From assembly GCA_963701855.1 (NCBI GenBank), contig CAVPBK010000009.1, positions 458,063 through 522,062 of the forward strand: a stretch of DNA of 64,000 bases, read 5' to 3'. The translations under genes were made by a program, and so were the position numbers. This document shows, in pieces, positions 1 to 64,000 of this stretch; position 1 is the stretch's first letter, and each line of letters starts with the position of its first letter. Origin of the DNA: Nitrospirota bacterium (GTDB taxonomy: Bacteria > Nitrospirota > Nitrospiria > Nitrospirales > Nitrospiraceae). Below the pieces are notes generated by a model. It was not told where the DNA came from. It saw nothing but the letters and a program-made list of their open reading frames with translations, and did no database searches.

Positions 1-287
1 CGGGCCACTTGCTCGACTTCTTTCGCCTGAAAGGCCCATTCAACGATGGGGGTCAGGAAATACAGCGCCTGGCTTCCGAGAAAGTTCATGGGACCGAGAG
101 ATTCCAAGAACACCGTTGCAGGAGCAGCCATGCCTCGTTTCACTACCGCATCGGCTACCCGTTCAAGCAGAGTATGGTCTTCGGTCGTAAGCACCTCGGC
201 TCCTGATTTAGTCGAAAAGGCATGGGAAATCTCCACGCGGACCTTGTCCCATGTTTCCGCCACTGATGCCTTGGAGAAAGAAGTCAT
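1..287 (-). CDS. Hypothetical protein, 3'-truncated by window edge
   Basis: Hand-translated open frame from ATG 287: MTSFSKASVAETWDKVRVEISHAF...LLERVADAVVKRGMAAPATVFLESLGPMNFLGSQALYFL; not in ORF track because it has no stop in the window. Confidence 0.7.
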   Translation of the reverse strand, partial: MTSFSKASVAETWDKVRVEISHAFSTKSGAEVLTTEDHTLLERVADAVVKRGMAAPATVFLESLGPMNFLGSQALYFLTPIVEWAFQAKEVEQVA

Positions 288-532
288 AACTGTCTGGAAA
301 GGCAGTCAAAGCCGACTAGCGAGCGGCATTATATTGAGGGGTCAGAGGAGAGTCAATAAATGCGCCGCTAGTTGTGCGAGACAGACGAGACTATTGAAAC
401 AGATTGATCTGGCTGGCTTGGCTCTTCTGGTTGTTCTGGTTCAAACAATCTTACATATGTGTTGCCGAGGTAACGGATCTCGTGCAAGAAAATGAATGCA
501 ACCCTGTCTCATTTTTTCAGCCAAGGCCTAAT

Positions 533-1105
533 TTATTGTGATGGTTGCTTCTTCAAATTAAAGTACAGCGTCCTCATCTCAGCTCCGCCAACGAAATTAT
601 GAGCCTTCCCCACCAGGGAAAGTTTCCCTCCGCCAAACATCCAATTTTCCTTACATCCCGTCTTGCCGAACTCCACGGCATAGACAAGTACGGCTGTCAC
701 GGGCACTTTGTTCTCCTGGTCTGGAGTAGGCTTAGTTTCCTGCGTTTCAAGGAGGAAATTTTTGTCCTCGACCTGGCCGCCATGTTCGCAAACGTAATGG
801 ACATTGCCGCTCAGGGTGATATCTTTCACGCCGCTGTTGAGATCTTCCACGGCCAGCGTCACCACGTATTGATCGCTGGACGGCACGTCAACAGACTGGC
901 CATCTTTCGCGATCACTCTTGTCTCCTTCGTCTGCATGTTATACGTCTGCCAGGCCATAGTCGGGGGAGACGCGTCAGAACCGGGAATCAAAACCCTGGG
1001 TATCGGCTGGGGACAGCCGACCAAGGAAAGGCCCAAGACGACAATGAGCCCAGGAAGCCCGAGCCGAACCAGATGCACATGACATGTCTTACCGTCCATC
1101 CTCAC
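533..1105 (-). CDS. Putative lipoprotein
   Basis: 190-aa ORF with hydrophobic stretch ending LSLVGC (lipobox-like). Confidence 0.65.
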   Translation of the reverse strand: MRMDGKTCHVHLVRLGLPGLIVVLGLSLVGCPQPIPRVLIPGSDASPPTMAWQTYNMQTKETRVIAKDGQSVDVPSSDQYVVTLAVEDLNSGVKDITLSGNVHYVCEHGGQVEDKNFLLETQETKPTPDQENKVPVTAVLVYAVEFGKTGCKENWMFGGGKLSLVGKAHNFVGGAEMRTLYFNLKKQPSQ

Positions 1106-1188
1106 ACCCTCCTTAACCCTCCTTAACCCTCACTTTTCATGAACGCTTCTGCTGCAATCGTGGATTCACCACTGTGACATAGTACAGG

Positions 1189-1596
1189 TTAATATCCCCG
1201 CCCGGTGCTTCCACCGCGTCCCATCCGATCAAGCGGGAGCGCCTCGTATCGTGCCTTTATGTCTGGATGCTCGTTGAGATAGCTCTTGACCGCCGCCTCA
1301 TCGGCGAAGACCTCCGGGCTGCGTTTTCGATATTCCTCGACCGTCAGATCGTACTTTGCCAAGAGCTTGCCGAGTTTCGTGTGGATATCCGCGCCCATTT
1401 CTTTCATCTGATCAGCTGATGGCCGCTGTCCCTCTTTGAACATCCCTCCACCCTGAAAGTAATTCGACATCATCTCACCGATATCAACACGAGCCTTCAC
1501 AAACTTTTCGACCTCAGCCGGCTCTGCCGCAAGGCCGGCACCTGAGAACAGCAGGACCCCCAACGAGATTCCGATGATGTTACGCGCCAGATTCAT
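1189..1596 (-). CDS. Exported hypothetical protein
   Basis: MNLARNIIGISLGVLLFSGAGLAA signal peptide; AAGGAG upstream. Confidence 0.7.
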   Translation of the reverse strand: MNLARNIIGISLGVLLFSGAGLAAEPAEVEKFVKARVDIGEMMSNYFQGGGMFKEGQRPSADQMKEMGADIHTKLGKLLAKYDLTVEEYRKRSPEVFADEAAVKSYLNEHPDIKARYEALPLDRMGRGGSTGRGY

Positions 1597-1966
1597 GGAT
1601 ATCGGCTCCTTTGAGAAATATGGATAAGCAATTCGTTTTGTGGAAGCAGCGCCTATCATATCATCCCGGGCAGACAAAAGATGGAGGGAGATGGAGCCTG
1701 ATGATCTTCTTTGCTCGCGCAACGCGCGGCCTCCGAAGGCTCTCGCCCGGACTAATGGCACGTCTCGGCGTGTCTTGGAAGGATCATTTGGAGAAATGCG
1801 GGTCGCTTGATGCACGCAGTACCGGGCCACTCCTTTATAACTTACCTCATCGATCGACCATCATGTCCACGGCACAACATAATACCGTCTGGCAGTTCTC
1901 GAATATTAGGTTTTCATGGTGCTGATTCTGCTAGGATAGCTGTGTGTCGTTTCTTGGCCTGCGAGA

Positions 1967-3019
1967 TTGATAGAAAGGACGTGTATCTTGAACCCAACAA
2001 AACTCATTGCCGCGATTATCGTGATTGCTCTGATCGGACTCCCGACCCTCTCCTTTGCGAGAGCGCGAGGCGGAGGATATGGTGGCGGATATTCCAGCGG
2101 TTCACGGAGCAGTGGCGCCCCAGGGAGCATGGGGAGCCGTGGATCTCGCACCTATGAGCAGAACGGCGCGAAGCCGATTGAACAGTCGGTCACTCCGAAG
2201 CCATCCGTGGCCACGCCACCATCAACGACCGGCGGCCAGGCTCCAACCGCCCAGCCAACGCCTACAAGGCAGCCCTCGTTTATGCAGCGAAATCCCCTGT
2301 TGGCTGGTCTCGCAGCCGGCATCGCCGGATCATATATCGGCAATATGCTGTTCGGAGCAACGAACAGCAGCGCGAGTACCACCAATACCGGAGAGCAGGC
2401 TGGTGAGGCCGCCACGACCTCCGGAGCCACCAGCTCCACTGGAATACTCCTCATTCTCATGCTCTTGGGAGCAGGAGCGTTCTTTTATTTCATGAAAGTA
2501 CGTCGACCCGTCCCTGATTTTTCTGGAATCACGCGAAACAGCGCCATCAGCGGCAGTCTGTTATCAGAGCCTTCCGCCACGACCCTCCAAACCACGGCAG
2601 TGGTCAGCGAAGTCACCTCCGCTGACAAGGCGGCTTTTCAACAACTGCTGACCGATATTCAAACGGCATGGAGCAACCAAGACCTCGCTGGATTACGGCG
2701 ATCCGTCACACCGGAAATGTTGTCGTATTTCAGTACCGCCTTGGCCGAACAGGCCAGCCTAGACATTGCAAATCATGTAGAGGACGTGGTGCTTGTACAG
2801 GCAGATGTCCGGGAAGCCTGGGTCGAAGACACGACGCGCTATGCGACGATAGGGCTTAGCTGGAGTGCCCGTGACTACACCGTATCCTTGACCAAACGGC
2901 GAGGAGATCCAGGGTATCTCGTCGAGGGCAGCGATGAGACGCCAACCAAGTCCAATGAAGTGTGGACATTCATGCGATACCAGGATGGGAAGTGGTTGCT
3001 CTCAGCGATTCAGCAATAG
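1967..3019 (+). CDS. Tim44-like domain membrane protein
   Basis: Signal peptide, ARARGGG..SMGSRGSRTY motif, two TM segments, C-terminal IQTAWS..LRRSVTPEM..EVWTF..WLLSAIQQ. Confidence 0.85.
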   Translation: MIERTCILNPTKLIAAIIVIALIGLPTLSFARARGGGYGGGYSSGSRSSGAPGSMGSRGSRTYEQNGAKPIEQSVTPKPSVATPPSTTGGQAPTAQPTPTRQPSFMQRNPLLAGLAAGIAGSYIGNMLFGATNSSASTTNTGEQAGEAATTSGATSSTGILLILMLLGAGAFFYFMKVRRPVPDFSGITRNSAISGSLLSEPSATTLQTTAVVSEVTSADKAAFQQLLTDIQTAWSNQDLAGLRRSVTPEMLSYFSTALAEQASLDIANHVEDVVLVQADVREAWVEDTTRYATIGLSWSARDYTVSLTKRRGDPGYLVEGSDETPTKSNEVWTFMRYQDGKWLLSAIQQ

Positions 3020-3257
3020 GAGAGAATGGGGAGCCCTGGCCGTCCTCCTGCTCGCGGAACGCGCACGATAAGAATGTGCTCGTTTGACGCGCGCAATCGA
3101 GGATCAGCAGGCTCCCCTGACAGAAGAAAAAGAAGCGAGCTGGGGAACTATTTGATGCAATGAAGCGATGGGCTCTGACGATTCCAGTGCGAAGCAGTTT
3201 TCTGGCCAGATTCTTATTGCAACCTTCAAAGACTAGATTACGCTAGACCGACACATG

Positions 3258-3571
3258 AACCCTCATTATTCACGAGAGTTCGTAACGAAACCGCTGAGAT
3301 GCTAAGCGAGACGGGTGCGCGGAGCCGCGAGGCGGGGTAACACCACGCCTGGGAGTTCCGAAGGGGGTGTGCCCCCTTCGTGGGGATTCTACAAGGGGGC
3401 TGGCCCCCTTGTAAGAGTGGGTGAGGCAGGCTTCTGGGCCGAGCCCACGAGGAAGGGAGGCATACTTGAAACAGTCCGTTGACCGACTGAGTGGCGAGCC
3501 TGCCCGCCGTATGGCTTGTCGCAACGGCGTATCGGCGGTTGGAGTAGAAGTCTTCGTGAATAATGCGGGTT
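3258..3571. mobile_element. MITE-like element with 19-bp imperfect terminal inverted repeats
   Basis: AACCCTCATTATTCACGAG (3258-3276) vs TTCGTGAATAATGCGGGTT (3553-3571); non-coding hairpin-rich interior. Confidence 0.7.
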
Positions 3572-3595
3572 AAAGCCGCCGGAAAGCTTGTCGTC

Positions 3596-4290
3596 TTACC
3601 CTACTCGTTGCCCTCGAAATTCCAAAATTGCATTTTCACCCCCCCGTTCATACAAATCGCACGGCCGATTATCTGTATCGACACAGTAGCAGTATGTTCG
3701 CTCTTTCAATTTCGCAATCTTCAGCCCCTTCTTGCGTGCTCGCCGAATGAAGTCAAGATCCTCCGCTAAGGGGAAATTGTGGAACCCATTCAATTTCTTG
3801 AACACAGACGTTCTGGCAAAAAATGTCCCACTTGCATAGGATTTGCTGAAATGAATCATCTTACCGGGACGCTGTGTATCAGGGACATACTACCTTTCGA
3901 CAGGGCCAACATACTCAATGCCTCCGTAGATCAACGCTGGCGAAGGCTTTTTCTCCATCGCTCGGATTCGTACCGACAGATGATATTCTCGATATTCATC
4001 ATCTGAATCTAAAAAAGTCACATACTCCCCTGAGGCAAGTGCAATACCGATATTCCGCGATCGTGCAAGACCTTTATTTGCGTGGTAGACATACCTGATG
4101 CGCGGGTCTGATTTCACAACCGGCATTGCAGCCTGCCCGAGATTGTCCGCACTGCCGTCGTCAATAATGATGAGCTCCCAGTTGTGGTAGGACTGTGTCA
4201 GTACCGACGCACGGGCACGGGCCACAAGGTGCGCGCGATTGTATACAGAGGATGACCGAGACAAGGGGTACATTATTAGGCTTGGAGACT
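3596..4290 (-). pseudogene. Glycosyltransferase family 2 pseudogene
   Basis: YNRAHL..IIIDDGS..FLDSDD motifs; in-frame TAG at 3890-3892 separates ORFs 3890-4273 and 3596-3859; 5' PLVSVIL motif lies in another frame. Confidence 0.8.
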
Positions 4291-4778
4291 GTTGTCTTCA
4301 TTCCCCAGAGAGCCAGCAAGCACGCCTGGACGAAACCAGGCTGTTTGGTTGATCTGATCTATTTAGTTGGTCTTGCGTATCTAGTTCATGTTGTTTACTT
4401 CGTTCGTCGGACCAAAAATACCAGAGAAACCGGGCAAACAGTACGAGCAAGAATGAACAAACAGACGAGCGAGGACCTGACTGAGCGGCGTATTCGCCGC
4501 ACTATTCGCTATCGCAGGCGCGTGTGTGGTAGAGTGTCCTGGCAATACCGAACGATGGATACGGCCATATCTTTCGCGTCTCGTTCCGTGCTGACGATGC
4601 CCCGTGGGATCGTTCTTGAATCTCGGCTGCTCCTCCGTCAACGCCGTGCCGATTCTTTTGGTTATCGATTCGAGGGCACTCGCAAGAGAAGAGCGCCTCG
4701 ACGTTTCCGCAACGGCGGGATGGGCGATCAAAAACCGATAGTTATTTTTCAATTAATAACAGAATACAGGGAGAGACC

Positions 4779-5123
4779 ATGACCATGAAGCCCGTGAAGC
4801 CCATACAGCCACGAACAACCACGGCCTGGGTCCGCATTCCTGATGGCACGAAGGTCAAGCACCGGCATGAGGGACATGTCGGATTCATCGATGGGCTCAC
4901 CGAGATTGTCAGCGGACCCAACCGAAATCCGGATGGAAAGACGCAATATCGTATGAATATAGGGGCGCCGGATCGGCAACTCGTGACCGAAGGCGACTTG
5001 TCTATCTTAATCGACGATGAAGATCTCGTCATCATGCTGCGACAGAAGGCGCCCTATCGCCGTGCTGTCACACAATCGCTGCACAGCGTGCTGGCACCGG
5101 ACCGCTTCGTCAAGCCAGCCTAG
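4779..5123 (+). CDS. Hypothetical protein
   Basis: 114-aa ORF, GGAGA upstream. Confidence 0.7.
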   Translation: MTMKPVKPIQPRTTTAWVRIPDGTKVKHRHEGHVGFIDGLTEIVSGPNRNPDGKTQYRMNIGAPDRQLVTEGDLSILIDDEDLVIMLRQKAPYRRAVTQSLHSVLAPDRFVKPA

Positions 5124-5243
5124 CAAATTCCGCAACACGCGAAACTGGCTGGAAAAGCGTGATCGGCAGGTTCAGAGCCGGCCTATCATGCACCTGTAAG
5201 GCTGGAGAGCTTCTTCAGCATACTGTGGGAGGGGGAGACAACC

Positions 5244-5492
5244 ATGACAGAAACCTGCTACGCCAAAGGCCAAAAAGTTATCTTGGTTACCAGCCAGACC
5301 AAAAACGGTAACTGGTTGTGCACGTTTTCGATTTCAGGATTCAGCCATCTTGCCGGCGGCCTGCATGGACAAGCTTCCTCGAAAGGCCACAAAACGGAAT
5401 GGGAAGCGAGAACTGATGCGTTTCAGCGCGCCAAGTTGTTCCTGGATGGGCCACAAGACATAATGCAGAGACACCCTCTAGCAAAGACCTAA
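5244..5492 (+). CDS. Hypothetical protein
   Basis: 82-aa ORF with GGAG upstream. Confidence 0.55.
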   Translation: MTETCYAKGQKVILVTSQTKNGNWLCTFSISGFSHLAGGLHGQASSKGHKTEWEARTDAFQRAKLFLDGPQDIMQRHPLAKT

Positions 5493-5623
5493 TCCGCATT
5501 ATTTTGTTAACGGCTTTCGTAAAATCACAGAGAAAACGTTCTTCTGACCGCCCTAGCCTTTAACCCCGCACCTCTCGCCTGAGCATCGGCCGTTGCAGTA
5601 GAAACCTTTGTGAATGATGTGCG

Positions 5624-5968
5624 TTATACCCAGGTTCTGTGGACCTCGCTGATGTGCTCTACCCCACCCACAGCGCTGATTTCCCACCGAACGTCATCCG
5701 GGATTGCGACCACCCGCAACTCTGCGCCATGGCCATTGGCAGTCCCACCGAGTTCCTCCACGACTTGGGCTAGCTTCAAATCATCGCGTGGGATGAGTTT
5801 TCCACACTGATTGAGGCTCGGCTCTCTCGTCGTCGCCGCCTCGGGCCAGTAGGCGCCTATATCTATTTCTTTGAGCGCGTCCTGCTGGCCTAGTTCACGC
5901 AATCGTAGGAAAGCCTGATGACTCACACAAAAACTGCCGTAACTCTTATTGATCACAATCTTTTTCAT
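5624..5968 (-). CDS. Hypothetical protein resembling a phage-associated family
   Basis: MKKIVINKSYG..RDDLKLAQVVEELG..LRVVAIPDDVRWEI..GVEHISEVHRTW; AAGGA upstream. Confidence 0.7.
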   Translation of the reverse strand: MKKIVINKSYGSFCVSHQAFLRLRELGQQDALKEIDIGAYWPEAATTREPSLNQCGKLIPRDDLKLAQVVEELGGTANGHGAELRVVAIPDDVRWEISAVGGVEHISEVHRTWV

Positions 5969-6069
5969 GGACCGATCCTTTCTGCTTTATCAGGGTTCTC
6001 GGTGTCGCGCTCTTCATGACCGGGCAGTGCATCAGCCCCACTTCCCTTACGATCAGCCTGCGCCATTCG

Positions 6070-6315
6070 TCAGGCTACCTTTACCGGGTCTGCATACTTA
6101 CTAGTGTAGTTCCCGGACCAATGAGAGTAGCGTCGGTTCGCCCAGGTATTGACTTCGGCATTCTCAGTTGTGCCATATCGCTTTGCCAGCACAGCGGTGA
6201 ACGTGCCTAGGTTCCCCTCGATCTCCAGAAGATCCTCGTCCGTAATCTTCCCCCACTTCGCTTTGAGTGGCGCCTTGAGTTGACTCCAAAACGCTTTGAA
6301 TTGTTCCTGATTCAT
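6070..6315 (-). CDS. CsbD-like general stress protein
   Basis: MNQEQFKAFWSQLKAPLKAKWGKITDEDL..LAKRYG. Confidence 0.8.
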   Translation of the reverse strand: MNQEQFKAFWSQLKAPLKAKWGKITDEDLLEIEGNLGTFTAVLAKRYGTTENAEVNTWANRRYSHWSGNYTSKYADPVKVA

Positions 6316-6701
6316 GGAGCACCCCTTTCTCGCGTGATGAAATAGAAACGTAGACTCACAGAATGGCCGAATCATCCCATCGACTAGACGCAATCCCTGC
6401 GCTCGTCAGAGACTGCAATAGTGGGCACGCAGAACGTGCGACAACCAATGGGAACACTGGCGTAGAAGCGGCGGAGACTGGAGAATCAGACGCACGGGAA
6501 CGTGGCGGGGAATGCTGTGCGAGAGATGGGACAGTCGGCGTAGCTCAGTACGTCTGTACCTAGCCTACAGTGCACAGAGGGAAAGAGTCAATGTGAGATA
6601 GATAGGAACTGGCTCTAACGACTGCCAGGCTGCGAAAAAACTTTGTGTGACACAATGAAAAGTCACTGACCAGCATGTCTTGTCTAATAGGGCGCAACTT
6701 T

Positions 6702-6827
6702 GCAGGATGCTCAAAAAGTCCGTCCAGCAAGGCCGCAGGCGAATCGAAACCGGAGGCGTACCTCAGGGATACGTTGAGGATTTCGATGAACCGAGAACGA
6801 AGCTGGCGGAATTTTTCAGCATCCTGC
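6702..6827. repeat. MITE/REP-like repeat, CAGGATGCTSAAAA family, copy 1
   Basis: GCAGGATGCTCAAAAA...TTTTTCAGCATCCTGC terminal inverted repeats. Confidence 0.8.
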
Positions 6828-6829
6828 CG

Positions 6830-7510
6830 CTAGATATCTGGGATCTGCCAATCAATCGGAGATAACCCGGCATCGGCAAGGTCTCGGTTGATCTGTGAGA
6901 AACAGCGGCATCCGTAAAACTTTCTGACAGCCAAGGGCGAAGGATGTGCGTTTGCGATCACGGTGTGGTGTGGTTGTGTAATTAACAGCCGTTTCTTCTG
7001 GGCTTCGCGTCCCCATAGCACGAAGACCACCCTTGCCTGCTTCGCCGTAACCAATTCGATAATACGATCGGTGAATAGTTCCCAGCCTTGTCCCTGGTGA
7101 GAATTGGCTTGGCCAGCCCGGACCGTGAGGACCGTGTTCAGCATGAGGACACCCTGTCTAGCCCAAGGTTCTAAATACCCATTATTGGGGATCCGACATC
7201 CGACATCGTTATGGAGCTCCCGATAGACGTTTCGCAACGAGAAAGGCAACGGACGAACAGTCGGTTGCACGGAAAAACAGAGGCCATGCGCATAGCCAGG
7301 GGTAGGATAGGGATCCTGGCCGATAAGCACCACGCGGACCTGGTCATAGGACGTTGAGGCCAATGCATTGAAGATGTCCTGGCGGGCCGGCAGGATCGTC
7401 TGCTCACTGGCCAGTTCTCTCTCAAGAAATGTATCAAGCGCGCGATAATATGGCTTGCGCGTCTCTTCTTTGAGGAAGGATCGCCAGCATAGAGGAATGG
7501 GAGGGAGCAT
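6830..7510 (-). CDS. ung: Uracil-DNA glycosylase (family 1)
   Basis: GQDPY, GLCFS, LNTVLTV, HPSPL motifs. Confidence 0.95.
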   Translation of the reverse strand: MLPPIPLCWRSFLKEETRKPYYRALDTFLERELASEQTILPARQDIFNALASTSYDQVRVVLIGQDPYPTPGYAHGLCFSVQPTVRPLPFSLRNVYRELHNDVGCRIPNNGYLEPWARQGVLMLNTVLTVRAGQANSHQGQGWELFTDRIIELVTAKQARVVFVLWGREAQKKRLLITQPHHTVIANAHPSPLAVRKFYGCRCFSQINRDLADAGLSPIDWQIPDI

Positions 7511-7728
7511 AGGAGAAACTGATACCACACAACCAACTGTAAAGCTCCCCACAAAATATAGATGCCTGCTTGATCCCTCCCCTGTGCAGACCGTTCCGTC
7601 GGCCGACTGTTTCTAATGATTCAGACTCTCCCGCTTGGAGATATCAGAACGAGGACACATATCTGCGAGCAATCAGACCCCCTCGCTATAACTCGCGCCC
7701 TTGCTCTGGGGAGAGCCCATAGAGGCTC

Positions 7729-8913
7729 CTAGAACGCGCCGCTCACAATCTCCTGATAGTAGGATTCCAGTATGACCGCGCGGGCTGGTTCGACAATCAC
7801 CAGCTGGCGTTGATCCAAGGTGTTGGCGCAATACAGATAGACGCTCCCTTCTGCCAAACCGAGTTCGACGTGCAGCTGACGGCCGTCTGATTCCTGGCGC
7901 GTGGTCTCTTTGAGGAGGTGCTTATCGTGCAACTGTTCCCATGCGCGCTGTGCGGAAGGCCAATGGTTCTCATAGAGCGGCGCGGCAGGATCGGTTGAAC
8001 CGGTCTTCAGCTGAGATCGATCGAATGGACGGCCTTCGTCTGGCTCTGGCAATTCATCCCAGACAATCTGACGCAAGGCTCCCCTCCCCAACACATAGAA
8101 CGGTCCATCGTCGGCAATTTCTTCGATGATACGATATCGAACCAATTTCGGCTGCTCGATCAGGCCAAGATCCCGTGCAGCCAAGGCCCGCTGTAATGGA
8201 ACTCGTCTAGCCAACTGACGGGTCTTCTCAAACACGATCATGCGACCCGTCTGGACCAAAGATGCGCTAAGCCGATCCAGCCGCATACTGATGCCAGTTC
8301 GCCGCTCAAAGTCCGCTTGCTGTTGACTCTCTCCTGCACGGTCAAAAGTTCTCCAACTGCGACTGGGAATGCCCGAGTCCTGTTCAGCTTGCACGAGGGC
8401 ATGCGTGGAAAGGATCAGATCATAGGAGCGAGTGGGCGCCGTGTGATCGAGATCGAGACATTCGAACCGTACGTTGGTCAGGCCAAGCGCCTTCGATTGT
8501 TCTTGCGCTCGCACAATCGAGTCTGGTGAGCGATCGATCCCGACGAAGGTCTTGTCGGTATACTGCCTCGCATAAAATGTCGTAAGGATGCCGACCCCAC
8601 AGCCCACATCCAGTATGGACCGGGCTTCACCGATGCAATCTGCTACACGCGCGCCGATAGCCAGATAATAGTCGTACTGTTGGCTATAGAGTACCGGCAG
8701 GATGTTCGAAGGTGTGGTGGCATTGTAGAACGCGACTTCGTCGGCAGAGGATCCGCCACGCTTCTGCTCCACCTGCCGATGCAATGCTGTGATCTCGGCC
8801 GGCGAGAGGATCTCCCTCTGCCACTGGAAATAGGCCTCGTCAGACGTGAACTGCCTGAGGCCCCACCAGGCCAAGTGCGAATGGAATGATTGCACCAGTG
8901 AGTCGCTGGTCAT
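7729..8913 (-). CDS. Class I SAM-dependent methyltransferase
   Basis: ILDVGCGVG motif I, GIDRS motif II; the ORF-track 5' extension overlaps a repeat. Confidence 0.8.
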   Translation of the reverse strand: MTSDSLVQSFHSHLAWWGLRQFTSDEAYFQWQREILSPAEITALHRQVEQKRGGSSADEVAFYNATTPSNILPVLYSQQYDYYLAIGARVADCIGEARSILDVGCGVGILTTFYARQYTDKTFVGIDRSPDSIVRAQEQSKALGLTNVRFECLDLDHTAPTRSYDLILSTHALVQAEQDSGIPSRSWRTFDRAGESQQQADFERRTGISMRLDRLSASLVQTGRMIVFEKTRQLARRVPLQRALAARDLGLIEQPKLVRYRIIEEIADDGPFYVLGRGALRQIVWDELPEPDEGRPFDRSQLKTGSTDPAAPLYENHWPSAQRAWEQLHDKHLLKETTRQESDGRQLHVELGLAEGSVYLYCANTLDQRQLVIVEPARAVILESYYQEIVSGAF

Positions 8914-8929
8914 TGATGAAGACTTGGCA

Positions 8930-9036
8930 CACCTGCCAAAAACGTTTTCCAGCAAGGCCACAAGGCGTGCGCAGTACGGGTACGTCCGGTGATTCAAGCG
9001 ACTGAAAACGAAGCATGAGAGCGTTTTCAGCAGGCG
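8930..9036. repeat. Degenerate copy of the CAGGATGCTSAAAA repeat family
   Basis: CCTGCCAAAAACG..TCCAGCAAGGCC..ACGAAGC..CGTTTTCAGCAGG resembles 6702-6827. Confidence 0.55.
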
Positions 9037-9037
9037 A

Positions 9038-10414
9038 CTACGGTCTTTTCATCATGATCGCGTCAAAGTACGCCTCCGGCACTGGATGCGGATAGCGCAG
9101 CTGTCCCGACCCGAAGCCAACATACTTTTCACAGGTTAATTGCTCAAGGCCGATCGGGCCTTTGGCATGGAGCCGCGAGCCGCTCAGCCCAATATCGGCG
9201 CCCATTCCATAACTGTCACCGGAATTGAGCCGGGACGACGCATTGACGAACACCGCGCTCGCATCCACTTCGCGGGTGAACCTCAAGGCTGACTCATAGC
9301 TCGTGGTCGCAATGACGGCGGTGAGACAGGGGCCATGCGCCACGATGTGTGCTAAGGCCTCATCTATGTTCGCGACCATTTTGACGGCCAACACGGCCCC
9401 CTGAAATTGGGTGGACCAATCCTCCTCCTTGGCCGGAATGATCGAGGCATGACCGGTCATCGCCATTTGTCCCATGAGGGCCATAGTTTTGGGACAGGCC
9501 CGCACTTCGATCTTGAACTCTTCGAGCATACGGTTGACCAACGGAGGCAAAAACTGCCGCCCGATCACCTGTTCTACGAGCAGTGTATCAAGCGAGTTCG
9601 ATGCCATGGCCTTCTGCACCTTGGAATTGATCGCCACGTTCTGCGCCATCGGCATATCGGTGTCGGCATCCACGTACATATGCGTGAGTCCCCCGTCATA
9701 ACACAGCACCGGCATCTTCGCCTGCTCGATGACGGCTTTCCGGAGACCGGACCCGCCACGCGGGATAACCGCGTCGAGACTTTTTCCCGCACGAATCAAC
9801 TCAACCGCCACCTCTTTTTCAGGACGTTCAACGATGACCCATGCCCCGGACGGCACTCCATTCTGTTCCGCGGCTTCGCGCAATCCTGTTCCAATAGCTT
9901 GCTGTGTCAGGCCCCACTCCGGCGCACCACGAAAGACACACAGGTTACCCGACTTGAAACAGAGCGCGATCGACTCCACCGTAACGAGTGGGCCCAGTTC
10001 TGACACGACGCCGATTACCCCGATCGGGACACGGACACGGCTGACTTGCAATCCGTCAGGACGTTCCCGTCGTGAGGTGACTGCGCCGACCGGATCTGGC
10101 AGATCCGCAATCATATGAAGTCGATCGACCATCTCCTTGATATCGTCTGCAGTCATGCGCAGGCGGGCCACGGCGGCTTTCATCCGGTCCTTCATGACAT
10201 CAGCTTCGAAGGATTTCCCAACTGCATCCACATCCTTCTCGTTCGCCGCCAGAATTGTTTCTTCGTCAGCCGCTAATCGATCCGCCATCGCCCGCAAGGC
10301 TTTCTCTTTAACAGGACCAGATAACAGTGCGAGTGTACGAGCTATGCTGGGACAATCTTTCAATAACTTATCAATGTAGAGCTTGACTGGAACTTCAGGC
10401 ATCTTCAACCTCAT
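9038..10414 (-). CDS. proA: Gamma-glutamyl phosphate reductase (ProA)-like protein, catalytic Cys apparently substituted
   Basis: RVPIGVIG, IPRGG, FVNASSR, LHAKGPIGLEQLT; canonical CNAxETLLV reads SNSLDTLLV. Confidence 0.8.
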   Translation of the reverse strand: MRLKMPEVPVKLYIDKLLKDCPSIARTLALLSGPVKEKALRAMADRLAADEETILAANEKDVDAVGKSFEADVMKDRMKAAVARLRMTADDIKEMVDRLHMIADLPDPVGAVTSRRERPDGLQVSRVRVPIGVIGVVSELGPLVTVESIALCFKSGNLCVFRGAPEWGLTQQAIGTGLREAAEQNGVPSGAWVIVERPEKEVAVELIRAGKSLDAVIPRGGSGLRKAVIEQAKMPVLCYDGGLTHMYVDADTDMPMAQNVAINSKVQKAMASNSLDTLLVEQVIGRQFLPPLVNRMLEEFKIEVRACPKTMALMGQMAMTGHASIIPAKEEDWSTQFQGAVLAVKMVANIDEALAHIVAHGPCLTAVIATTSYESALRFTREVDASAVFVNASSRLNSGDSYGMGADIGLSGSRLHAKGPIGLEQLTCEKYVGFGSGQLRYPHPVPEAYFDAIMMKRP

Positions 10415-10673
10415 GAAACGTCAAACGCAAAATGTGATTTCACACAGTGACTGCAGCATAATGAGCAGGGACTATAGCATGCGATTTTTTCGCAGGTAAA
10501 GCAGGAGGAGGGTACCTTGCCGGGCTAAGACCAATCCCTCCCATCCCCTGAGTTGCGCCAACGAGCCAGAACCCGTTACTACGTGCCATGCAGTGACCAC
10601 CATTCCCAACCAAAAAGAAAATTTGCTAGAATGCGCCGGACGAAGAGACTTGTAGCCTACTCACGGATATTTA

Positions 10674-11705
10674 ATGATCGACCTACGCAGCGATACGGTC
10701 ACGAAACCCTCTGAGGCCATGCGAAAAGCGATGGCACGCGCCGAAGTGGGAGACGATGTGTACGGTGAAGACCCCACCGTGAATCGCCTCCAAGAGATGG
10801 TGGCCACGATGTTCGGGAAAAAGGCTTCTCTCTTTGTGCCCTCCGGCACCATGGGTAATCAACTCGCCATTCGCCTCCACACACAACCGGGACAAGAAGT
10901 GATCGTCGAAAGCACGGCGCATATCGTCCGATATGAACAAGGCGCCGCCGGTGCGCTGGCTGGTGTACAACTTCATTGGATCACGGGGAATCGAGGCCTC
11001 ATTTCCCCTGAGCAGGTTGAGGCGGCAATCCGTCCCAAAGAGCCGAACACGGTTCAAACTGGACTGATCTGTCTGGAAAACACCCATAATAGCGGCGGCG
11101 GAACGATTTATCCGCTGGCGACGATTGAACGGATACGCGCTGTGGCTGTCACCCATAGCATCCCGATGCATTTGGACGGCGCACGACTATTCAACGCCAT
11201 TGCTGCCACCACCCTACCGCCTGCCTCCTATGCTCAACACTTTGATACCCTGTCGGTTTGTCTCTCGAAAGGACTGGGGGCGCCAGCCGGTTCGCTCCTG
11301 ATGATGAATGATCTGACCCTCCTCGACAAGGCCAAGCGGGTGCGCCGAATGTATGGTGGCGCCATGCGGCAGTCCGGCATCCTCGCCGCCGCCGGCATCT
11401 ATGCGCTTGAACATCATATTGGACGATTGAAAGTGGACCATGATCATGCCAAGCGGCTGGCGAAACAGCTGCAACAAATCCCAACGGTCAGGATTAACCC
11501 GCAAGATGTCGACACGAATATCGTCATCTTCGAGGTGATCGGCCACCGTCTAGCTCCCCCAGCGATCGTCGCCGCCTTGAAACAGGAGGGACTCTTGATC
11601 AATGCCATCGGCGGCAATAGCTTTCGTGCCGTCACCCATTTGGATATCTCCAGTGCCATGGCCGAGGAAGCCGGCGAAATCTTTACCCGCGTGCTGATGA
11701 ACTAG
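10674..11705 (+). CDS. ltaE: Low-specificity L-threonine aldolase
   Basis: [33 protein letters not shown]. Confidence 0.95.
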
Positions 11706-11787
11706 TCCGCATGAATCATGCGGGCTAGACGACTGCGCATTGACACTTCTCGCACTCAAATCTAGAATGCCTCACAAAGGAGTATCG

Positions 11788-12015
11788 ATGCCACTAGAAG
11801 TTGTCTCATTCAAACACATCAGCCGGATCCTTGAGGTCACCGACTCGCTCGGTCTGAACCGCGAGTGGGTCGAAATCCCGTTGTCTCCAGAAAGCCCAGG
11901 TGGCGTTAGACGGTTGACCAACGGCAAGCTGGAAATCATCGTCGATGCAGACAAACCGTTCGAAGATTGGCTGGGATTGCTCCCGAAACACATTCAGCTC
12001 GCACAGGAAGCCTGA
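11788..12015 (+). CDS. Hypothetical protein
   Basis: AAGGAG then MPLEVVSF..; 2 nt before next gene. Confidence 0.7.
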   Translation: MPLEVVSFKHISRILEVTDSLGLNREWVEIPLSPESPGGVRRLTNGKLEIIVDADKPFEDWLGLLPKHIQLAQEA

Positions 12016-12017
12016 AC

Positions 12018-12803
12018 ATGGATAGTCCCACCACCCACCCTATCCCCACATCAGAAGAATTGAAGGCAGAACTCCTGGCGATGCCGGAGCCGCCTGAACA
12101 GCCGGACCCGATCGACGAGCCGGGATTTGAAGAACTCGTCGAGGTGGCCTTGCGCCACGTCCGTGGCCGCCGTGGGGGCGATCTCGTCAGCGTGATCCTC
12201 GTGGGGTCCAGCGTTCGGCGCGCCATCACTACTCACAGCGACATCGATCTCATTGCGCTCGTGAAAGGATTGGCCGATGGCCACGAGATCATTCGTGTTG
12301 CCGATCGTCTAGCCGACATCCGCTATCGTGGGCATCAAGAACTTGAGGAGGATCTCCCCCATTCACCACGCCTCCCATCTCTCTTACGGAAAGCCCGCAT
12401 CCTTTTCGATCACGAGAACATCGGCGCCAAGCTTATTGAACGAGCCAACCAACGGTTCCGACAAGGACCGCCTCCTGTCAGTATTAATGAACAGATTCGG
12501 ATGAAGGCGGATTGTTTCCATTGGCTGGGAAAAGCCCGGGATCTGGCCGACAAGCCGGCGACCGCGCAGTATCTACTCTCGATATTTTTCGACGACGCCA
12601 TCAGCGCGTTCTTCCGGCTACGGGGCTTCTGGCTGACCGCGCCGGGTGACGTACCAAAGTTCATCGCCTCCCGCGATGCGGGGCTGGGTGACCTGGCTGC
12701 GCGGTTCCTGATTGCGGCTTCTTTGCCGGAACGGCTCAACTTAGGCCGCGATCTGGCCGATACTCTCTTTAAGGACGTACCAAATCCTGCCAGAATTGAC
12801 TGA
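12018..12803 (+). CDS. Nucleotidyltransferase-domain protein
   Basis: GS-x9-SDIDL motif (LVGSSVRRAITTHSDIDL). Confidence 0.75.
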   Translation: MDSPTTHPIPTSEELKAELLAMPEPPEQPDPIDEPGFEELVEVALRHVRGRRGGDLVSVILVGSSVRRAITTHSDIDLIALVKGLADGHEIIRVADRLADIRYRGHQELEEDLPHSPRLPSLLRKARILFDHENIGAKLIERANQRFRQGPPPVSINEQIRMKADCFHWLGKARDLADKPATAQYLLSIFFDDAISAFFRLRGFWLTAPGDVPKFIASRDAGLGDLAARFLIAASLPERLNLGRDLADTLFKDVPNPARID

Positions 12804-12950
12804 CAGGACTTCCGGATCGATTTTTAGACTGCTGCCGTATGAGACTTACCAGCCTTTCATTCTCGCAGGGCTGAACAGAGGACAAGCTCAGTCTAAGAAT
12901 CATGATCCGTGCGATGCCATTCAGTCATGACCGTACCGGAAGGAGTCGCT

Positions 12951-13844
12951 ATGGAAATCGGATTCGTCGGGCTTGGGAAGATGGGCATGAACATGGTCAC
13001 CAGGTTACAGCGTGACCGGCATCGAGTTGTCGTCTACGACCGTTCGGCAGATCTGATCAAGCAGGCCGAAGGCGTTGGTTGTGTCGGAGCATCCTCATTA
13101 GCGAACCTCGTCGGCCACCTTAAAGTCCCGCGCGCGGTCTGGGTCATGGTCCCATCCGGGGCGCCGACTGAGGAGACCGTTCAAACCATCGCGACATTAC
13201 TCCAACCGGGCGACACAGTAATCGACGGTGGTAACACCAGATATCACGACGATGTTCGGCGGGCTGTGGACCTCAAGAAAAAACAGCTTCACTATGTCGA
13301 TGCCGGAACCAGCGGAGGCATCTGGGGATTAAAGATCGGGTACTGTCTGATGGTCGGTGGCGACGAAGCGCCGGTGAAACAACTTGCGCCGATCTTCACC
13401 ACGCTGGCACCGGAGCATGGCTGGGCTCACGTCGGTGGAGTCGGCGCCGGGCATTACGTGAAAATGGTGCATAATGGAATCGAGTACAGCATGATGCAGG
13501 GGTATGCCGAGGGCTTCGAGCTGATGGCGAAAAGCGATTACAAGCTCAACCTCGCCAACATCGCAAACCTCTGGATGCACGGTAGCGTCGTCCGATCCTG
13601 GCTCTTGGAGTTGGCGGCCGGCGCCTTGAAAGAAGATCCACGGCTGGAACAGTTGAAAGGCTACGTGCAGGATTCTGGCGAGGGTCGCTGGATGATCGCC
13701 GATGCCATCGAGAAGGATGTACCGGTCCCGACACTCGCAACAGCACTATTCACTCGATTCCGATCGCGACAAAGCGAGTCCTTTGCTGAAAAGATGCTGG
13801 CGGCATTGCGGAATGCCTTCGGCGGCCATGCGGTCCGCCGATAA
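12951..13844 (+). CDS. gnd: 6-phosphogluconate dehydrogenase, short (YqeC-type)
   Basis: GLGKMG, DGGN, DAGTSGG, KMVHNGIEY, LRNAFGGH. Confidence 0.95.
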   Translation: MEIGFVGLGKMGMNMVTRLQRDRHRVVVYDRSADLIKQAEGVGCVGASSLANLVGHLKVPRAVWVMVPSGAPTEETVQTIATLLQPGDTVIDGGNTRYHDDVRRAVDLKKKQLHYVDAGTSGGIWGLKIGYCLMVGGDEAPVKQLAPIFTTLAPEHGWAHVGGVGAGHYVKMVHNGIEYSMMQGYAEGFELMAKSDYKLNLANIANLWMHGSVVRSWLLELAAGALKEDPRLEQLKGYVQDSGEGRWMIADAIEKDVPVPTLATALFTRFRSRQSESFAEKMLAALRNAFGGHAVRR

Positions 13845-13845
13845 T

Positions 13846-13965
13846 AGGATGCTCAAAACGTCTGCCCGCGTCGTTCTCGCTTCGCTCAGAGGGTCAACGT
13901 ACAGAAGCGTACGTCTCGCCTCTTCGCTCGCTGCGGCGTTGCTGGACGGCCATTTTGAACATCCT
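13846..13965. repeat. CAGGATGCTSAAAA repeat family copy
   Basis: AGGATGCTCAAAA...TTTTGAACATCCT. Confidence 0.75.
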
Positions 13966-14058
13966 GAAAATTTTCAGGCACCAGCGGAAAAATGAGAATT
14001 CCAACAGTCTTTCGTGTATCAATCGAGTTTTCCCGCAGCCTGATAACGTCGGAGCCCT

Positions 14059-15603
14059 ATGCCACCGAATAGCCCACGTATCGATATCAGTCCCTCACAG
14101 GAAACGATTCCCCCAGTCGATCCCTGTACCCTTGTCATCTTTGGAGGTTCCGGCGATCTGGCGCGTCGGCGTCTGATTCCCGCCCTCTACAACTTGCTCC
14201 TCGACGGACTCCTTCCGCCGAACTATGCAGTGATCGGGCTGGGCCGCAAATCGATGACTGACGAGGAATTCCGTGCCACGCTTCGTGATGGCGTCGTGAC
14301 ACATTCCCGACAAGCCTTGGCAGAAGAGAAGTGGAAGGATTTCGCGCAACGTCTTTTTTATCTATCGGGAGGAAATGATGACCCGAACACCTATGCCAGA
14401 CTGAAGTCTCGAACAGTAGAAATTGAGCGGAATCTCCAATTGCCCGGCAACCGGATTTTCTATCTGAGCATCCCTCCCAGTTCATTTGCGTCTGCGTGCG
14501 AAGGGCTTGAGCAAGCCGGATTAGCGACGAAGCCGGGGGCGCATACGCCCTATGCCCGCATCATCGTCGAGAAACCAGTCGGCCGCGATTTGGCTTCCGC
14601 CCAGGCTATCAACGGCGTGACAGGGCGCGTGTTCGACGAATCGCAGATCTTCCGCATCGATCACTATCTGGGAAAAGAAACCGTTCAGAATCTCATGGTC
14701 GTTCGATTCGCCAACAGCATCTTCGAGCCGATTTGGAACCACAAATACATCGATCATGTGCAGATCACGGTAAGCGAAGCGGAAGGCGTCGGGAGCAGAG
14801 CCAGCTACTACGAAGAAGCCGGTGCGTTGCGCGACATGGTGCAGAACCACATGCTGCAGTTACTCTGCTTGGTGGCGATGGAGCCCCCCTACTCGCTCGA
14901 TCCGGATGTGGTACGCAACGCGAAGATGGAAGTCCTCCGTTGCCTCAGGCCTATCACCGACCAAGATCTCGAGTCCGTCACCGTCCGTGCCCAATACAGT
15001 CAAGGCACAGCCCATGGCAAGTCTATCCCGGGCTATCGTCGCGAGAACGGGATTCATCCTGATTCAACGACGGAAACCTATGTCGCGCTCAAATGCTTTG
15101 TGGAAAACTGGCGATGGGACGGTGTACCCTTCTATCTGCGTACCGGGAAAGCCCTCCCCCATCGTGCCAGCGAGGTCGCAGTACAGTTTAAGGACATCCC
15201 TCACATCCTGTTCAATGCCAATGCACAGCAGCCCCAGCCACCAAATGTATTGGCACTACGCATCCAGCCGGAGGAAGGACTCTCTCTCCGCATCGTCTCG
15301 CGCGTGCCTGGCACGCGCGCACAGACACACCCGGTGGAAATGGACTTTCAATACAGCGACGTCTTCGGCCGCCCATCGCCCGAAGCCTATGAGCGGTTGC
15401 TCCTGGATGTGATGGCAGGCGATGCCTCCCGATTCATGCGTCGCGATGCCGTGGAAGCCTCCTGGGCCTGGATCACCAAGATTCTGGAAGGATGGCAGCG
15501 GCAAGGGTTGCGGTGGTTGCCTGAATACCAGGCAGGATCCTGTGGGCCGGTCGAGGCAGATCGCCTCATTAAGAAGGATGGGCGGACCTGGCGGACCCTG
15601 TAG
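14059..15603 (+). CDS. zwf: Glucose-6-phosphate 1-dehydrogenase
   Basis: GGSGDLA, EKPVG, RIDHYLGKE, RDMVQNH. Confidence 0.97.
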   Translation: MPPNSPRIDISPSQETIPPVDPCTLVIFGGSGDLARRRLIPALYNLLLDGLLPPNYAVIGLGRKSMTDEEFRATLRDGVVTHSRQALAEEKWKDFAQRLFYLSGGNDDPNTYARLKSRTVEIERNLQLPGNRIFYLSIPPSSFASACEGLEQAGLATKPGAHTPYARIIVEKPVGRDLASAQAINGVTGRVFDESQIFRIDHYLGKETVQNLMVVRFANSIFEPIWNHKYIDHVQITVSEAEGVGSRASYYEEAGALRDMVQNHMLQLLCLVAMEPPYSLDPDVVRNAKMEVLRCLRPITDQDLESVTVRAQYSQGTAHGKSIPGYRRENGIHPDSTTETYVALKCFVENWRWDGVPFYLRTGKALPHRASEVAVQFKDIPHILFNANAQQPQPPNVLALRIQPEEGLSLRIVSRVPGTRAQTHPVEMDFQYSDVFGRPSPEAYERLLLDVMAGDASRFMRRDAVEASWAWITKILEGWQRQGLRWLPEYQAGSCGPVEADRLIKKDGRTWRTL

Positions 15604-15612
15604 CATCTCCTG

Positions 15613-15924
15613 TCATGTCAGTCGCAACTGCTTACGAATCTCCTCGCTGGTTCCCAGCCCACCAATAAATCGCTCGAACACTCCCTTGCGATAGAGAGCC
15701 AACGCCGGCAACGAACGAACGTCTAGCTCCGCTGGAATCTGGAAGTTCTCTTCGACATTCATTTTCACGATCAGAACCTTGCCGGTCACATCAAGCTCCA
15801 GTTTCTGAAGTTCCCGCATCAGCGCTCGGCAACTCCCACACCCTGGTTTCCAGAACTCCACCAGCACCGGCACCCCTGCCTGTTCTACAACCCAGTCAAA
15901 GTCCCGATCAGTGATCTCACGCAC
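15613..15924 (-). CDS. Thioredoxin family protein
   Basis: VLVEFWKPGCGSC CxxC motif. Confidence 0.85.
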   Translation of the reverse strand: MREITDRDFDWVVEQAGVPVLVEFWKPGCGSCRALMRELQKLELDVTGKVLIVKMNVEENFQIPAELDVRSLPALALYRKGVFERFIGGLGTSEEIRKQLRLT

Positions 15925-15939
15925 CGTGATCTCCTCTCG

Positions 15940-16578
15940 TCACGATCCTCCCGCCGACACCGCAGCAAATACCTCCTGATACAGCCGTTCAGCCATTAGC
16001 CGATACCCGGCTGTGGTCAGATGCAACCCGTCGTTGGAATATCGTGCCGCAAGTTGTTGGGTTTTTGGTTCTGCCGTGGCGGCAAAGAGATCGAAGGCTG
16101 TCAACCGTTTCGATTCCGCGTAGCAAAGAATGAATCCGTTAAGCTCACGTCGCCGTTCAAGATGCTCTGCAAACCACCGGCGCTCCTCCTCACTGCGAAG
16201 ATCGTCACCCACTCTGATCGACGGGACGGTCACCGGAACAGGCTTGACCCCGGCCGCTACGGCCAGTTCATACATCTTGAGGAGATTACGAAATATGTCT
16301 GCCGGCGCAGCGTTCCACCCAAGATCGTTCGTTCCGCCGAGAATCACCACATACGTCGGGTGGTGTGTCAGTACAGTCGATTGAAACCGCATCGCCATTT
16401 CACCGGTTAGCTCACCGCAGATGCCGCTCACAGACACGCGCACGGCAGGCCCAGTCAGTTCTTGCAGGAACCGCCCATATGGCGTCTCAGTGCCTTGAGG
16501 ATTGTCGACAGCGGGCGATTGAAACCCCGCTGTGAGGCTGTCTCCAAAACATACGATGTGGCTCTGGGCAATCGTCAT
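15940..16578 (-). CDS. SGNH/GDSL hydrolase
   Basis: FGDSLT, GGTND, DGLH. Confidence 0.9.
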   Translation of the reverse strand: MTIAQSHIVCFGDSLTAGFQSPAVDNPQGTETPYGRFLQELTGPAVRVSVSGICGELTGEMAMRFQSTVLTHHPTYVVILGGTNDLGWNAAPADIFRNLLKMYELAVAAGVKPVPVTVPSIRVGDDLRSEEERRWFAEHLERRRELNGFILCYAESKRLTAFDLFAATAEPKTQQLAARYSNDGLHLTTAGYRLMAERLYQEVFAAVSAGGS

Positions 16579-16735
16579 TTGAATCGGATTCTACCGACCT
16601 AGTCGGGAGGTTCACAATGCCCTCCTGTCCATGAATCAAGACTGAAGGAATCTCTCAGCAACGCCTCAGTGAGAAGCTGGTGAAGAGCGGCTATTTTCTT
16701 GACGATTCAGCACCTCCAGGGTACGACTAAGCATC

Positions 16736-18574
16736 ATGGACGAGCGCTTGACAGAAAGCGGCGCATGGCCGATCGCACCTGCAAAAGAGCCGCTTAATCC
16801 GGAACTGACCTCTGTCAAGCAAATCCTCGCGCTCTTGGACAAGACCTCGAAGTCCAGGCGGACTTACGGGGCAACGAACCCTGTAGCACAGAAGTTCTTT
16901 CAAGAGTTATTCGAGGAACTCACAACTCACCTAGCCACCTACTCCAAATTGGCATTTCTTGTTCAACGTTCCGAACTGTACTTCAACGGGGAAGTCGTCT
17001 GCCGATCCGAGCAAGGTTCGAATAATGAAAGTGTCGCATTCAAACTCTATACAGATGGCATTCGAGAGCTCGCTTTTCTCGAAGGTCTTTCTACTGAAGA
17101 CCTCTCCTTCTTGCTTGATTCGCTATGGGGCAGTCTCCACCCCGACGAAGATGATGACGACATTGTGACTCGTTTATGGTCCAAGAACCTCTCTACCATC
17201 ACCCTGGTCACCGCAGAAGAAATCGCCAAAGCCTCGGCCGGTGGAGATGTCTTTTCGCTGCCTGATGCCGGGATGATTGAGGCACCGGAATCAAGCTTGA
17301 GGGACCTTCTCGATCGGGAGCAAGCCCGTGCCAAAATGGGAGAGGGGTCAGGGATTGAGGGAGGAGGTGGCTCAGACACTGGTAATGGCGGGTCCCAATC
17401 CGGAGAGGCAACCGGAGGGGGAATCAGCAGACAGGCTAGCCGATTCAAGTCTGGTCACGCGGGCTACGAAGTCTCCGACAAGGAATTTGCTGAATTGGCG
17501 AAGGAGATCGAGGCTGAGAGCGCCAGAGATAACATAACCTACCTATTGGATATGCTCACCGCGATCCTAGCGTCGGAAAAATCTCCTGCGGTCCTAACCA
17601 AATTGCTCGACCTCTGGGGAAGCGTCCTCGACTCATTGACCGCCCAGGGCAAATGGACCGTGTTAGACACCGTACTTCAACTGTTACATGTCACCACTGA
17701 GATCAGACCGGATCTCAGCGATGATCACAAGAAACAACTGGCGGCTCTGCTCGACAATCTTGGCAGACCTGAACGCATGAAGATGATCGAGACCTATTTG
17801 AACAAGATCCCCGACGCAGCGACAGAAGGATTGCCGGCAGTTCTGTTGTCGATGACGCCGTCAGCCGTCTCTGCCTTGTGCACCCTCTTAGGAAATCTGG
17901 AGACGCCGGCCCATCAGGCCATCGTGGCTGAAGCCCTCGAGACACTCGCGAAAGACCAACCAGATCACGTGCTTCGCGGTTTGTCCGACCGCCGCCCCCG
18001 CTATGTGAAAAACCTTCTCGCGATCCTTCTCAAATGGAACAATCCCAGATTTGCAGACGCAGTTGAAAAGCTCGTGCGCTACCCGGACATTCAGGTACGG
18101 AAGGAAGTTGTGCGAGCGATCGGGATATTCCGTCCCAGCGGGAACGGGATGAAACTGATCGCATTTTTGAATGACACCGAGGAGTCGATCCGGTTTGCGG
18201 CACTTAAGCTGCTCATGACCGGTCAATATAAGGCTCCTTACTCCGCCTGGTCACCCCTTGTATCGACGGACACATTCATGGATCGAAGCCTCGGTGAAAA
18301 ACGCGCAGTATTCCAAGCCATGCGCATCACCAGTCGTGATGAGGGCATTCCTTTCTTCGAAAATTTGATCACGGAACGGTCCTGGACCAACCGGAAGAAA
18401 AAGGAGGAGCTCGCTGCCCTCGCCGCTGAGACATTGGGAAAATTGCCCACCCCTGCCGCCCTTACCACCCTTGAGCTGGGTCAGAAAAAAGGTGGCGCCG
18501 CCGTTAGACAAGCCTGCACCGCGGCCCTGGCCCTGGCCATGCGGCAACAGCATCTCAAGCAGGCTGCATCATAG
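16736..18574 (+). CDS. HEAT-repeat protein
   Basis: 612 aa helical protein with VRKEVVRAIG / IRFAALKLL / VRQACTAAL repeats; 15 nt upstream of an HD-GYP gene. Confidence 0.8.
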   Translation: MDERLTESGAWPIAPAKEPLNPELTSVKQILALLDKTSKSRRTYGATNPVAQKFFQELFEELTTHLATYSKLAFLVQRSELYFNGEVVCRSEQGSNNESVAFKLYTDGIRELAFLEGLSTEDLSFLLDSLWGSLHPDEDDDDIVTRLWSKNLSTITLVTAEEIAKASAGGDVFSLPDAGMIEAPESSLRDLLDREQARAKMGEGSGIEGGGGSDTGNGGSQSGEATGGGISRQASRFKSGHAGYEVSDKEFAELAKEIEAESARDNITYLLDMLTAILASEKSPAVLTKLLDLWGSVLDSLTAQGKWTVLDTVLQLLHVTTEIRPDLSDDHKKQLAALLDNLGRPERMKMIETYLNKIPDAATEGLPAVLLSMTPSAVSALCTLLGNLETPAHQAIVAEALETLAKDQPDHVLRGLSDRRPRYVKNLLAILLKWNNPRFADAVEKLVRYPDIQVRKEVVRAIGIFRPSGNGMKLIAFLNDTEESIRFAALKLLMTGQYKAPYSAWSPLVSTDTFMDRSLGEKRAVFQAMRITSRDEGIPFFENLITERSWTNRKKKEELAALAAETLGKLPTPAALTTLELGQKKGGAAVRQACTAALALAMRQQHLKQAAS

Positions 18575-18589
18575 TAAGGAGCCTTTGTC

Positions 18590-20236
18590 GTGAGTGACAT
18601 CAAGATCAAAGAGACCCCGGTCGAGGATGAACAGGCCCAACCGATCCTGACCCACGAAAAGTCCCTGTCTCAGAAAATCGCCCGCGGATCGGAAGCCGGG
18701 GACATCCTTGACCAACAGATGGTCATGCTGGGAATTCAGCTGGTCACACAACTGAACGTGTTGATTAAGACCTCTCGCATCTATGAGCGCACCAACTCGG
18801 CACTGGATAAACCCGTCGACGCAATTCTAACCTTGATTAAGACCATGGCACATGACCAACCGGTCACACTCCGCCTGCAAAATGATTTCTTGTTTCTCGG
18901 TGACAGTCACTTGAAAGTGACCGCACAGCAGATGGCCGTGGCCACCAGCATCATCGATGTCTTGAACACCTGGAAGATCGGCGGAATGATATTCTCATTG
19001 GCCGTGGAGTCGAAAGATCTGCGTGAGTTCGCCGCACTCTTTGTCAGCTTTGACCCTGGCAACAAATCTCTCGAAGACCTTCAGAAAGAAATCAGGACAC
19101 GGGGGATCGCCGGCATTGATCTAGAAGAGCAACGGCAGCTGCAAATCCGAAAAGGATCCGGAACAGCAGAGAATACAGGACCCGGAACGGCGGGGAATAC
19201 GGGGCTAGGAACAGGGGGAAATACGGGACCCGGAACGGCGGAGAACACAAAGCCAGATGGCACAGAAAGCGTCGATCCGAAAATGCAACGAAGAGCGAAC
19301 GCCAGGAACGCCTATGCCAAAGTGGCTGGATCAGTCGGAACTTTGACGCAATCATCCCGGGAGGGAGGATCGATCAGTTTCAAACAGGCGAAGCGAGCCA
19401 TCCAAAACATCATCGACCTCATGGTAGATGACGAAACCGCGGTCCTCGGCCTTACGACTCTTCGTTGCCACGATCAGTACACACATAACCATTCGGTCAA
19501 TGTCTCGTTGCTGTCCATGGCACTCGGCAATCGAGTCGGCTATCCGAAGGTAGACCTTGCCGACCTGGGGTTGGCTTCATTGTTTCACGATGTTGGGAAA
19601 TGTGCGATTTCTCTGGATATTCTCAATAAGCCCGGCGAGTTCACAAATGAAGAGTGGGAAATCATGCGGACTCACCCGACTGAAGGAGTGCTGGCCCTCA
19701 TTAAGCTGCGCGGTTTCAGCGAGGTACCGGCACGCATGGCCGCCGCTTCGTTTGAGCACCATATGAACTACGACTTTTCCGGCTATCCCAAACTGGCTGC
19801 TCCATGGACACAGAGTCTCTCCAGTCGAATCGTGACGATTGCCGATTGTTACGATGCCATGACCTCTTCTCGCGTCTACCGCCGCGAACCGATGTCCCCA
19901 TCGAAAGCGTTGAACCTGATGCTCTCAAAATCAGGCAAATCATTTGATGCGGTGCTCCTCAAGCTGTTCGTGAACTGTGTCGGCATTATCCCCATCGGCA
20001 GCCTAGTAATGATCGAGACAAGTGAACTGGCGGTCGTACTCAAGCCAGCTATCGACAAGAAAAATGCCGAACGACCGTTCGTCAAGATCATCACTGATCC
20101 ACAGGGGAACTCGGTCGATCACGGGCGTGAAATAGACCTGACCGAGAAAGATGAGACCGGAGATTTCCGCCACAACATTATTCGCTTGATCGACAACACT
20201 GAATACAAGTTCGACACCAGTAAATACTTCGTCTAA
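18590..20236 (+). CDS. HD-GYP domain c-di-GMP phosphodiesterase
   Basis: HSVNV, LFHDVGK, EHH..SGYP, IADCYDAMTS.R.YR. Confidence 0.9.
   Translation: MSDIKIKETPVEDEQAQPILTHEKSLSQKIARGSEAGDILDQQMVMLGIQLVTQLNVLIKTSRIYERTNSALDKPVDAILTLIKTMAHDQPVTLRLQNDFLFLGDSHLKVTAQQMAVATSIIDVLNTWKIGGMIFSLAVESKDLREFAALFVSFDPGNKSLEDLQKEIRTRGIAGIDLEEQRQLQIRKGSGTAENTGPGTAGNTGLGTGGNTGPGTAENTKPDGTESVDPKMQRRANARNAYAKVAGSVGTLTQSSREGGSISFKQAKRAIQNIIDLMVDDETAVLGLTTLRCHDQYTHNHSVNVSLLSMALGNRVGYPKVDLADLGLASLFHDVGKCAISLDILNKPGEFTNEEWEIMRTHPTEGVLALIKLRGFSEVPARMAAASFEHHMNYDFSGYPKLAAPWTQSLSSRIVTIADCYDAMTSSRVYRREPMSPSKALNLMLSKSGKSFDAVLLKLFVNCVGIIPIGSLVMIETSELAVVLKPAIDKKNAERPFVKIITDPQGNSVDHGREIDLTEKDETGDFRHNIIRLIDNTEYKFDTSKYFV
19159..19254 (+). 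repeat. In-frame 24-bp x4 tandem repeat within HD-GYP gene
   Basis: GTAENTGP/GTAGNTGL/GTGGNTGP/GTAENTKP. Confidence 0.85.
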
Positions 20237-20393
20237 CAGGATGCTGAAAAGTCAATCTTCTCACACGCCCAACCCCGGCGCGTCGAGACGCGCATTTTCC
20301 CAATGCATCGTTCAGATCCTCAACATGCTCCAGCGGATACACCTCGGCTCTTCACTCGTTGCGGCTCTGATGGACGACATTTTGAGCATCCTG
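20237..20393. repeat. CAGGATGCTSAAAA repeat family copy
   Basis: CAGGATGCTGAAAA...TTTTGAGCATCCTG immediately after a stop codon. Confidence 0.8.
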
Positions 20394-20571
20394 CGCAAGG
20401 GTTCTCATGTTGTGTCACACGTGCGGACCAACAAGGTTCTTGCGTGCCTTCACAGTTTTTCCGCCACCGTCTAGCCTCCGCGCAGCCCAATCCCTTGACA
20501 GAGACTGGCCTCCCAGCTATTCTCGCTACGGTTACACTGACCACACTGTTTACCAACAAGGAGCGCGAGTT

Positions 20572-21135
20572 ATGCATATATCGGGAACCCTCTTAAGGCG
20601 CATCACCCTCCCCTTGGCCGCTGCAGGCATACTGTTACTCGTATCTCTTCCTGCTGCACAAGCTACCGAGGCCTTCAAAATGGGTGTCGTCGATCCTCAG
20701 GCCGTCTTAGAGAAATCAAAAGCGGGCAAAAAAGCCTTGGACGGGCTCAAAGAATACGTCTCCACCAGGCAGAAGTTGTTGTCCGGCGACGAAGAGGACT
20801 TGCGTAATACGGAGAAGACACTCAAGGAGCAAGTCTCGAAACTAAGCGACACCGAGAAAAAAGAAAAAGAGACACAGTTCCGCACCAGGGTCCAAGAGTT
20901 TCAGAAACGCGCGCAAGAATTTAATCAGGAACTGCAGGGCAAGCAGAAAGAATTGGTCGATGAGTACATGAAGAAAATTTCCTCGGCCACAAAGACCGTT
21001 GCAGAAAAGGGCGGATTTGCCCTTGTCGTCGATAAGGGTAGCGAACAGACGGTCAAGATTGTGATCTACAGTAAAGACACCATCGATCTAACCGACCAGG
21101 TGATCAAGGAGTTCGATCGAGTCAACAGCAAATAA
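20572..21135 (+). CDS. skp: OmpH/Skp outer-membrane chaperone
   Basis: Signal peptide, KMGVVDPQAVL, coiled coil, DLTDQVIKEFD. Confidence 0.9.
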   Translation: MHISGTLLRRITLPLAAAGILLLVSLPAAQATEAFKMGVVDPQAVLEKSKAGKKALDGLKEYVSTRQKLLSGDEEDLRNTEKTLKEQVSKLSDTEKKEKETQFRTRVQEFQKRAQEFNQELQGKQKELVDEYMKKISSATKTVAEKGGFALVVDKGSEQTVKIVIYSKDTIDLTDQVIKEFDRVNSK

Positions 21136-21180
21136 CCCTTCCTAAAACGTGAATGGGACCTCGGCCTCTCTGAGGTCCCA

Positions 21181-21549
21181 TCAACCCTCCATCGGATATC
21201 CAGCATCCCGCCAGCCTTTGATTCCCCCATCCATCGAGACCACATTCGTATAGCCCATTTGCTGAAGCGCGTCCGCGGCTAACACCGACCGGTAGCCGCC
21301 TCCGCAATACAATAAAATAGCTTCCTCTTTATTGGGAATAAGCGTTTCAACATCGCGTTCGATAACGCCTTTTCCCAGATGACGGGCGCCCTTCACATGA
21401 TCTTTCTCGAACTCGTGGTCCTCACGCACATCGAGAAAGTGCAGCGCCTCACTCCGATCGAGTCGGGCCTTAGCCTGTGCCACCGTACATTCCTTAACCC
21501 GCATTCGTACCGCATCCACCAACTTGAGAAAACCAGGATTATGTTTCAT
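21181..21549 (-). CDS. Rhodanese-like protein
   Basis: LDVRE, LYCGGGYRS, MDGGIKGW. Confidence 0.9.
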   Translation of the reverse strand: MKHNPGFLKLVDAVRMRVKECTVAQAKARLDRSEALHFLDVREDHEFEKDHVKGARHLGKGVIERDVETLIPNKEEAILLYCGGGYRSVLAADALQQMGYTNVVSMDGGIKGWRDAGYPMEG

Positions 21550-21574
21550 CCCCGCTCCCTTCCCAGCTCTTGCT

Positions 21575-22636
21575 TCAAAATAAGGCAGTCTGCTCAATCC
21601 CCGGCCTGCGAAACGTGGCAGGAACCGCTTTGTCATAAAAGGCTGATAACCCTGCCTTGCGTCTGGAAACCTCGAACAATTGTTCGATCATCGCCCAGTA
21701 GGGACCTACGCCACGGTGACGTTCGAAAAAGGCCCCCTCGCTGATTGACCCACCACGCACGTCCAGAATTCGATTCGTAATCTTGGTGATTCGATCTGGA
21801 AATGCCGCCGCCATTCGCTCCATGAATACCGACTCTACAGGGCCAGACAGACGCAACAGTGTCGCCATCGCCACAACCGCCCCGGCTTGTTTCGCTCTGG
21901 CCAACAAATCAGGCACATCTTCATCGTTGAGGCCAGGAATGATCGGAGACAGCGAGATGCCGGTGGGAATCCCGGCGTTTGCCAACGTCGCCATCGCCTC
22001 GAAACGTTTCTGGCTGGAGGGCGCATGAGGTTCGACTTTTCGCGCCACCTCATCGTCTGAAAACGGTATACTGAAATACACATGAACTGCCGCCTCCTGA
22101 TGCAACCGACGCAGCACGTCTAGATCGCGCAAGACCAACACCCCTTTCGTGATAATCCCGACCGGACTCCGATACTCAGCACAAACCTCCAAACAGGCCC
22201 GCGTCAATCCCAGCGAGGCTTCCAGTGGCTGATAACAATCGGTGTTCCCCGAGAACAGGATCAGTTCGCCCTTCCACGAAGGTTTCTCGAATGTCCGTCG
22301 AAGCAGAGTCGCGGCCTCTCGCTTCACGACAATCTTAGACTCGAAGTCAGTCCCAGCGCCGAATCCCCAATACTCATGCGTAGGTCTGGCATAGCAGTAG
22401 GCGCAGGCATGGAAGCAACCGCGATAGGGGTTGAGGCTCCATCGAAACGGCAAATCAGGGCTCTCGTTCCGACTGAGAATGTCACGGGTCGCATCTTCAA
22501 ATATCTGCACCTGCACATGGGGCGCAGGCTCCAAGAGATCTCGATGCTGTGATTCAAACGGATTAGGTGGATTCATCACCGTGCGCATCGGGGTATGGTC
22601 CTCGATCCTCCCGCTCTTGTCAACGGGACGAGCCAT
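21575..22636 (-). CDS. PA0069-family radical SAM protein
   Basis: NPYRGCFHACAYCYARPTHEY, SGNTDCYQP. Confidence 0.9.
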   Translation of the reverse strand: MARPVDKSGRIEDHTPMRTVMNPPNPFESQHRDLLEPAPHVQVQIFEDATRDILSRNESPDLPFRWSLNPYRGCFHACAYCYARPTHEYWGFGAGTDFESKIVVKREAATLLRRTFEKPSWKGELILFSGNTDCYQPLEASLGLTRACLEVCAEYRSPVGIITKGVLVLRDLDVLRRLHQEAAVHVYFSIPFSDDEVARKVEPHAPSSQKRFEAMATLANAGIPTGISLSPIIPGLNDEDVPDLLARAKQAGAVVAMATLLRLSGPVESVFMERMAAAFPDRITKITNRILDVRGGSISEGAFFERHRGVGPYWAMIEQLFEVSRRKAGLSAFYDKAVPATFRRPGIEQTALF

Positions 22637-22673
22637 GCATGCCAGGCGGGAATATCACCGTCCGATTGATTGA

Positions 22674-24023
<1,350 letters not shown>

Positions 24024-24090
24024 AATACTCAGAACATTATCCCGTCGCTAAGAGCAATCGTACAGACTCCGGGTCTGTCAAGCATGGTAT

Positions 24091-24129
24091 GGAGAGGTGA
24101 CGGGGTGGCCGAACGTGCCAGTCTTGAAA
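24091..24129 (+). other. 5' fragment of tRNA-Ser(TGA); attL-like core
   Basis: GGAGAGGTGACGGGGTGGCCGAACGTGCCAGTCTTGAAA matches 31869-31907 at 36/39 and ends in the anticodon loop. Confidence 0.85.
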
Positions 24130-24396
24130 CGGATTCTTGGCTCCCCCAGCCCATTGATTCCCCTGCCAGTGGCAGCTTTCCGTGAGACACAGGCGGCCGT
24201 GCGTCGCCACGTATCCGCAACTTCCGCAACCCAGCCGCAACCCGTAAACATCTGAATCGCCGCATCCAGGAAACCGCAAGCTGAAGAACTCGACCGAGGG
24301 GCGAGCCTCCCTGCGCACACGTAACGTTCACAGCCTGACACACAGCCCGGCCTCGTTTTTAGCACTACCTACGTTCTGAACGACGACGAAGCCAGT

Positions 24397-24792
24397 ATGC
24401 TCGAGGCGGCGCTGAAAGTAATGATTGCGCACTGCGAGCGTGAGTTGGCAGGCGGACCAAAAGCCCCATTGACCTCGGAGTTGGGTTGCGCGTGGCTGAT
24501 GGATGGGGCACGGCAGATGCGGAAACGTGTGCATCTCATAACAAGGGGCTATCGAGGGGAAGGCCCTATGACGAGCTACAGTATCTACTGTCACACATTA
24601 GCTCTGGATATCGATGAAGTGATGGTGCTCAAGGAGGCACTGGAAGTGATGCGTGAGCATTGCAGGCGTGAGTTGGGCGGCGGGCCACAGGCGCCATATA
24701 GCGCGTGGCTGGATTGCGCATCGCAGGTAGAAGATCGTCTCTTCCAAAATTATGAAATGACGAGCTGCACTATCTTTGGAAACAACACATAA
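24397..24792 (+). CDS. Hypothetical protein with internal duplication
   Basis: ALKVMIAHCERELAGGPKAP vs ALEVMREHCRRELGGGPQAP. Confidence 0.55.
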   Translation: MLEAALKVMIAHCERELAGGPKAPLTSELGCAWLMDGARQMRKRVHLITRGYRGEGPMTSYSIYCHTLALDIDEVMVLKEALEVMREHCRRELGGGPQAPYSAWLDCASQVEDRLFQNYEMTSCTIFGNNT

Positions 24793-24915
24793 ACCTGTCC
24801 CTATTACTTCAGACCGCTACGTGAGTTGGGGGCGCCATATTGTTCAAGTTCGACCGGCGAGGCTAGGTCGACTATGGGAAGGGGTTAAGGTAAACAGATC
24901 GGGTACCGAGACATA

Positions 24916-25200
24916 CTACTTGCGCTGTTTCCGCCACTCCCACGGTGCCACCGGCTGCGGCTCGGCCCACAGTCCCCGCCTTGTCTCTCGCGCTTCGTTC
25001 TCTAACCCTTCCAGCACCGTATCTCCTGGCGCATACTTCCGATACCCCAGCACCAGCCTTGCTTCACGAGTTCCTGATTGAGGCTCACGCCATCGGGCAG
25101 GAGCACATCGGCAAGGGTGTGCCCGAACTTGTCGATGCGGTGCGTTTGGAACGTGACTTTATTGCGGAAGGCGAGGTCAGAGGCGGCGTGCTTGGCGTTG
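24916..25200 (-). pseudogene. Thermonuclease (SNase) 3' fragment
   Basis: NAKHAASDLAF..DKFGHTLADVLLPDG..NQELVKQGWCW..GLWAEPQPVAPWEWRK with a frameshift. Confidence 0.75.
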
Positions 25201-25367
25201 GTCTCTTACACAACCCACTGGAGTTCGCGAGTGTAGCATGTTTCGAGTAAGACACTCGTCACAGCGATCTCACAGGCAGAACCGTAGGAGATGCGGGCCT
25301 CGACGTTCTCGACAGACACATCTGGAGAATGTTCCGTGAGCATCTAGTCCCACGACTCGGATGCGAG

Positions 25368-25718
25368 CTAATCGCCGCAGAATTGGTGCAGCCGACGTTC
25401 GTTCTCCATCGACATCCGCAGGAAGGCGACCCCTGCCCGGTCCTCTTCGACCCACTGTACTTGGACAAGCTCACATAGCACGGAGCCGGTCCCGTCGTTC
25501 AGATCCACTTTGAGCGTCAGGTACTGCCCACGTGTGAGGGGTTTTGTGAGGCGGAGTCCACCCCCTCGCGTCGTGACATCGATCACCTGCCCACTGACGA
25601 GTCCTATTTTATCTGCAGCGGTCATGGGGAGAGTCACCATCTTTCGCACATACCGCCGTAGATTCTTTCTTTGTTCGTGGCGATCCCGCTCGGACAACAT
25701 GGGTAATGTTTCCTCCAT
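25368..25718 (-). CDS. PilZ domain protein
   Basis: EQRKNLR (RxxxR), IDVTTRGG, VQVQW, AGVAF. Confidence 0.75.
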   Translation of the reverse strand: MEETLPMLSERDRHEQRKNLRRYVRKMVTLPMTAADKIGLVSGQVIDVTTRGGGLRLTKPLTRGQYLTLKVDLNDGTGSVLCELVQVQWVEEDRAGVAFLRMSMENERRLHQFCGD

Positions 25719-25929
25719 GCGAATTCTCTTTCATGCTAGGCATCCTATGATGCACGAAGAGATCAGCAACTCTCATGCCAAGAGGACACCGTTCATGAAG
25801 ATTCGCAAGTGCGTGAATTGTGATGGGGAAGATACTTAGGTGCAGGGCGTGTGTATGGGAATCAATACGGAGGAGAGAGAAACCATACAGTCGTGAGACT
25901 AGGCAGAGATCCCCCACCACATAGCGTCA

Positions 25930-26010
25930 CCAGGCCTGGCCCTTCTCAGGACAGTCGATCCCGCTGAGGCGGATGCGTTTCAGGGTGGCGGCAGATCACC
26001 AGTGCTGGAT
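25930..26010 (-). pseudogene. Thermonuclease internal fragment
   Basis: RIRLSGIDCPEKGQA. Confidence 0.7.
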
Positions 26011-26013
26011 CAC

Positions 26014-26550
26014 TTACTGTCTTGTCTTGCGAAGTTTTTCCTCTTCCTCTCTGGCCTTTTCCGCTCTAGCAAATTCTCCGGCCTGTTCTACCACTTTGAG
26101 ATAATCCTGGGCACGCTGGTGCATCGCCCGATCATATTCTCTGTCCCAGTTTTTCCACTGCTCCGCGGACCACGTTATGTGCTGCTCCGCGAGTTTGCGC
26201 TGCTGGATTTGCTTACTTAGCAGGTAGTCTTGTTGCAGTTTGGCCTGCCGTTCTTGACGCATTCTTGCGAAACCCTAATTCATGTTTGATAGTATTTCTT
26301 CACGATGAAGTTTCTGTAGTGCACCGGCGCTCGGCATTGGCTCATTCGGATGTTGTTGTCTCCATTCCTTCTCCCATCGTAGTCTTTGTTGCACTTGCGC
26401 CGATGTACCGTGTTCACGCTGGTCGCGTTCCAGCATTCCTCTCTGGTCTCTTTCATATGGAGTTTCAGCTTGTGCCATGGTGACCAAAAAGACTGATCCT
26501 GAGCCAGCTATGCCTATGGCTAGCGATAAAGTCAGTAATGTAGCCTTCAT
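26014..26550 (-). pseudogene. Exported coiled-coil protein split by an in-frame TAG
   Basis: ORFs 26275-26550 and 26014-26262 share a frame, separated by TAG at 26275-26277; N-terminal signal peptide. Confidence 0.65.
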
Positions 26551-27591
26551 TTTGAGTCTCCTACTAAGACGGACCAGCGTTGTACGTGACGGAGCACTGC
26601 ACCGGGAAGCGACGGAAGGGGCGAATCGAGAACGGCATGGGGGCCTCGCCCGCAGGGAAGCGTATTGTAGTAGGGTGGCTCATGGGGCACAAGAACTGAG
26701 GAGGATAGTGGTATTTATTCGCACAGGCAGGAGAGGGCAGAGAGAGCGAGAAATCGTCGGCCCTACATAGCAAACACAGTATAAATCTACTATAGACCAG
26801 CTCCCTGCGCTTATACCGCAAGGTAGAGGGTTAACGCATCAAGAGAATGATGAGACCGATGAGACTCCACAACGTGAGAGACAGGCGAATTCCATTGATA
26901 ATTCCCATTGTAGGAGCGAGAGCTTCAATCTCAACCTCCTCCTCCGTAATGTCCGGTACCAGGCTTAACTGAGGGGAGCGGGTCTTGGCTTTGGATGTTT
27001 GAAGTACAGCCAGGCTCTCATCGGCTAAGGCTAAATTTCCCCACGATGGCGGATGCTGCCGAGTTTCCCGTTTTCCTTTCGTGTGCAGTCGCGCATTTCC
27101 CTCTGAATCACCATTTGCCACGAACCCCCTGCAGCGTGAATATGGCATGATCGCCCTCCTTGGTGCAGGCTTAGAACCTTGTCCATTTATGATACCGCAA
27201 CAATGATACCGCGGCCATGGCCCCCCCAAGACCGAAAAGAGGTATCGCGGAAATATGTTCCTTTCCCAAGGGGATTCTTCAAGCCTTTGATGGATGGTTG
27301 TGAAATTCCCTTTTCTTTCCACACACGTAGCGCAGTTGGCGGGCATCTCTCTTTGTTGCTCGTCACTCCATTGTGATCAGTTTGCCGTTCTTCTTCACGA
27401 TAGAATACCCACCGGGTCCATGCTCCTACAGATTTTTTTGCACCCTGGAGACAAAAAAGAGCCTTGTTTGGTATGCAGGGGATCGGTTAGGGCAGCCGCA
27501 CCCTGACTTATTTAGGCCTATGATTCTGGTGCCGCTGAAAGCGACGCAGGCTGACTCCAACCGCGCCAACGCCAAGAAATAAGACTGTCCA

Positions 27592-28060
27592 CTATCGCTC
27601 TTTCCTCTTCCGCCACTCCCGCAGCGGCACCGACTTTGGATCGGCCCACAACCCTATCCTAGCCTCTCGCGCATCGTTCTCTAACCACTCCGCACCGTAT
27701 CTCCTGGTGCATACTTCCGATACCACCAGCACCAGCCTTCTTCGACGAGTGTGTGGTTGACGTGAGTGCTATCCAGCAGGAACACATCAGCCAGGGCGCG
27801 CCGGTACTTGTCCTGCCGTGAGTCTGGAAGATGACATCTTTCCCGAAAACTAACGCTGACGCAGCCTGCTTCGCTCGCTTGCCGTAAGCTTAGCCTTTCT
27901 CCTGGCAGTCGATCCCGCTGAAGCGGATGCGTTCAGCGTGGCCATTGTGCAGGACTTCGATGGTATCGCCGTCGAGGACGGAGACGACGGGGCCGGTGAA
28001 GTCAGCGAGCGCACCCAAGGGGTGGAGCAAGAACAGAAGTATACTGACTAGGTATCGCAT
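27592..28060 (-). pseudogene. Thermonuclease (SNase) pseudogene
   Basis: MRYLVSILL..VVSVLDGDTIEV..RIRFSGIDCQEKG*AYG..EGWCWWYRKYAP with stop and frameshifts. Confidence 0.8.
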
Positions 28061-28167
28061 CTGTCGCCTACTGCCTCACTTTCGCTTCGTCATAATCTGA
28101 TCCTTGACCTTGCTGATCTTTGACCTTGTCATAGGCACCAGGTGGGACATTCTGCTCTGCGCGAGAT

Positions 28168-28467
28168 CTAGAACCATTGGATGCAAGGCAGGACAAAGAG
28201 ATGAAGGGGAAGTGGCACTTTGCCCTCTCCGGTGAGCTTCCGTTGCCAATTATGAGTGCGTTCCCGGAAGCCACTGAGTTCCTCATCTTGAATTCCTGCA
28301 AATAGCATCGTATTAATACCGCCCCCGTAAATTGCGTCAAGATCATGCCCCGTCTCGCCTTTCCCGTGGGCCTTATCCACAAACGTGAAGGAGAGGTGTT
28401 CTGCCTCCAGCCACTTACGCACTTCGTCTTCCAGTGATGAGCGAAACGTCATAATGATCATCTGCAT
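28168..28467 (-). CDS. P-II-like (PG0541-type) small protein
   Basis: FTFVDKAHGKGETG..GGGINTMLF..LHLFVLPCIQWF; GGAGG upstream. Confidence 0.65.
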   Translation of the reverse strand: MQMIIMTFRSSLEDEVRKWLEAEHLSFTFVDKAHGKGETGHDLDAIYGGGINTMLFAGIQDEELSGFRERTHNWQRKLTGEGKVPLPLHLFVLPCIQWF

Positions 28468-28559
28468 GAGATGTCCCTCCCTTGTTAGTGCATCGTCCCC
28501 ATTCACCACCCGCTGCCCCATTTCAATGATTCCGCCTCACCGGTTCGAGCAGCACCTTA

Positions 28560-29003
28560 TCATTTTTTGCTGCAGGCAAATGACCACACAGTATGACCAA
28601 CAGTTCTTGGTTCAATTGGTATCCAGTTCCCTTCGGCAGAATAACTGAAAACCACATTACCGTTTCCCATATTGCCGGACCACCACCTATACCCAAGCCT
28701 CCGCTGAAATGTCTCCCTGCAGTTGGCTTCCAATTGCACAGAGTCAGACAAATGCGCCACGCCCATCACTAATTGAAGAGTCTTGTAGTCGTACAAGATC
28801 CACAACTTCACCAGATTCCCATTGCGGCGAATAGTATCTGGATCGGCGTACACGTCATAACCGCCCTCCATTTTGGTGAGAAAAGTCGACACCCACTCCG
28901 CATACGCTAGGCCACTACCCAGCAATAGCAGGATAATCAGTGACCGGAAACCCAAAAAGTAACTCAACGGCAAGTGGCGGAACGGACGAATCGAGAAGAG
29001 CAT
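28560..29003 (-). CDS. Surface-adhesin E-like exported protein
   Basis: AYAEWV..YADPDTIRRNGNLVKLWILYDYKT..C..MGNG..W.P..C. Confidence 0.7.
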   Translation of the reverse strand: MLFSIRPFRHLPLSYFLGFRSLIILLLLGSGLAYAEWVSTFLTKMEGGYDVYADPDTIRRNGNLVKLWILYDYKTLQLVMGVAHLSDSVQLEANCRETFQRRLGYRWWSGNMGNGNVVFSYSAEGNWIPIEPRTVGHTVWSFACSKK

Positions 29004-29390
29004 AGAGGCCTCGCAGGGAGGCGTATTGTAGGAGAGAAGCGAAGGACGGCGCAAGGGAGAGTGGGACAATGGTTGTATTCCTGCTAGGCTCGACCATACC
29101 GAAAGGGATAGGGGAAGGCTGGGTGAACTAGTTTCGTCGTATTATTATGTGCTGCCACTGGGCGAGGCTGCTTTCACATGGCCCAGATCCTTTAGAATCT
29201 CAATGAGGTCCTGGACTTCGATTCATTGACGGAGCCGATCCAAGCGTATGCCGATTGGCTCTGCGCCTTGAAGAAAGACGACACCGCCGGTTCTCGTGGA
29301 ACCACGGTCCCGCTGCCACCCCTGCAGCCGGTCGTGGAGAAAAGAGCCGCGTGGCACGAGTATCCGAGCTGAGGAGCGCAAAGATTACGT

Positions 29391-29465
29391 TCAGCCGAAG
29401 ATCCATCGCGCCGCCGCATACGGTAGCGCGATCGACACGAGCATGAGGAATACGTCTTGTAACAT
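29391..29465 (-). CDS. Small hydrophobic peptide (24 aa)
   Basis: GGAGGT then MLQDVFLMLVSIALPYAAARWIFG*. Confidence 0.5.
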   Translation of the reverse strand: MLQDVFLMLVSIALPYAAARWIFG

Positions 29466-30016
29466 CGGGCACCTCCCCCAGTGAGATGAAGCGAGAACGA
29501 TACGCTCTCGGGGAACTTGCTCGCTGAGCAATTTTGATCAGATTGCGAAATTTGATGCGCGACCGCACCACCCACCCGTTAGGAGGAGAAAGATTATGGG
29601 AGTGATCGACAGACTAGGCCAGCCGCAGTTTGTTCAGCAGTTCATTGGCGCTCTGCACGATGACATCTCGGTCTTTCGAGGTGAGGGGCTCACGGGCCAA
29701 GAGGGCATGAATGAGCTCACAGGCGTTTACGAAATTCTTAGCCTCTTTTCCAATTGGAAGCTGAGAAATCATGAGGGACGCTCCTGGACAGAATTAGAGG
29801 AAACTGAGCAATGGGACAGGGTGAGGGACGCTATACCGGCTTCACGAGACTCAGCAGCTCAATGGCGCTGTATTCGATGATGTCTCGATCCTCAGGCGTG
29901 AGCGTGTGTCTGCGCTCAACAGGGCATTAATAGCTTCGCAAGCGCGGACGAAATCCGTAACTTCTTTCCCAATAAAAGGCATGGGGGCTCTCCTCTCCCG
30001 CTGGCAGGATACGGGT

Positions 30017-30283
30017 TTATTGGGCATGGCGAATTGACAGCGTGTGGCTTTGAGCGTTCACCTTCGCCTCAATATGATCTCCGGTTTGGATGTTTCCTCT
30101 CACCTGGGTGGTTTCGTCGGCATGCAAACTCACTTGATCACCGTCATATTGCCGGACGAAATAGGAATTGGGTTGAACGCGCAATACTTCGCCCTTGATG
30201 GTGTGGTTGCCATTCAGGTACAGACCAATGCCCAGCACGCACCCACACGAGATGACTCCGACCACTTTGGGAACCGAGACCAT
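30017..30283 (-). CDS. Small exported OB-fold-like protein, paralogue 1
   Basis: MVSVPKVVGVISCG..IKGEVLRV..GDHIEAKVN; GAGGAGG upstream. Confidence 0.75.
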   Translation of the reverse strand: MVSVPKVVGVISCGCVLGIGLYLNGNHTIKGEVLRVQPNSYFVRQYDGDQVSLHADETTQVRGNIQTGDHIEAKVNAQSHTLSIRHAQ

Positions 30284-30537
30284 GGCTGCCTCCTCGGTTA
30301 GAGTTACACGTATAGATGAAACAATGCGCTCCCGGAGTCCTGCGGGCTGACCAATTGTGACCAGATCGCGAAATATTCAGCCTGGTGCAGGAACCGGTCG
30401 TGCTTCCGGCGCTGACGCACGGCGAATCAATACCACTATGCAATGCCACAAGATGAGAACGATGACTAGCGGAGCGACCGGTGCGTTAGAAGCCCCATAT
30501 CGGCACCTCGACATGGGGAAGCGAAGATCACGGCGGA

Positions 30538-30615
30538 TCAGCCGAAGATCCACAGAAGGACCGCCGCAAACATGAGGCCGATCTGCGCCAGTGTAATGAA
30601 GAGGCCTCCTATCAT
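30538..30615 (-). CDS. Small hydrophobic peptide (25 aa)
   Basis: MIGGLFITLAQIGLMFAAVLLWIFG*; last 15 nt identical to those of 29391-29465. Confidence 0.4.
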   Translation of the reverse strand: MIGGLFITLAQIGLMFAAVLLWIFG

Positions 30616-30779
30616 GGCTGCACTATAATCTTGACGACGACGCCAGAGGCTCATGATGGGCTCGATCAGAAGTAAAGACACCCCATGGATTTTTGGAGGT
30701 TATAACGCACGGACTCACCTGAAAACTGTTCACAATTGACCACTTTCTATTTCGAGAAAATACACAGGAGGGCTGAGCG

Positions 30780-31847
30780 ATGGCACGACATGGCGTCGGA
30801 CTCTATCTACGAGGACAGACCTGGTATCTCGATTGTCGGTTGAATGGAGCGCGGCATGTGATCCGGCTCGGCAAGCATATCGCCCGACATGCGGCGAAGG
30901 AGATCGCTCAAGTCAAACGTGGGGCCATTCTCAAAGGCGAGGCGGGCATCGGGCGCAAGCGGAAGGATCTGAGTTTTGACGAAGCGCGAAAGAAGTTCGA
31001 AGCCTGGGCCGACGCCAGCAAGAAGCCTGGCACCGCACAGGCGTACAAGGAATGCCTGCGACGGTTGGCGGAATCGTTCAGCGGCAAGTCCCTGAGCGCC
31101 CTCTCCCCGTTTCTGGTCGAGAAGCACAAGCAAGCTCGGATTCAAGCGGGAGCCCGCGTGCGGGCGAACCGCGAGCTCGCTGTACTCAAGTCCCTGTTCA
31201 ATCGCTGCCGAGAGTGGAAACTCTTTGAGGACGACAACCCCGTTGAGAGCGTGAAGCTGCTCAAGGAGCCGCGTCAGCGTCTTCGCTTTCTCGAACCGGA
31301 GGAAGAGGATCGATTGCTTGCCGAATGCGCTGAGCCGTTGCGGTCCCTCATCCTGATCGGCACCAATTGCGGCCTTCGGCTCAAGAGCGAAGCGTTAACC
31401 CTCCGGTGGGATGATGTCGACGTGATGCACCGGACGCCGACCGTGGCCGCTGCCTATGCCAAGAGCGGGGCGAGTCGCACGGTGTCGCTCAACTCCGTGA
31501 TGCTGGCGACACTGAGCCGACTGCCGAAGCGCAGCGAATTTGTCTTTGCCAAGCCGAACGGAAAGCCGTATCATGCGATCCGAGGGTTTCGTGAGGCATG
31601 CCAACGGGCAGGGCTGACCGGCGTGACGCCACACAGTACCCGGCATACCTTCGCGACGCGCTTGGTGGAAAACGGGGTCGATCTCAGGACGGTGCAGGAA
31701 TTGGGTGGATGGGCCACGCTCTCGTTGATCCAGCGGTATGCGCACGTCTCCCCTTCTCGAAAGGTGGAAGCCGTGGAAGGACTCGTGAGGAATTCCACAA
31801 CGGGATTCACAACAGCGAAAAATTCACGAATCAGAGAAATCGCCTAA
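30780..31847 (+). CDS. Tyrosine recombinase/integrase
   Basis: GLR, K (YAKSG), HSTRH, LGGW, RYAH catalytic set; ends 21 nt before tRNA. Confidence 0.95.
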   Translation: MARHGVGLYLRGQTWYLDCRLNGARHVIRLGKHIARHAAKEIAQVKRGAILKGEAGIGRKRKDLSFDEARKKFEAWADASKKPGTAQAYKECLRRLAESFSGKSLSALSPFLVEKHKQARIQAGARVRANRELAVLKSLFNRCREWKLFEDDNPVESVKLLKEPRQRLRFLEPEEEDRLLAECAEPLRSLILIGTNCGLRLKSEALTLRWDDVDVMHRTPTVAAAYAKSGASRTVSLNSVMLATLSRLPKRSEFVFAKPNGKPYHAIRGFREACQRAGLTGVTPHSTRHTFATRLVENGVDLRTVQELGGWATLSLIQRYAHVSPSRKVEAVEGLVRNSTTGFTTAKNSRIREIA

Positions 31848-31868
31848 GCATTATGAAAGACTTGATGC

Positions 31869-31958
31869 GGAGGGGTGACGGAGCGGCCGAACGTGCCAGT
31901 CTTGAAAACTGGAGACCTCGCAAGGGGTCCGCGAGTTCAAATCTCGCCCCCTCCGCCA
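31869..31958 (+). tRNA. tRNA-Ser(TGA)
   Basis: GGAGGGG/CCCCTCC acceptor stem, CCAGT-CTTGAAA-ACTGG anticodon arm, long variable arm, GTTCAAA, CCA. Confidence 0.97.
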
Positions 31959-32300
31959 ACGACACGAATAAGTTCATTTCTTCAGTTTGCCTCCATCTCG
32001 AATTCAAGATACCTATACAATAGCAGAGTGCAAACGCATAGGTTACTACCCTGCCAAGAACTTACCTCCCAGTCTTTCCGTTGTGCATCTGGAAAATCCA
32101 TTTCTAAATACAAACCCTAGGTGTTCCCGGCATGTTCATTTTTCAGCATAAACCGCCTAAAGCTGCCTCACTCCACTTGAATAGAACCGATTGGACAAAC
32201 AAGCGCAAAGCCGCCCTATGAAAGGCATTAAACTCTTTTGGCAAGAGTTTGCGTGGAAGTACTGAACGGCTAAAAAGGCTGCTGCCCAACCCGGATCAGC

Positions 32301-32475
32301 TGTTGGTGCCACCGTGGTGCCGAACAACCATGACGCACCATAGTCTATGGTGGTAATGAATCACTCCTCACCCTCGCTATTATCGGCTGATTTGTCGTCT
32401 TAGGGTCTGCTGAGGTGGGTTTCCGACAGGACTCTTCATCAGCGGGCCGTAAGTTTGCCCCCTGTGCCTCCCATC
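32301..32475 (+). other. att-like scar: TGGTGCC x2 plus degenerate tRNA-Lys(CTT) 3' half
   Basis: Repeats at 32304 and 32315; GACTCTTCATCAGCGGGCCGTAAGTT..; homologous to 53239-53414. Confidence 0.65.
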
Positions 32476-32964
32476 GTCATGTTGCAGTAGCCTCCGGCAG
32501 TGGCCGACCGGCTAGCACCTGCGAGGCGCACCGCTCGCGCCACTAAGACCGCCACTCCTGCTGCTTGGTCGCCTCCGGCACGCCGACGATAGCCTCTGCC
32601 TCATTGTTCTGGCGCGTTTCCTGTGCAATGACCGCGTCCGGTCGTTGCCCACGAAGGTTGCCAACCAATCAGTGGGAACTGCTTGGACCCATTGGAACTA
32701 CAGCTGCGGGGCCGACCATCTCCGGGCAGGTAAGTAGAACAACTCCCGGCTGGTCAATCTCGAACAGCGCCTTCCCAGCTGGCGTTGTGGTGTTGGTACC
32801 CTGCTGGTCGATGAAGAGATCGTCAGTTGTTTAGGACCTACCTGAGTATCGTGTGAGCGGGGCACAACTCTAACCCAAAACTATGGCGAAAGCACTTTGC
32901 GTCGTATAGTATTAAAGACGTGGGGACATCATGCTGCATAAGTGAAAAGCAGGAGAAGAGCAGC

Positions 32965-34245
32965 ATGTCTCGTCTAGCTGCCGTTGTGCTTGCCGTTCAT
33001 CTGCTGTGTCTTTGGACAAGTCCCGTCTCAGCCTATGTTTGGCGTTGCCACAGCCCCCATGGAGACTTCTGGACCACCGCACCGAAGGAGTCCGATGATT
33101 GCAGTGAGTATGACAGCATCTATAACCCCGATGCGGCGCCGCCGATGGCCCAGCAACGCACCGCAATGGAATTCACCACGTCGGAGCGAGGGACCAAAGA
33201 CAAGGTGCTGTTCACGCAGCCAGAACTCGATCAGATGCTGGCACCAATTGCCTTGTATCCCGACTCGCTGCTGTCGCACATTTTGATGGCCTCGACCTAT
33301 CCCCTGGAAATTGTCGAGGCCGCCCGCTGGGTGAAGGCGCACTCGACGCTTCAGGGCGACCAGGCAGTCAAAGCGACCGACCAAAACAACTGGGAGCCCA
33401 GCGTGAAGTCGCTCGTGGCATTCCCGAATGTGCTGGCGATGATGGATGAGAAACTGGACTGGACGGAACGGCTCGGCGACGCATTCCTCTCGCAACAGCC
33501 GGAAGTCATGGACACCGTTCAGAACTTGCGTCAGCGCGCGTCAGCCAACGGCAGTCTCCAGTCAACCGACCAGGTTCGTATCGACCAGGAGGGGCAGAGC
33601 ATTTCGATCACCTCGCCGGACCCGCAAGTGGTGTATGTTCCCTACTACGATCCCATGATCACCTATGCCCCCTGGTGGTGGTCGACCTATCCGCCGGTGT
33701 TCTGGCGACCGTGGCCCGGCTACTTTGTGGGTTCACGGCTGGGTCCCGGGTATGTGTGGGGTCCGGGCACCACGGTGGGCGCCGGTTTCTTCTTCGGCTC
33801 CTTCGACTGGCGGCATCGACAGGTCAATGTGGTGACCGTCAACAACTTTTATTATCACAATACTGCCACCAGAGCCTGGACACACGACCCTGTCCACCGC
33901 CGAGGCGTCACCTACCGGGAGGCCGCGTTGCGTCAGCAGTATGGGCGTGCGCACGCCTCGGCGCCGGTCCGGCAGGATTTCCGCGGGCACTATCCCTCCC
34001 CGGCTTTTCCCGGGAGTCGCGAGGCCTTCGGGAATCGTGGCAACGCCCGCAGCAGCGTTGCAGGGGGCCATCCGTCGCTGTCTGGTCCCTCTGGGTTTCG
34101 AGGCAGCGAACCGCGACCCCATGCCTTCGAAGGCATCGGCCATGGAGCATCCGCGCAGAAATTCGGAGCACGCGGCAATGCCAGTGTTCCCCGTGGCGGC
34201 GGCGGGGGATTCCATAGCGGCGGTGGAGGCCATCACGGCAGGTAA
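32965..34245 (+). CDS. DUF3300 domain protein
   Basis: ELDQMLAPIALYPDSLL..MASTYP..WEPSVKSL..VVYVPYYDP; Gly-rich tail. Confidence 0.9.
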   Translation: MSRLAAVVLAVHLLCLWTSPVSAYVWRCHSPHGDFWTTAPKESDDCSEYDSIYNPDAAPPMAQQRTAMEFTTSERGTKDKVLFTQPELDQMLAPIALYPDSLLSHILMASTYPLEIVEAARWVKAHSTLQGDQAVKATDQNNWEPSVKSLVAFPNVLAMMDEKLDWTERLGDAFLSQQPEVMDTVQNLRQRASANGSLQSTDQVRIDQEGQSISITSPDPQVVYVPYYDPMITYAPWWWSTYPPVFWRPWPGYFVGSRLGPGYVWGPGTTVGAGFFFGSFDWRHRQVNVVTVNNFYYHNTATRAWTHDPVHRRGVTYREAALRQQYGRAHASAPVRQDFRGHYPSPAFPGSREAFGNRGNARSSVAGGHPSLSGPSGFRGSEPRPHAFEGIGHGASAQKFGARGNASVPRGGGGGFHSGGGGHHGR

Positions 34246-34246
34246 T

Positions 34247-35185
34247 ATGCGACTCTCTGTTCATTTCGGACGATTTCCGTTCTCGATTCTGACTGTTCTG
34301 TTGTTGGCGATGCCGTCCACGGCCTCGAGTGAATTCTTCGTGCAGACGACGTTTTCCTCCGCTGAGGAGGGGACGCAGGCTTTCGTGGAGGCCATCACGT
34401 TGAACGATCCGGATGTATTGCAAACGCTCTTAGGCGCCGATGGTCTGGAGTTGTTCGACTCGGGCGATCCCGCCGCAGATGCACAATGGCGCAAACGGTT
34501 TCTCAACGCCTATGCGGAGACCAACAAAGTCGTGCTCGAAGAGAACAACACGCGCGCGATCTTGATCGTCGGCCGCGACGCGTGGCCCATGCCGGTCCCG
34601 CTGATAAAATCGGACAAAGGATGGCGTTTCGATGCGCAGCATGCCGCGGAAGAGACCCTCAACCGACACGTTGGCCGCAATGAGCTTGCCGCAATCCAGG
34701 TGTGCCTAGCGATCGTCGAGGCCGAGCGTGAGTACGCGAGGCAAGATGCGGATGGCGACGGCGTTCCGGGATTCGCCTCGAAATTCGTCAGCTCGCCCGG
34801 CAAGCGGGACGGCCTGTATTGGGAGACCCGCGAAGACGAGCCCGTGAGCCCAATCGGACCCTTGCTCGCAGCCGCAGCAAACGAAGGGCTCGTCACCTCC
34901 GACTCGACCGCTTTGACGCCCTTTCATGGCTATTTATATCGAATGCTCACTAAGCAAGGTAAGAATGCGCCGGGAGGTGCATACGACTATGGGGCTCACG
35001 GCAAACTACTGGGGGGGGTTGTCATCCTCGCCTATCCGGCCCGCTACGGCATGTCCGGTGTGGTGAGCTTCATGGTCAACCAAGACGGAGTGGTCTACCA
35101 AAAAGATCTCGGTCAAAATACGGCGGCGCGGGTGGCTGAGATGACCGAATTTGATCCCGACCCGAGTTGGATACGCTTTCAGTAA
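34247..35185 (+). CDS. DUF2950 domain protein
   Basis: WPMPVPL, RHVGRNEL, DGLYW, PFHGY, YPARYG.SG, VYQKDLG; usual partner of DUF3300. Confidence 0.9.
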   Translation: MRLSVHFGRFPFSILTVLLLAMPSTASSEFFVQTTFSSAEEGTQAFVEAITLNDPDVLQTLLGADGLELFDSGDPAADAQWRKRFLNAYAETNKVVLEENNTRAILIVGRDAWPMPVPLIKSDKGWRFDAQHAAEETLNRHVGRNELAAIQVCLAIVEAEREYARQDADGDGVPGFASKFVSSPGKRDGLYWETREDEPVSPIGPLLAAAANEGLVTSDSTALTPFHGYLYRMLTKQGKNAPGGAYDYGAHGKLLGGVVILAYPARYGMSGVVSFMVNQDGVVYQKDLGQNTAARVAEMTEFDPDPSWIRFQ

Positions 35186-35727
35186 AGAAATAGAGCCCCA
35201 CTCCACTTACTTCGTAGACAACCGAGGTCTTTTTTATTGGCTCTTCTCCTTCCCGAATGGGCGATTTCGGCCTGATTCCCTCTTCGGGTCGAGCATGCCG
35301 GTGAGAGCTGTCGCAGGTGCGCTCCATCACCGCTGTGAGCATGACTACGTCAAAAGGTTCCATAAGAATTTGCCTAGTTGCTCTGCCTCATGGCCCCACG
35401 GATGACCATCCCGGGGCCGATGCGTCGACGCGACGAATCGGCTCAACTCATAAGTCTGCTGCAGATTGCCGTGTGGCAGTGCACGGTCGCCTGAGTTCGC
35501 TGTGGGCTGAGGAAGTCTAGTCCGACATTCCATGCTTGTCTAATCGTTCGTCCTGTTGTCCCAATGGGGATAGACTGTGAGTCCTCCAGTCTATCCAGTT
35601 ATCAGCCCGCTCGCCGTCAATGGTTCAACAGATCAACAGGCTGGAGCGCCCCCAGAGGACGAAATCTACCCTTCAAATCGTAGGATGAGCCCTGTTCAAT
35701 TTTCCCCTGGAAGAACCGCACGACACT

Positions 35728-35890
35728 TGCCATCTGCACCTGCTACCAGGACAGGACAAACCAGCCCCATCTGCCCCCATGTCAGGAGCATCCTGGTTTG
35801 TGGTTTCTTGTGGGGTTAGGTGGTCTGAGGCTGGGCTATCTGAAATTCGTAAACCGCAGGTCGTCCGTTCAATCCGGATCGCCGGCTCTA
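35728..35890 (+). other. att-like scar: TGCTACC arm plus tRNA-Thr(CGT) 3' half
   Basis: TTCGTAAACCGCAGGTCGTCCGTTCAATCCGGATCGCCGGCTC at ~35846-35888. Confidence 0.75.
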
Positions 35891-36003
35891 TCCCAACTGG
35901 GGCGAAATCGTTAACAGTTAAGGGGGAGAGTGAGGCCCGTCCTTCTCTTCTTCTCTACAAGGGCATTGCGCTAATAGAGGCGGCGCCGCCGCCCAGTATT
36001 TTG

Positions 36004-36456
36004 TTACCTGTGATCCCTGCCCACGCCACCTTGGTCTTGAGTCTTGCGGCATGATTCCTGGTTGCCCACCTCCTGCGCGTGCCCCCCGGTTGACTGACAT
36101 GCCGACGGTCTGGGTTGCGCACCATTCTCGCCGATCGGACGGTCTGAATGGGCGAGGCCTTGGCTCACATCATCCTCCAAGCTCGTGCTCACCACCTGCA
36201 CCCCAAACTCGCGCCCTCTCACCCATTGCACCGTTGTCATGTCAACGTGTATCGGGATGGGTTGGTTGGGTAACGTCACACGGAGCGCGAGGCTCATGCC
36301 GAGGTGAATCGGTCGAGGTTCAATGGTCGTGATGTGCCAGCCATCGACGGAGAAATTCTGAACTATCCCCGTTCCAAACACACCATCGCCTTCATAATCC
36401 ACAAACCAGGTGATCGGAATGCGAATGCGACGGCGAGAGATGAATTTTCGGTCCAT
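36004..36456 (-). CDS. PilZ domain protein
   Basis: SRRRIR, QNFSVDGW, VQWVRGREFGV; C-terminus possibly degenerate. Confidence 0.75.
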   Translation of the reverse strand: MDRKFISRRRIRIPITWFVDYEGDGVFGTGIVQNFSVDGWHITTIEPRPIHLGMSLALRVTLPNQPIPIHVDMTTVQWVRGREFGVQVVSTSLEDDVSQGLAHSDRPIGENGAQPRPSACQSTGGHAQEVGNQESCRKTQDQGGVGRDHR

Positions 36457-36707
36457 GGCTGAAGGTCTCCGTTAATCTACCGACCTGGCCCTATGATAGG
36501 GACGGGACGGTCCACAAAGACCCGCATCATCATACATCGGATAGTCACCGCTACACACTAGGGGAATCACTAGTTCCACGAGAAGTCGTTGCTGTGCAAG
36601 TGAGCGAGTGGTGGTGAAGCCGTCGGCTCTTGTGTTGTCCAAAGGGGCAGGAGGATACCAGAATGGGCTGCAGCATGCCAGACTCCCGGTGCCTTTTTTT
36701 CAGCTCT

Positions 36708-37856
36708 CTATGGAGGAGTCGGATTCGTGGGTGGAGTGGTCGCTAGGGTCGGGAAGGATGCCTTGCAGTCCAGAAGCACACGCACAAAGAGTTCGGCCAA
36801 CGTGGGATCAAAGTGGGTACCGGCATAGAAACGTATCTGGTGGCAGGCCTCCTCCATCGAGAGAGGCCTCCGGCCAGGCAGGTCCACCGTCAGATAGTCG
36901 AACGTGTGGGCGAGGCACACGATTCGGACCAGTTGAGGAATTCCCTCTTCCTGAAGTCCATAGGGAGCGCCTAAGCCGTCCCACCGTTCATGGTGATAGG
37001 CGATGATCTGTCCCACCTCAGCGGGCAGTCCCAGTGGTAGGACGAGTGTCGCTCCTTGCTCCGGGTGGTGCCGATGACCGACAGACGCTCCGGTCACCGC
37101 CAGGTCTTCGTCAGCCACATGATAGGGCTCCGGTCCGATTTTGCCGATGTCATGGAGGAACGCCCCCAGCGCCACCGACTGCCGTTCCGCGAGCGTCAAG
37201 TTGAGGCGGTTGGCCAAAAGCGTGGTGTAGAAGGTGACCCGGCTGCAGTGGGTGAACAACTGGCGATCCTTCGCTTCAAGCAGATCGGAGAGTAGTGGGA
37301 GCAGGTCCGGTAGGTCGTCGGCATGGGAAGCATTCTCTGATGCAGATGCCCTGACTGCCTGGTAGCCCCTCCGTAAGTCCTCCCACGCCTGCGCACAGGC
37401 GGTGCCTGATTCCCAGAGGGCGGTCGCGGTCCCGATGAACTGTCTGAGGAAATCAAGCCGCTGTTTCGTCGCGAGTGCCTGAGTGACGAGGGCGAGCAAG
37501 TCTGCGACATTGAACGGTTTGAGCAGAAAGCCGGCGGTGCCATGGCGCAGCGCTTCCATGTGAGACCGTACACTCCCATACCCGGTGATGATGATGACCT
37601 CCACGCCGGCGTGGTGCTGCGTGAGGTCGTGAAGGAACTCGAGGCCCGGGCGATCTGGCAGTTTCAGGTCGAGGGTGATGAGATCGATCGGCTGGGTGTG
37701 CAGCACCTCAATCGCGGCACGGGCTGAGTCCGCCGTCTGGATCGTAAAAAATGGGCGGAGAATCACGTGCAGGGCATCCCGAGATCCTGCTTCGTCGTCG
37801 ATCACGAGCAGGATCGGCTTCTGCTTCGCCCGCCCAGGAGTCGCAGGGAAGTGCAT
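36708..37856 (-). CDS. Response regulator with HD-GYP-like domain
   Basis: REC (LVIDD, TLDLKLP, LLKPF) + HCSRV, LHDIGK, HHERWDG.GAP. Confidence 0.9.
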   Translation of the reverse strand: MHFPATPGRAKQKPILLVIDDEAGSRDALHVILRPFFTIQTADSARAAIEVLHTQPIDLITLDLKLPDRPGLEFLHDLTQHHAGVEVIIITGYGSVRSHMEALRHGTAGFLLKPFNVADLLALVTQALATKQRLDFLRQFIGTATALWESGTACAQAWEDLRRGYQAVRASASENASHADDLPDLLPLLSDLLEAKDRQLFTHCSRVTFYTTLLANRLNLTLAERQSVALGAFLHDIGKIGPEPYHVADEDLAVTGASVGHRHHPEQGATLVLPLGLPAEVGQIIAYHHERWDGLGAPYGLQEEGIPQLVRIVCLAHTFDYLTVDLPGRRPLSMEEACHQIRFYAGTHFDPTLAELFVRVLLDCKASFPTLATTPPTNPTPP

Positions 37857-38066
37857 AGGGGTGCTTCCTATCAGGAACGGCTGAACATTGTAAGGAGATA
37901 ATGTCCTACATCGGAGTGACGGGATACGTAGGACGCTGTCCGCTCTTGCCCCGTTGACCGAGAGGGGGGATGAACTTATACTTTTCACGTTCCACTACCG
38001 TCGTGGTAGGCCGATTACTGGCCTCCTCCACTGGAATAAAGAGTCCCGTCTTTGCATCACGTCCCT

Positions 38067-39428
38067 TCAAGGTGCTTTGTTGCGCGGACCAAGCAGGTCT
38101 GGGTCATTTTCTGGTTCTTCTTCCACTAGCAATACGGTTTCCGTTAGCGATACGGCAGATGGGCGAACGGCCATGAGCTGGACAAGATCCTTCGAAAAGA
38201 GCAAATCAAGCGTCCAGTCCAGGGCCACGCGGACCTTCTTTTCAAATCGAGGCAGTTTCGTCAAATAAATCGTCCGCCACAGCCACCAGGCAATGAAGCC
38301 TGAAAAGTTCACCCCCAGAATATTGGCCACGCCGGTCCGTTTCCCGATGGGGGCCAAGAGCCCGAGCGTCGAGAATAGGAAGGGCTTCTTCTGCTCGCCT
38401 CGAATGGTGGCCAGGATATTCTGGGCCGCGAGCTTCCCTTCGCGCAGTGCATGCTGCGCGGTCGGGGGATGGGGTTTCCCGGTTTTGCGATTCGGCACAA
38501 TCGCACTGTCGCCGAAGGCCCAGACGCCAGGCCACTCGGGAACTTCCAAGTACTCGTTGACGAGGACCCGGCCCCGCTCTTTCGGGCATGGCAGTGTGTC
38601 CAAAAGGGAGTTCGGGCAGGTCCCGGCGGTCCAGACCAGGGTATTGGTGATAACCGTCGTGCCATCGCTGAGCGTGACCTCGCGGTCCGTCACTTTGGTG
38701 ACTTTACAGCTCGAATGGATTTCCACGTGTCGTTCCACGAGCTTGCGCTGTGCGTAGGCGCCAAGCTTCTCCCCGAGCTCCGGCAAAATGATCTTCCCCG
38801 GATGGACCAGGATGACCCGAAGCATGTCCTCTCGGAGGTGCGGGTAAAACGCAATCGCCTCCCGAAGAAAGTCATTTATTCCCGCGATGGTTTCGACCCC
38901 GGCGAACCCGCCTCCGGCCACGACGAAATTCAGTAAGGGATCACGGAGGGGCGGGCAACATTCAAAGTCCGCCTCTTCCAGGTTCGCGATCATGCGGTTG
39001 CGCAGAATGATCGCGTCATGCAACGACTTCATCGTGAGCGCACGCTCTTCTAGGCCGGGGAGGTCGAAGAAGTTCGTGGTCGACCCGAGGGCCAGCACCA
39101 GGTGATCGTACGGCAACGAATGGCAATGTTCTTCGTGACCATGCGAGAGGCCAACTCGTTTATGCACCAGATCGATGGTTTCGATATGACCGTGGAAGAA
39201 GGTCACGCGACGCAACAGCTTGCGAACCGGGCTCACAATATTGGCGATATCGAGGTCACTCGCTGCCACTTCGTGCAGCATCGGGGTAAAGAGGAAAAAG
39301 TTGTCGCGGTTGACAAGGGTGACATCTAAGTCAGCTCCCCGTGCAAGCGCTTGCTCGAATTCCATGGCGGCATACATGCCACCGAACCCACCGCCCAGGA
39401 TCAGAACTCGTGGCTTCACATTAGACAT
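38067..39428 (-). CDS. ndh: Type II NADH dehydrogenase
   Basis: GGGFGG, FTPMLHEVA, GGGFAGVE, WTAG, PPTAQHA. Confidence 0.9.
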   Translation of the reverse strand: MSNVKPRVLILGGGFGGMYAAMEFEQALARGADLDVTLVNRDNFFLFTPMLHEVAASDLDIANIVSPVRKLLRRVTFFHGHIETIDLVHKRVGLSHGHEEHCHSLPYDHLVLALGSTTNFFDLPGLEERALTMKSLHDAIILRNRMIANLEEADFECCPPLRDPLLNFVVAGGGFAGVETIAGINDFLREAIAFYPHLREDMLRVILVHPGKIILPELGEKLGAYAQRKLVERHVEIHSSCKVTKVTDREVTLSDGTTVITNTLVWTAGTCPNSLLDTLPCPKERGRVLVNEYLEVPEWPGVWAFGDSAIVPNRKTGKPHPPTAQHALREGKLAAQNILATIRGEQKKPFLFSTLGLLAPIGKRTGVANILGVNFSGFIAWWLWRTIYLTKLPRFEKKVRVALDWTLDLLFSKDLVQLMAVRPSAVSLTETVLLVEEEPENDPDLLGPRNKAP

Positions 39429-39555
39429 AACTGCTCTAACGTGACGGGTAAGCGAACATTCTCAGAAGGCATACACGTTCGGCCTTCAGTGGACCATGAG
39501 ATCACTCCGGTCAAAGGCAAAGCACCAGTCGCGTTAGGCGTCTCAGGTAGCCACA

Positions 39556-41430
39556 TCAGTTCATCTTCACCATCCCTTGGGCTGAAGCAGCAAGGGAATC
39601 ACCAGCTTTGGGTAAATTGGATGGCTTAGTTACGATCGTTGCTTGAACAGGAGACAGTGTTGTGGTCGGGTCGGTCGCATTGGAAGAAGGGGAATACTGC
39701 TTGACTCTGATGATGTTCATCATGCCCAAGTCCTCGTGGCCGAGGATGTGGCAGTGAAACACGAAATCTCCAAGGTCATGCCCCCGGAAGTCGATGCGGA
39801 GCGTGACACTCGGAAAGGGGTGGGCGGGGTCGCCATCCCAATGTGGTACTTCGATCATGTCCAGGAATTGGCCGTTGATCCCCGGCGCCGGGTCGCTCCC
39901 GTTGGTCTCAAAGTGGTGCTGTGCTTCCACCAGGAAATGCAGCTGGTGGAAGTGAAATTCATGGTTCTCCTGTGTCCGATTCTCCACCGTCCACTCTTCC
40001 ACGGTGCCCTGGATGGCCACTATGTCAGGGGTATGATTGGGATTGAACAGGTGTTCTGGCTTTCCGACCACGTCCATGAAGAACAGTGTCGGCTGGACTT
40101 CATTGAAGAAAACCGTGCGGTGTGCAGCAAGGGGTGCAGCGGCGAGGCCGGCGAACCGCTTTTGGCTGTGATTCAAGGCAACGAACGGGCCGACGCGGTC
40201 ATCCCCTGCTGATTCGGTGACCTCGTGGCCGGCACGCACCTGCATGTTTAAGATGGGCCGGTTCGGCTGATCATCGCCGTCACTGCCTGTCAGGATATTC
40301 AAAGTGACCAGCTGTGCCAACTTCACGTGTGTGGGGGGGGCATTCACGAGGAATTCCACCCGGGACGCAGGCGGCAGTCGGAAGTGCCTCACTGCAATTA
40401 GGCTACCCGGCTGATGTCCGTCCTGGGAGTTGACCGGCACCCCGTCAATCGCCACGACATGGATGATCTGCGGCATGCCGTCGAATTGCACTTGCAGGTC
40501 GAGCACGGTGTCAGCGGTTGAGTTGGAGGCGCGCCAGAACTGCTGTTCCCCCGCTTCCATGTGCAGAACCGCAGGCGTATAGGTGGTGGTGGGAGGCGTC
40601 ACACTCATGTCGGTGGTGGTGTTCGTCGTAATATTGTTGACCGTCAAGTCTTGGAATGGGATGCCGTTGGGGTCTCCCCCGACGCCCTCTCCCAAACCCT
40701 GCTGCTGGAATTGAGTGGTCGGTTGGTCTCGAAACATTAGGATGCGATGACGCAGGTGCGAGACAGCGGGCTGAATGTTTTCAATGCCGTCGACGACCAG
40801 AGCTCCGGATGCACCACCGAGGAGCGCGGCTTCCGCCAGCCCGTGCACATGGGGATGATACCAGTACAGCCCCGGCGGTTCGTCGGCAGGAATGACGATG
40901 TCGTATTGGAACGTCTGGTTAGAGTTTACGAGAGTCTTAATCACCTCATCGGAGTGGCACGTGGGGGACGTGTTGGTTCCGTGGAAGTGGATGTTGAGCG
41001 ACGACTGTGTCATCTGGGTTCCGCCCGGCCCGCAGTTCGGCGAATGGATTGTCATGTTCACCGGTGTCGACGGAGTATTATTCGTCACGGTGATGAGCAG
41101 GTGATCGCCTGGCTTTACATGCAATGTCGGATTTTCCAAGCCGCTCGGGGTCATGAAACAAAACAGCGTTCTGCCCACAGAATCTGTGGTGGTTTGATAG
41201 GAGAACTGGACGGACAGCTCGCCGTTCATACTGAACAGCGCGGCGGGTTGGTGGACGATGCTCCCTGCGGCGAAGCGCAGGCAGGGATTTGCAACGGGGG
41301 TGACCGGCTTCGGTATGGTGAAGTCGCTGGCCGCCGTGGGCTGGGAGAAAGCATGGGATGATGCCATCATGTAGAGCAGAATGCCCGACACGATACCCCA
41401 CCTCATACATAGCAACGTTCGTCTATTCAT
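39556..41430 (-). CDS. Multicopper oxidase, exported
   Basis: HFHG, WYHPH, HEFHFH, HCHILGHEDLGMM. Confidence 0.92.
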   Translation of the reverse strand: MNRRTLLCMRWGIVSGILLYMMASSHAFSQPTAASDFTIPKPVTPVANPCLRFAAGSIVHQPAALFSMNGELSVQFSYQTTTDSVGRTLFCFMTPSGLENPTLHVKPGDHLLITVTNNTPSTPVNMTIHSPNCGPGGTQMTQSSLNIHFHGTNTSPTCHSDEVIKTLVNSNQTFQYDIVIPADEPPGLYWYHPHVHGLAEAALLGGASGALVVDGIENIQPAVSHLRHRILMFRDQPTTQFQQQGLGEGVGGDPNGIPFQDLTVNNITTNTTTDMSVTPPTTTYTPAVLHMEAGEQQFWRASNSTADTVLDLQVQFDGMPQIIHVVAIDGVPVNSQDGHQPGSLIAVRHFRLPPASRVEFLVNAPPTHVKLAQLVTLNILTGSDGDDQPNRPILNMQVRAGHEVTESAGDDRVGPFVALNHSQKRFAGLAAAPLAAHRTVFFNEVQPTLFFMDVVGKPEHLFNPNHTPDIVAIQGTVEEWTVENRTQENHEFHFHQLHFLVEAQHHFETNGSDPAPGINGQFLDMIEVPHWDGDPAHPFPSVTLRIDFRGHDLGDFVFHCHILGHEDLGMMNIIRVKQYSPSSNATDPTTTLSPVQATIVTKPSNLPKAGDSLAASAQGMVKMN

Positions 41431-42097
41431 GGCTTCAACTCCTGGATTCACACGTTGGGGTGCTGTCCCCTATTGAATATGTTTACCACTGTGCGATCTG
41501 TCCATTGCTCGTTTCTGCGCGGTTATAGCCGAGTCGTGCGCAACGCCCTGTCAGGCGAAGGAGAATTTTCTTGTAGGATTGAGACTACAAAAACTGTCTT
41601 TGTTTGGATGGCAGCAGCGATGGGATCTCGGAGAGCGGATCTCCTCGCTGAGGTCACCGGCTTGAGCTTTGGCCTAGGGGATTAACGTGCCTCGTGCTCG
41701 AATTGATCTACTGGGCGCGGCAGGCACCGGAGGTCAAGCCAGGGCAGAAGGTAAAAGGGGCACATTTCCCACCCCATCATCATGGGTGCGCGCATGAACG
41801 AGGATCAAAATATTTCGCCCTACGAATACACGGACGAGGAGATTCTCAACAAGATGCATGCGCTCAAACGGCATGGCCACGGTACGCTCACCCTCGAGGC
41901 GCACAGGGCCTGTAGTGTTGCACTTGAGTTAGAACGCAAGTAGGAAAAGTCCTACAGACATTTGTACGGATATGGTTCAGAGTGCGTTTCGTTTACGCCT
42001 ATCTGAAATCTGGTTCGGACGGACAGCAAAATGTTCAGCCAACTCCGCCAGTGTCTGATCAGCCTTGATCGTGGCCCATGCCACCTAGGAGGTTCCA

Positions 42098-42820
42098 ATG
42101 CCAAATCTTGCCGTCATAAATGAATCGACAACCATCTCAGATGGGGACATCCAAACAATGCTCCCCGCCTTCGGTCAACAGTGGAATCGAGATCTCGAAG
42201 CGATCTGGAGTGTCGAGGCAGCGACGTTCATCTTCGTGCCCAGGGGTCAAGCACCTGCAGCTGGAAGCTGGTGGGTTGTGTTCCTGGACGACAGCGACCA
42301 AGCCGGCGCTCTCGCCTATCACGATCTGACGAATGAGGGCCTTCCCATCTCCAAAGTTTTCGTCAAGACCATTCTCTCCGATAAGGCTAGTGTCAGTGTT
42401 GGTGCAACCCACGAGATTTGCGAGATGGCGGTGGATCCGTGGCTAAATAGTGCATACCAGGATCCTCAGGGCTTCTTCTGGGCCGGCGAGGTGTGCGATC
42501 CGGTTGAGGATGACCAATACGGTTATCAAATCGGTGGAATTCTTGTCACGGATTTTGTCACACCGAACTGGTTTGCGCATCAACACGCACAAGCGGCGAT
42601 GGACTTCAAGCGCCATAGCCACGCGCCGTTTGAAGTCCTCAGCGGCGGGTACGCGCAAAAATTTGATCCCCAAAAGGGATGGCAGCAAGTCACCGGGTCC
42701 CAAGCGATGCAACGCAAGCGCGCCGTGTCTGCACCGATAGGCTCGCGGAGAGAACGTCGTTCTCGGCAGTGGAAGGCATGGATGCGCAGCGCAGTGCCTT
42801 GGGGCATGCGTAACAAATAA
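42098..42820 (+). CDS. Hypothetical protein with zincin-like AYH...HEICE motif
   Basis: GALAYHD..ATHEICEMAVDP..EVCDPVE; AGGAGG upstream. Confidence 0.75.
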   Translation: MPNLAVINESTTISDGDIQTMLPAFGQQWNRDLEAIWSVEAATFIFVPRGQAPAAGSWWVVFLDDSDQAGALAYHDLTNEGLPISKVFVKTILSDKASVSVGATHEICEMAVDPWLNSAYQDPQGFFWAGEVCDPVEDDQYGYQIGGILVTDFVTPNWFAHQHAQAAMDFKRHSHAPFEVLSGGYAQKFDPQKGWQQVTGSQAMQRKRAVSAPIGSRRERRSRQWKAWMRSAVPWGMRNK

Positions 42821-42951
42821 GTCACGGGTAATTCGGGCCGGTACACTACTCGCGTCATATGGTCCAGATTACTTCATTCAAAGCTAGAATGTTGTCGTGT
42901 TAGCTTTTCCGGCCACTTTGCTCGACTGCAACTTCTAAAAGGGAGCCGCTT

Positions 42952-44931
42952 ATGATCTCTCAGGCCAATATCTCGTCGAATACTCCCATGGGGGCAAACC
43001 TGATCGAGGGAGGGGGTGCCACCTTTCGCGCGTGGGCTCCACTTGCTACGGGTGTCTACGTCAATGGCACTTTCGGCGGCACGGCAAGAACTGGACAGAC
43101 CGGTGACCTACTGCTTGCAAAGGATGCGAATGGATACTGGACAGGTTTTGTTGACACCGCGAGGGATGGTGATCCGTACCATTTCTGGGTCGTGGGACTC
43201 GGATCCAGCGGGTACAAACGCGATCCTTACGCGCGGGAACTCGCGACGGACGCGCCATTCCCCAATTGCAGCTGCCTGATACGCTCCGCAATGGCATACC
43301 CATGGCACGATTCGGCATTCGTCACACCGGACTTCAGCAACATGATCATCTACCAACTGCACATCGGAACATATGCCCCTAGCGCATCGGGCGTAGCGTC
43401 AACCTTTCTCGATGTGATTGCGAAGATACCGTATCTTGTCGCGCTCGGAGCCAACGTGCTGCAACCGCTTCCGGTGAGCGAAGTCGAAACCAACCCGTCG
43501 TTGGGCTATGATGGCGCAGACTATTTTTCTCCAGACTTTCCGTATGTCGTGACCGACGAAGCGGCGCTTCAGGCGCACGTTGCTACCATCAACGGCTTGC
43601 TGGCAGCCAAGGGTTTTCCGCCACTGGGTCTGCAGGACATCACCACCGGGCCAGCTCAGCTTAAGGCGCTTGTCGATTTGTGTCATGTCTATGGCATTGC
43701 TGTGGCCTTCGATGTGGTCTACAACCATGCCGGTGGCTTTCAGATTACCGACACGCAGTCAGACGATGAATGCATTTATTACTGGGATCGCGCAAAAAAC
43801 GTCGGCCACAATAACGACAGCCTCTACTTTACGGACCAGGATCGAGGGACCGGCGGACTCTCGTTCGCGCTTTGGAAAAATGACGTCTGTCAGTTTCTAA
43901 TCAACAACGCGCTGTACTACATAGCTGAATTCCATGTCGATGGATTCCGCTACGACGAAATCAGCGATCTCATCTCGATGAATGGTGATTCTGGCTGGAG
44001 CTTCTGTTGCAATCTTACCGGCACACTTCGCTTCGTGAAGCCGCGGCTCTTGCAAAACGCCGAGTTCTGGCCGGGAGAGGTCGGTAATTATCCGAAATCC
44101 ACGGTTTCGATCGTGTCGGCGTCGGCCGATGGCGGTGCGGGATTCGATGTGGTCCAGCACGACGGTCTGCGCAGTGCCGTTCGCGACGCGGTGCTGGCGG
44201 CCTCCGCTGGTCAGAGCTCCGCCGTCAATTTCGATGCCATCGCAGGGGCTCTCTATCCGCAGGGATTTGCTCATGGCTGGCAAGTGGTGCCCTGTGTTGA
44301 AAATCACGATATCGTGCAGGTGGGCAGGGAGCTGCGCATCCCCGCTCTTGCTGACAGCTCAAACCCCCGTTCCTGGTATGCGCGCAGCCGCTCGCGGTTC
44401 GCCACGGGCCTGCTCCTTACCGCCCCCGGTATCCCGCAACTCTTCATGGGGCAGGAGTTTCTGGAAGACAAACAATGGAGTTCTGATCCTAACGCACCGA
44501 ACCTGATTTGGTGGTCCGGCCTGAACACAGGAACCGATCCAGCCATGGGGAACCATCTGCGCTTCACTCAGGACCTGATCCACCTGCGATGGAACTATCC
44601 TGCTCTGCGCGGGGACAACGTCAATCCGTTCCACGTTCATAACCAGAACCGCGTCATTGCGTTTCACCGATGGCTGGAGGGCAGCGGGCAGGACGTAATT
44701 GTAGTCGCTACCCTCAGCGAAAATACTTGGTACAACTATGGTATCGGATTCCCGTTTGCGGGGCTGTGGCAGGAAGTTTTCAACAGCGACGTGTATGACA
44801 ATTGGGTTAACCCGATCGTAGCCGGCAACGGAGGAGGTATCTCTGCATCTGGCCCTCCGCTGCACGGGTTCCCAGCCTCGGCGAACATAATGATCCCCGC
44901 CAACGGGTTCATCGTATTCGCACGCACTTAG
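42952..44931 (+). CDS. GH13 glycogen branching enzyme/TreZ-like protein
   Basis: FRAWAP, DVVYNH, DGFRYD, AEF, ENHD, LFMGQEF. Confidence 0.9.
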   Translation: MISQANISSNTPMGANLIEGGGATFRAWAPLATGVYVNGTFGGTARTGQTGDLLLAKDANGYWTGFVDTARDGDPYHFWVVGLGSSGYKRDPYARELATDAPFPNCSCLIRSAMAYPWHDSAFVTPDFSNMIIYQLHIGTYAPSASGVASTFLDVIAKIPYLVALGANVLQPLPVSEVETNPSLGYDGADYFSPDFPYVVTDEAALQAHVATINGLLAAKGFPPLGLQDITTGPAQLKALVDLCHVYGIAVAFDVVYNHAGGFQITDTQSDDECIYYWDRAKNVGHNNDSLYFTDQDRGTGGLSFALWKNDVCQFLINNALYYIAEFHVDGFRYDEISDLISMNGDSGWSFCCNLTGTLRFVKPRLLQNAEFWPGEVGNYPKSTVSIVSASADGGAGFDVVQHDGLRSAVRDAVLAASAGQSSAVNFDAIAGALYPQGFAHGWQVVPCVENHDIVQVGRELRIPALADSSNPRSWYARSRSRFATGLLLTAPGIPQLFMGQEFLEDKQWSSDPNAPNLIWWSGLNTGTDPAMGNHLRFTQDLIHLRWNYPALRGDNVNPFHVHNQNRVIAFHRWLEGSGQDVIVVATLSENTWYNYGIGFPFAGLWQEVFNSDVYDNWVNPIVAGNGGGISASGPPLHGFPASANIMIPANGFIVFART

Positions 44932-45369
44932 GCCCGAGTTAGGTCCCGGGAAGATACAGCGGCTATGTGGTTCGGTGCTCAGTCCAACCGTTTGAAGGGG
45001 CACTCGCGAGTGGCGGGGTGGTCCAAATTCAAAAAGAAATGTTCCCTCACTGATTCTTAGATGGTTGACCTACTCCCGATGCTCGACCACTTCGATGGAA
45101 ATACGCACTTACTATTCGGGATCCAACGTAAATGTAGCACCTTCGCCGTGTCAAACACATCTGCGCCTCGGCTACTCACTCATTCCACCATTCACCGCCT
45201 GACCTTCTCCGCCGATGACGCGGTAGCCAGGGGTCTAATCGGCTCGACATCTTCAGCCTCGGCAAAGATTGAAGTATGGCTGCTGGCAAACAACCCAATG
45301 TCGCATCGACCAACGCACATCTCTCACACTCTTGCCTGGGCGCACCTATTAATTGACCTAGCCCTGATT

Positions 45370-45866
45370 CAATAATGCGTTCGACCGTCTCCCTGCCGGT
45401 TCTCGTCACGTTCTACCACCCGCCCTATTCAGTCGACAACCATCACGGCGGATCGCAGCCAATGCATGACGCGCTCGACACCGCCTTTGCAAAGGCCTGA
45501 CGATGGGCCGACATGGTGCTGGCAGGCCATGTTCACAATTACCAGCGTTTCACGCGCAAGGTCGCCTCGACTGGACTGAAAATCACATACGTAGTCGCTG
45601 GGTCTGGAGGCTACTGGCACCTGCACACAATCGCGAAGGTGAACGGCGCGAAGCCGACGCTGCCTGTGAGCCTGCCCCTCTCAGGCGATACCATGACGCT
45701 TGAGAGCTACGTCGATGATAGGCAAGGCTTTCTCCGCCTCGATGACGACTCCAATTCGATTTCTGGAAAATACTACACCGTGCCATGCCCGCAAGAGAGC
45801 TGGAGCCAGCCACCAAAACTTGTCGGCAGTTTCCGCCTCGACACAAGGAACCACAAACTGGGCTAG
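45370..45866 (+). pseudogene. Metallophosphoesterase 3' remnant
   Basis: YHPP..HHGGS..DMVLAGHVHNYQRF..VVAGSGG; no 5' half, internal stop. Confidence 0.7.
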
Positions 45867-46049
45867 GCGTCATTGTTTGAATGCCTCGTAATACTCTGTT
45901 CTCGAGCCACAAAGCGCTGCTCATGCTCTTCTATTTGGCACTCAGGAATATCAGCAAAAAGTGGACTGACCAAAAACCGGAATAGATGACCAGACGGAAG
46001 TTTGAAAAACTCGCGTGTTGATCAGCTACCATTTTATAAATACTAGGGA

Positions 46050-46425
46050 AGATTCCCTGTTAATTCCCTGTTCTTGGGAAGGTGTGGACTTTGCCGAATC
46101 TGTGGAAAGCGATGCGAGATAGGGGTTTTCGTGGGATCCGCCCACCAATGAACGTATATTCAATGGAATTACCCCTGTATATTTCCCTGATACAGGGAAT
46201 AGGTTGCAGAGACTTGTTGGCTGTTGACTGGCTCCACCGCCAACCAGTCTGGACAAGAGAGAAACATTCTCTGTTTCTCGGAGATTGTCGCGATGTTCCG
46301 CCTGGGTTGCGGACAGAACAACTCAGACATCTGCTACCACGCAGCTACCAGAGCAGGGCAAATCACCCCCATCTGCCCCCATGGCGAGAGGATCCTGGTT
46401 TGTGGTTTCTGGTGGCGTTAGGTTG
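46050..46425 (+). other. Compound att-like region (TTCCCTGT x2; GACTGG-N12-CCAGTC core; TGCTACC x2)
   Basis: 46237-46300 repeats 55668-55735; 46332-46425 repeats ~35730-35822. Confidence 0.65.
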
Positions 46426-46670
46426 GGAGTGTGAATCGACCCCTCTTCGCTCTTTCGAGCAAGAGTCAGATTAGAACTTCTTCATGGTCGGTTCATCATC
46501 TGTTCATGCTCGCTCCTTACAATATCAGCCATTCCGAATTATCAAGAACTTGTTCTAGAAAGAGGACCGTCATGTTGAACCTAGCCTTGATTGGTGCGAT
46601 GTATTACGGGCAATCTTCATCTTCATTATGATTGGAGTCATAGAAATATCCATGGAGATGGCTTCGGAGC

Positions 46671-47834
46671 ATGATGCCTCAAGCAGGGAAACATTTAGAG
46701 TCTCTCACGCGAGTGGCTAGCAGTATGTCACAGGAAATGTCGCAGGGCGAAGAGAGACGCCAGCGTCTGCTGCATAAGCTCGGTGAGCGGGTCAAGGAGC
46801 TCACGGCGTTACATGGGGTGGTGCGGCTTCTGCAGGATAGCCGCGTCCCGCTCGATGAAGTGTTGCAGCAAGTGGTGCTGTTGCTCCCGCCGGCCTGGCA
46901 ATATCCGGACATTGCAGTGGCGCGCATCCGGATCGATGGAACGATCGCTATGACGCCACGTTTTTGCGAGACACTCTGGATGCAACGCGCAGCACTCACA
47001 ACCTCGGTGGGGCGCCACGGATACTTAGAAGTCGGGTACTTGGAAGAAAGACCCACGGAACATGAGGGGCCATTCCTAGTCGAAGAACGCAATTTGATTA
47101 ATTCGCTCGCCGATAGCCTCTCGTCCTATCTGACTCGCCGAGAGGCCGAGGAGGGGCTACGAGAAACTCATGCGCAATTGCAAGCGCTGTCACGACAACT
47201 GATGTATTTACAAGAACAAGAGCGTCAACAGCTCGCCCACGATCTGCATGACGAAGTTGGTCAAGCTCTCACCGCACTCAAGATGAATCTTCAGACGATG
47301 CAGCTGGTTGCGAATACGTCTCCGGTGCAGAATTCATTGACTGAGAGTTTCAGTATTCTGGATACCCTGCTCGCTCGAGTGCGGGATCTCTCCTTGGACC
47401 TGCGGCCGTCCTTGCTCGACCACCTGGGATTGGTGCCAGCCATCCGCTGGCATACCATCCGGCAAGCCGAGCGGGCCGGTCTCCAGGCACATGTCGATGC
47501 AGATTCGCTTCTACAGGATCTGCCAGCAGATATGGCCGTGGTCTGTTTTCGGATCGTACAGGAAGCGGTCACGAATGTGTTGCGCCATGCCAAAGCCACT
47601 CAGCTCGATGTGGTGTTGCGAACAAATGCTTCGGGATTCGATCTGATCGTCAAAGATAATGGCGTCGGATTTCGAGTCTCAGAGTCCATGACGGAGGTCG
47701 AAGGCCGGTGGGCGATTGGGCTTGTGGGCATGCGTGAACGCGCTCGAGCTTTAAAGGGGCAGATTATGATCCACTCCGCTCCCGGAAGGGGCACCGAAGT
47801 GTCTGCGCACATCCCCTGGAGCCATGTTGGGTAA
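46671..47834 (+). CDS. HisKA_3 sensor histidine kinase (soluble)
   Basis: LAHDLHDEVGQ, QEAVTNVLRHA, DNGVGF, GLVGMRER. Confidence 0.92.
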   Translation: MMPQAGKHLESLTRVASSMSQEMSQGEERRQRLLHKLGERVKELTALHGVVRLLQDSRVPLDEVLQQVVLLLPPAWQYPDIAVARIRIDGTIAMTPRFCETLWMQRAALTTSVGRHGYLEVGYLEERPTEHEGPFLVEERNLINSLADSLSSYLTRREAEEGLRETHAQLQALSRQLMYLQEQERQQLAHDLHDEVGQALTALKMNLQTMQLVANTSPVQNSLTESFSILDTLLARVRDLSLDLRPSLLDHLGLVPAIRWHTIRQAERAGLQAHVDADSLLQDLPADMAVVCFRIVQEAVTNVLRHAKATQLDVVLRTNASGFDLIVKDNGVGFRVSESMTEVEGRWAIGLVGMRERARALKGQIMIHSAPGRGTEVSAHIPWSHVG

Positions 47835-47866
47835 ACCCAATTGGAGGAACGAGGAGGGTACGGAGG

Positions 47867-48517
47867 ATGCCGATTCGAGTAGTGCTGGCGGATGATCATG
47901 TCCTAATTCGAGCCGGGTTGCGGGTGTTACTACACAGTCTGCCGAATATCGAAGTCATCGGCGAGGCGAGTGACGGGCATGAAGCGATCGACGTCATCAC
48001 TCGACACCAGCCGGATGTGGTCATGATGGATATCGGCATGCCTGGCTTGAACGGGGTGGACTCTACACGTCGAATCATAAAACAATTCCCCCGCACACGG
48101 GTCATCATGCTGTCTATGCACGCGAACGAGGAATATGTCGGCCAAGCGCTTGAAGCAGGCGCGATGGGCTATCTGCTGAAGGGAGCGGAGCCCGCCGAAT
48201 TGGAACTGGTATTCAAAGCCGTGATGCGAGGGGAAACCTACTTGAGTCCGACGATCGCCAAGCAGCTAGTCCAGGATTATCTGTCCAACCGAAAGGAGAA
48301 GGTAAACCTGCTTCCCGACTTAACCGCGCGACAGCGTGAAGTGCTTCAGCTCATTGCCGAAGGGTGCTCGACGAAAGACATCGCTAATAAGTTGAAGCTG
48401 AGCGTCAAGACAATAGACACGCATCGTACCGAATTGATGCACCGGCTCGATATCCATGAGGTGGCTGGCCTCGTTCGATATGCCATCCGCATCGGGCTCG
48501 TGTCGACTGAAACCTGA
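47867..48517 (+). CDS. NarL/FixJ-family response regulator
   Basis: LADDH, MDIGMP, LTARQREVL..SVKTIDTHR. Confidence 0.95.
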   Translation: MPIRVVLADDHVLIRAGLRVLLHSLPNIEVIGEASDGHEAIDVITRHQPDVVMMDIGMPGLNGVDSTRRIIKQFPRTRVIMLSMHANEEYVGQALEAGAMGYLLKGAEPAELELVFKAVMRGETYLSPTIAKQLVQDYLSNRKEKVNLLPDLTARQREVLQLIAEGCSTKDIANKLKLSVKTIDTHRTELMHRLDIHEVAGLVRYAIRIGLVSTET

Positions 48518-48621
48518 CGACGGCGCACGCGGTGTTTCGTCTGATTGAGCTTCCTGTCGTCTCATTCCGCTGGTGCAATCCCCCTCCGCCTCTGCCCATC
48601 CGCTCCTTCCACCGCCCGGTC

Positions 48622-48694
48622 CTCAGGTATTTTTCCAGACGTTCTCAGGTATCCTCCTGATACGTCTCACTGCACCTATTGTGTTTAGGTATAC
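48622..48694 (+). promoter_or_regulatory. Tandem TCAG-N-CC(T/A)G operator/promoter block, copy 1
   Basis: CTCAGGTATTTTTCCAG..CTCAGGTATCCTCCTGATAC closely matches 53464-53535. Confidence 0.6.
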
Positions 48695-48840
48695 GCGAGA
48701 CAGAGGTCTGAGTGAAGCAGTGCGATGAGTGAGGGGCATGCGGATCCATCGTGGACAAGCTGATATCTGTCGTCGATGGAGAGCATGCGCGGTAAACCGT
48801 CAACCGGCTGTCGTTGACAACCCAACCAGGAGGTGGAGCG

Positions 48841-49213
48841 ATGAAGTTCAAGAAATCCATAATCGGTATGCTGGCCATGCTGCCACTGGCGAGGGGTACT
48901 CAATCTCGCGGGGTACAGCGGGGCGCTGTCCGCGAGCTTGGAAGAGAGGCTGGCGTCCTCTCCCGCCCCAAACGATCACCTCGCGGCGGCCAGGATGTAT
49001 CAGAACGAGGCGCGTGAGTTGGAGGCCGAAGCCGTGGAGTATGAGACCGCCGTCTCGAAGTTCACCCCCTATCAGGACTCCAAGGGGTTTCATCATGGCC
49101 CATTAAAAATGGCCGCGCACGGAAAGCGGTATGAGGCGAAGCAGATGCAGGACCTGTATGCCGCACATCTTGCACAGGCCCAGGTCCTGTGCGGAAAGCT
49201 TGCGCCTCAATAA
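48841..49213 (+). pseudogene. Frameshifted paralogue of the downstream lipoprotein
   Basis: MKFKKSIIGMLAMLPL then frame change to LEERL..DHLAAARMYQNEARELEAEA. Confidence 0.75.
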
Positions 49214-49264
49214 CGAAAGAATGTCAATTGGCTGTTTGGGTCAGTCTAACCAGAAGGTGGAGTG

Positions 49265-49642
49265 ATGAAGTTCACGAAATCCATAGTCGGTGTGCTGGCC
49301 ATGTTGCCGCTGGTGGCTGGACTTACTTTCGCGGGGTGTAGCGGGGTGCTGCCCGCCACTTTGGAAGAGAAGCTGATGTCCACACCCACCGTGGACGATC
49401 ACCTCGCAGCGGCTAGATTGTATCAAAACAAGGCGCGTGAGTTAGAGGCCGAAGCCGAGGAGTACGAGCGTGCAGTTTCGACGCTTGAGTCATCTGGAGA
49501 CTCCAAGGGGTTTCATTACGGAGCACTGAGGATGGCCGCGCAAAAAAAACGGCATGAAGCAAAGCAGATGCAGAAGCTGTATGCTTCACATGCTGCGCAG
49601 GCACAGGCACTGGCCCTGCACGGAAAGGCACAGCCTCAATAA
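49265..49642 (+). CDS. Lipoprotein, helical
   Basis: MKFTKSIVGVLAMLPLVAGLTFAGC lipobox. Confidence 0.8.
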   Translation: MKFTKSIVGVLAMLPLVAGLTFAGCSGVLPATLEEKLMSTPTVDDHLAAARLYQNKARELEAEAEEYERAVSTLESSGDSKGFHYGALRMAAQKKRHEAKQMQKLYASHAAQAQALALHGKAQPQ

Positions 49643-49829
49643 GGATCTTCTAACGGCGAGGAGCGTGCCTCTCCGCTGAAGGGCCGCACCGACGTCCGAT
49701 GGTGCCACGCCATTGACCTGCCCCCAAGTGTTAGGCCACCGGTTCAGTTCGCTTACGCCGGGAATGGTCGGCTGGAATCCTGGCTCCAGATCCGACCTGG
49801 TTTAAAGGGGGCAGCAACTGTCTTGGTTG

Positions 49830-50945
<1,116 letters not shown>

Positions 50946-51048
50946 TCGCCTTGGGCGCAAGATACAAGGTCACTTTCCCAATGGACTCCGCTTGCGCGCG
51001 TTTCAGGTCCACGAACTGCGTAAGAGGGCCACTCATACCAGTTGAGTG

Positions 51049-52108
51049 CTACATCCAGTCGATTAGAAGAAGGCCCGCACCAACTGTCGTTTGAGCATGG
51101 TTGTAATCAATCAGACTTTCGCCATAGCCGGTGAAGACCTGCACATACCCCTTCAATTGACGGTACAGCGGAAAACTCCAGTCTGCCTGCATCGCGCCGT
51201 ACAAATTCCAGAAGTTGAGATTACTACGCAGCAGAAGTGAGACCATGTGACCGCTCCGTTCGTAGATCGCGACAATATCGCCGTGGCCCATGTATGTCGT
51301 GATATCGGGGTTGTTATCATCGGTCCAATCTTCTTGAATCCGATACCAGGGTCTTACCATGATCCCGAACCCGCCCCCGCTCAAATCCGAACTGTGCATA
51401 GATCCGATTCCAACTACGGGACAACGGTTCTTGCCGACCGTTGGATTGATGCACCAGGCCAATATTGATAAAGCGTCCCCTCAGCCCAAACAGATCATAA
51501 TCCGTATGGATGACGCCCATGAGTTCCGGTTCATAGTTGTTCTCGCGAAAGGGGGATGAGATGGCTTTGTTATATATCTGAAAGAAGGAGAGTTGTGTAT
51601 ACCCGATCTATAAATCGAAGCGGTCTTTTACCTCCAAGGCTTTCACCTTGAATGAAATCTGAAATTTCACTTCTGTATTGATATAGCCCAGCGATTCTGG
51701 AACTGTGCCCTGCATGGGGGCTGAAGGCTGATTGTTCACGTTAGTCGTGGTGCGGGCGAGTAAGAGGTAGGACTGCTTATGCGGGCTAATCGAAAAAATC
51801 CCGTGCTCCGTGCCAGGGTCGAGTTTCCAGCGGCGGCCCATTAGCGTTGGCGTGCCATTCGAATCCTGAACCGCCGGCTGCTTCGTTCGCTGTTTCTCCG
51901 CCTCGTCATAGCACTTCAAGCGCTCAGCGTCCGACTCAACAGTCCGACATGCCGCACCAGCCTGTGGCATGCCGGACTCGGGGGATTCCGCTGACCATCC
52001 GGTGTTTGTGAGGATGAAGATGCTACCGAGAAAGAGCCAAATTTTGATGATGGCATACAGATATGCCCGTCCTCTCAAGAAAGTATCCCGCCGACCTCTA
52101 TTCCCCAC
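51049..52108 (-). pseudogene. pldA: Outer-membrane phospholipase A pseudogene
   Basis: [41 protein letters not shown] at 51608-51610 plus frameshifts. Confidence 0.85.
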
Positions 52109-52399
52109 GAACGGGATCGCTCCTATGTCGCGTTGGGCGAACCACTATTTCATCAGCCCATGACCATCAGGGCAAGAATTTCTTATCCAATCATCCTCTT
52201 TATTGATCGTTCACACGCCCGATCCGCCTACACCTCCCGCCGTAGAGAAACCGATAACCGCATGCTGCTACGGCATGAGCTTCGCGGCAATCAGCAGGCA
52301 AGATTGAGTCATGCTCACATAACTACCTAAAAGCATGTATCTCGGCCCGGGCGAGTAGGGTGCGCCGAATCCCAACAAAAATCTAACATTCGCCTTCTA

Positions 52400-53238
52400 C
52401 TAGAACCTTTCTCAAAATTGCCTGAGCAGCATCGTGATGCATGCGAGTTGCACAAATCCCAGGAAGTTGGTGGCGTAGTACTCCCAGCGAATCAGTAAGC
52501 GTCGCTTCCATTGGAGCCAGGCAAAGAACCGTTCGACGAGCCAGCGACGTTGATAGCGGCGAAGAGACCGGCCGTCTTGGGTCTTGAGCTTGCGGGTGGA
52601 TCGATGCGGGGCAATCAGGTTCACCCCGTCCTGCTTGAGGTTCACATCGAGCCCATCACTGTCATACGCCCGATCGCCAATGAGATGCTCGGGCTTGGCC
52701 TCCAGCATGTAGAAGTCGAAGCTGAGTTGCACCAACGTGACCTCATGATGGTTGGCCGCATGTGTACTCACGGAAAGGGGCAGCCCATGCCGATCCACTA
52801 TCGCCAGGATTTTCACGCCTTTGCCGCGTTTGGTGAGACCCACGGCGTCGCCGCCGCCCTTGGCTGCGGCAAACATAGCATCGATGAAACTCTCGTGTTC
52901 GTCGAGCGCTCCCCCTTCACACAGCGTATTGGCTAGCTGCGTAAGGATCTCACGCAGGACCTCGTGCTAACACCACTGTTGAAACCGGCGATGGACGGTT
53001 TTGTAATTCGGATAGCACTGCGGCAGCAGATGCCATTGCGCGCCGGTGTTCAGAATCTAGAGCACCGCCTCCAACACAGCCCGTGTGGGCACGGGTTTAC
53101 GACCCGACGGATGTCCGGGATGTGTTCCTCGTGGAAATGTTCACGAATCCGGTCCCATTGGTCATCGCGCAGGCGCAGCATGCAAATACTTATACGTACG
53201 TATGTTCACAGTGTCAACAATTTTGAGATAGGTTCTAG
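52400..53238 (-). mobile_element. IS5-family element with split transposase
   Basis: CTAGAACCTTTCTCAAAA..TTTTGAGATAGGTTCTAG ends; GDRAYDS, RWLVERFFAW; N-terminal part MLRLRDDQW from 53181 is disrupted. Confidence 0.88.
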
Positions 53239-53414
53239 TGTTGGTTGCCAAGTTGGTGCCAAAACACCATGACACACCATGATCCATGATGATCTGCACC
53301 ATCACTAATCCTCCCTCTTTGCTGATGATTGCTCTTGTTGAGTGTTCTGAGGTGGGTTATTCTCGCGACTCTTAATCAGCGAGACCGTAGATTCGACCCC
53401 TACACGGCCCATCA
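53239..53414 (+). other. att-like scar: TGGTGCC pair plus tRNA-Lys(CTT) 3' half
   Basis: GACTCTTAATCAGCGAGACCGTAGATTCGACCCCTACACGGCCCATCA at 53367-53414. Confidence 0.75.
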
Positions 53415-53463
53415 AAAATCAATACCTTATATGTCATAATCATCCGTTTCTCCCACAGGCCTG

Positions 53464-53535
53464 CTCAGGTATTTTTCCAGGAACTCTCAGAAATCCCCTG
53501 ATACTCATTCATGTACCCGTTGTGTAAACGTATAG
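53464..53535 (+). promoter_or_regulatory. Operator/promoter block, copy 2
   Basis: CTCAGGTATTTTTCCAG..CTCAGAAATCCCCTGATAC. Confidence 0.6.
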
Positions 53536-53620
53536 ATGAAAGGTCATATGACTCCCTGGCGAACTCAGGGGGTTGGAAGACACGGGTTTCGAACTACCAA
53601 TCATTAACAAGGAGGTTGTC

Positions 53621-54016
53621 ATGGTATCCCTTCCAAAAATCATCGGTGTCCTCTCATGCGGTGTTGTGCTGTGCCTGAGTCTGGCCGATGCATCGCAGGC
53701 ATTTCGCCTTGACCCTTGTGCCAGTCGAAAAGGTGGTCTCCCGAATCTCCTGCAGTGTAGTCAAGAAGAACGGCAGGGCATTCAAACCATCAAGGGCGAG
53801 GTCCTGCGCGTGGACGGCGATACGCTTGTCGTTGAGCGATTTAATGGGCAGGAAGTGCAGTTGCCAGTCACCGCAGCCCTGAGAAACGGCCACGTATTCG
53901 AGCCAGGAGATTGGATTGAGGCGAAACTCGCCGAAGTGAATCATGAGAGACGCGTGCTGGCCATCCACGATATCAGCAATAAGGAAACGCAGGATAGTAG
54001 GTTGGCTAAACACTGA
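53621..54016 (+). CDS. Small exported OB-fold-like protein, paralogue 2
   Basis: MVSLPKIIGVLSCG..IKGEVLRV..GDWIEAK; AAGGAGG upstream. Confidence 0.8.
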   Translation: MVSLPKIIGVLSCGVVLCLSLADASQAFRLDPCASRKGGLPNLLQCSQEERQGIQTIKGEVLRVDGDTLVVERFNGQEVQLPVTAALRNGHVFEPGDWIEAKLAEVNHERRVLAIHDISNKETQDSRLAKH

Positions 54017-54370
54017 GGAGACCAGGGGCACCGACTTTCAGGGACATGATGAAGCGCGTTTCTCGGCACATCTGTAGGCAGGGGGAGTGATGGCGTTCAA
54101 CTCGTGCTTACATACCCTGATAAGTCGGTGCGCTTTATCCAGCCGACTCCTTCCGCTCGGCAGGGTCGCCCTCCCGGTCCCTACGAGGGAACCCTGCTCA
54201 GGAGTGAAGGTGTCGCGAAAAAAATGATGCGGCGGAAAAAGAGCCCTGGCTACCCTACTCACAATCGGATCGCCGTTACCTTTCGGTCGCATATCTCAGC
54301 TCGGCTCGCTTCAAACAAGCTTTCCGTCGCAAGCGTCGACGATATGTTCGGCCATCGGCGAAGTTGATTC

Positions 54371-54538
54371 TGCTACCACCCTGCTACCAGATCAGCCTAA
54401 GCCATGCCGATCCATGACCATCATGGTTTTTCCAGAATCGTCGTTTTTTCCTTCTGTTAGCTCTTGCTGAGTCGGCTCAGTTTGGGCTGATTCAGATTTG
54501 TAAACCGCAGATTGGAGGTTCAATTCCTCTCGTCAGCC
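54371..54538 (+). other. att-like scar: TGCTACC x2 plus tRNA-Thr(TGT) 3' half
   Basis: Repeats at 54371 and 54382; TTTGTAAACCGCAGATTGGAGGTTCAATTCCTCTCGTCAGC from 54497. Confidence 0.75.
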
Positions 54539-55027
54539 CTTGGATCAAGACCTGACCATCCCGCCGATTTTGCCGCGTTCAGGTCAACTACACCTGAGCT
54601 ACAGGTGCCCCCTTAGATGTTAAAAAAACAATGCCTTATCGGGAGTCTGCGAATATGCAATCCACTCTCTCCAATCCATCCTTCAAAGCTCTGTCGTCGA
54701 GGTCAATGCTACAACGTTCCAGGATCGCCGTGGGAACATGTACCCCTTCGTTCGTAGGGTTGACTCATCGCGTGAAGCGGCGTCAGTATAGACTCCACTC
54801 CAAGCCTAGAGGTCCGGAATTGAATTCACCTCGAAGTGGTAACATTCTCAACCACAAGCAGCATCGTTACGTGTCAAGCCCCTCCCAGACTGATCCCCCC
54901 TCTTTGCTCGGCTAGATTCTACTAAATTACACACAGTCTTTTGCGGGCCCTGCGCCTGGCAATCGAGATCGCCGGCGCATACCTCCGCATAAGACGTACA
55001 AAGGCATCCTGCCGGAGGGAACATGCT

Positions 55028-55423
55028 ATGGGTAAAGCAATTGGTCAACTATTACGCGTAAGCCAGGTGATTCCGGTTTCACGGGAGCGAAGAGATAGTA
55101 AGCGTGCGCCCTGCAGGCTCGTTTGCCCCTTCAAATTGACGAAGTTTGTGGGCAAACGCACTGTGAAGCTGACAAAGGGATTCGGGTACGCAATCAATAA
55201 GAGCGTCAAGGGCATGCTGCTCTTGCTGCCTGTGTCCGTGAACAGACGGCAGGTGGTTGAACTCCGGGTGCCCTCAGAGGCGAGGAAAACGCCGAGCACC
55301 AAATTGGTGGAAGTATGTTGGGCGCGGCCCTTTCCGATGAGTGAACGAGTCAAGATATACCTGGCGGGCACTCGTTGTTTCTTTGAACTTCCCACTCCTC
55401 GTCAGTTGCCACAGGCTCGGTAG
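55028..55423 (+). CDS. PilZ-like protein
   Basis: RRDSKR, INKSVKGM, VEVCW. Confidence 0.7.
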   Translation: MGKAIGQLLRVSQVIPVSRERRDSKRAPCRLVCPFKLTKFVGKRTVKLTKGFGYAINKSVKGMLLLLPVSVNRRQVVELRVPSEARKTPSTKLVEVCWARPFPMSERVKIYLAGTRCFFELPTPRQLPQAR

Positions 55424-55650
55424 GAGGGTTGCAGCTTCTCGGAGCAGATGTACCCCTCAGACGGCCTGCGTGGAACGTCAACCAACTGCGTCTGTTCCGC
55501 TCGTAAACTCCCTGTAGCTTAACTGTAGCGGAACTATCGTGTCCGATCGGGTTTGATCGGTCTTTCATCTGCCGCTGAGCTTTATAACTGATTGAGATAG
55601 AACCGATAGCGAGTAGATCGAGGCTCTATAGTCTCTGGCGCTGTAGGGGT

Positions 55651-55675
55651 TTCAAATCTCGCCCCCTCCGCCAAC
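55651..55675 (+). other. tRNA-Ser(TGA) 3' end duplicate (att core)
   Basis: 25/25 identity to 31936-31960; TGTAGC x2 at 55513 and 55524 upstream. Confidence 0.85.
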
Positions 55676-55974
55676 CAGTCTGGACAACAGAGAATCATTC
55701 TCTGTTTCTCGGAGATTGTCGCGATGTTGCGCCAGGTTAGTGCGCGTAAGTTCCCCGTGTCTGTCCTGCTCTGAGGCGACTTCTCGGGTGTTGGGCGGGG
55801 TTGCTCTGTGCGGCCCTATCACAGTCCCTTTTGACCGATTTCAAAGGGACTGTGATTTCAAATGACTGTTCCCCCTCCAACGAGTCTGGGCACGCGATAC
55901 TCGTCCCCGCTTCGCGAAGGATCATTCGACTTTTGTGCAGCATTGCCCGCTTTTTTGACCATTGGCCATCGAGC

Positions 55975-56100
55975 TTGCCAGCCTCCAATGCACGGAGGAC
56001 ATCGAATTCGCTGATGAATCCGATGAGCCCGCTTCGATCATCGACTACCGGCACGCCAGGCGTATAGGTGGTCAATAATTCCAGAGCCACGACCATCCCC
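55975..56100 (-). pseudogene. CBS-domain fragment
   Basis: TPGVPVVDDRSGLIGFISEFDVLRAL. Confidence 0.65.
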
Positions 56101-56114
56101 TTTGGGCCGGCTCG

Positions 56115-56420
56115 GAGGATCTCACCTTCTCGGCCAACACCCTTCAGGCGGCTGACCTCTTTCCGGAATGCCTCTCGCGAAGTCGCCAGCGGTGCTTCGT
56201 CGCGCGCCAACAGCATTCGCTTCTCACGCCAGGCATACAATAGCGCCGATGGTCGCCCAGTTCCTTCGCCAACTCCCCGTGTTGTCGCACTGCGCCAGTC
56301 GGTCCACAGCCATCTGCCGAAACGCCTTTGGAAACTTGACCACACGTTTCTTCGCCACTTGCCCCCCTTCGTATGCGAAGTGTGCCAATTCGCCTTGTCT
56401 CAATCTAGGAGGTCAGTCCA
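56115..56420 (-). mobile_element. IS3-family left end and orfA remnant
   Basis: TGGACTGACCTCCTAGATTGAGACA end; VAKKRVVKFPKAFRQMAV..ELAKELG..LLYAWR..KEVSRLK across frameshifts. Confidence 0.65.
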
Positions 56421-56465
56421 GAGGATGAAAGCGGACGCCGCGATCCAATTTCGTGCGACATCCGA

Positions 56466-56828
56466 TCATGGTTGGTACGAACGGATCGACAACGCCCGAT
56501 TCTGTTCGTTCACCTTCGCCTCGATACGATCTCCCTGCTTAATAGTGACAGCCGATTGGGTTTTTTTGTCGATGTGCAAACGCACTACGTCGGCGTCTAA
56601 CTCCCTAACCAAATAGTAATCGGATTCAACGTGCAACACTTCGCCCCTGAGTGTCCTGACCCCCGCCACAGCTATTTCGTCTTTCTTAGTAAGATCTTGC
56701 CTGCCGGCATTTTTGTCGGCCTCCAAATCATCCGCAACATTATCGATCGCCAGCGCTGCATTGGAGAGACCGAAGCACAGCAAGAAACCACACGACAGAA
56801 CGCCAATCATTTTGGGTATTGATCCCAT
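56466..56828 (-). CDS. Small exported OB-fold-like protein, paralogue 3
   Basis: MGSIPKMIGVLSCG..LRGEVLHV..GDRIEAKVN; GAGGAGG upstream. Confidence 0.8.
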   Translation of the reverse strand: MGSIPKMIGVLSCGFLLCFGLSNAALAIDNVADDLEADKNAGRQDLTKKDEIAVAGVRTLRGEVLHVESDYYLVRELDADVVRLHIDKKTQSAVTIKQGDRIEAKVNEQNRALSIRSYQP

Positions 56829-57350
56829 GAGAGCCTCCTCGGTTGGATGGAAAAAACGCATACATGAAATTGTACGCTCTTCGAAATCTTACTATCTGAG
56901 CAATTTTGACCAGCCTGCGGGAGTTTCCCAGCAGGTTGTGGGAAAAATCGTGCTTTCTTCTTTCCCCTTAGGTAAATGGGTAAAACTAGCTGGGGTAGGT
57001 TCAAGCGATCAACGCAACACCATCTGGAGTACAGTGGAGTTGGAGGGTGATCGTGATGGGACATATGGGACGTCCGGGCTTGTCTGTGGCCCAGAAAGCG
57101 GATCTCTGGCATCGATGGAAACAGGACAGTCATTAAGCGAGACATCTAGAACGGCAACTATTTGTCACCGAAATCGTCTGCAATCGCTTTGATTCATACA
57201 CATACCAATCGAAGACTACTTGCCAAACTTTAGCCCCCCCTCTTTAGTTCGGCCTCACCTACCTCTACGGTATTTTCAAAAACTCTGCCCTGCCCCAATA
57301 TCATATCGAACAGCCCGCTTCATGGGTATCGCTTCCTGGAGGACAGACCG

Positions 57351-57551
57351 ATGCATAAACAGATTGGGAAGATCGGGGCCATTCGTCGAGAGTTAAACGG
57401 CAAAGCCTGCCCCTTCTGCGGAGGCCACAAGTATCAGCTCGTGCTTCGCGGGAACATACAGCCACAAACTGAAGAACTCTTCGCCCGCTGCTCTCAGTGC
57501 CAGCGTCCTCGCGGACTTGATGAGGACCTCGGTCAAATACTCTGGATGTGA
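57351..57551 (+). CDS. Small zinc-ribbon protein
   Basis: CPFC..CSQC; GGAGG upstream. Confidence 0.7.
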   Translation: MHKQIGKIGAIRRELNGKACPFCGGHKYQLVLRGNIQPQTEELFARCSQCQRPRGLDEDLGQILWM

Positions 57552-57590
57552 GAATACTTCCGCATTACCTCAATACAGAAAGAAAGCCCG

Positions 57591-57932
57591 ATGCACGTCC
57601 TCTCTTCCTCAATCGAATCCATAATGTTGCGCGGCGCACACAAGAAACAGAAGCGAACTGCATTACGCATGTTGGCACTCAGTGGTGTCCTCAGATCCAG
57701 CCATGCCGAACTCCATTACATTGCACCCATAGCCTGCATGACCGCTATTCGCAGGCTGCCGACCGCGATCGAGCATCAGCAGAACGACCCTCTCCCTTTG
57801 CCGTCATGGGATCATGACACCACACTCAGCATGAAACAGTTACGGCAATGGGCACGTAACCTCTCATCCTCCCTTGTCCAACTTGCGAATAGACCGATCC
57901 TACGTTGGTGGACTAAACAGTTAGACCTGTAA
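57591..57932 (+). CDS. Hypothetical protein
   Basis: 113-aa ORF downstream of the zinc-ribbon gene. Confidence 0.4.
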   Translation: MHVLSSSIESIMLRGAHKKQKRTALRMLALSGVLRSSHAELHYIAPIACMTAIRRLPTAIEHQQNDPLPLPSWDHDTTLSMKQLRQWARNLSSSLVQLANRPILRWWTKQLDL

Positions 57933-58091
57933 ATCTTTACCGTCTCTGCGAGAATTTTTCTTGATCCACCTCGCGAATCGCTTGTACCTCCCACATGGCC
58001 TAGGGTAAGATCACGGCTCGCTTGCTGGTCTTCCTACGGTCATCACCCTGCTCACAGATGATTGGGAACCCCGCATAGAGCTGAGATCAGT

Positions 58092-58183
58092 GGAGAGGTG
58101 GCCGAGTGGCCGAAGGCAGCAGTTTGCTAAACTGCCGTAGGGGGAAACTTCTACCGAGGGTTCAAATCCCTCCCTCTCCGCCA
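58092..58183 (+). tRNA. tRNA-Ser(GCT)
   Basis: GGAGAGG/CCTCTCC, GCAGT-TTGCTAA-ACTGC, long variable arm, CCA. Confidence 0.97.
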
Positions 58184-58337
58184 AAGCCTATCTTGTTCAT
58201 GTGGTCTATTCGGTCTGTCTTGTGTGTTTGGTTGAATGAAATGAACCAGATAGACCAGAGTATCCAGACAGTCCAGGCAGCTTGATTTTTCCAGGACGAT
58301 CCTGTAACAGTGCCTCGCTCTTCTTGCCGGAAACCGT

Positions 58338-58413
58338 GCCGAGGTAGCTCAGTTGGTAGAGCACAGCCCTGAAAAGGCTGGTGTCGACAGTTCAATTCTG
58401 TCCCTCGGCACCA
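58338..58413 (+). tRNA. tRNA-Phe(GAA)
   Basis: GCCGAGG/CCTCGGC, CAGCC-CTGAAAA-GGCTG, 76 nt, CCA. Confidence 0.97.
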
Positions 58414-58723
58414 CTTATCAATAGCTTAGAGCCTCCATCCTACCTCAGGCCCTCTTTCGGTCCCGCTATAGGTTGAACATCTATTCTATTAAATACCCTA
58501 TGCTAAACTTCCACGCCTTTGGAACGGTTTGGGAGACTTGGTTATCCATCCAAGATAATCACATGCAACCTTTTTCAATTCACCACGGTAAATCTCTCAC
58601 AGAGCAACGCATTCGTGTTCCCATGAAAGATCGCTTACGCGCCCGCCTCTGGATGACTGTCCAAACATTTAACAAGACATATACGTATTATCCAAACCCA
58701 TCCGATCGTTGGGGATCTGAAAC

Positions 58724-59704
58724 TGGACTTCCCAGACTTTTGCGGATACGTGAAGCCCGTTTCGCCACGGCTTCAAACGCCTCCGGACGTATACCGCTCA
58801 GATGACGGTGTCAACGGGTGCGAGTGTCGAACCTCTCGATGTCATCGGCGATCTCGGCATTGGCAATCGCACGAGTCCTGTAGATTCGCTTCTTGATCCG
58901 CTCCTTCTTCACGCTGCTAAAAAACGATCGGCCACTGCATTCTCCCAGCCGTGTCCACGCCGGCTCATACAGGGCTCACGATGAGGCTCATGGCAGAAGC
59001 GCCGCCACGCATCGCTGCCAAATTGCGATCCTTGATCGGAATGAATCAGGGCGTTCTTCGGCTTGCGTCGTCGCACGGCCATGAGGATTGCGTCCAGCAT
59101 GAGTGCTTGGGCCAGAGGGGGTTTTGTTGACCAACCGACAATGCGGCGTGAGTAGCGGTCAATCACGACAGCAAGATAGAGCCAACCTTCCCATGTGCGC
59201 ACGTACGTGATGTCGGTGACCCAGGCTTGGTTCGGCCATTGGACGAGAAACCCTCGTTGCAGCGTATTGGGGTAAGGAGCGCCGTATGGCCTCTGGCATA
59301 GCGGGGGGCGCGGTAGCCGTATCGGGCGTTCAGGGTATTGGCCCTCATCCTCCGAGCGACACGAGGCGTGTAACAGGTCTCGCCCGCGTCTCGCAAATCG
59401 AGAAAGATACGCGGGGCACCGGAGACGCCGTGGCTCGCCGTATAGGCCGCATGGATCAGGCCGAGCAACCGCTGATCCTCCAACGCTCGATCGGATAGGG
59501 GTTTACGTAACCATTCATCGAACCCGCTGCGCGATACGTCGAGGAGACGGCACATGACTGCCGTCTCCAACTCACGACGCTGTGCCTTGATGAACGCGTA
59601 CTTTCCTCGGATACCCGGCGATCCGGTTCTGCGCCGATTGCCCATTGGTCCTCCCCTGGTTCTAACGACCACCCAAAGGTGTCCGTTAAAGCCTGGGAAG
59701 TCCA
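58724..59704 (-). mobile_element. Degenerate, internally deleted IS3-family element
   Basis: Ends TGGACTTCCCAGACTTT / AAAGCCTGGGAAGTCCA; WVTDITY, WLYLAVVID, IHSDQGSQF across frameshifts. Confidence 0.88.
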
Positions 59705-59767
59705 AACAACACACACTTTCGAAGGAATCACCGCCTGAAACGGGTCGCCGTGACTCCTTCGATTGAG

Positions 59768-60226
59768 CTATCTGATGATGATCTCAGGAGTGCCGGTATC
59801 CGCGTAACCGCCTCTGAGTTTTTCCCGAGCCGTTGTGGCCAATTTTTCATAGTGGGTGCGGAACGTCTCGATCTCTCCCAGCGACAGATCTTCCAGTGTC
59901 AACATGACATTGTGAGCGCCGCTCGTGGAGCGGATTAGCTCATCGAGTTTCAGTTGAAGCGCGGCACGAGTGCGATTTTGGGTATTCTGAATCAAGAACA
60001 CCATCAGAAAGGTCACAATGGAGGTCACGGAGATAAGGGTAAACTGCCAACTATCACCGAAGTGGAGGAACGGGCCGGTCATCGCCCAGATTGCGACGAA
60101 GCAAGCGGCGGCGGCAAACGCCAAGGGGTGGCCCGTGAGGTATTCAGTCTGCTTCGCCACACGATCAAAACGATCAATGAATGTGAGTGGCCTAGCGGCG
60201 GTTTGGCCCTGCTGCGAAATAATCAT
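59768..60226 (-). CDS. Low-affinity iron permease family protein
   Basis: W..TGP..F.DSWQ..TSIVTFLMVFLIQNTQNR..LQLKLDELIR. Confidence 0.9.
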   Translation of the reverse strand: MIISQQGQTAARPLTFIDRFDRVAKQTEYLTGHPLAFAAAACFVAIWAMTGPFLHFGDSWQFTLISVTSIVTFLMVFLIQNTQNRTRAALQLKLDELIRSTSGAHNVMLTLEDLSLGEIETFRTHYEKLATTAREKLRGGYADTGTPEIIIR

Positions 60227-60858
60227 CTTTCTCTCCCTCCAATAGATTTCAAAGTGATGATCTGGGAAGATGGCTGTCACGGGGAACACTGCAATACAGT
60301 TGAGGAGGTCGAGCGAGAACGATCACGCTGGATGAGAGGATTGTGGGCCGCAGTAGCTGTTTCCGATGAAATCACGGCTCGGAGCAAAGCCCGCTGCAGT
60401 CCGCCGGGTTGCTCTATACGAGAACTAGCATGCCGAGGCTAAGGAGCAATATCAGAGCATTGTCCTTCGATTTACCAGCGGAAGAGCGTGTCCGATCACG
60501 ATATTTATGTTCCTATGCTGTCACAACCATAGTGCCACAGTCCACTAGGGGAACTCCTAGATGCCAGAAATGGCTGTGATGTCTTCTCATACACCTTGCC
60601 GCGGGTTTACTGGTGATTGAACAATGAAAAAATGAGTGCAAGGTTGTTGAAGCCCTATTTTTACTCAGCTAACGCATGCGGCTTCGTCCTCTTCGAGAAG
60701 AGAATTAAAGCGAAGCAGTGGGACCAACGAATATTACTAAAGTGAGGCCCCAAATGTGCCGAATGGCTTCCCGCCAAAACCAGAAACGACGACTGATCGA
60801 TCAGCCCAGATTCATCGCGCAACTCCCTGTAGGGTAGTGCGTTCAGCATAGAGGTAGT

Positions 60859-61035
60859 ATGTCCCCCTCACAAACGGTCGAGGAGTTCCGAACCGCAACG
60901 AAATCCCTGCTCAAACTCTTTCGCGCTGGAAAATCGTTGACTGAAGTTGAGGAACCCATCATCGCCGCTAAGATGGACGCGCTACGCGTAGACTTTCCTG
61001 ATTGGAAGAAGAGGCGCACAAGAATACCCCCGTAG
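60859..61035 (+). CDS. Small hypothetical protein (58 aa)
   Basis: GAGGT then MSPSQTVEEFRTATKSLLKLF..DWKKRRTRIPP*. Confidence 0.5.
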   Translation: MSPSQTVEEFRTATKSLLKLFRAGKSLTEVEEPIIAAKMDALRVDFPDWKKRRTRIPP

Positions 61036-61242
61036 TGTAGCAGGGACACCCTTCGTCATCCCCGCCGTCCCCTACCCTGCTACCCTTTCCATTTCCCATG
61101 GTTGGCTCCTCCCTGCGTTTGATCCCCTATACTAGGAGAGGGCAAACGCCGCTCCCCCTGCCGTTCTTGAAGACATAGGCATTCCGGCGTTCGCAACACA
61201 CTCACGAACGAACACCTCACGCACGGTCCGGTCCTGGTTAAA

Positions 61243-61327
61243 GAAGTGGCCCCAGAAATTTGAACAAGCCGCTAAGTGGAGAATCTGCTACCGTAAATGG
61301 CCCTACTGGGCAATAAAAGGAGACATG
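61243..61327 (+). mobile_element. IS3-like left end truncated at the composition breakpoint
   Basis: GAAGTGGCCCCAGAAATTTGAACA..AAGGAGAC-ATG followed by unrelated sequence. Confidence 0.5.
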
Positions 61328-61414
61328 CCCGAGCCCGCGGACCGTCAAGCCGAGCTCGTCGCACACCGCGACGCCGATCCGCGCGTCCCCGACGTCGAGC
61401 GCGGCCAATCGCAT
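61326..61414 (-). pseudogene. ruvX: Holliday junction resolvase-like RuvX/YqgF, 5' fragment only
   Basis: MRLAALDVGDARIGVAVCDELGLTVRGLG; cut at the junction. Confidence 0.8.
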
Positions 61415-61593
61415 GGAGATGTCGTAACATCCGCTGGCCGGGACGGGCAATCCACGCATGACACGGTCCGGAAATCCCCGGAAAAGCGGCCGTTGCGTTG
61501 ACTTTCACGAATCGCTTTGGCAGGGTGCGCCGACCGCAGACAATCAGTCCAGCGCGTCGCGTTCCCCAGCGCGGCGGGTCGGAGGACCGACAG

Positions 61594-62993
61594 ATGATGT
61601 CGAGACGCCGAAGCCTCGTCGGGGTATTGCCGCGTGGAACAGCACCGTTCCTGGTGGTGCTGTGTGCGGCAACCATGATTCTTCCCTCGCTCGCTCCCGC
61701 CAAGCGCGGTAAGAGCGCGTCGGTGAGCGACCGAGACGATCGCAGCGGCGACACCAGGAGCGGCGAGACGAGCGGCCGATGCCGGCGGCTGACCCGGCCG
61801 CGGTGGCGCGGCCGGCGGCCGACGACGTCGTGGTCGATCCGTCGGACGCTCCGAGCGGCGGCAGGCGCCGAGCCCGCGCCGGTCTTCGGCTCGGAAGGCG
61901 ATTTCGACGAGCACGTGCACGTCCGGCAGGGCGACACGCTCGATCACATCCTCCTGATGAAGGGCATCGGCCCGTCGGAGGCCTACCCCTGGCTGCGCGC
62001 GGCCCAGGGCGCCTACGATCTGAGGCTCGTCAAGCCGAAGCGCGGATTCACGTTGCACTTCGACCGCGCGACCAACCAGCTCGAGTCGGTGCGCTACGAG
62101 ATCGACGACCACTCGCTGCTGACGCTCGAGCGCCGGTCCGACGGCTCGGTGGTCGGGCGCCGCGAGGCCCTGCCATACTTCGTCGAGGTCAAGGGTCTCG
62201 CGTGCCGGATCGAGCGCGGCCTCAAGCAGGACGCGATGGAGCCGGGCTGCCGGCGGAGGTCGCCTCCGAGCTGGTCGACATCTTCGGCTGGGACATCGAC
62301 GTCGGCGCCAACCTCAATCCCGGCGACGAGTTCCGCATCATCTACGAGAACATGTGGGAGACCGGGAAGTCGGCGCCGTCGCCCGGCAAGAACCTCGGAG
62401 CCGAGATCGTGACGCACGGCGTGCCCTTCACCGCCGTGCTGTTCGAGGGTGACGACGGGTGCCGCGCCGGCGGCTACTACGCGCCCGACGGCCGCGCGCT
62501 GTCGCGCGACTTCCTGCGCTATCCGGTGGAGTTCCGCGAGATCAGCTCCGAGTTCTCGGCGTCGCGCTACCATCCCATCCTGCACCGGTGGCGTCCCCAC
62601 AAGGGCGTCGACCTCGCCGCGCCTCGCGGCACGCCGGTGCGAGCGGTCGCGGACGGCTGGGTCAAGATTGCCGGCTGGATGGGTGGCCTCGGTCGCGCCG
62701 TCAGCCTGGAGCACGTCGGCGACCGTGTCACGACGTACGGCCATCTCAGCGACATCGCCCCCGGAATCCAGGAGGGCGCCTCCGTGGAGCAGGGTCAGGT
62801 GATCGGCTACGTCGGCTCGACCGGGCTCGCGACGGGACCGCACCTGCACTACGAGGTGGAGGAGGGCGGCGTTGCCCTCGACCCGATGATCTTCGAGGTG
62901 GAGCCCGATGATCCGGTGGCGGATCAGTCCGCGGCGGAAATTCGACGCGCGTGCGCGCGTCGGTCACGCGCTCGCTGGCGAGCCTGCCCGTGA
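61594..62993 (+). CDS. M23 peptidoglycan endopeptidase (frameshifted in this sequence)
   Basis: VRQGDTL, IFGWDID, HKGVDLAAP.GTPV, YGHL, STGPHLHYE-like motifs over several frames. Confidence 0.8.
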
Positions 62994-63042
62994 GCGATCG
63001 GCCGTCGGCGGTATCGCTGTCGGCCAACACGCTTGCACGCGG

Positions 63043-63847
63043 AGTAGTCGACGCGCTACCTCGAGGGACCGCGCCCCCGTCTCTTCGCCCACCGGGGCGC
63101 GTCGGGGACGCATCCCGAGAACGCGCTGGACGCCTTCGCGGCCGGTCTGGCGGCCGGCGCCGAGCGCCTCGAGCTCGACGTCCACGCCACGTCGGACGGG
63201 CACGTGGTGGTGCTCCACGACCCCGTGCTCGATCGTACCACCGACGGCTCGGGTCCGGTGCGCGAGCGGACGCTGGCCGAGGTGAAGGCGCTCGACGCCG
63301 GGTACCGGTTCGTGGGACCCGACGGTGCGCATCCATGGCGAGGCCGCGGGATCACGATCCGACCCTCGACGAGCTGCTCGCTCGCCATCCCGGCGTGCCG
63401 CTGAACATCGAGGTCAAGCAGGACGAGCCCGCCATCGAGGATGCGGTGCTCGCGGTCCTCGATCGCCATCGCGCGCGCGACGCGACGCTGCTGGCGGCGG
63501 AGCATGCGCCGATCATGGCGCGCATCCGGGCTGCGGCGCCGGATATGCCTGACCGGGTGCTCACGCCGCCGAGGCGGCCGAGTTCGTCTTCCGGCTGCGC
63601 GACGATCGCCTCGCGGGGTGGACTCTGCCGGCCGTCGCGCTGCAGGTGCCGCCGAGCTACGAAGGGATCGAGATCGTCACCGCGGCCTCCGTGGCGGCCG
63701 CGCGCCGGGCTCGGGCTCGAGGTGCACGTCTGGACCATCAACGACGCCGGCCAGATGGCGTCGCTGCTCGCGCTCGGCGTCGACGCCATCATGACCGACG
63801 TGCCCGCCGCGGCGATGGACGTGCTGCGTCGCCGCGGATTGCGCTGA
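63043..63847 (+). CDS. Glycerophosphodiester phosphodiesterase (frameshifted in this sequence)
   Basis: AHRG..ENALDAF..LELDVH..HD..RTT, NIEVK, VHVWTIN, IMTD. Confidence 0.8.
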
Positions 63848-63879
63848 GCATGGGCTGGTGCGCGCCGGCCCGCGAGCGC

Positions 63880-64000
63880 TCAGTGATTCGACAGGCAGCT
63901 GCTCATGAAACTCTTGCGCGCATCGCCCTTCAGGCTCTTCGCCGACGCGTCATGGTTGCAGGTCTTCATCTTCTCCTGCTGCGTCTGGGTCTCCTTGGCG
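63880..64000 (-). CDS. psiF: PsiF family protein, 3' part
   Basis: QQEKMKTCNHDASAKSLKGDARKSFMSSCLS. Confidence 0.8.
   Translation of the reverse strand, partial: AKETQTQQEKMKTCNHDASAKSLKGDARKSFMSSCLSNH

Follow-up and report, generated by a model that had tools for sequence, protein, structure and literature searches.

Genomic islands at tRNA genes are usually interpreted singly, as one tRNA with one integrase, and tools such as Islander discard tRNA fragments that have no cognate tDNA or integrase. In CIMEs and the accretion of the ICESt1/ICESt3 system, integrase-less remnants lie between an attL and an attR of one specificity and build up in tandem, with possible mobilisation by the integrase of a related element. 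Integrons and CALINs have co-oriented attC arrays with promoterless cassettes, a CALIN having no integrase gene nearby. For Islander, every island must contain an integrase gene and share its replicon with a cognate tDNA; arrays of at least three islands are reported only four times in 2168 genomes, and integrase frames across attP are known (Mx8, SSV) (Hudson et al. 2015, PMC4383910). In the tycheposon preprint, each Prochlorococcus island is stated to have its own proximal tRNA and specific integrase (Hackl et al., bioRxiv 10.1101/2020.12.28.424599).

The 64,000 nucleotides analysed here (the window) belong to a soil Nitrospira genome (G000; an assembly of 15 contigs, 97% complete) and hold a patchwork island downstream of a serine tRNA gene, with repeated short modules inside. 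We propose that the 24 kb behind tRNA-Ser(TGA) are a composite island, probably formed by serial integration from one genus-wide family of elements and by later decay. Three lineages of this family would be represented: K (Lys-CTT, TGGTGCC), T (Thr-CGT/Thr-TGT, TGCTACC), and S (Ser-TGA tip, TGTAGC/TGTGGC). The features of the locus are the following:

24091..24129, + strand: displaced 5' half of tRNA-Ser(TGA), left end of a separate 7.8-kb upstream element
30780..31847, + strand: tyrosine integrase gene of the upstream (5'-type) element, outside the downstream island (PF00589, E 3.7e-30; Int_N)
31869..31958, + strand: intact tRNA-Ser(TGA), which anchors the downstream island (ARAGORN, Rfam)
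31959..32285, + strand: non-coding stretch directly 3' of tRNA-Ser, with homologues that follow F-type Ser cores at other places
32300..32463, + strand: module A, K-type arm (TGGTGCC at 32304 and 32315) and degenerate Lys(CTT) 3' half (32430-32463, 30/34)
32464..32603, + strand: conserved repeat that trails cores at several loci
35731..35888, + strand: module B, T-type arm (TGCTACC at 35741, degenerate partner TCTGCAC at 35733) and full Thr(CGT) 3' half (35846-35888, 43/43)
46052..46243, + strand: module G, Ser-like (ATTCCCTGTT twice, at 46052 and 46063; ~160-bp spacer; tip CCACCGCCAAC)
46244..46305, + strand: flank72, first copy, 93% identical to the second
46328..46425, + strand: module C, T-type arm alone (TGCTACC at 46332, AGCTACC at 46343), without tRNA core
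49767..50974, - strand: IS110-family insertion sequence (DEDD_Tnp_IS110 and Transposase_20)
52399..53237, - strand: DDE-transposase IS fragment (DDE_Tnp_1), ending 4 nt ahead of module D
53241..53414, + strand: module D, K-type arm (TGGTTGCC at 53242, TGGTGCC at 53254) and Lys(CTT) 3' half (53367-53414, 44/48)
54369..54558, + strand: module E, T-type arm (TGCTACC at 54371 and 54382), Thr(TGT) 3' half (54497-54537, 39/41) and ~20 nt of conserved flank
55505..55673, + strand: module F, S-type arm (TGTAGC at 55513 and 55524) and Ser(TGA) 3' tip (55651-55673, 23/23)
55674..55804, + strand: flank72, second copy with extension

The six layouts of a repeat pair followed by a tRNA part that had been noticed in the preliminary description are all present, all on the + strand. 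The modules have sharp limits and measure ~170 bp each, with two direct repeats, a spacer and a tRNA 3' part in succession; the distance from the first repeat to the tRNA part is 126, 105, 125, 126, and 138 bp in modules A, B, D, E, and F, respectively. When the tRNA fragments were compared to the tRNA set of the genome, these five matched its own tRNAs, the Lys and Thr fragments starting in the anticodon loop (tRNA positions 29-32) as described. The repeat motif co-varies with the tRNA identity, as had been claimed, and also with the integrase type. Modules A and D are 70% identical, and module C is 86% identical to module B and has lost its core (best tRNA match only 9 nt). The tip of module F extends to 25 nt identical to the tRNA end in self-comparison; at tRNA-Ser(TGA), the last complete island unit ends on the right with module F (attR).

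Module G is a seventh module, not mentioned previously. It is 72% identical to a sequence in genome G065 (L017 470-660), which is followed there by two copies of TGTAGC and a frameshifted Ser-type integrase gene. A 72-bp repeat (46234-46305 and 55665-55736, 93% identity) had also been overlooked; this flank72 follows tRNA-Ser itself in genomes G083 and G065, and its copy past module F may be the start of a further remnant (55674-55804 is 86% identical to G083 L016 13907-13757 and 89% to G065 L029 6372-6241). The stretch 31959-32285, in which an integrase remnant was searched for and none was found, is 78% identical to C7:6946-7288 of the same genome and 80% to G083 L016 1173-826, with a further homologue at G003 L007 4253-4330. 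It and flank72 occupy reciprocal positions in G000 versus G083 and G065, so that either may be native chromosome and the other an element end. The repeat at 32464-32603 is 77-86% identical to sequences at C6:1523991, C3:220132, G003 L025 4149-4251, and G085 L009 5350-5475.

ARAGORN and Rfam found only tRNA-Ser(TGA), tRNA-Ser(GCT), and tRNA-Phe genes in the whole window, in agreement with the earlier statement that the 24 kb contain no Lys or Thr tRNA gene. The cognate genes lie elsewhere in the genome, tRNA-Lys(CTT) and tRNA-Thr(CGT) on contig C6 and tRNA-Thr(TGT) on C11. A PF00589 profile search of 31959-55735 gave no match; the island is devoid of an integrase gene, as had been stated for the 24 kb, and tblastn with the K and S integrases detected no remnant inside it except the tRNA-antisense part. 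The cargo includes NDH-2, a multicopper oxidase, a glycogen-type amylase, two-component systems, and PilZ proteins, with ORFs on both strands (- strand, e.g., 36004-41451 and 51049-52876). Two IS elements inside the region had escaped the first description: the IS110 element has three further copies in the genome (at least 99% identity), and the DDE-transposase fragment is 87% identical to C5:22199-23042.

An integrase gene (30780-31847) directly upstream of tRNA-Ser had likewise been overlooked. At the left end of its element, the displaced 39 nt are 92% identical to positions 1-39 of tRNA-Ser(TGA). The distance between serS and tRNA-Ser is 68 bp in G062 and G086.

With up to two mismatches, TGCTACC-N4-TGCTACC has three matches versus 0.19 expected, a number reached by none of 100 shuffles, one of the three (53011-53028, - strand) not being a module. 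The TGGTGCC pair, taken by itself, does not reach significance (two matches versus 0.57 expected; 11 of 100 shuffles reach two). Homology is stronger evidence than these repeat-pair statistics. Many genomes contain the entire 170-bp unit at 72-88% identity, its sharp ends being the first repeat and the tRNA 3' end, and in the aligned module copies (21, 16, 12, and 9; 21 for module D) homology extends from the first repeat to the tRNA end, with complete arms and conserved repeats in all of them. A scan of the genus, proposed earlier as a check, found copies across G000 and other Nitrospira genomes: among the matches listed, at least 39 of the 84 other genomes in the genus carry an arm-bearing K copy, about 39 an S copy, and 23 a T-TGT copy. 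Such sharp conservation of complete arms in many copies would fit sites still in use as well.

Islands at the cognate tRNA gene end in these same modules in sister species, where a tyrosine integrase gene lies alongside, convergent with the tRNA. In G088 (L008), tRNA-Lys(CTT) (2156-2231) is overlapped by an integrase gene (2162-3301, - strand, PF00589 5e-18), past which come cargo and then a K arm with a Lys half (11060-11229); here the homologue of module D forms the attR of an integrase-bearing tRNA-Lys(CTT) island. In G003 (L025), tRNA-Thr(TGT) (c4710-4784) is accompanied by an integrase stub (4470-4643) and by a T arm with a Thr half (660-494), which is the cognate counterpart of module E. 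For the Ser type, G062 (L021) has serS, tRNA-Ser(TGA), and a convergent integrase frame of 401 codons; in G095 and G086, a disrupted integrase gene accompanies tRNA-Ser, and an F module lies at a distance of 4.6-5.2 kb. The F module is present at the corresponding locus in G003, G088, G086, and G095, and the serS/tRNA-Ser(GCT) locus of G003 and G088 has it in an island of just 1-2 kb.

The intact Lys and Thr elements, whose integrases the preliminary description had suggested inspecting for the repeats, also have them on the integrase side of the core: TGGTGCC at +46/+59 in G088 and TGCTACC at +28/+39 in G003. In the Ser type (G062/G095), two copies of TGTGGC were read by eye on that side. Repeats on both sides of the core with an adjoining integrase, as in a lambda-type attP, are thus present in G088 (K), G003 (T), and G062/G095 (S, by eye). 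The earlier view of the units as integrase attachment-site remnants holds, since matching units lie in integrase-bearing elements at the cognate tRNA genes, and that of the short repeats as arm-type sites gains support from the motif on both core sides. The cognate-island position and this two-sided motif make the repeats putative arm-type sites, judged from sequence, and the modules predicted P-arm-plus-core ends, attR or tandem junctions. We regard it as highly improbable that the units are small-RNA genes with a tRNA-like 3' end, or regulatory sites, which merely resemble att sites: the unit length is conserved and some upstream bases of module E can pair with the acceptor 3' strand (by eye), but Rfam gave no match besides noise up to an E of 1, and the same units adjoin integrase genes at cognate tRNA genes and have the motif on both core sides.

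Truncated cores elsewhere than in the window share a constant break point: T-type ones end after AACCGCAGGTC with seven different continuations, 6 of 21 K-type copies end after TCAGCG(G)(G), and one F-type copy ends after TTCAAAT. Such constancy speaks for nested or secondary-site integration; integrase crossovers with non-cognate sites would be expected to leave this pattern, which suggests that elements insert into each other. Orientation is similarly constrained, all seven window modules and six of six on contig C7 being co-oriented with the tRNA strand; an exception is a T-type arm on the opposite strand in a tRNA-Lys island (C6:1512432-1512292). An origin of the Lys and Thr modules at their respective tRNA genes, followed by transfer to this locus by homologous recombination or segmental duplication through cargo or IS copies and with no site-specific step, is improbable. 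Material for such exchange exists (four IS110 copies of at least 99% identity, 93% identical copies of the orf147 block, an 85% identical NDH2 paralogue adjoining Thr cores at C6:349096-350375, and 45 tRNA fragments outside tRNA genes in G000, many far from the cognate gene), but random events would not hold the modules on one strand, fixed break points are not expected from them, and the post-core sequences of the window do not match the native tRNA-Lys(CTT) flank, AAACCTCGCTTGCGCG.

For the composite island, we propose the following scheme. In an element of the family, the tyrosine integrase gene would converge on the target tRNA, its frame running antisense into the tRNA, and the attachment site would have a core, copied from the tRNA 3' part, with paired arm-type repeats to either side; every ~170-bp window module would be the P-arm and core of one such element. 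The Ser-type pieces, which are the tRNA gene and modules G and F (each with a flank72 copy), would stand for two or more units in tandem, a third remnant being possible beyond F. The Lys and Thr modules would have arrived by nested integration at secondary sites or as passengers of Ser-type units. Integrase genes and P' arms would have been lost later, and the modules would now be immobile relics, at most landing pads for incoming cognate elements. While the comparison demonstrates the identity of the modules and the cognate integrase elements of sister species, with the repeats as putative arm-type sites, we infer the route of the Lys and Thr modules to the Ser locus and the order of events. 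The following observations also count against the scheme: modules A, B, D, and E carry full cores (A degenerate), whereas a secondary-site mechanism predicts truncated ones, so that these four would need either an additional tandem step or transfer from a genuine tRNA gene; and no left junction (core without arm) matching the modules was found in the window.

It is rather unlikely that the modules are working recombination sites of integrase-less, CIME-like cassettes, a multi-specificity gene-capture platform on which visiting Lys, Thr, and Ser integrases take up, shuffle, and export the blocks between cores. The complete arms with conserved repeats, the sharp unit ends, and the strict co-orientation would agree with this, and so would (i) E and F modules that flank unrelated cargo in G000 versus G083; (ii) an orf94-PilZ-F block ~90% identical in G065 with a different left neighbour; (iii) the module B arm, 97.6% identical to G018 L001 3940-4062 versus ~80% for conserved interspecies flanking DNA; and (iv) the G065 Ser-type integrase gene at the core of a G-type module instead of the tRNA gene. 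However, only P-side repeats are present in the window, no P'-side arm repeats following the cores, and lambda-type integrases do not excise between two attR-like sites. The cargo genes are found on both strands, the paralogous orf147 blocks are not bounded by cores, and block limits are 20-100 bp off the cores. The G065 integrase gene is frameshifted, and G000 (97% complete) has no close homologue of a Lys- or Ser-type integrase, its best matches to the catalytic part being 34% (K) and 36-41% (S) identical; with 15 contigs and this completeness, an integrase gene is possibly missing from the assembly, and contig C7 starts within an integrase fragment. The preliminary interpretation stands for att remnants, arm-type repeats, and motif co-variation. 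Blocks relocated as units and integron-like cassettes mobilised in trans are candidates at most, and the missing P'-side repeats, the two cargo strands, and the block limits count against the cassettes; breakpoints had been expected at the cores, and the shared orf94-PilZ-F block starts 20-100 bp beyond the E core.

Genus-wide, many sharply bounded att modules exist, with several specificities mixed in single co-oriented arrays. A doubtful but far-reaching reading is that modules are kept because they are used: islands would be shared docking arrays where Lys, Thr, and Ser integrases, all from a single family, insert at each other's ends and take the modules as surrogate attB, with a fixed crossover next to the anticodon stem, and blocks would be captured, stacked, and re-exported across tRNA loci and species. 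Docking arrays would then be a multi-specificity counterpart of integron-style gene capture from lambda-type sites. If mutual insertion is active, it explains the pooling and movement of accessory genes among loci in nitrite oxidisers; if there is decay only, the modules still serve as markers for mapping old integrations.

As in integrons and CALINs, co-oriented recombination sites punctuate the cargo and no integrase gene is nearby; unlike them, the locus has no attC-type imperfect palindromes and no IntI, and its cargo lies on both strands with own promoter-like regions. Membership was rejected on the direct repeats with a tRNA part (a predicted lambda-type arm-plus-core) and the cargo orientation. 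The island resembles CIMEs in its integrase-less remnants at att sites and their tandem accumulation at one target, and differs in the mixed specificities and missing P' arms; it was not assigned to them, as no P'-side repeats follow the window cores and neighbouring cores belong to different tRNAs.

With tycheposons it shares tRNA-adjacent islands, repeated integration with older elements pushed inward, and degenerate elements and scattered partial tRNAs left behind; it does not have one tRNA type per island, because Lys, Thr, and Ser sites lie in one window island (10.1101/2020.12.28.424599). Its parallels with Islander islands are the intact tDNA that marks one end, opposite a co-oriented cognate 3' fragment (Ser), the attP size of ~250 bp, sublocations centred on the anticodon and in the T region, and an integrase frame across attP; it is unlike them in that four of the seven window modules belong to tRNAs encoded elsewhere and the integrase is absent (PMC4383910). 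tRNA-Ser(TGA) (31869-31958) and the 23/23 tip (55651-55673), both on the + strand, bound the island; there is no PF00589 match in 31959-55650, and no cognate tDNA at the opposite island end for A, B, D, and E. The modules are the leftover ends of three related kinds of tRNA-targeting elements, a known mode of genome growth with unusually mixed site types here.

The preliminary description had reported, between 32301 and 55735, six layouts in which a pair of short direct repeats (the arm) is followed, after a spacer, by a tRNA 3' portion. Each of the six (modules A to F) was found where it had been placed, on the + strand throughout. Aligned with the 45 tRNA genes encoded by this genome (4.3 Mb in 15 contigs), the tRNA parts of five modules match host tRNAs, with the identities that had been named: that of module B matches tRNA-Thr(CGT) over 43/43 nt, that of module D tRNA-Lys(CTT) over 44/48 nt, that of module A the same tRNA in decayed form (30/34), that of module E tRNA-Thr(TGT) (39/41), and that of module F is the final 23 nt of tRNA-Ser(TGA) (23/23). 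Module C showed no tRNA part in this alignment. The window itself, which spans C9:458063-522062, contains three tRNA genes in all:

31869-31958, + strand, tRNA-Ser(TGA) (ARAGORN, Rfam)
58092-58183, tRNA-Ser(GCT) (ARAGORN, Rfam)
58338-58413, tRNA-Phe (ARAGORN, Rfam)

The TGCTACC pair was matched 3 times versus 0.19 expected, one of the three matches being an unrelated site, and 0/100 shuffles reached 3; the TGGTGCC pair by itself is not beyond chance (2 matches were reached in 11/100 shuffles). The main support for these units is the homology of whole units, not repeat-pair statistics.

Several families of arms precede tRNA 3' halves of this genome.

Arm families and their tRNA partners
TTGTGCTAA, twice; partners Thr-CGT, Arg-CCT, Lys-CTT, Lys-TTT and Met
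CTGCTACC, twice; partners Thr-CGT and Thr-TGT; arm of window modules B, C and E (T-type)
TGGTGCCAA, twice; partner Lys-CTT; arm of window modules A and D (K-type)
TGTAGC, twice; partner the tip of Ser-TGA; arm of window module F (Ser-type)

The three families of the window have about 20 more copies outside it in this genome, among them a second module array on contig C7. The combination of arm and core recurs across the genus. Matches to module D are present in 81/85 genomes, to module F in 61/85 and to module E in 76/85, many of which span the tRNA gene only and have no arm; arm-bearing matches to D occur in at least 39 other genomes of the genus and, among the matches listed, those to F in about 39 and those to E in 23 other genomes. 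The aligned copies (21 D-type, 16 B-type, 12 F-type and 9 E-type) are conserved from the first direct repeat to the tRNA 3' end, with nothing in common beyond either limit.

In sister Nitrospira species, islands located at the cognate tRNA genes end in these same modules. In genome G088, a convergent tyrosine integrase gene (PF00589, 5e-18) comes after tRNA-Lys(CTT), then 8 kb of cargo and a K-type arm with a 47-nt Lys half. In G003, an integrase stub comes after tRNA-Thr(TGT), and a T-type arm with a 43-nt Thr half lies 4 kb further. serS, tRNA-Ser(TGA) and a convergent 401-codon integrase frame are grouped together in G062; G095 and G086 have a broken copy of this Ser-type integrase, with the F module 4.6-5.2 kb further. 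On its integrase side, too, the core has the repeats: after tRNA-Lys (G088), TGGTGCC at +46 and +59; after tRNA-Thr (G003), TGCTACC at +28 and +39; and, read by eye, TGTGGC twice for the Ser type (G062 and G095). Paired repeats on both core arms, beside the integrase gene, are the layout of a lambda-type attP. The occurrence of the motif on both sides of the core in these elements, including the Lys and Thr repeats of the window at tRNA-Lys and tRNA-Thr integrases, thus supports the earlier proposal that the repeats are arm-type sites. In each module a P arm (the repeat side) is joined to a core, which makes the module either an attR or the junction of two tandem elements. A tRNA-like fold without a D arm, for which pairing was drawn by eye in D and E, was dropped as an explanation of the modules because the units adjoin integrase genes. 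The reading frames of the Lys- and Ser-type integrases cross the tRNA in antisense (loci L008 2162-3301 of G088 and L021 1348-2553 of G062), so that at least their last 24 codons are set by the att core, and the tail of these integrases should differ between the integrated and the excised forms.

The distance from serS to tRNA-Ser is 68 bp in G062 and G086. In the present genome, a separate 7.8-kb element (24091-31868) lies between serS and tRNA-Ser(TGA):

24091-24129, displaced 5' half of tRNA-Ser(TGA), 39 nt, marking the upstream element
30780-31847, integrase gene of the upstream element, 21 bp upstream of tRNA-Ser(TGA)

This integrase gene is part of the upstream element, not of the downstream island. 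The cargo of the upstream element includes a PilZ protein and an Adhesin_E-domain protein, and G095 has an integrase tail 88% identical to that of the element in the same position.

Module F has the same position relative to tRNA-Ser(GCT) and tRNA-Phe in the present genome, G003 and G088, the latter two having only 1-2 kb between tRNA-Ser(TGA) and module F. A seventh module (46052-46243) comprises ATTCCCTGTT twice, a spacer of about 160 bp and a Ser-like tip, CCACCGCCAAC; in G065, TGTAGC twice and a frameshifted Ser-type integrase gene come after the homologous module. A 72-bp repeat follows both the seventh module and F, in copies 93% identical, and in G083 and G065 it follows the tRNA-Ser gene itself. 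The 327 bp after tRNA-Ser in the window, in turn, follow F cores in G083, G003, G065 and contig C7. We read these reciprocal flanks as tandem Ser-type units, which would extend over about 31959-46243 and 46244-55673, possibly with the remnant of a further Ser-type unit beyond F. The native chromosome may be either the 327-bp stretch or the 72-bp repeat.

Pfam-supported cargo of the island includes DUF3300/DUF2950, an HD-GYP response regulator, NDH-2, a multicopper oxidase, an amylase-family enzyme, a histidine kinase with a LuxR-type regulator, an IS110 element and a DDE transposase fragment. The phospholipase A1 (PF02253) gene at 51049-52108 is probably a pseudogene, since it is split into two ORFs (51049-51462 and 51608-52108). 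Two ORFs are PilZ-like, 36004-36456 with a score under the Pfam cut-off and 54941-55423 by motifs read by eye only. A small gene with a signal-peptide-like start is tandem-duplicated at 48729-49642 (ORFs of 125 and 126 aa, period 423 bp, copies 76-81% identical). The orf147 block (53441-54135) encodes a small secreted-looking protein preceded by a conserved motif, CTCAGGTATTTTTCCAG, that recurs at 48622; copies of the block occur at C6:716146 and C12:32471 (93%) and, less similar, on five other contigs. This block was rejected as a cassette, its 93% copies lying inside a larger shared duplication and not adjoining tRNA cores. The flank after module A was likewise rejected as a native tRNA-Lys(CTT) flank, being a separate repeat that is found without cores too. 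This repeat, about 140 nt long (32464-32603, beginning GTAGCCTCCGGCAGTGGCCGACCGGCTAGC), is 77-86% kept at C6:1523991, C6:1527244, C3:220132 and in G003 and G085, in many cases right behind a tRNA core or an integrase stub. Rfam gave no match to it; tRNA genes aside, Rfam gave no family at gathering score in the window, and E values up to 1 gave noise only. Past the E core, at 54594-54620, an ACTACA/GCTACA pair spaced 11 nt is the reverse complement of the Ser-type arm motif; it is kept as AGCCACA twice after E-type cores in G083 and at C6:351004, and AGCCACA twice also precedes the orf94-PilZ block in G065. The edges of arms appear to be hot spots of insertion: the DDE-transposase IS fragment (52399-53237) stops 4 nt short of module D's first arm repeat, and in G018 (L001 3309-3940) about 600 bp are inserted within the repeat region of a T-type arm.

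Heterologous placement, as of Lys and Thr sites in a Ser island, is the rule in this genome, which has 45 tRNA fragments outside tRNA genes, many of them far from the cognate gene; the tRNA-Ser island of G083 likewise holds Glu, Phe and Thr-TGT pieces. T-type truncated cores all break after AACCGCAGGTC, with seven different continuations, and a K-type arm lies 9 nt past this break in some copies and 38 nt in others. Among K-type copies, 6/21 have truncated cores that break after TCAGCG(G)(G), and one F-type core breaks after TTCAAAT. A fixed break with varied partners is expected of integrase crossovers at non-cognate sites, from which we infer that the ends of one type of element, or sites beside them, have repeatedly received insertions of another type. 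A T-then-K composite has the identical junction in both G018 and G089, so such composites travel too. The modules lie on one strand in the window (7/7) and on contig C7 (6/6), with one exception at C6:1512432; this co-orientation fits directional, site-specific events, and random recombination as the origin of the arrays would not yield it. The window's own Lys and Thr modules, however, have complete cores, which counts against the crossover model as a full explanation: for them, a further tandem step or a move from genuine tRNA genes would have to be assumed. In 30 relatives, matches to the cargo are scattered and 66-89% identical.

The preliminary description had suggested that the modules bound cassettes mobilized in trans. 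Complete arms are conserved in every aligned copy, the module B arm is 97.6% identical to an arm of G018, and the cargo between E and F differs between the present genome and G083, all of which such cassettes would explain; however, the window cores have no P'-side (integrase-side) arm repeats after them, and the island has no integrase gene, just as had been noted for these 24 kb. For the catalytic part of the K- and Ser-type integrases, this genome has best matches of 34% and 36-41% identity, respectively, the other orf147-block copies do not have cores at their ends, and the orf94-PilZ-F block (about 90% identical to G065) begins 20-100 bp past the E core. Weighing both sides, we consider mobilization in trans unlikely. 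Parts of 46200-56000 were present in 20 public soil and rhizosphere runs from 14 studies. Over 35790-55789, the contigs from four runs were short and broken at repeats, and none joined a block across two cores. A contig from soil run X3 joins 55668, in the F core, to 46237, at the first copy of the 72-bp repeat, and may represent a circle, a tandem or an allele; its short side is only 39 nt, inside the 72-bp repeat, so a circle or tandem is not separable from an allele.

The Islander paper (Hudson et al. 2015, PMC4383910) describes a tDNA with a displaced fragment, sublocations at the anticodon and in the T region, integrase frames that cross attP, and tandem arrays as rare, and its filters require both a cognate tDNA and an integrase gene; the window differs from an island so defined in both the integrase and the cognate-tDNA test. 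Tycheposons (Hackl et al., bioRxiv 10.1101/2020.12.28.424599) share the stacking and the dispersed partial tRNAs, but each of their islands has a single tRNA and a single integrase type. The window also departs from CIMEs and accretion in the two-sided att test, and from integrons in the attC and orientation tests. The literature searched on tycheposons, CIME accretion and tandem tRNA-fragment islands yielded no mixed-tRNA att arrays, a search that leaves their absence unproven. We file the window as a decayed, accreted tRNA island with mixed specificities.
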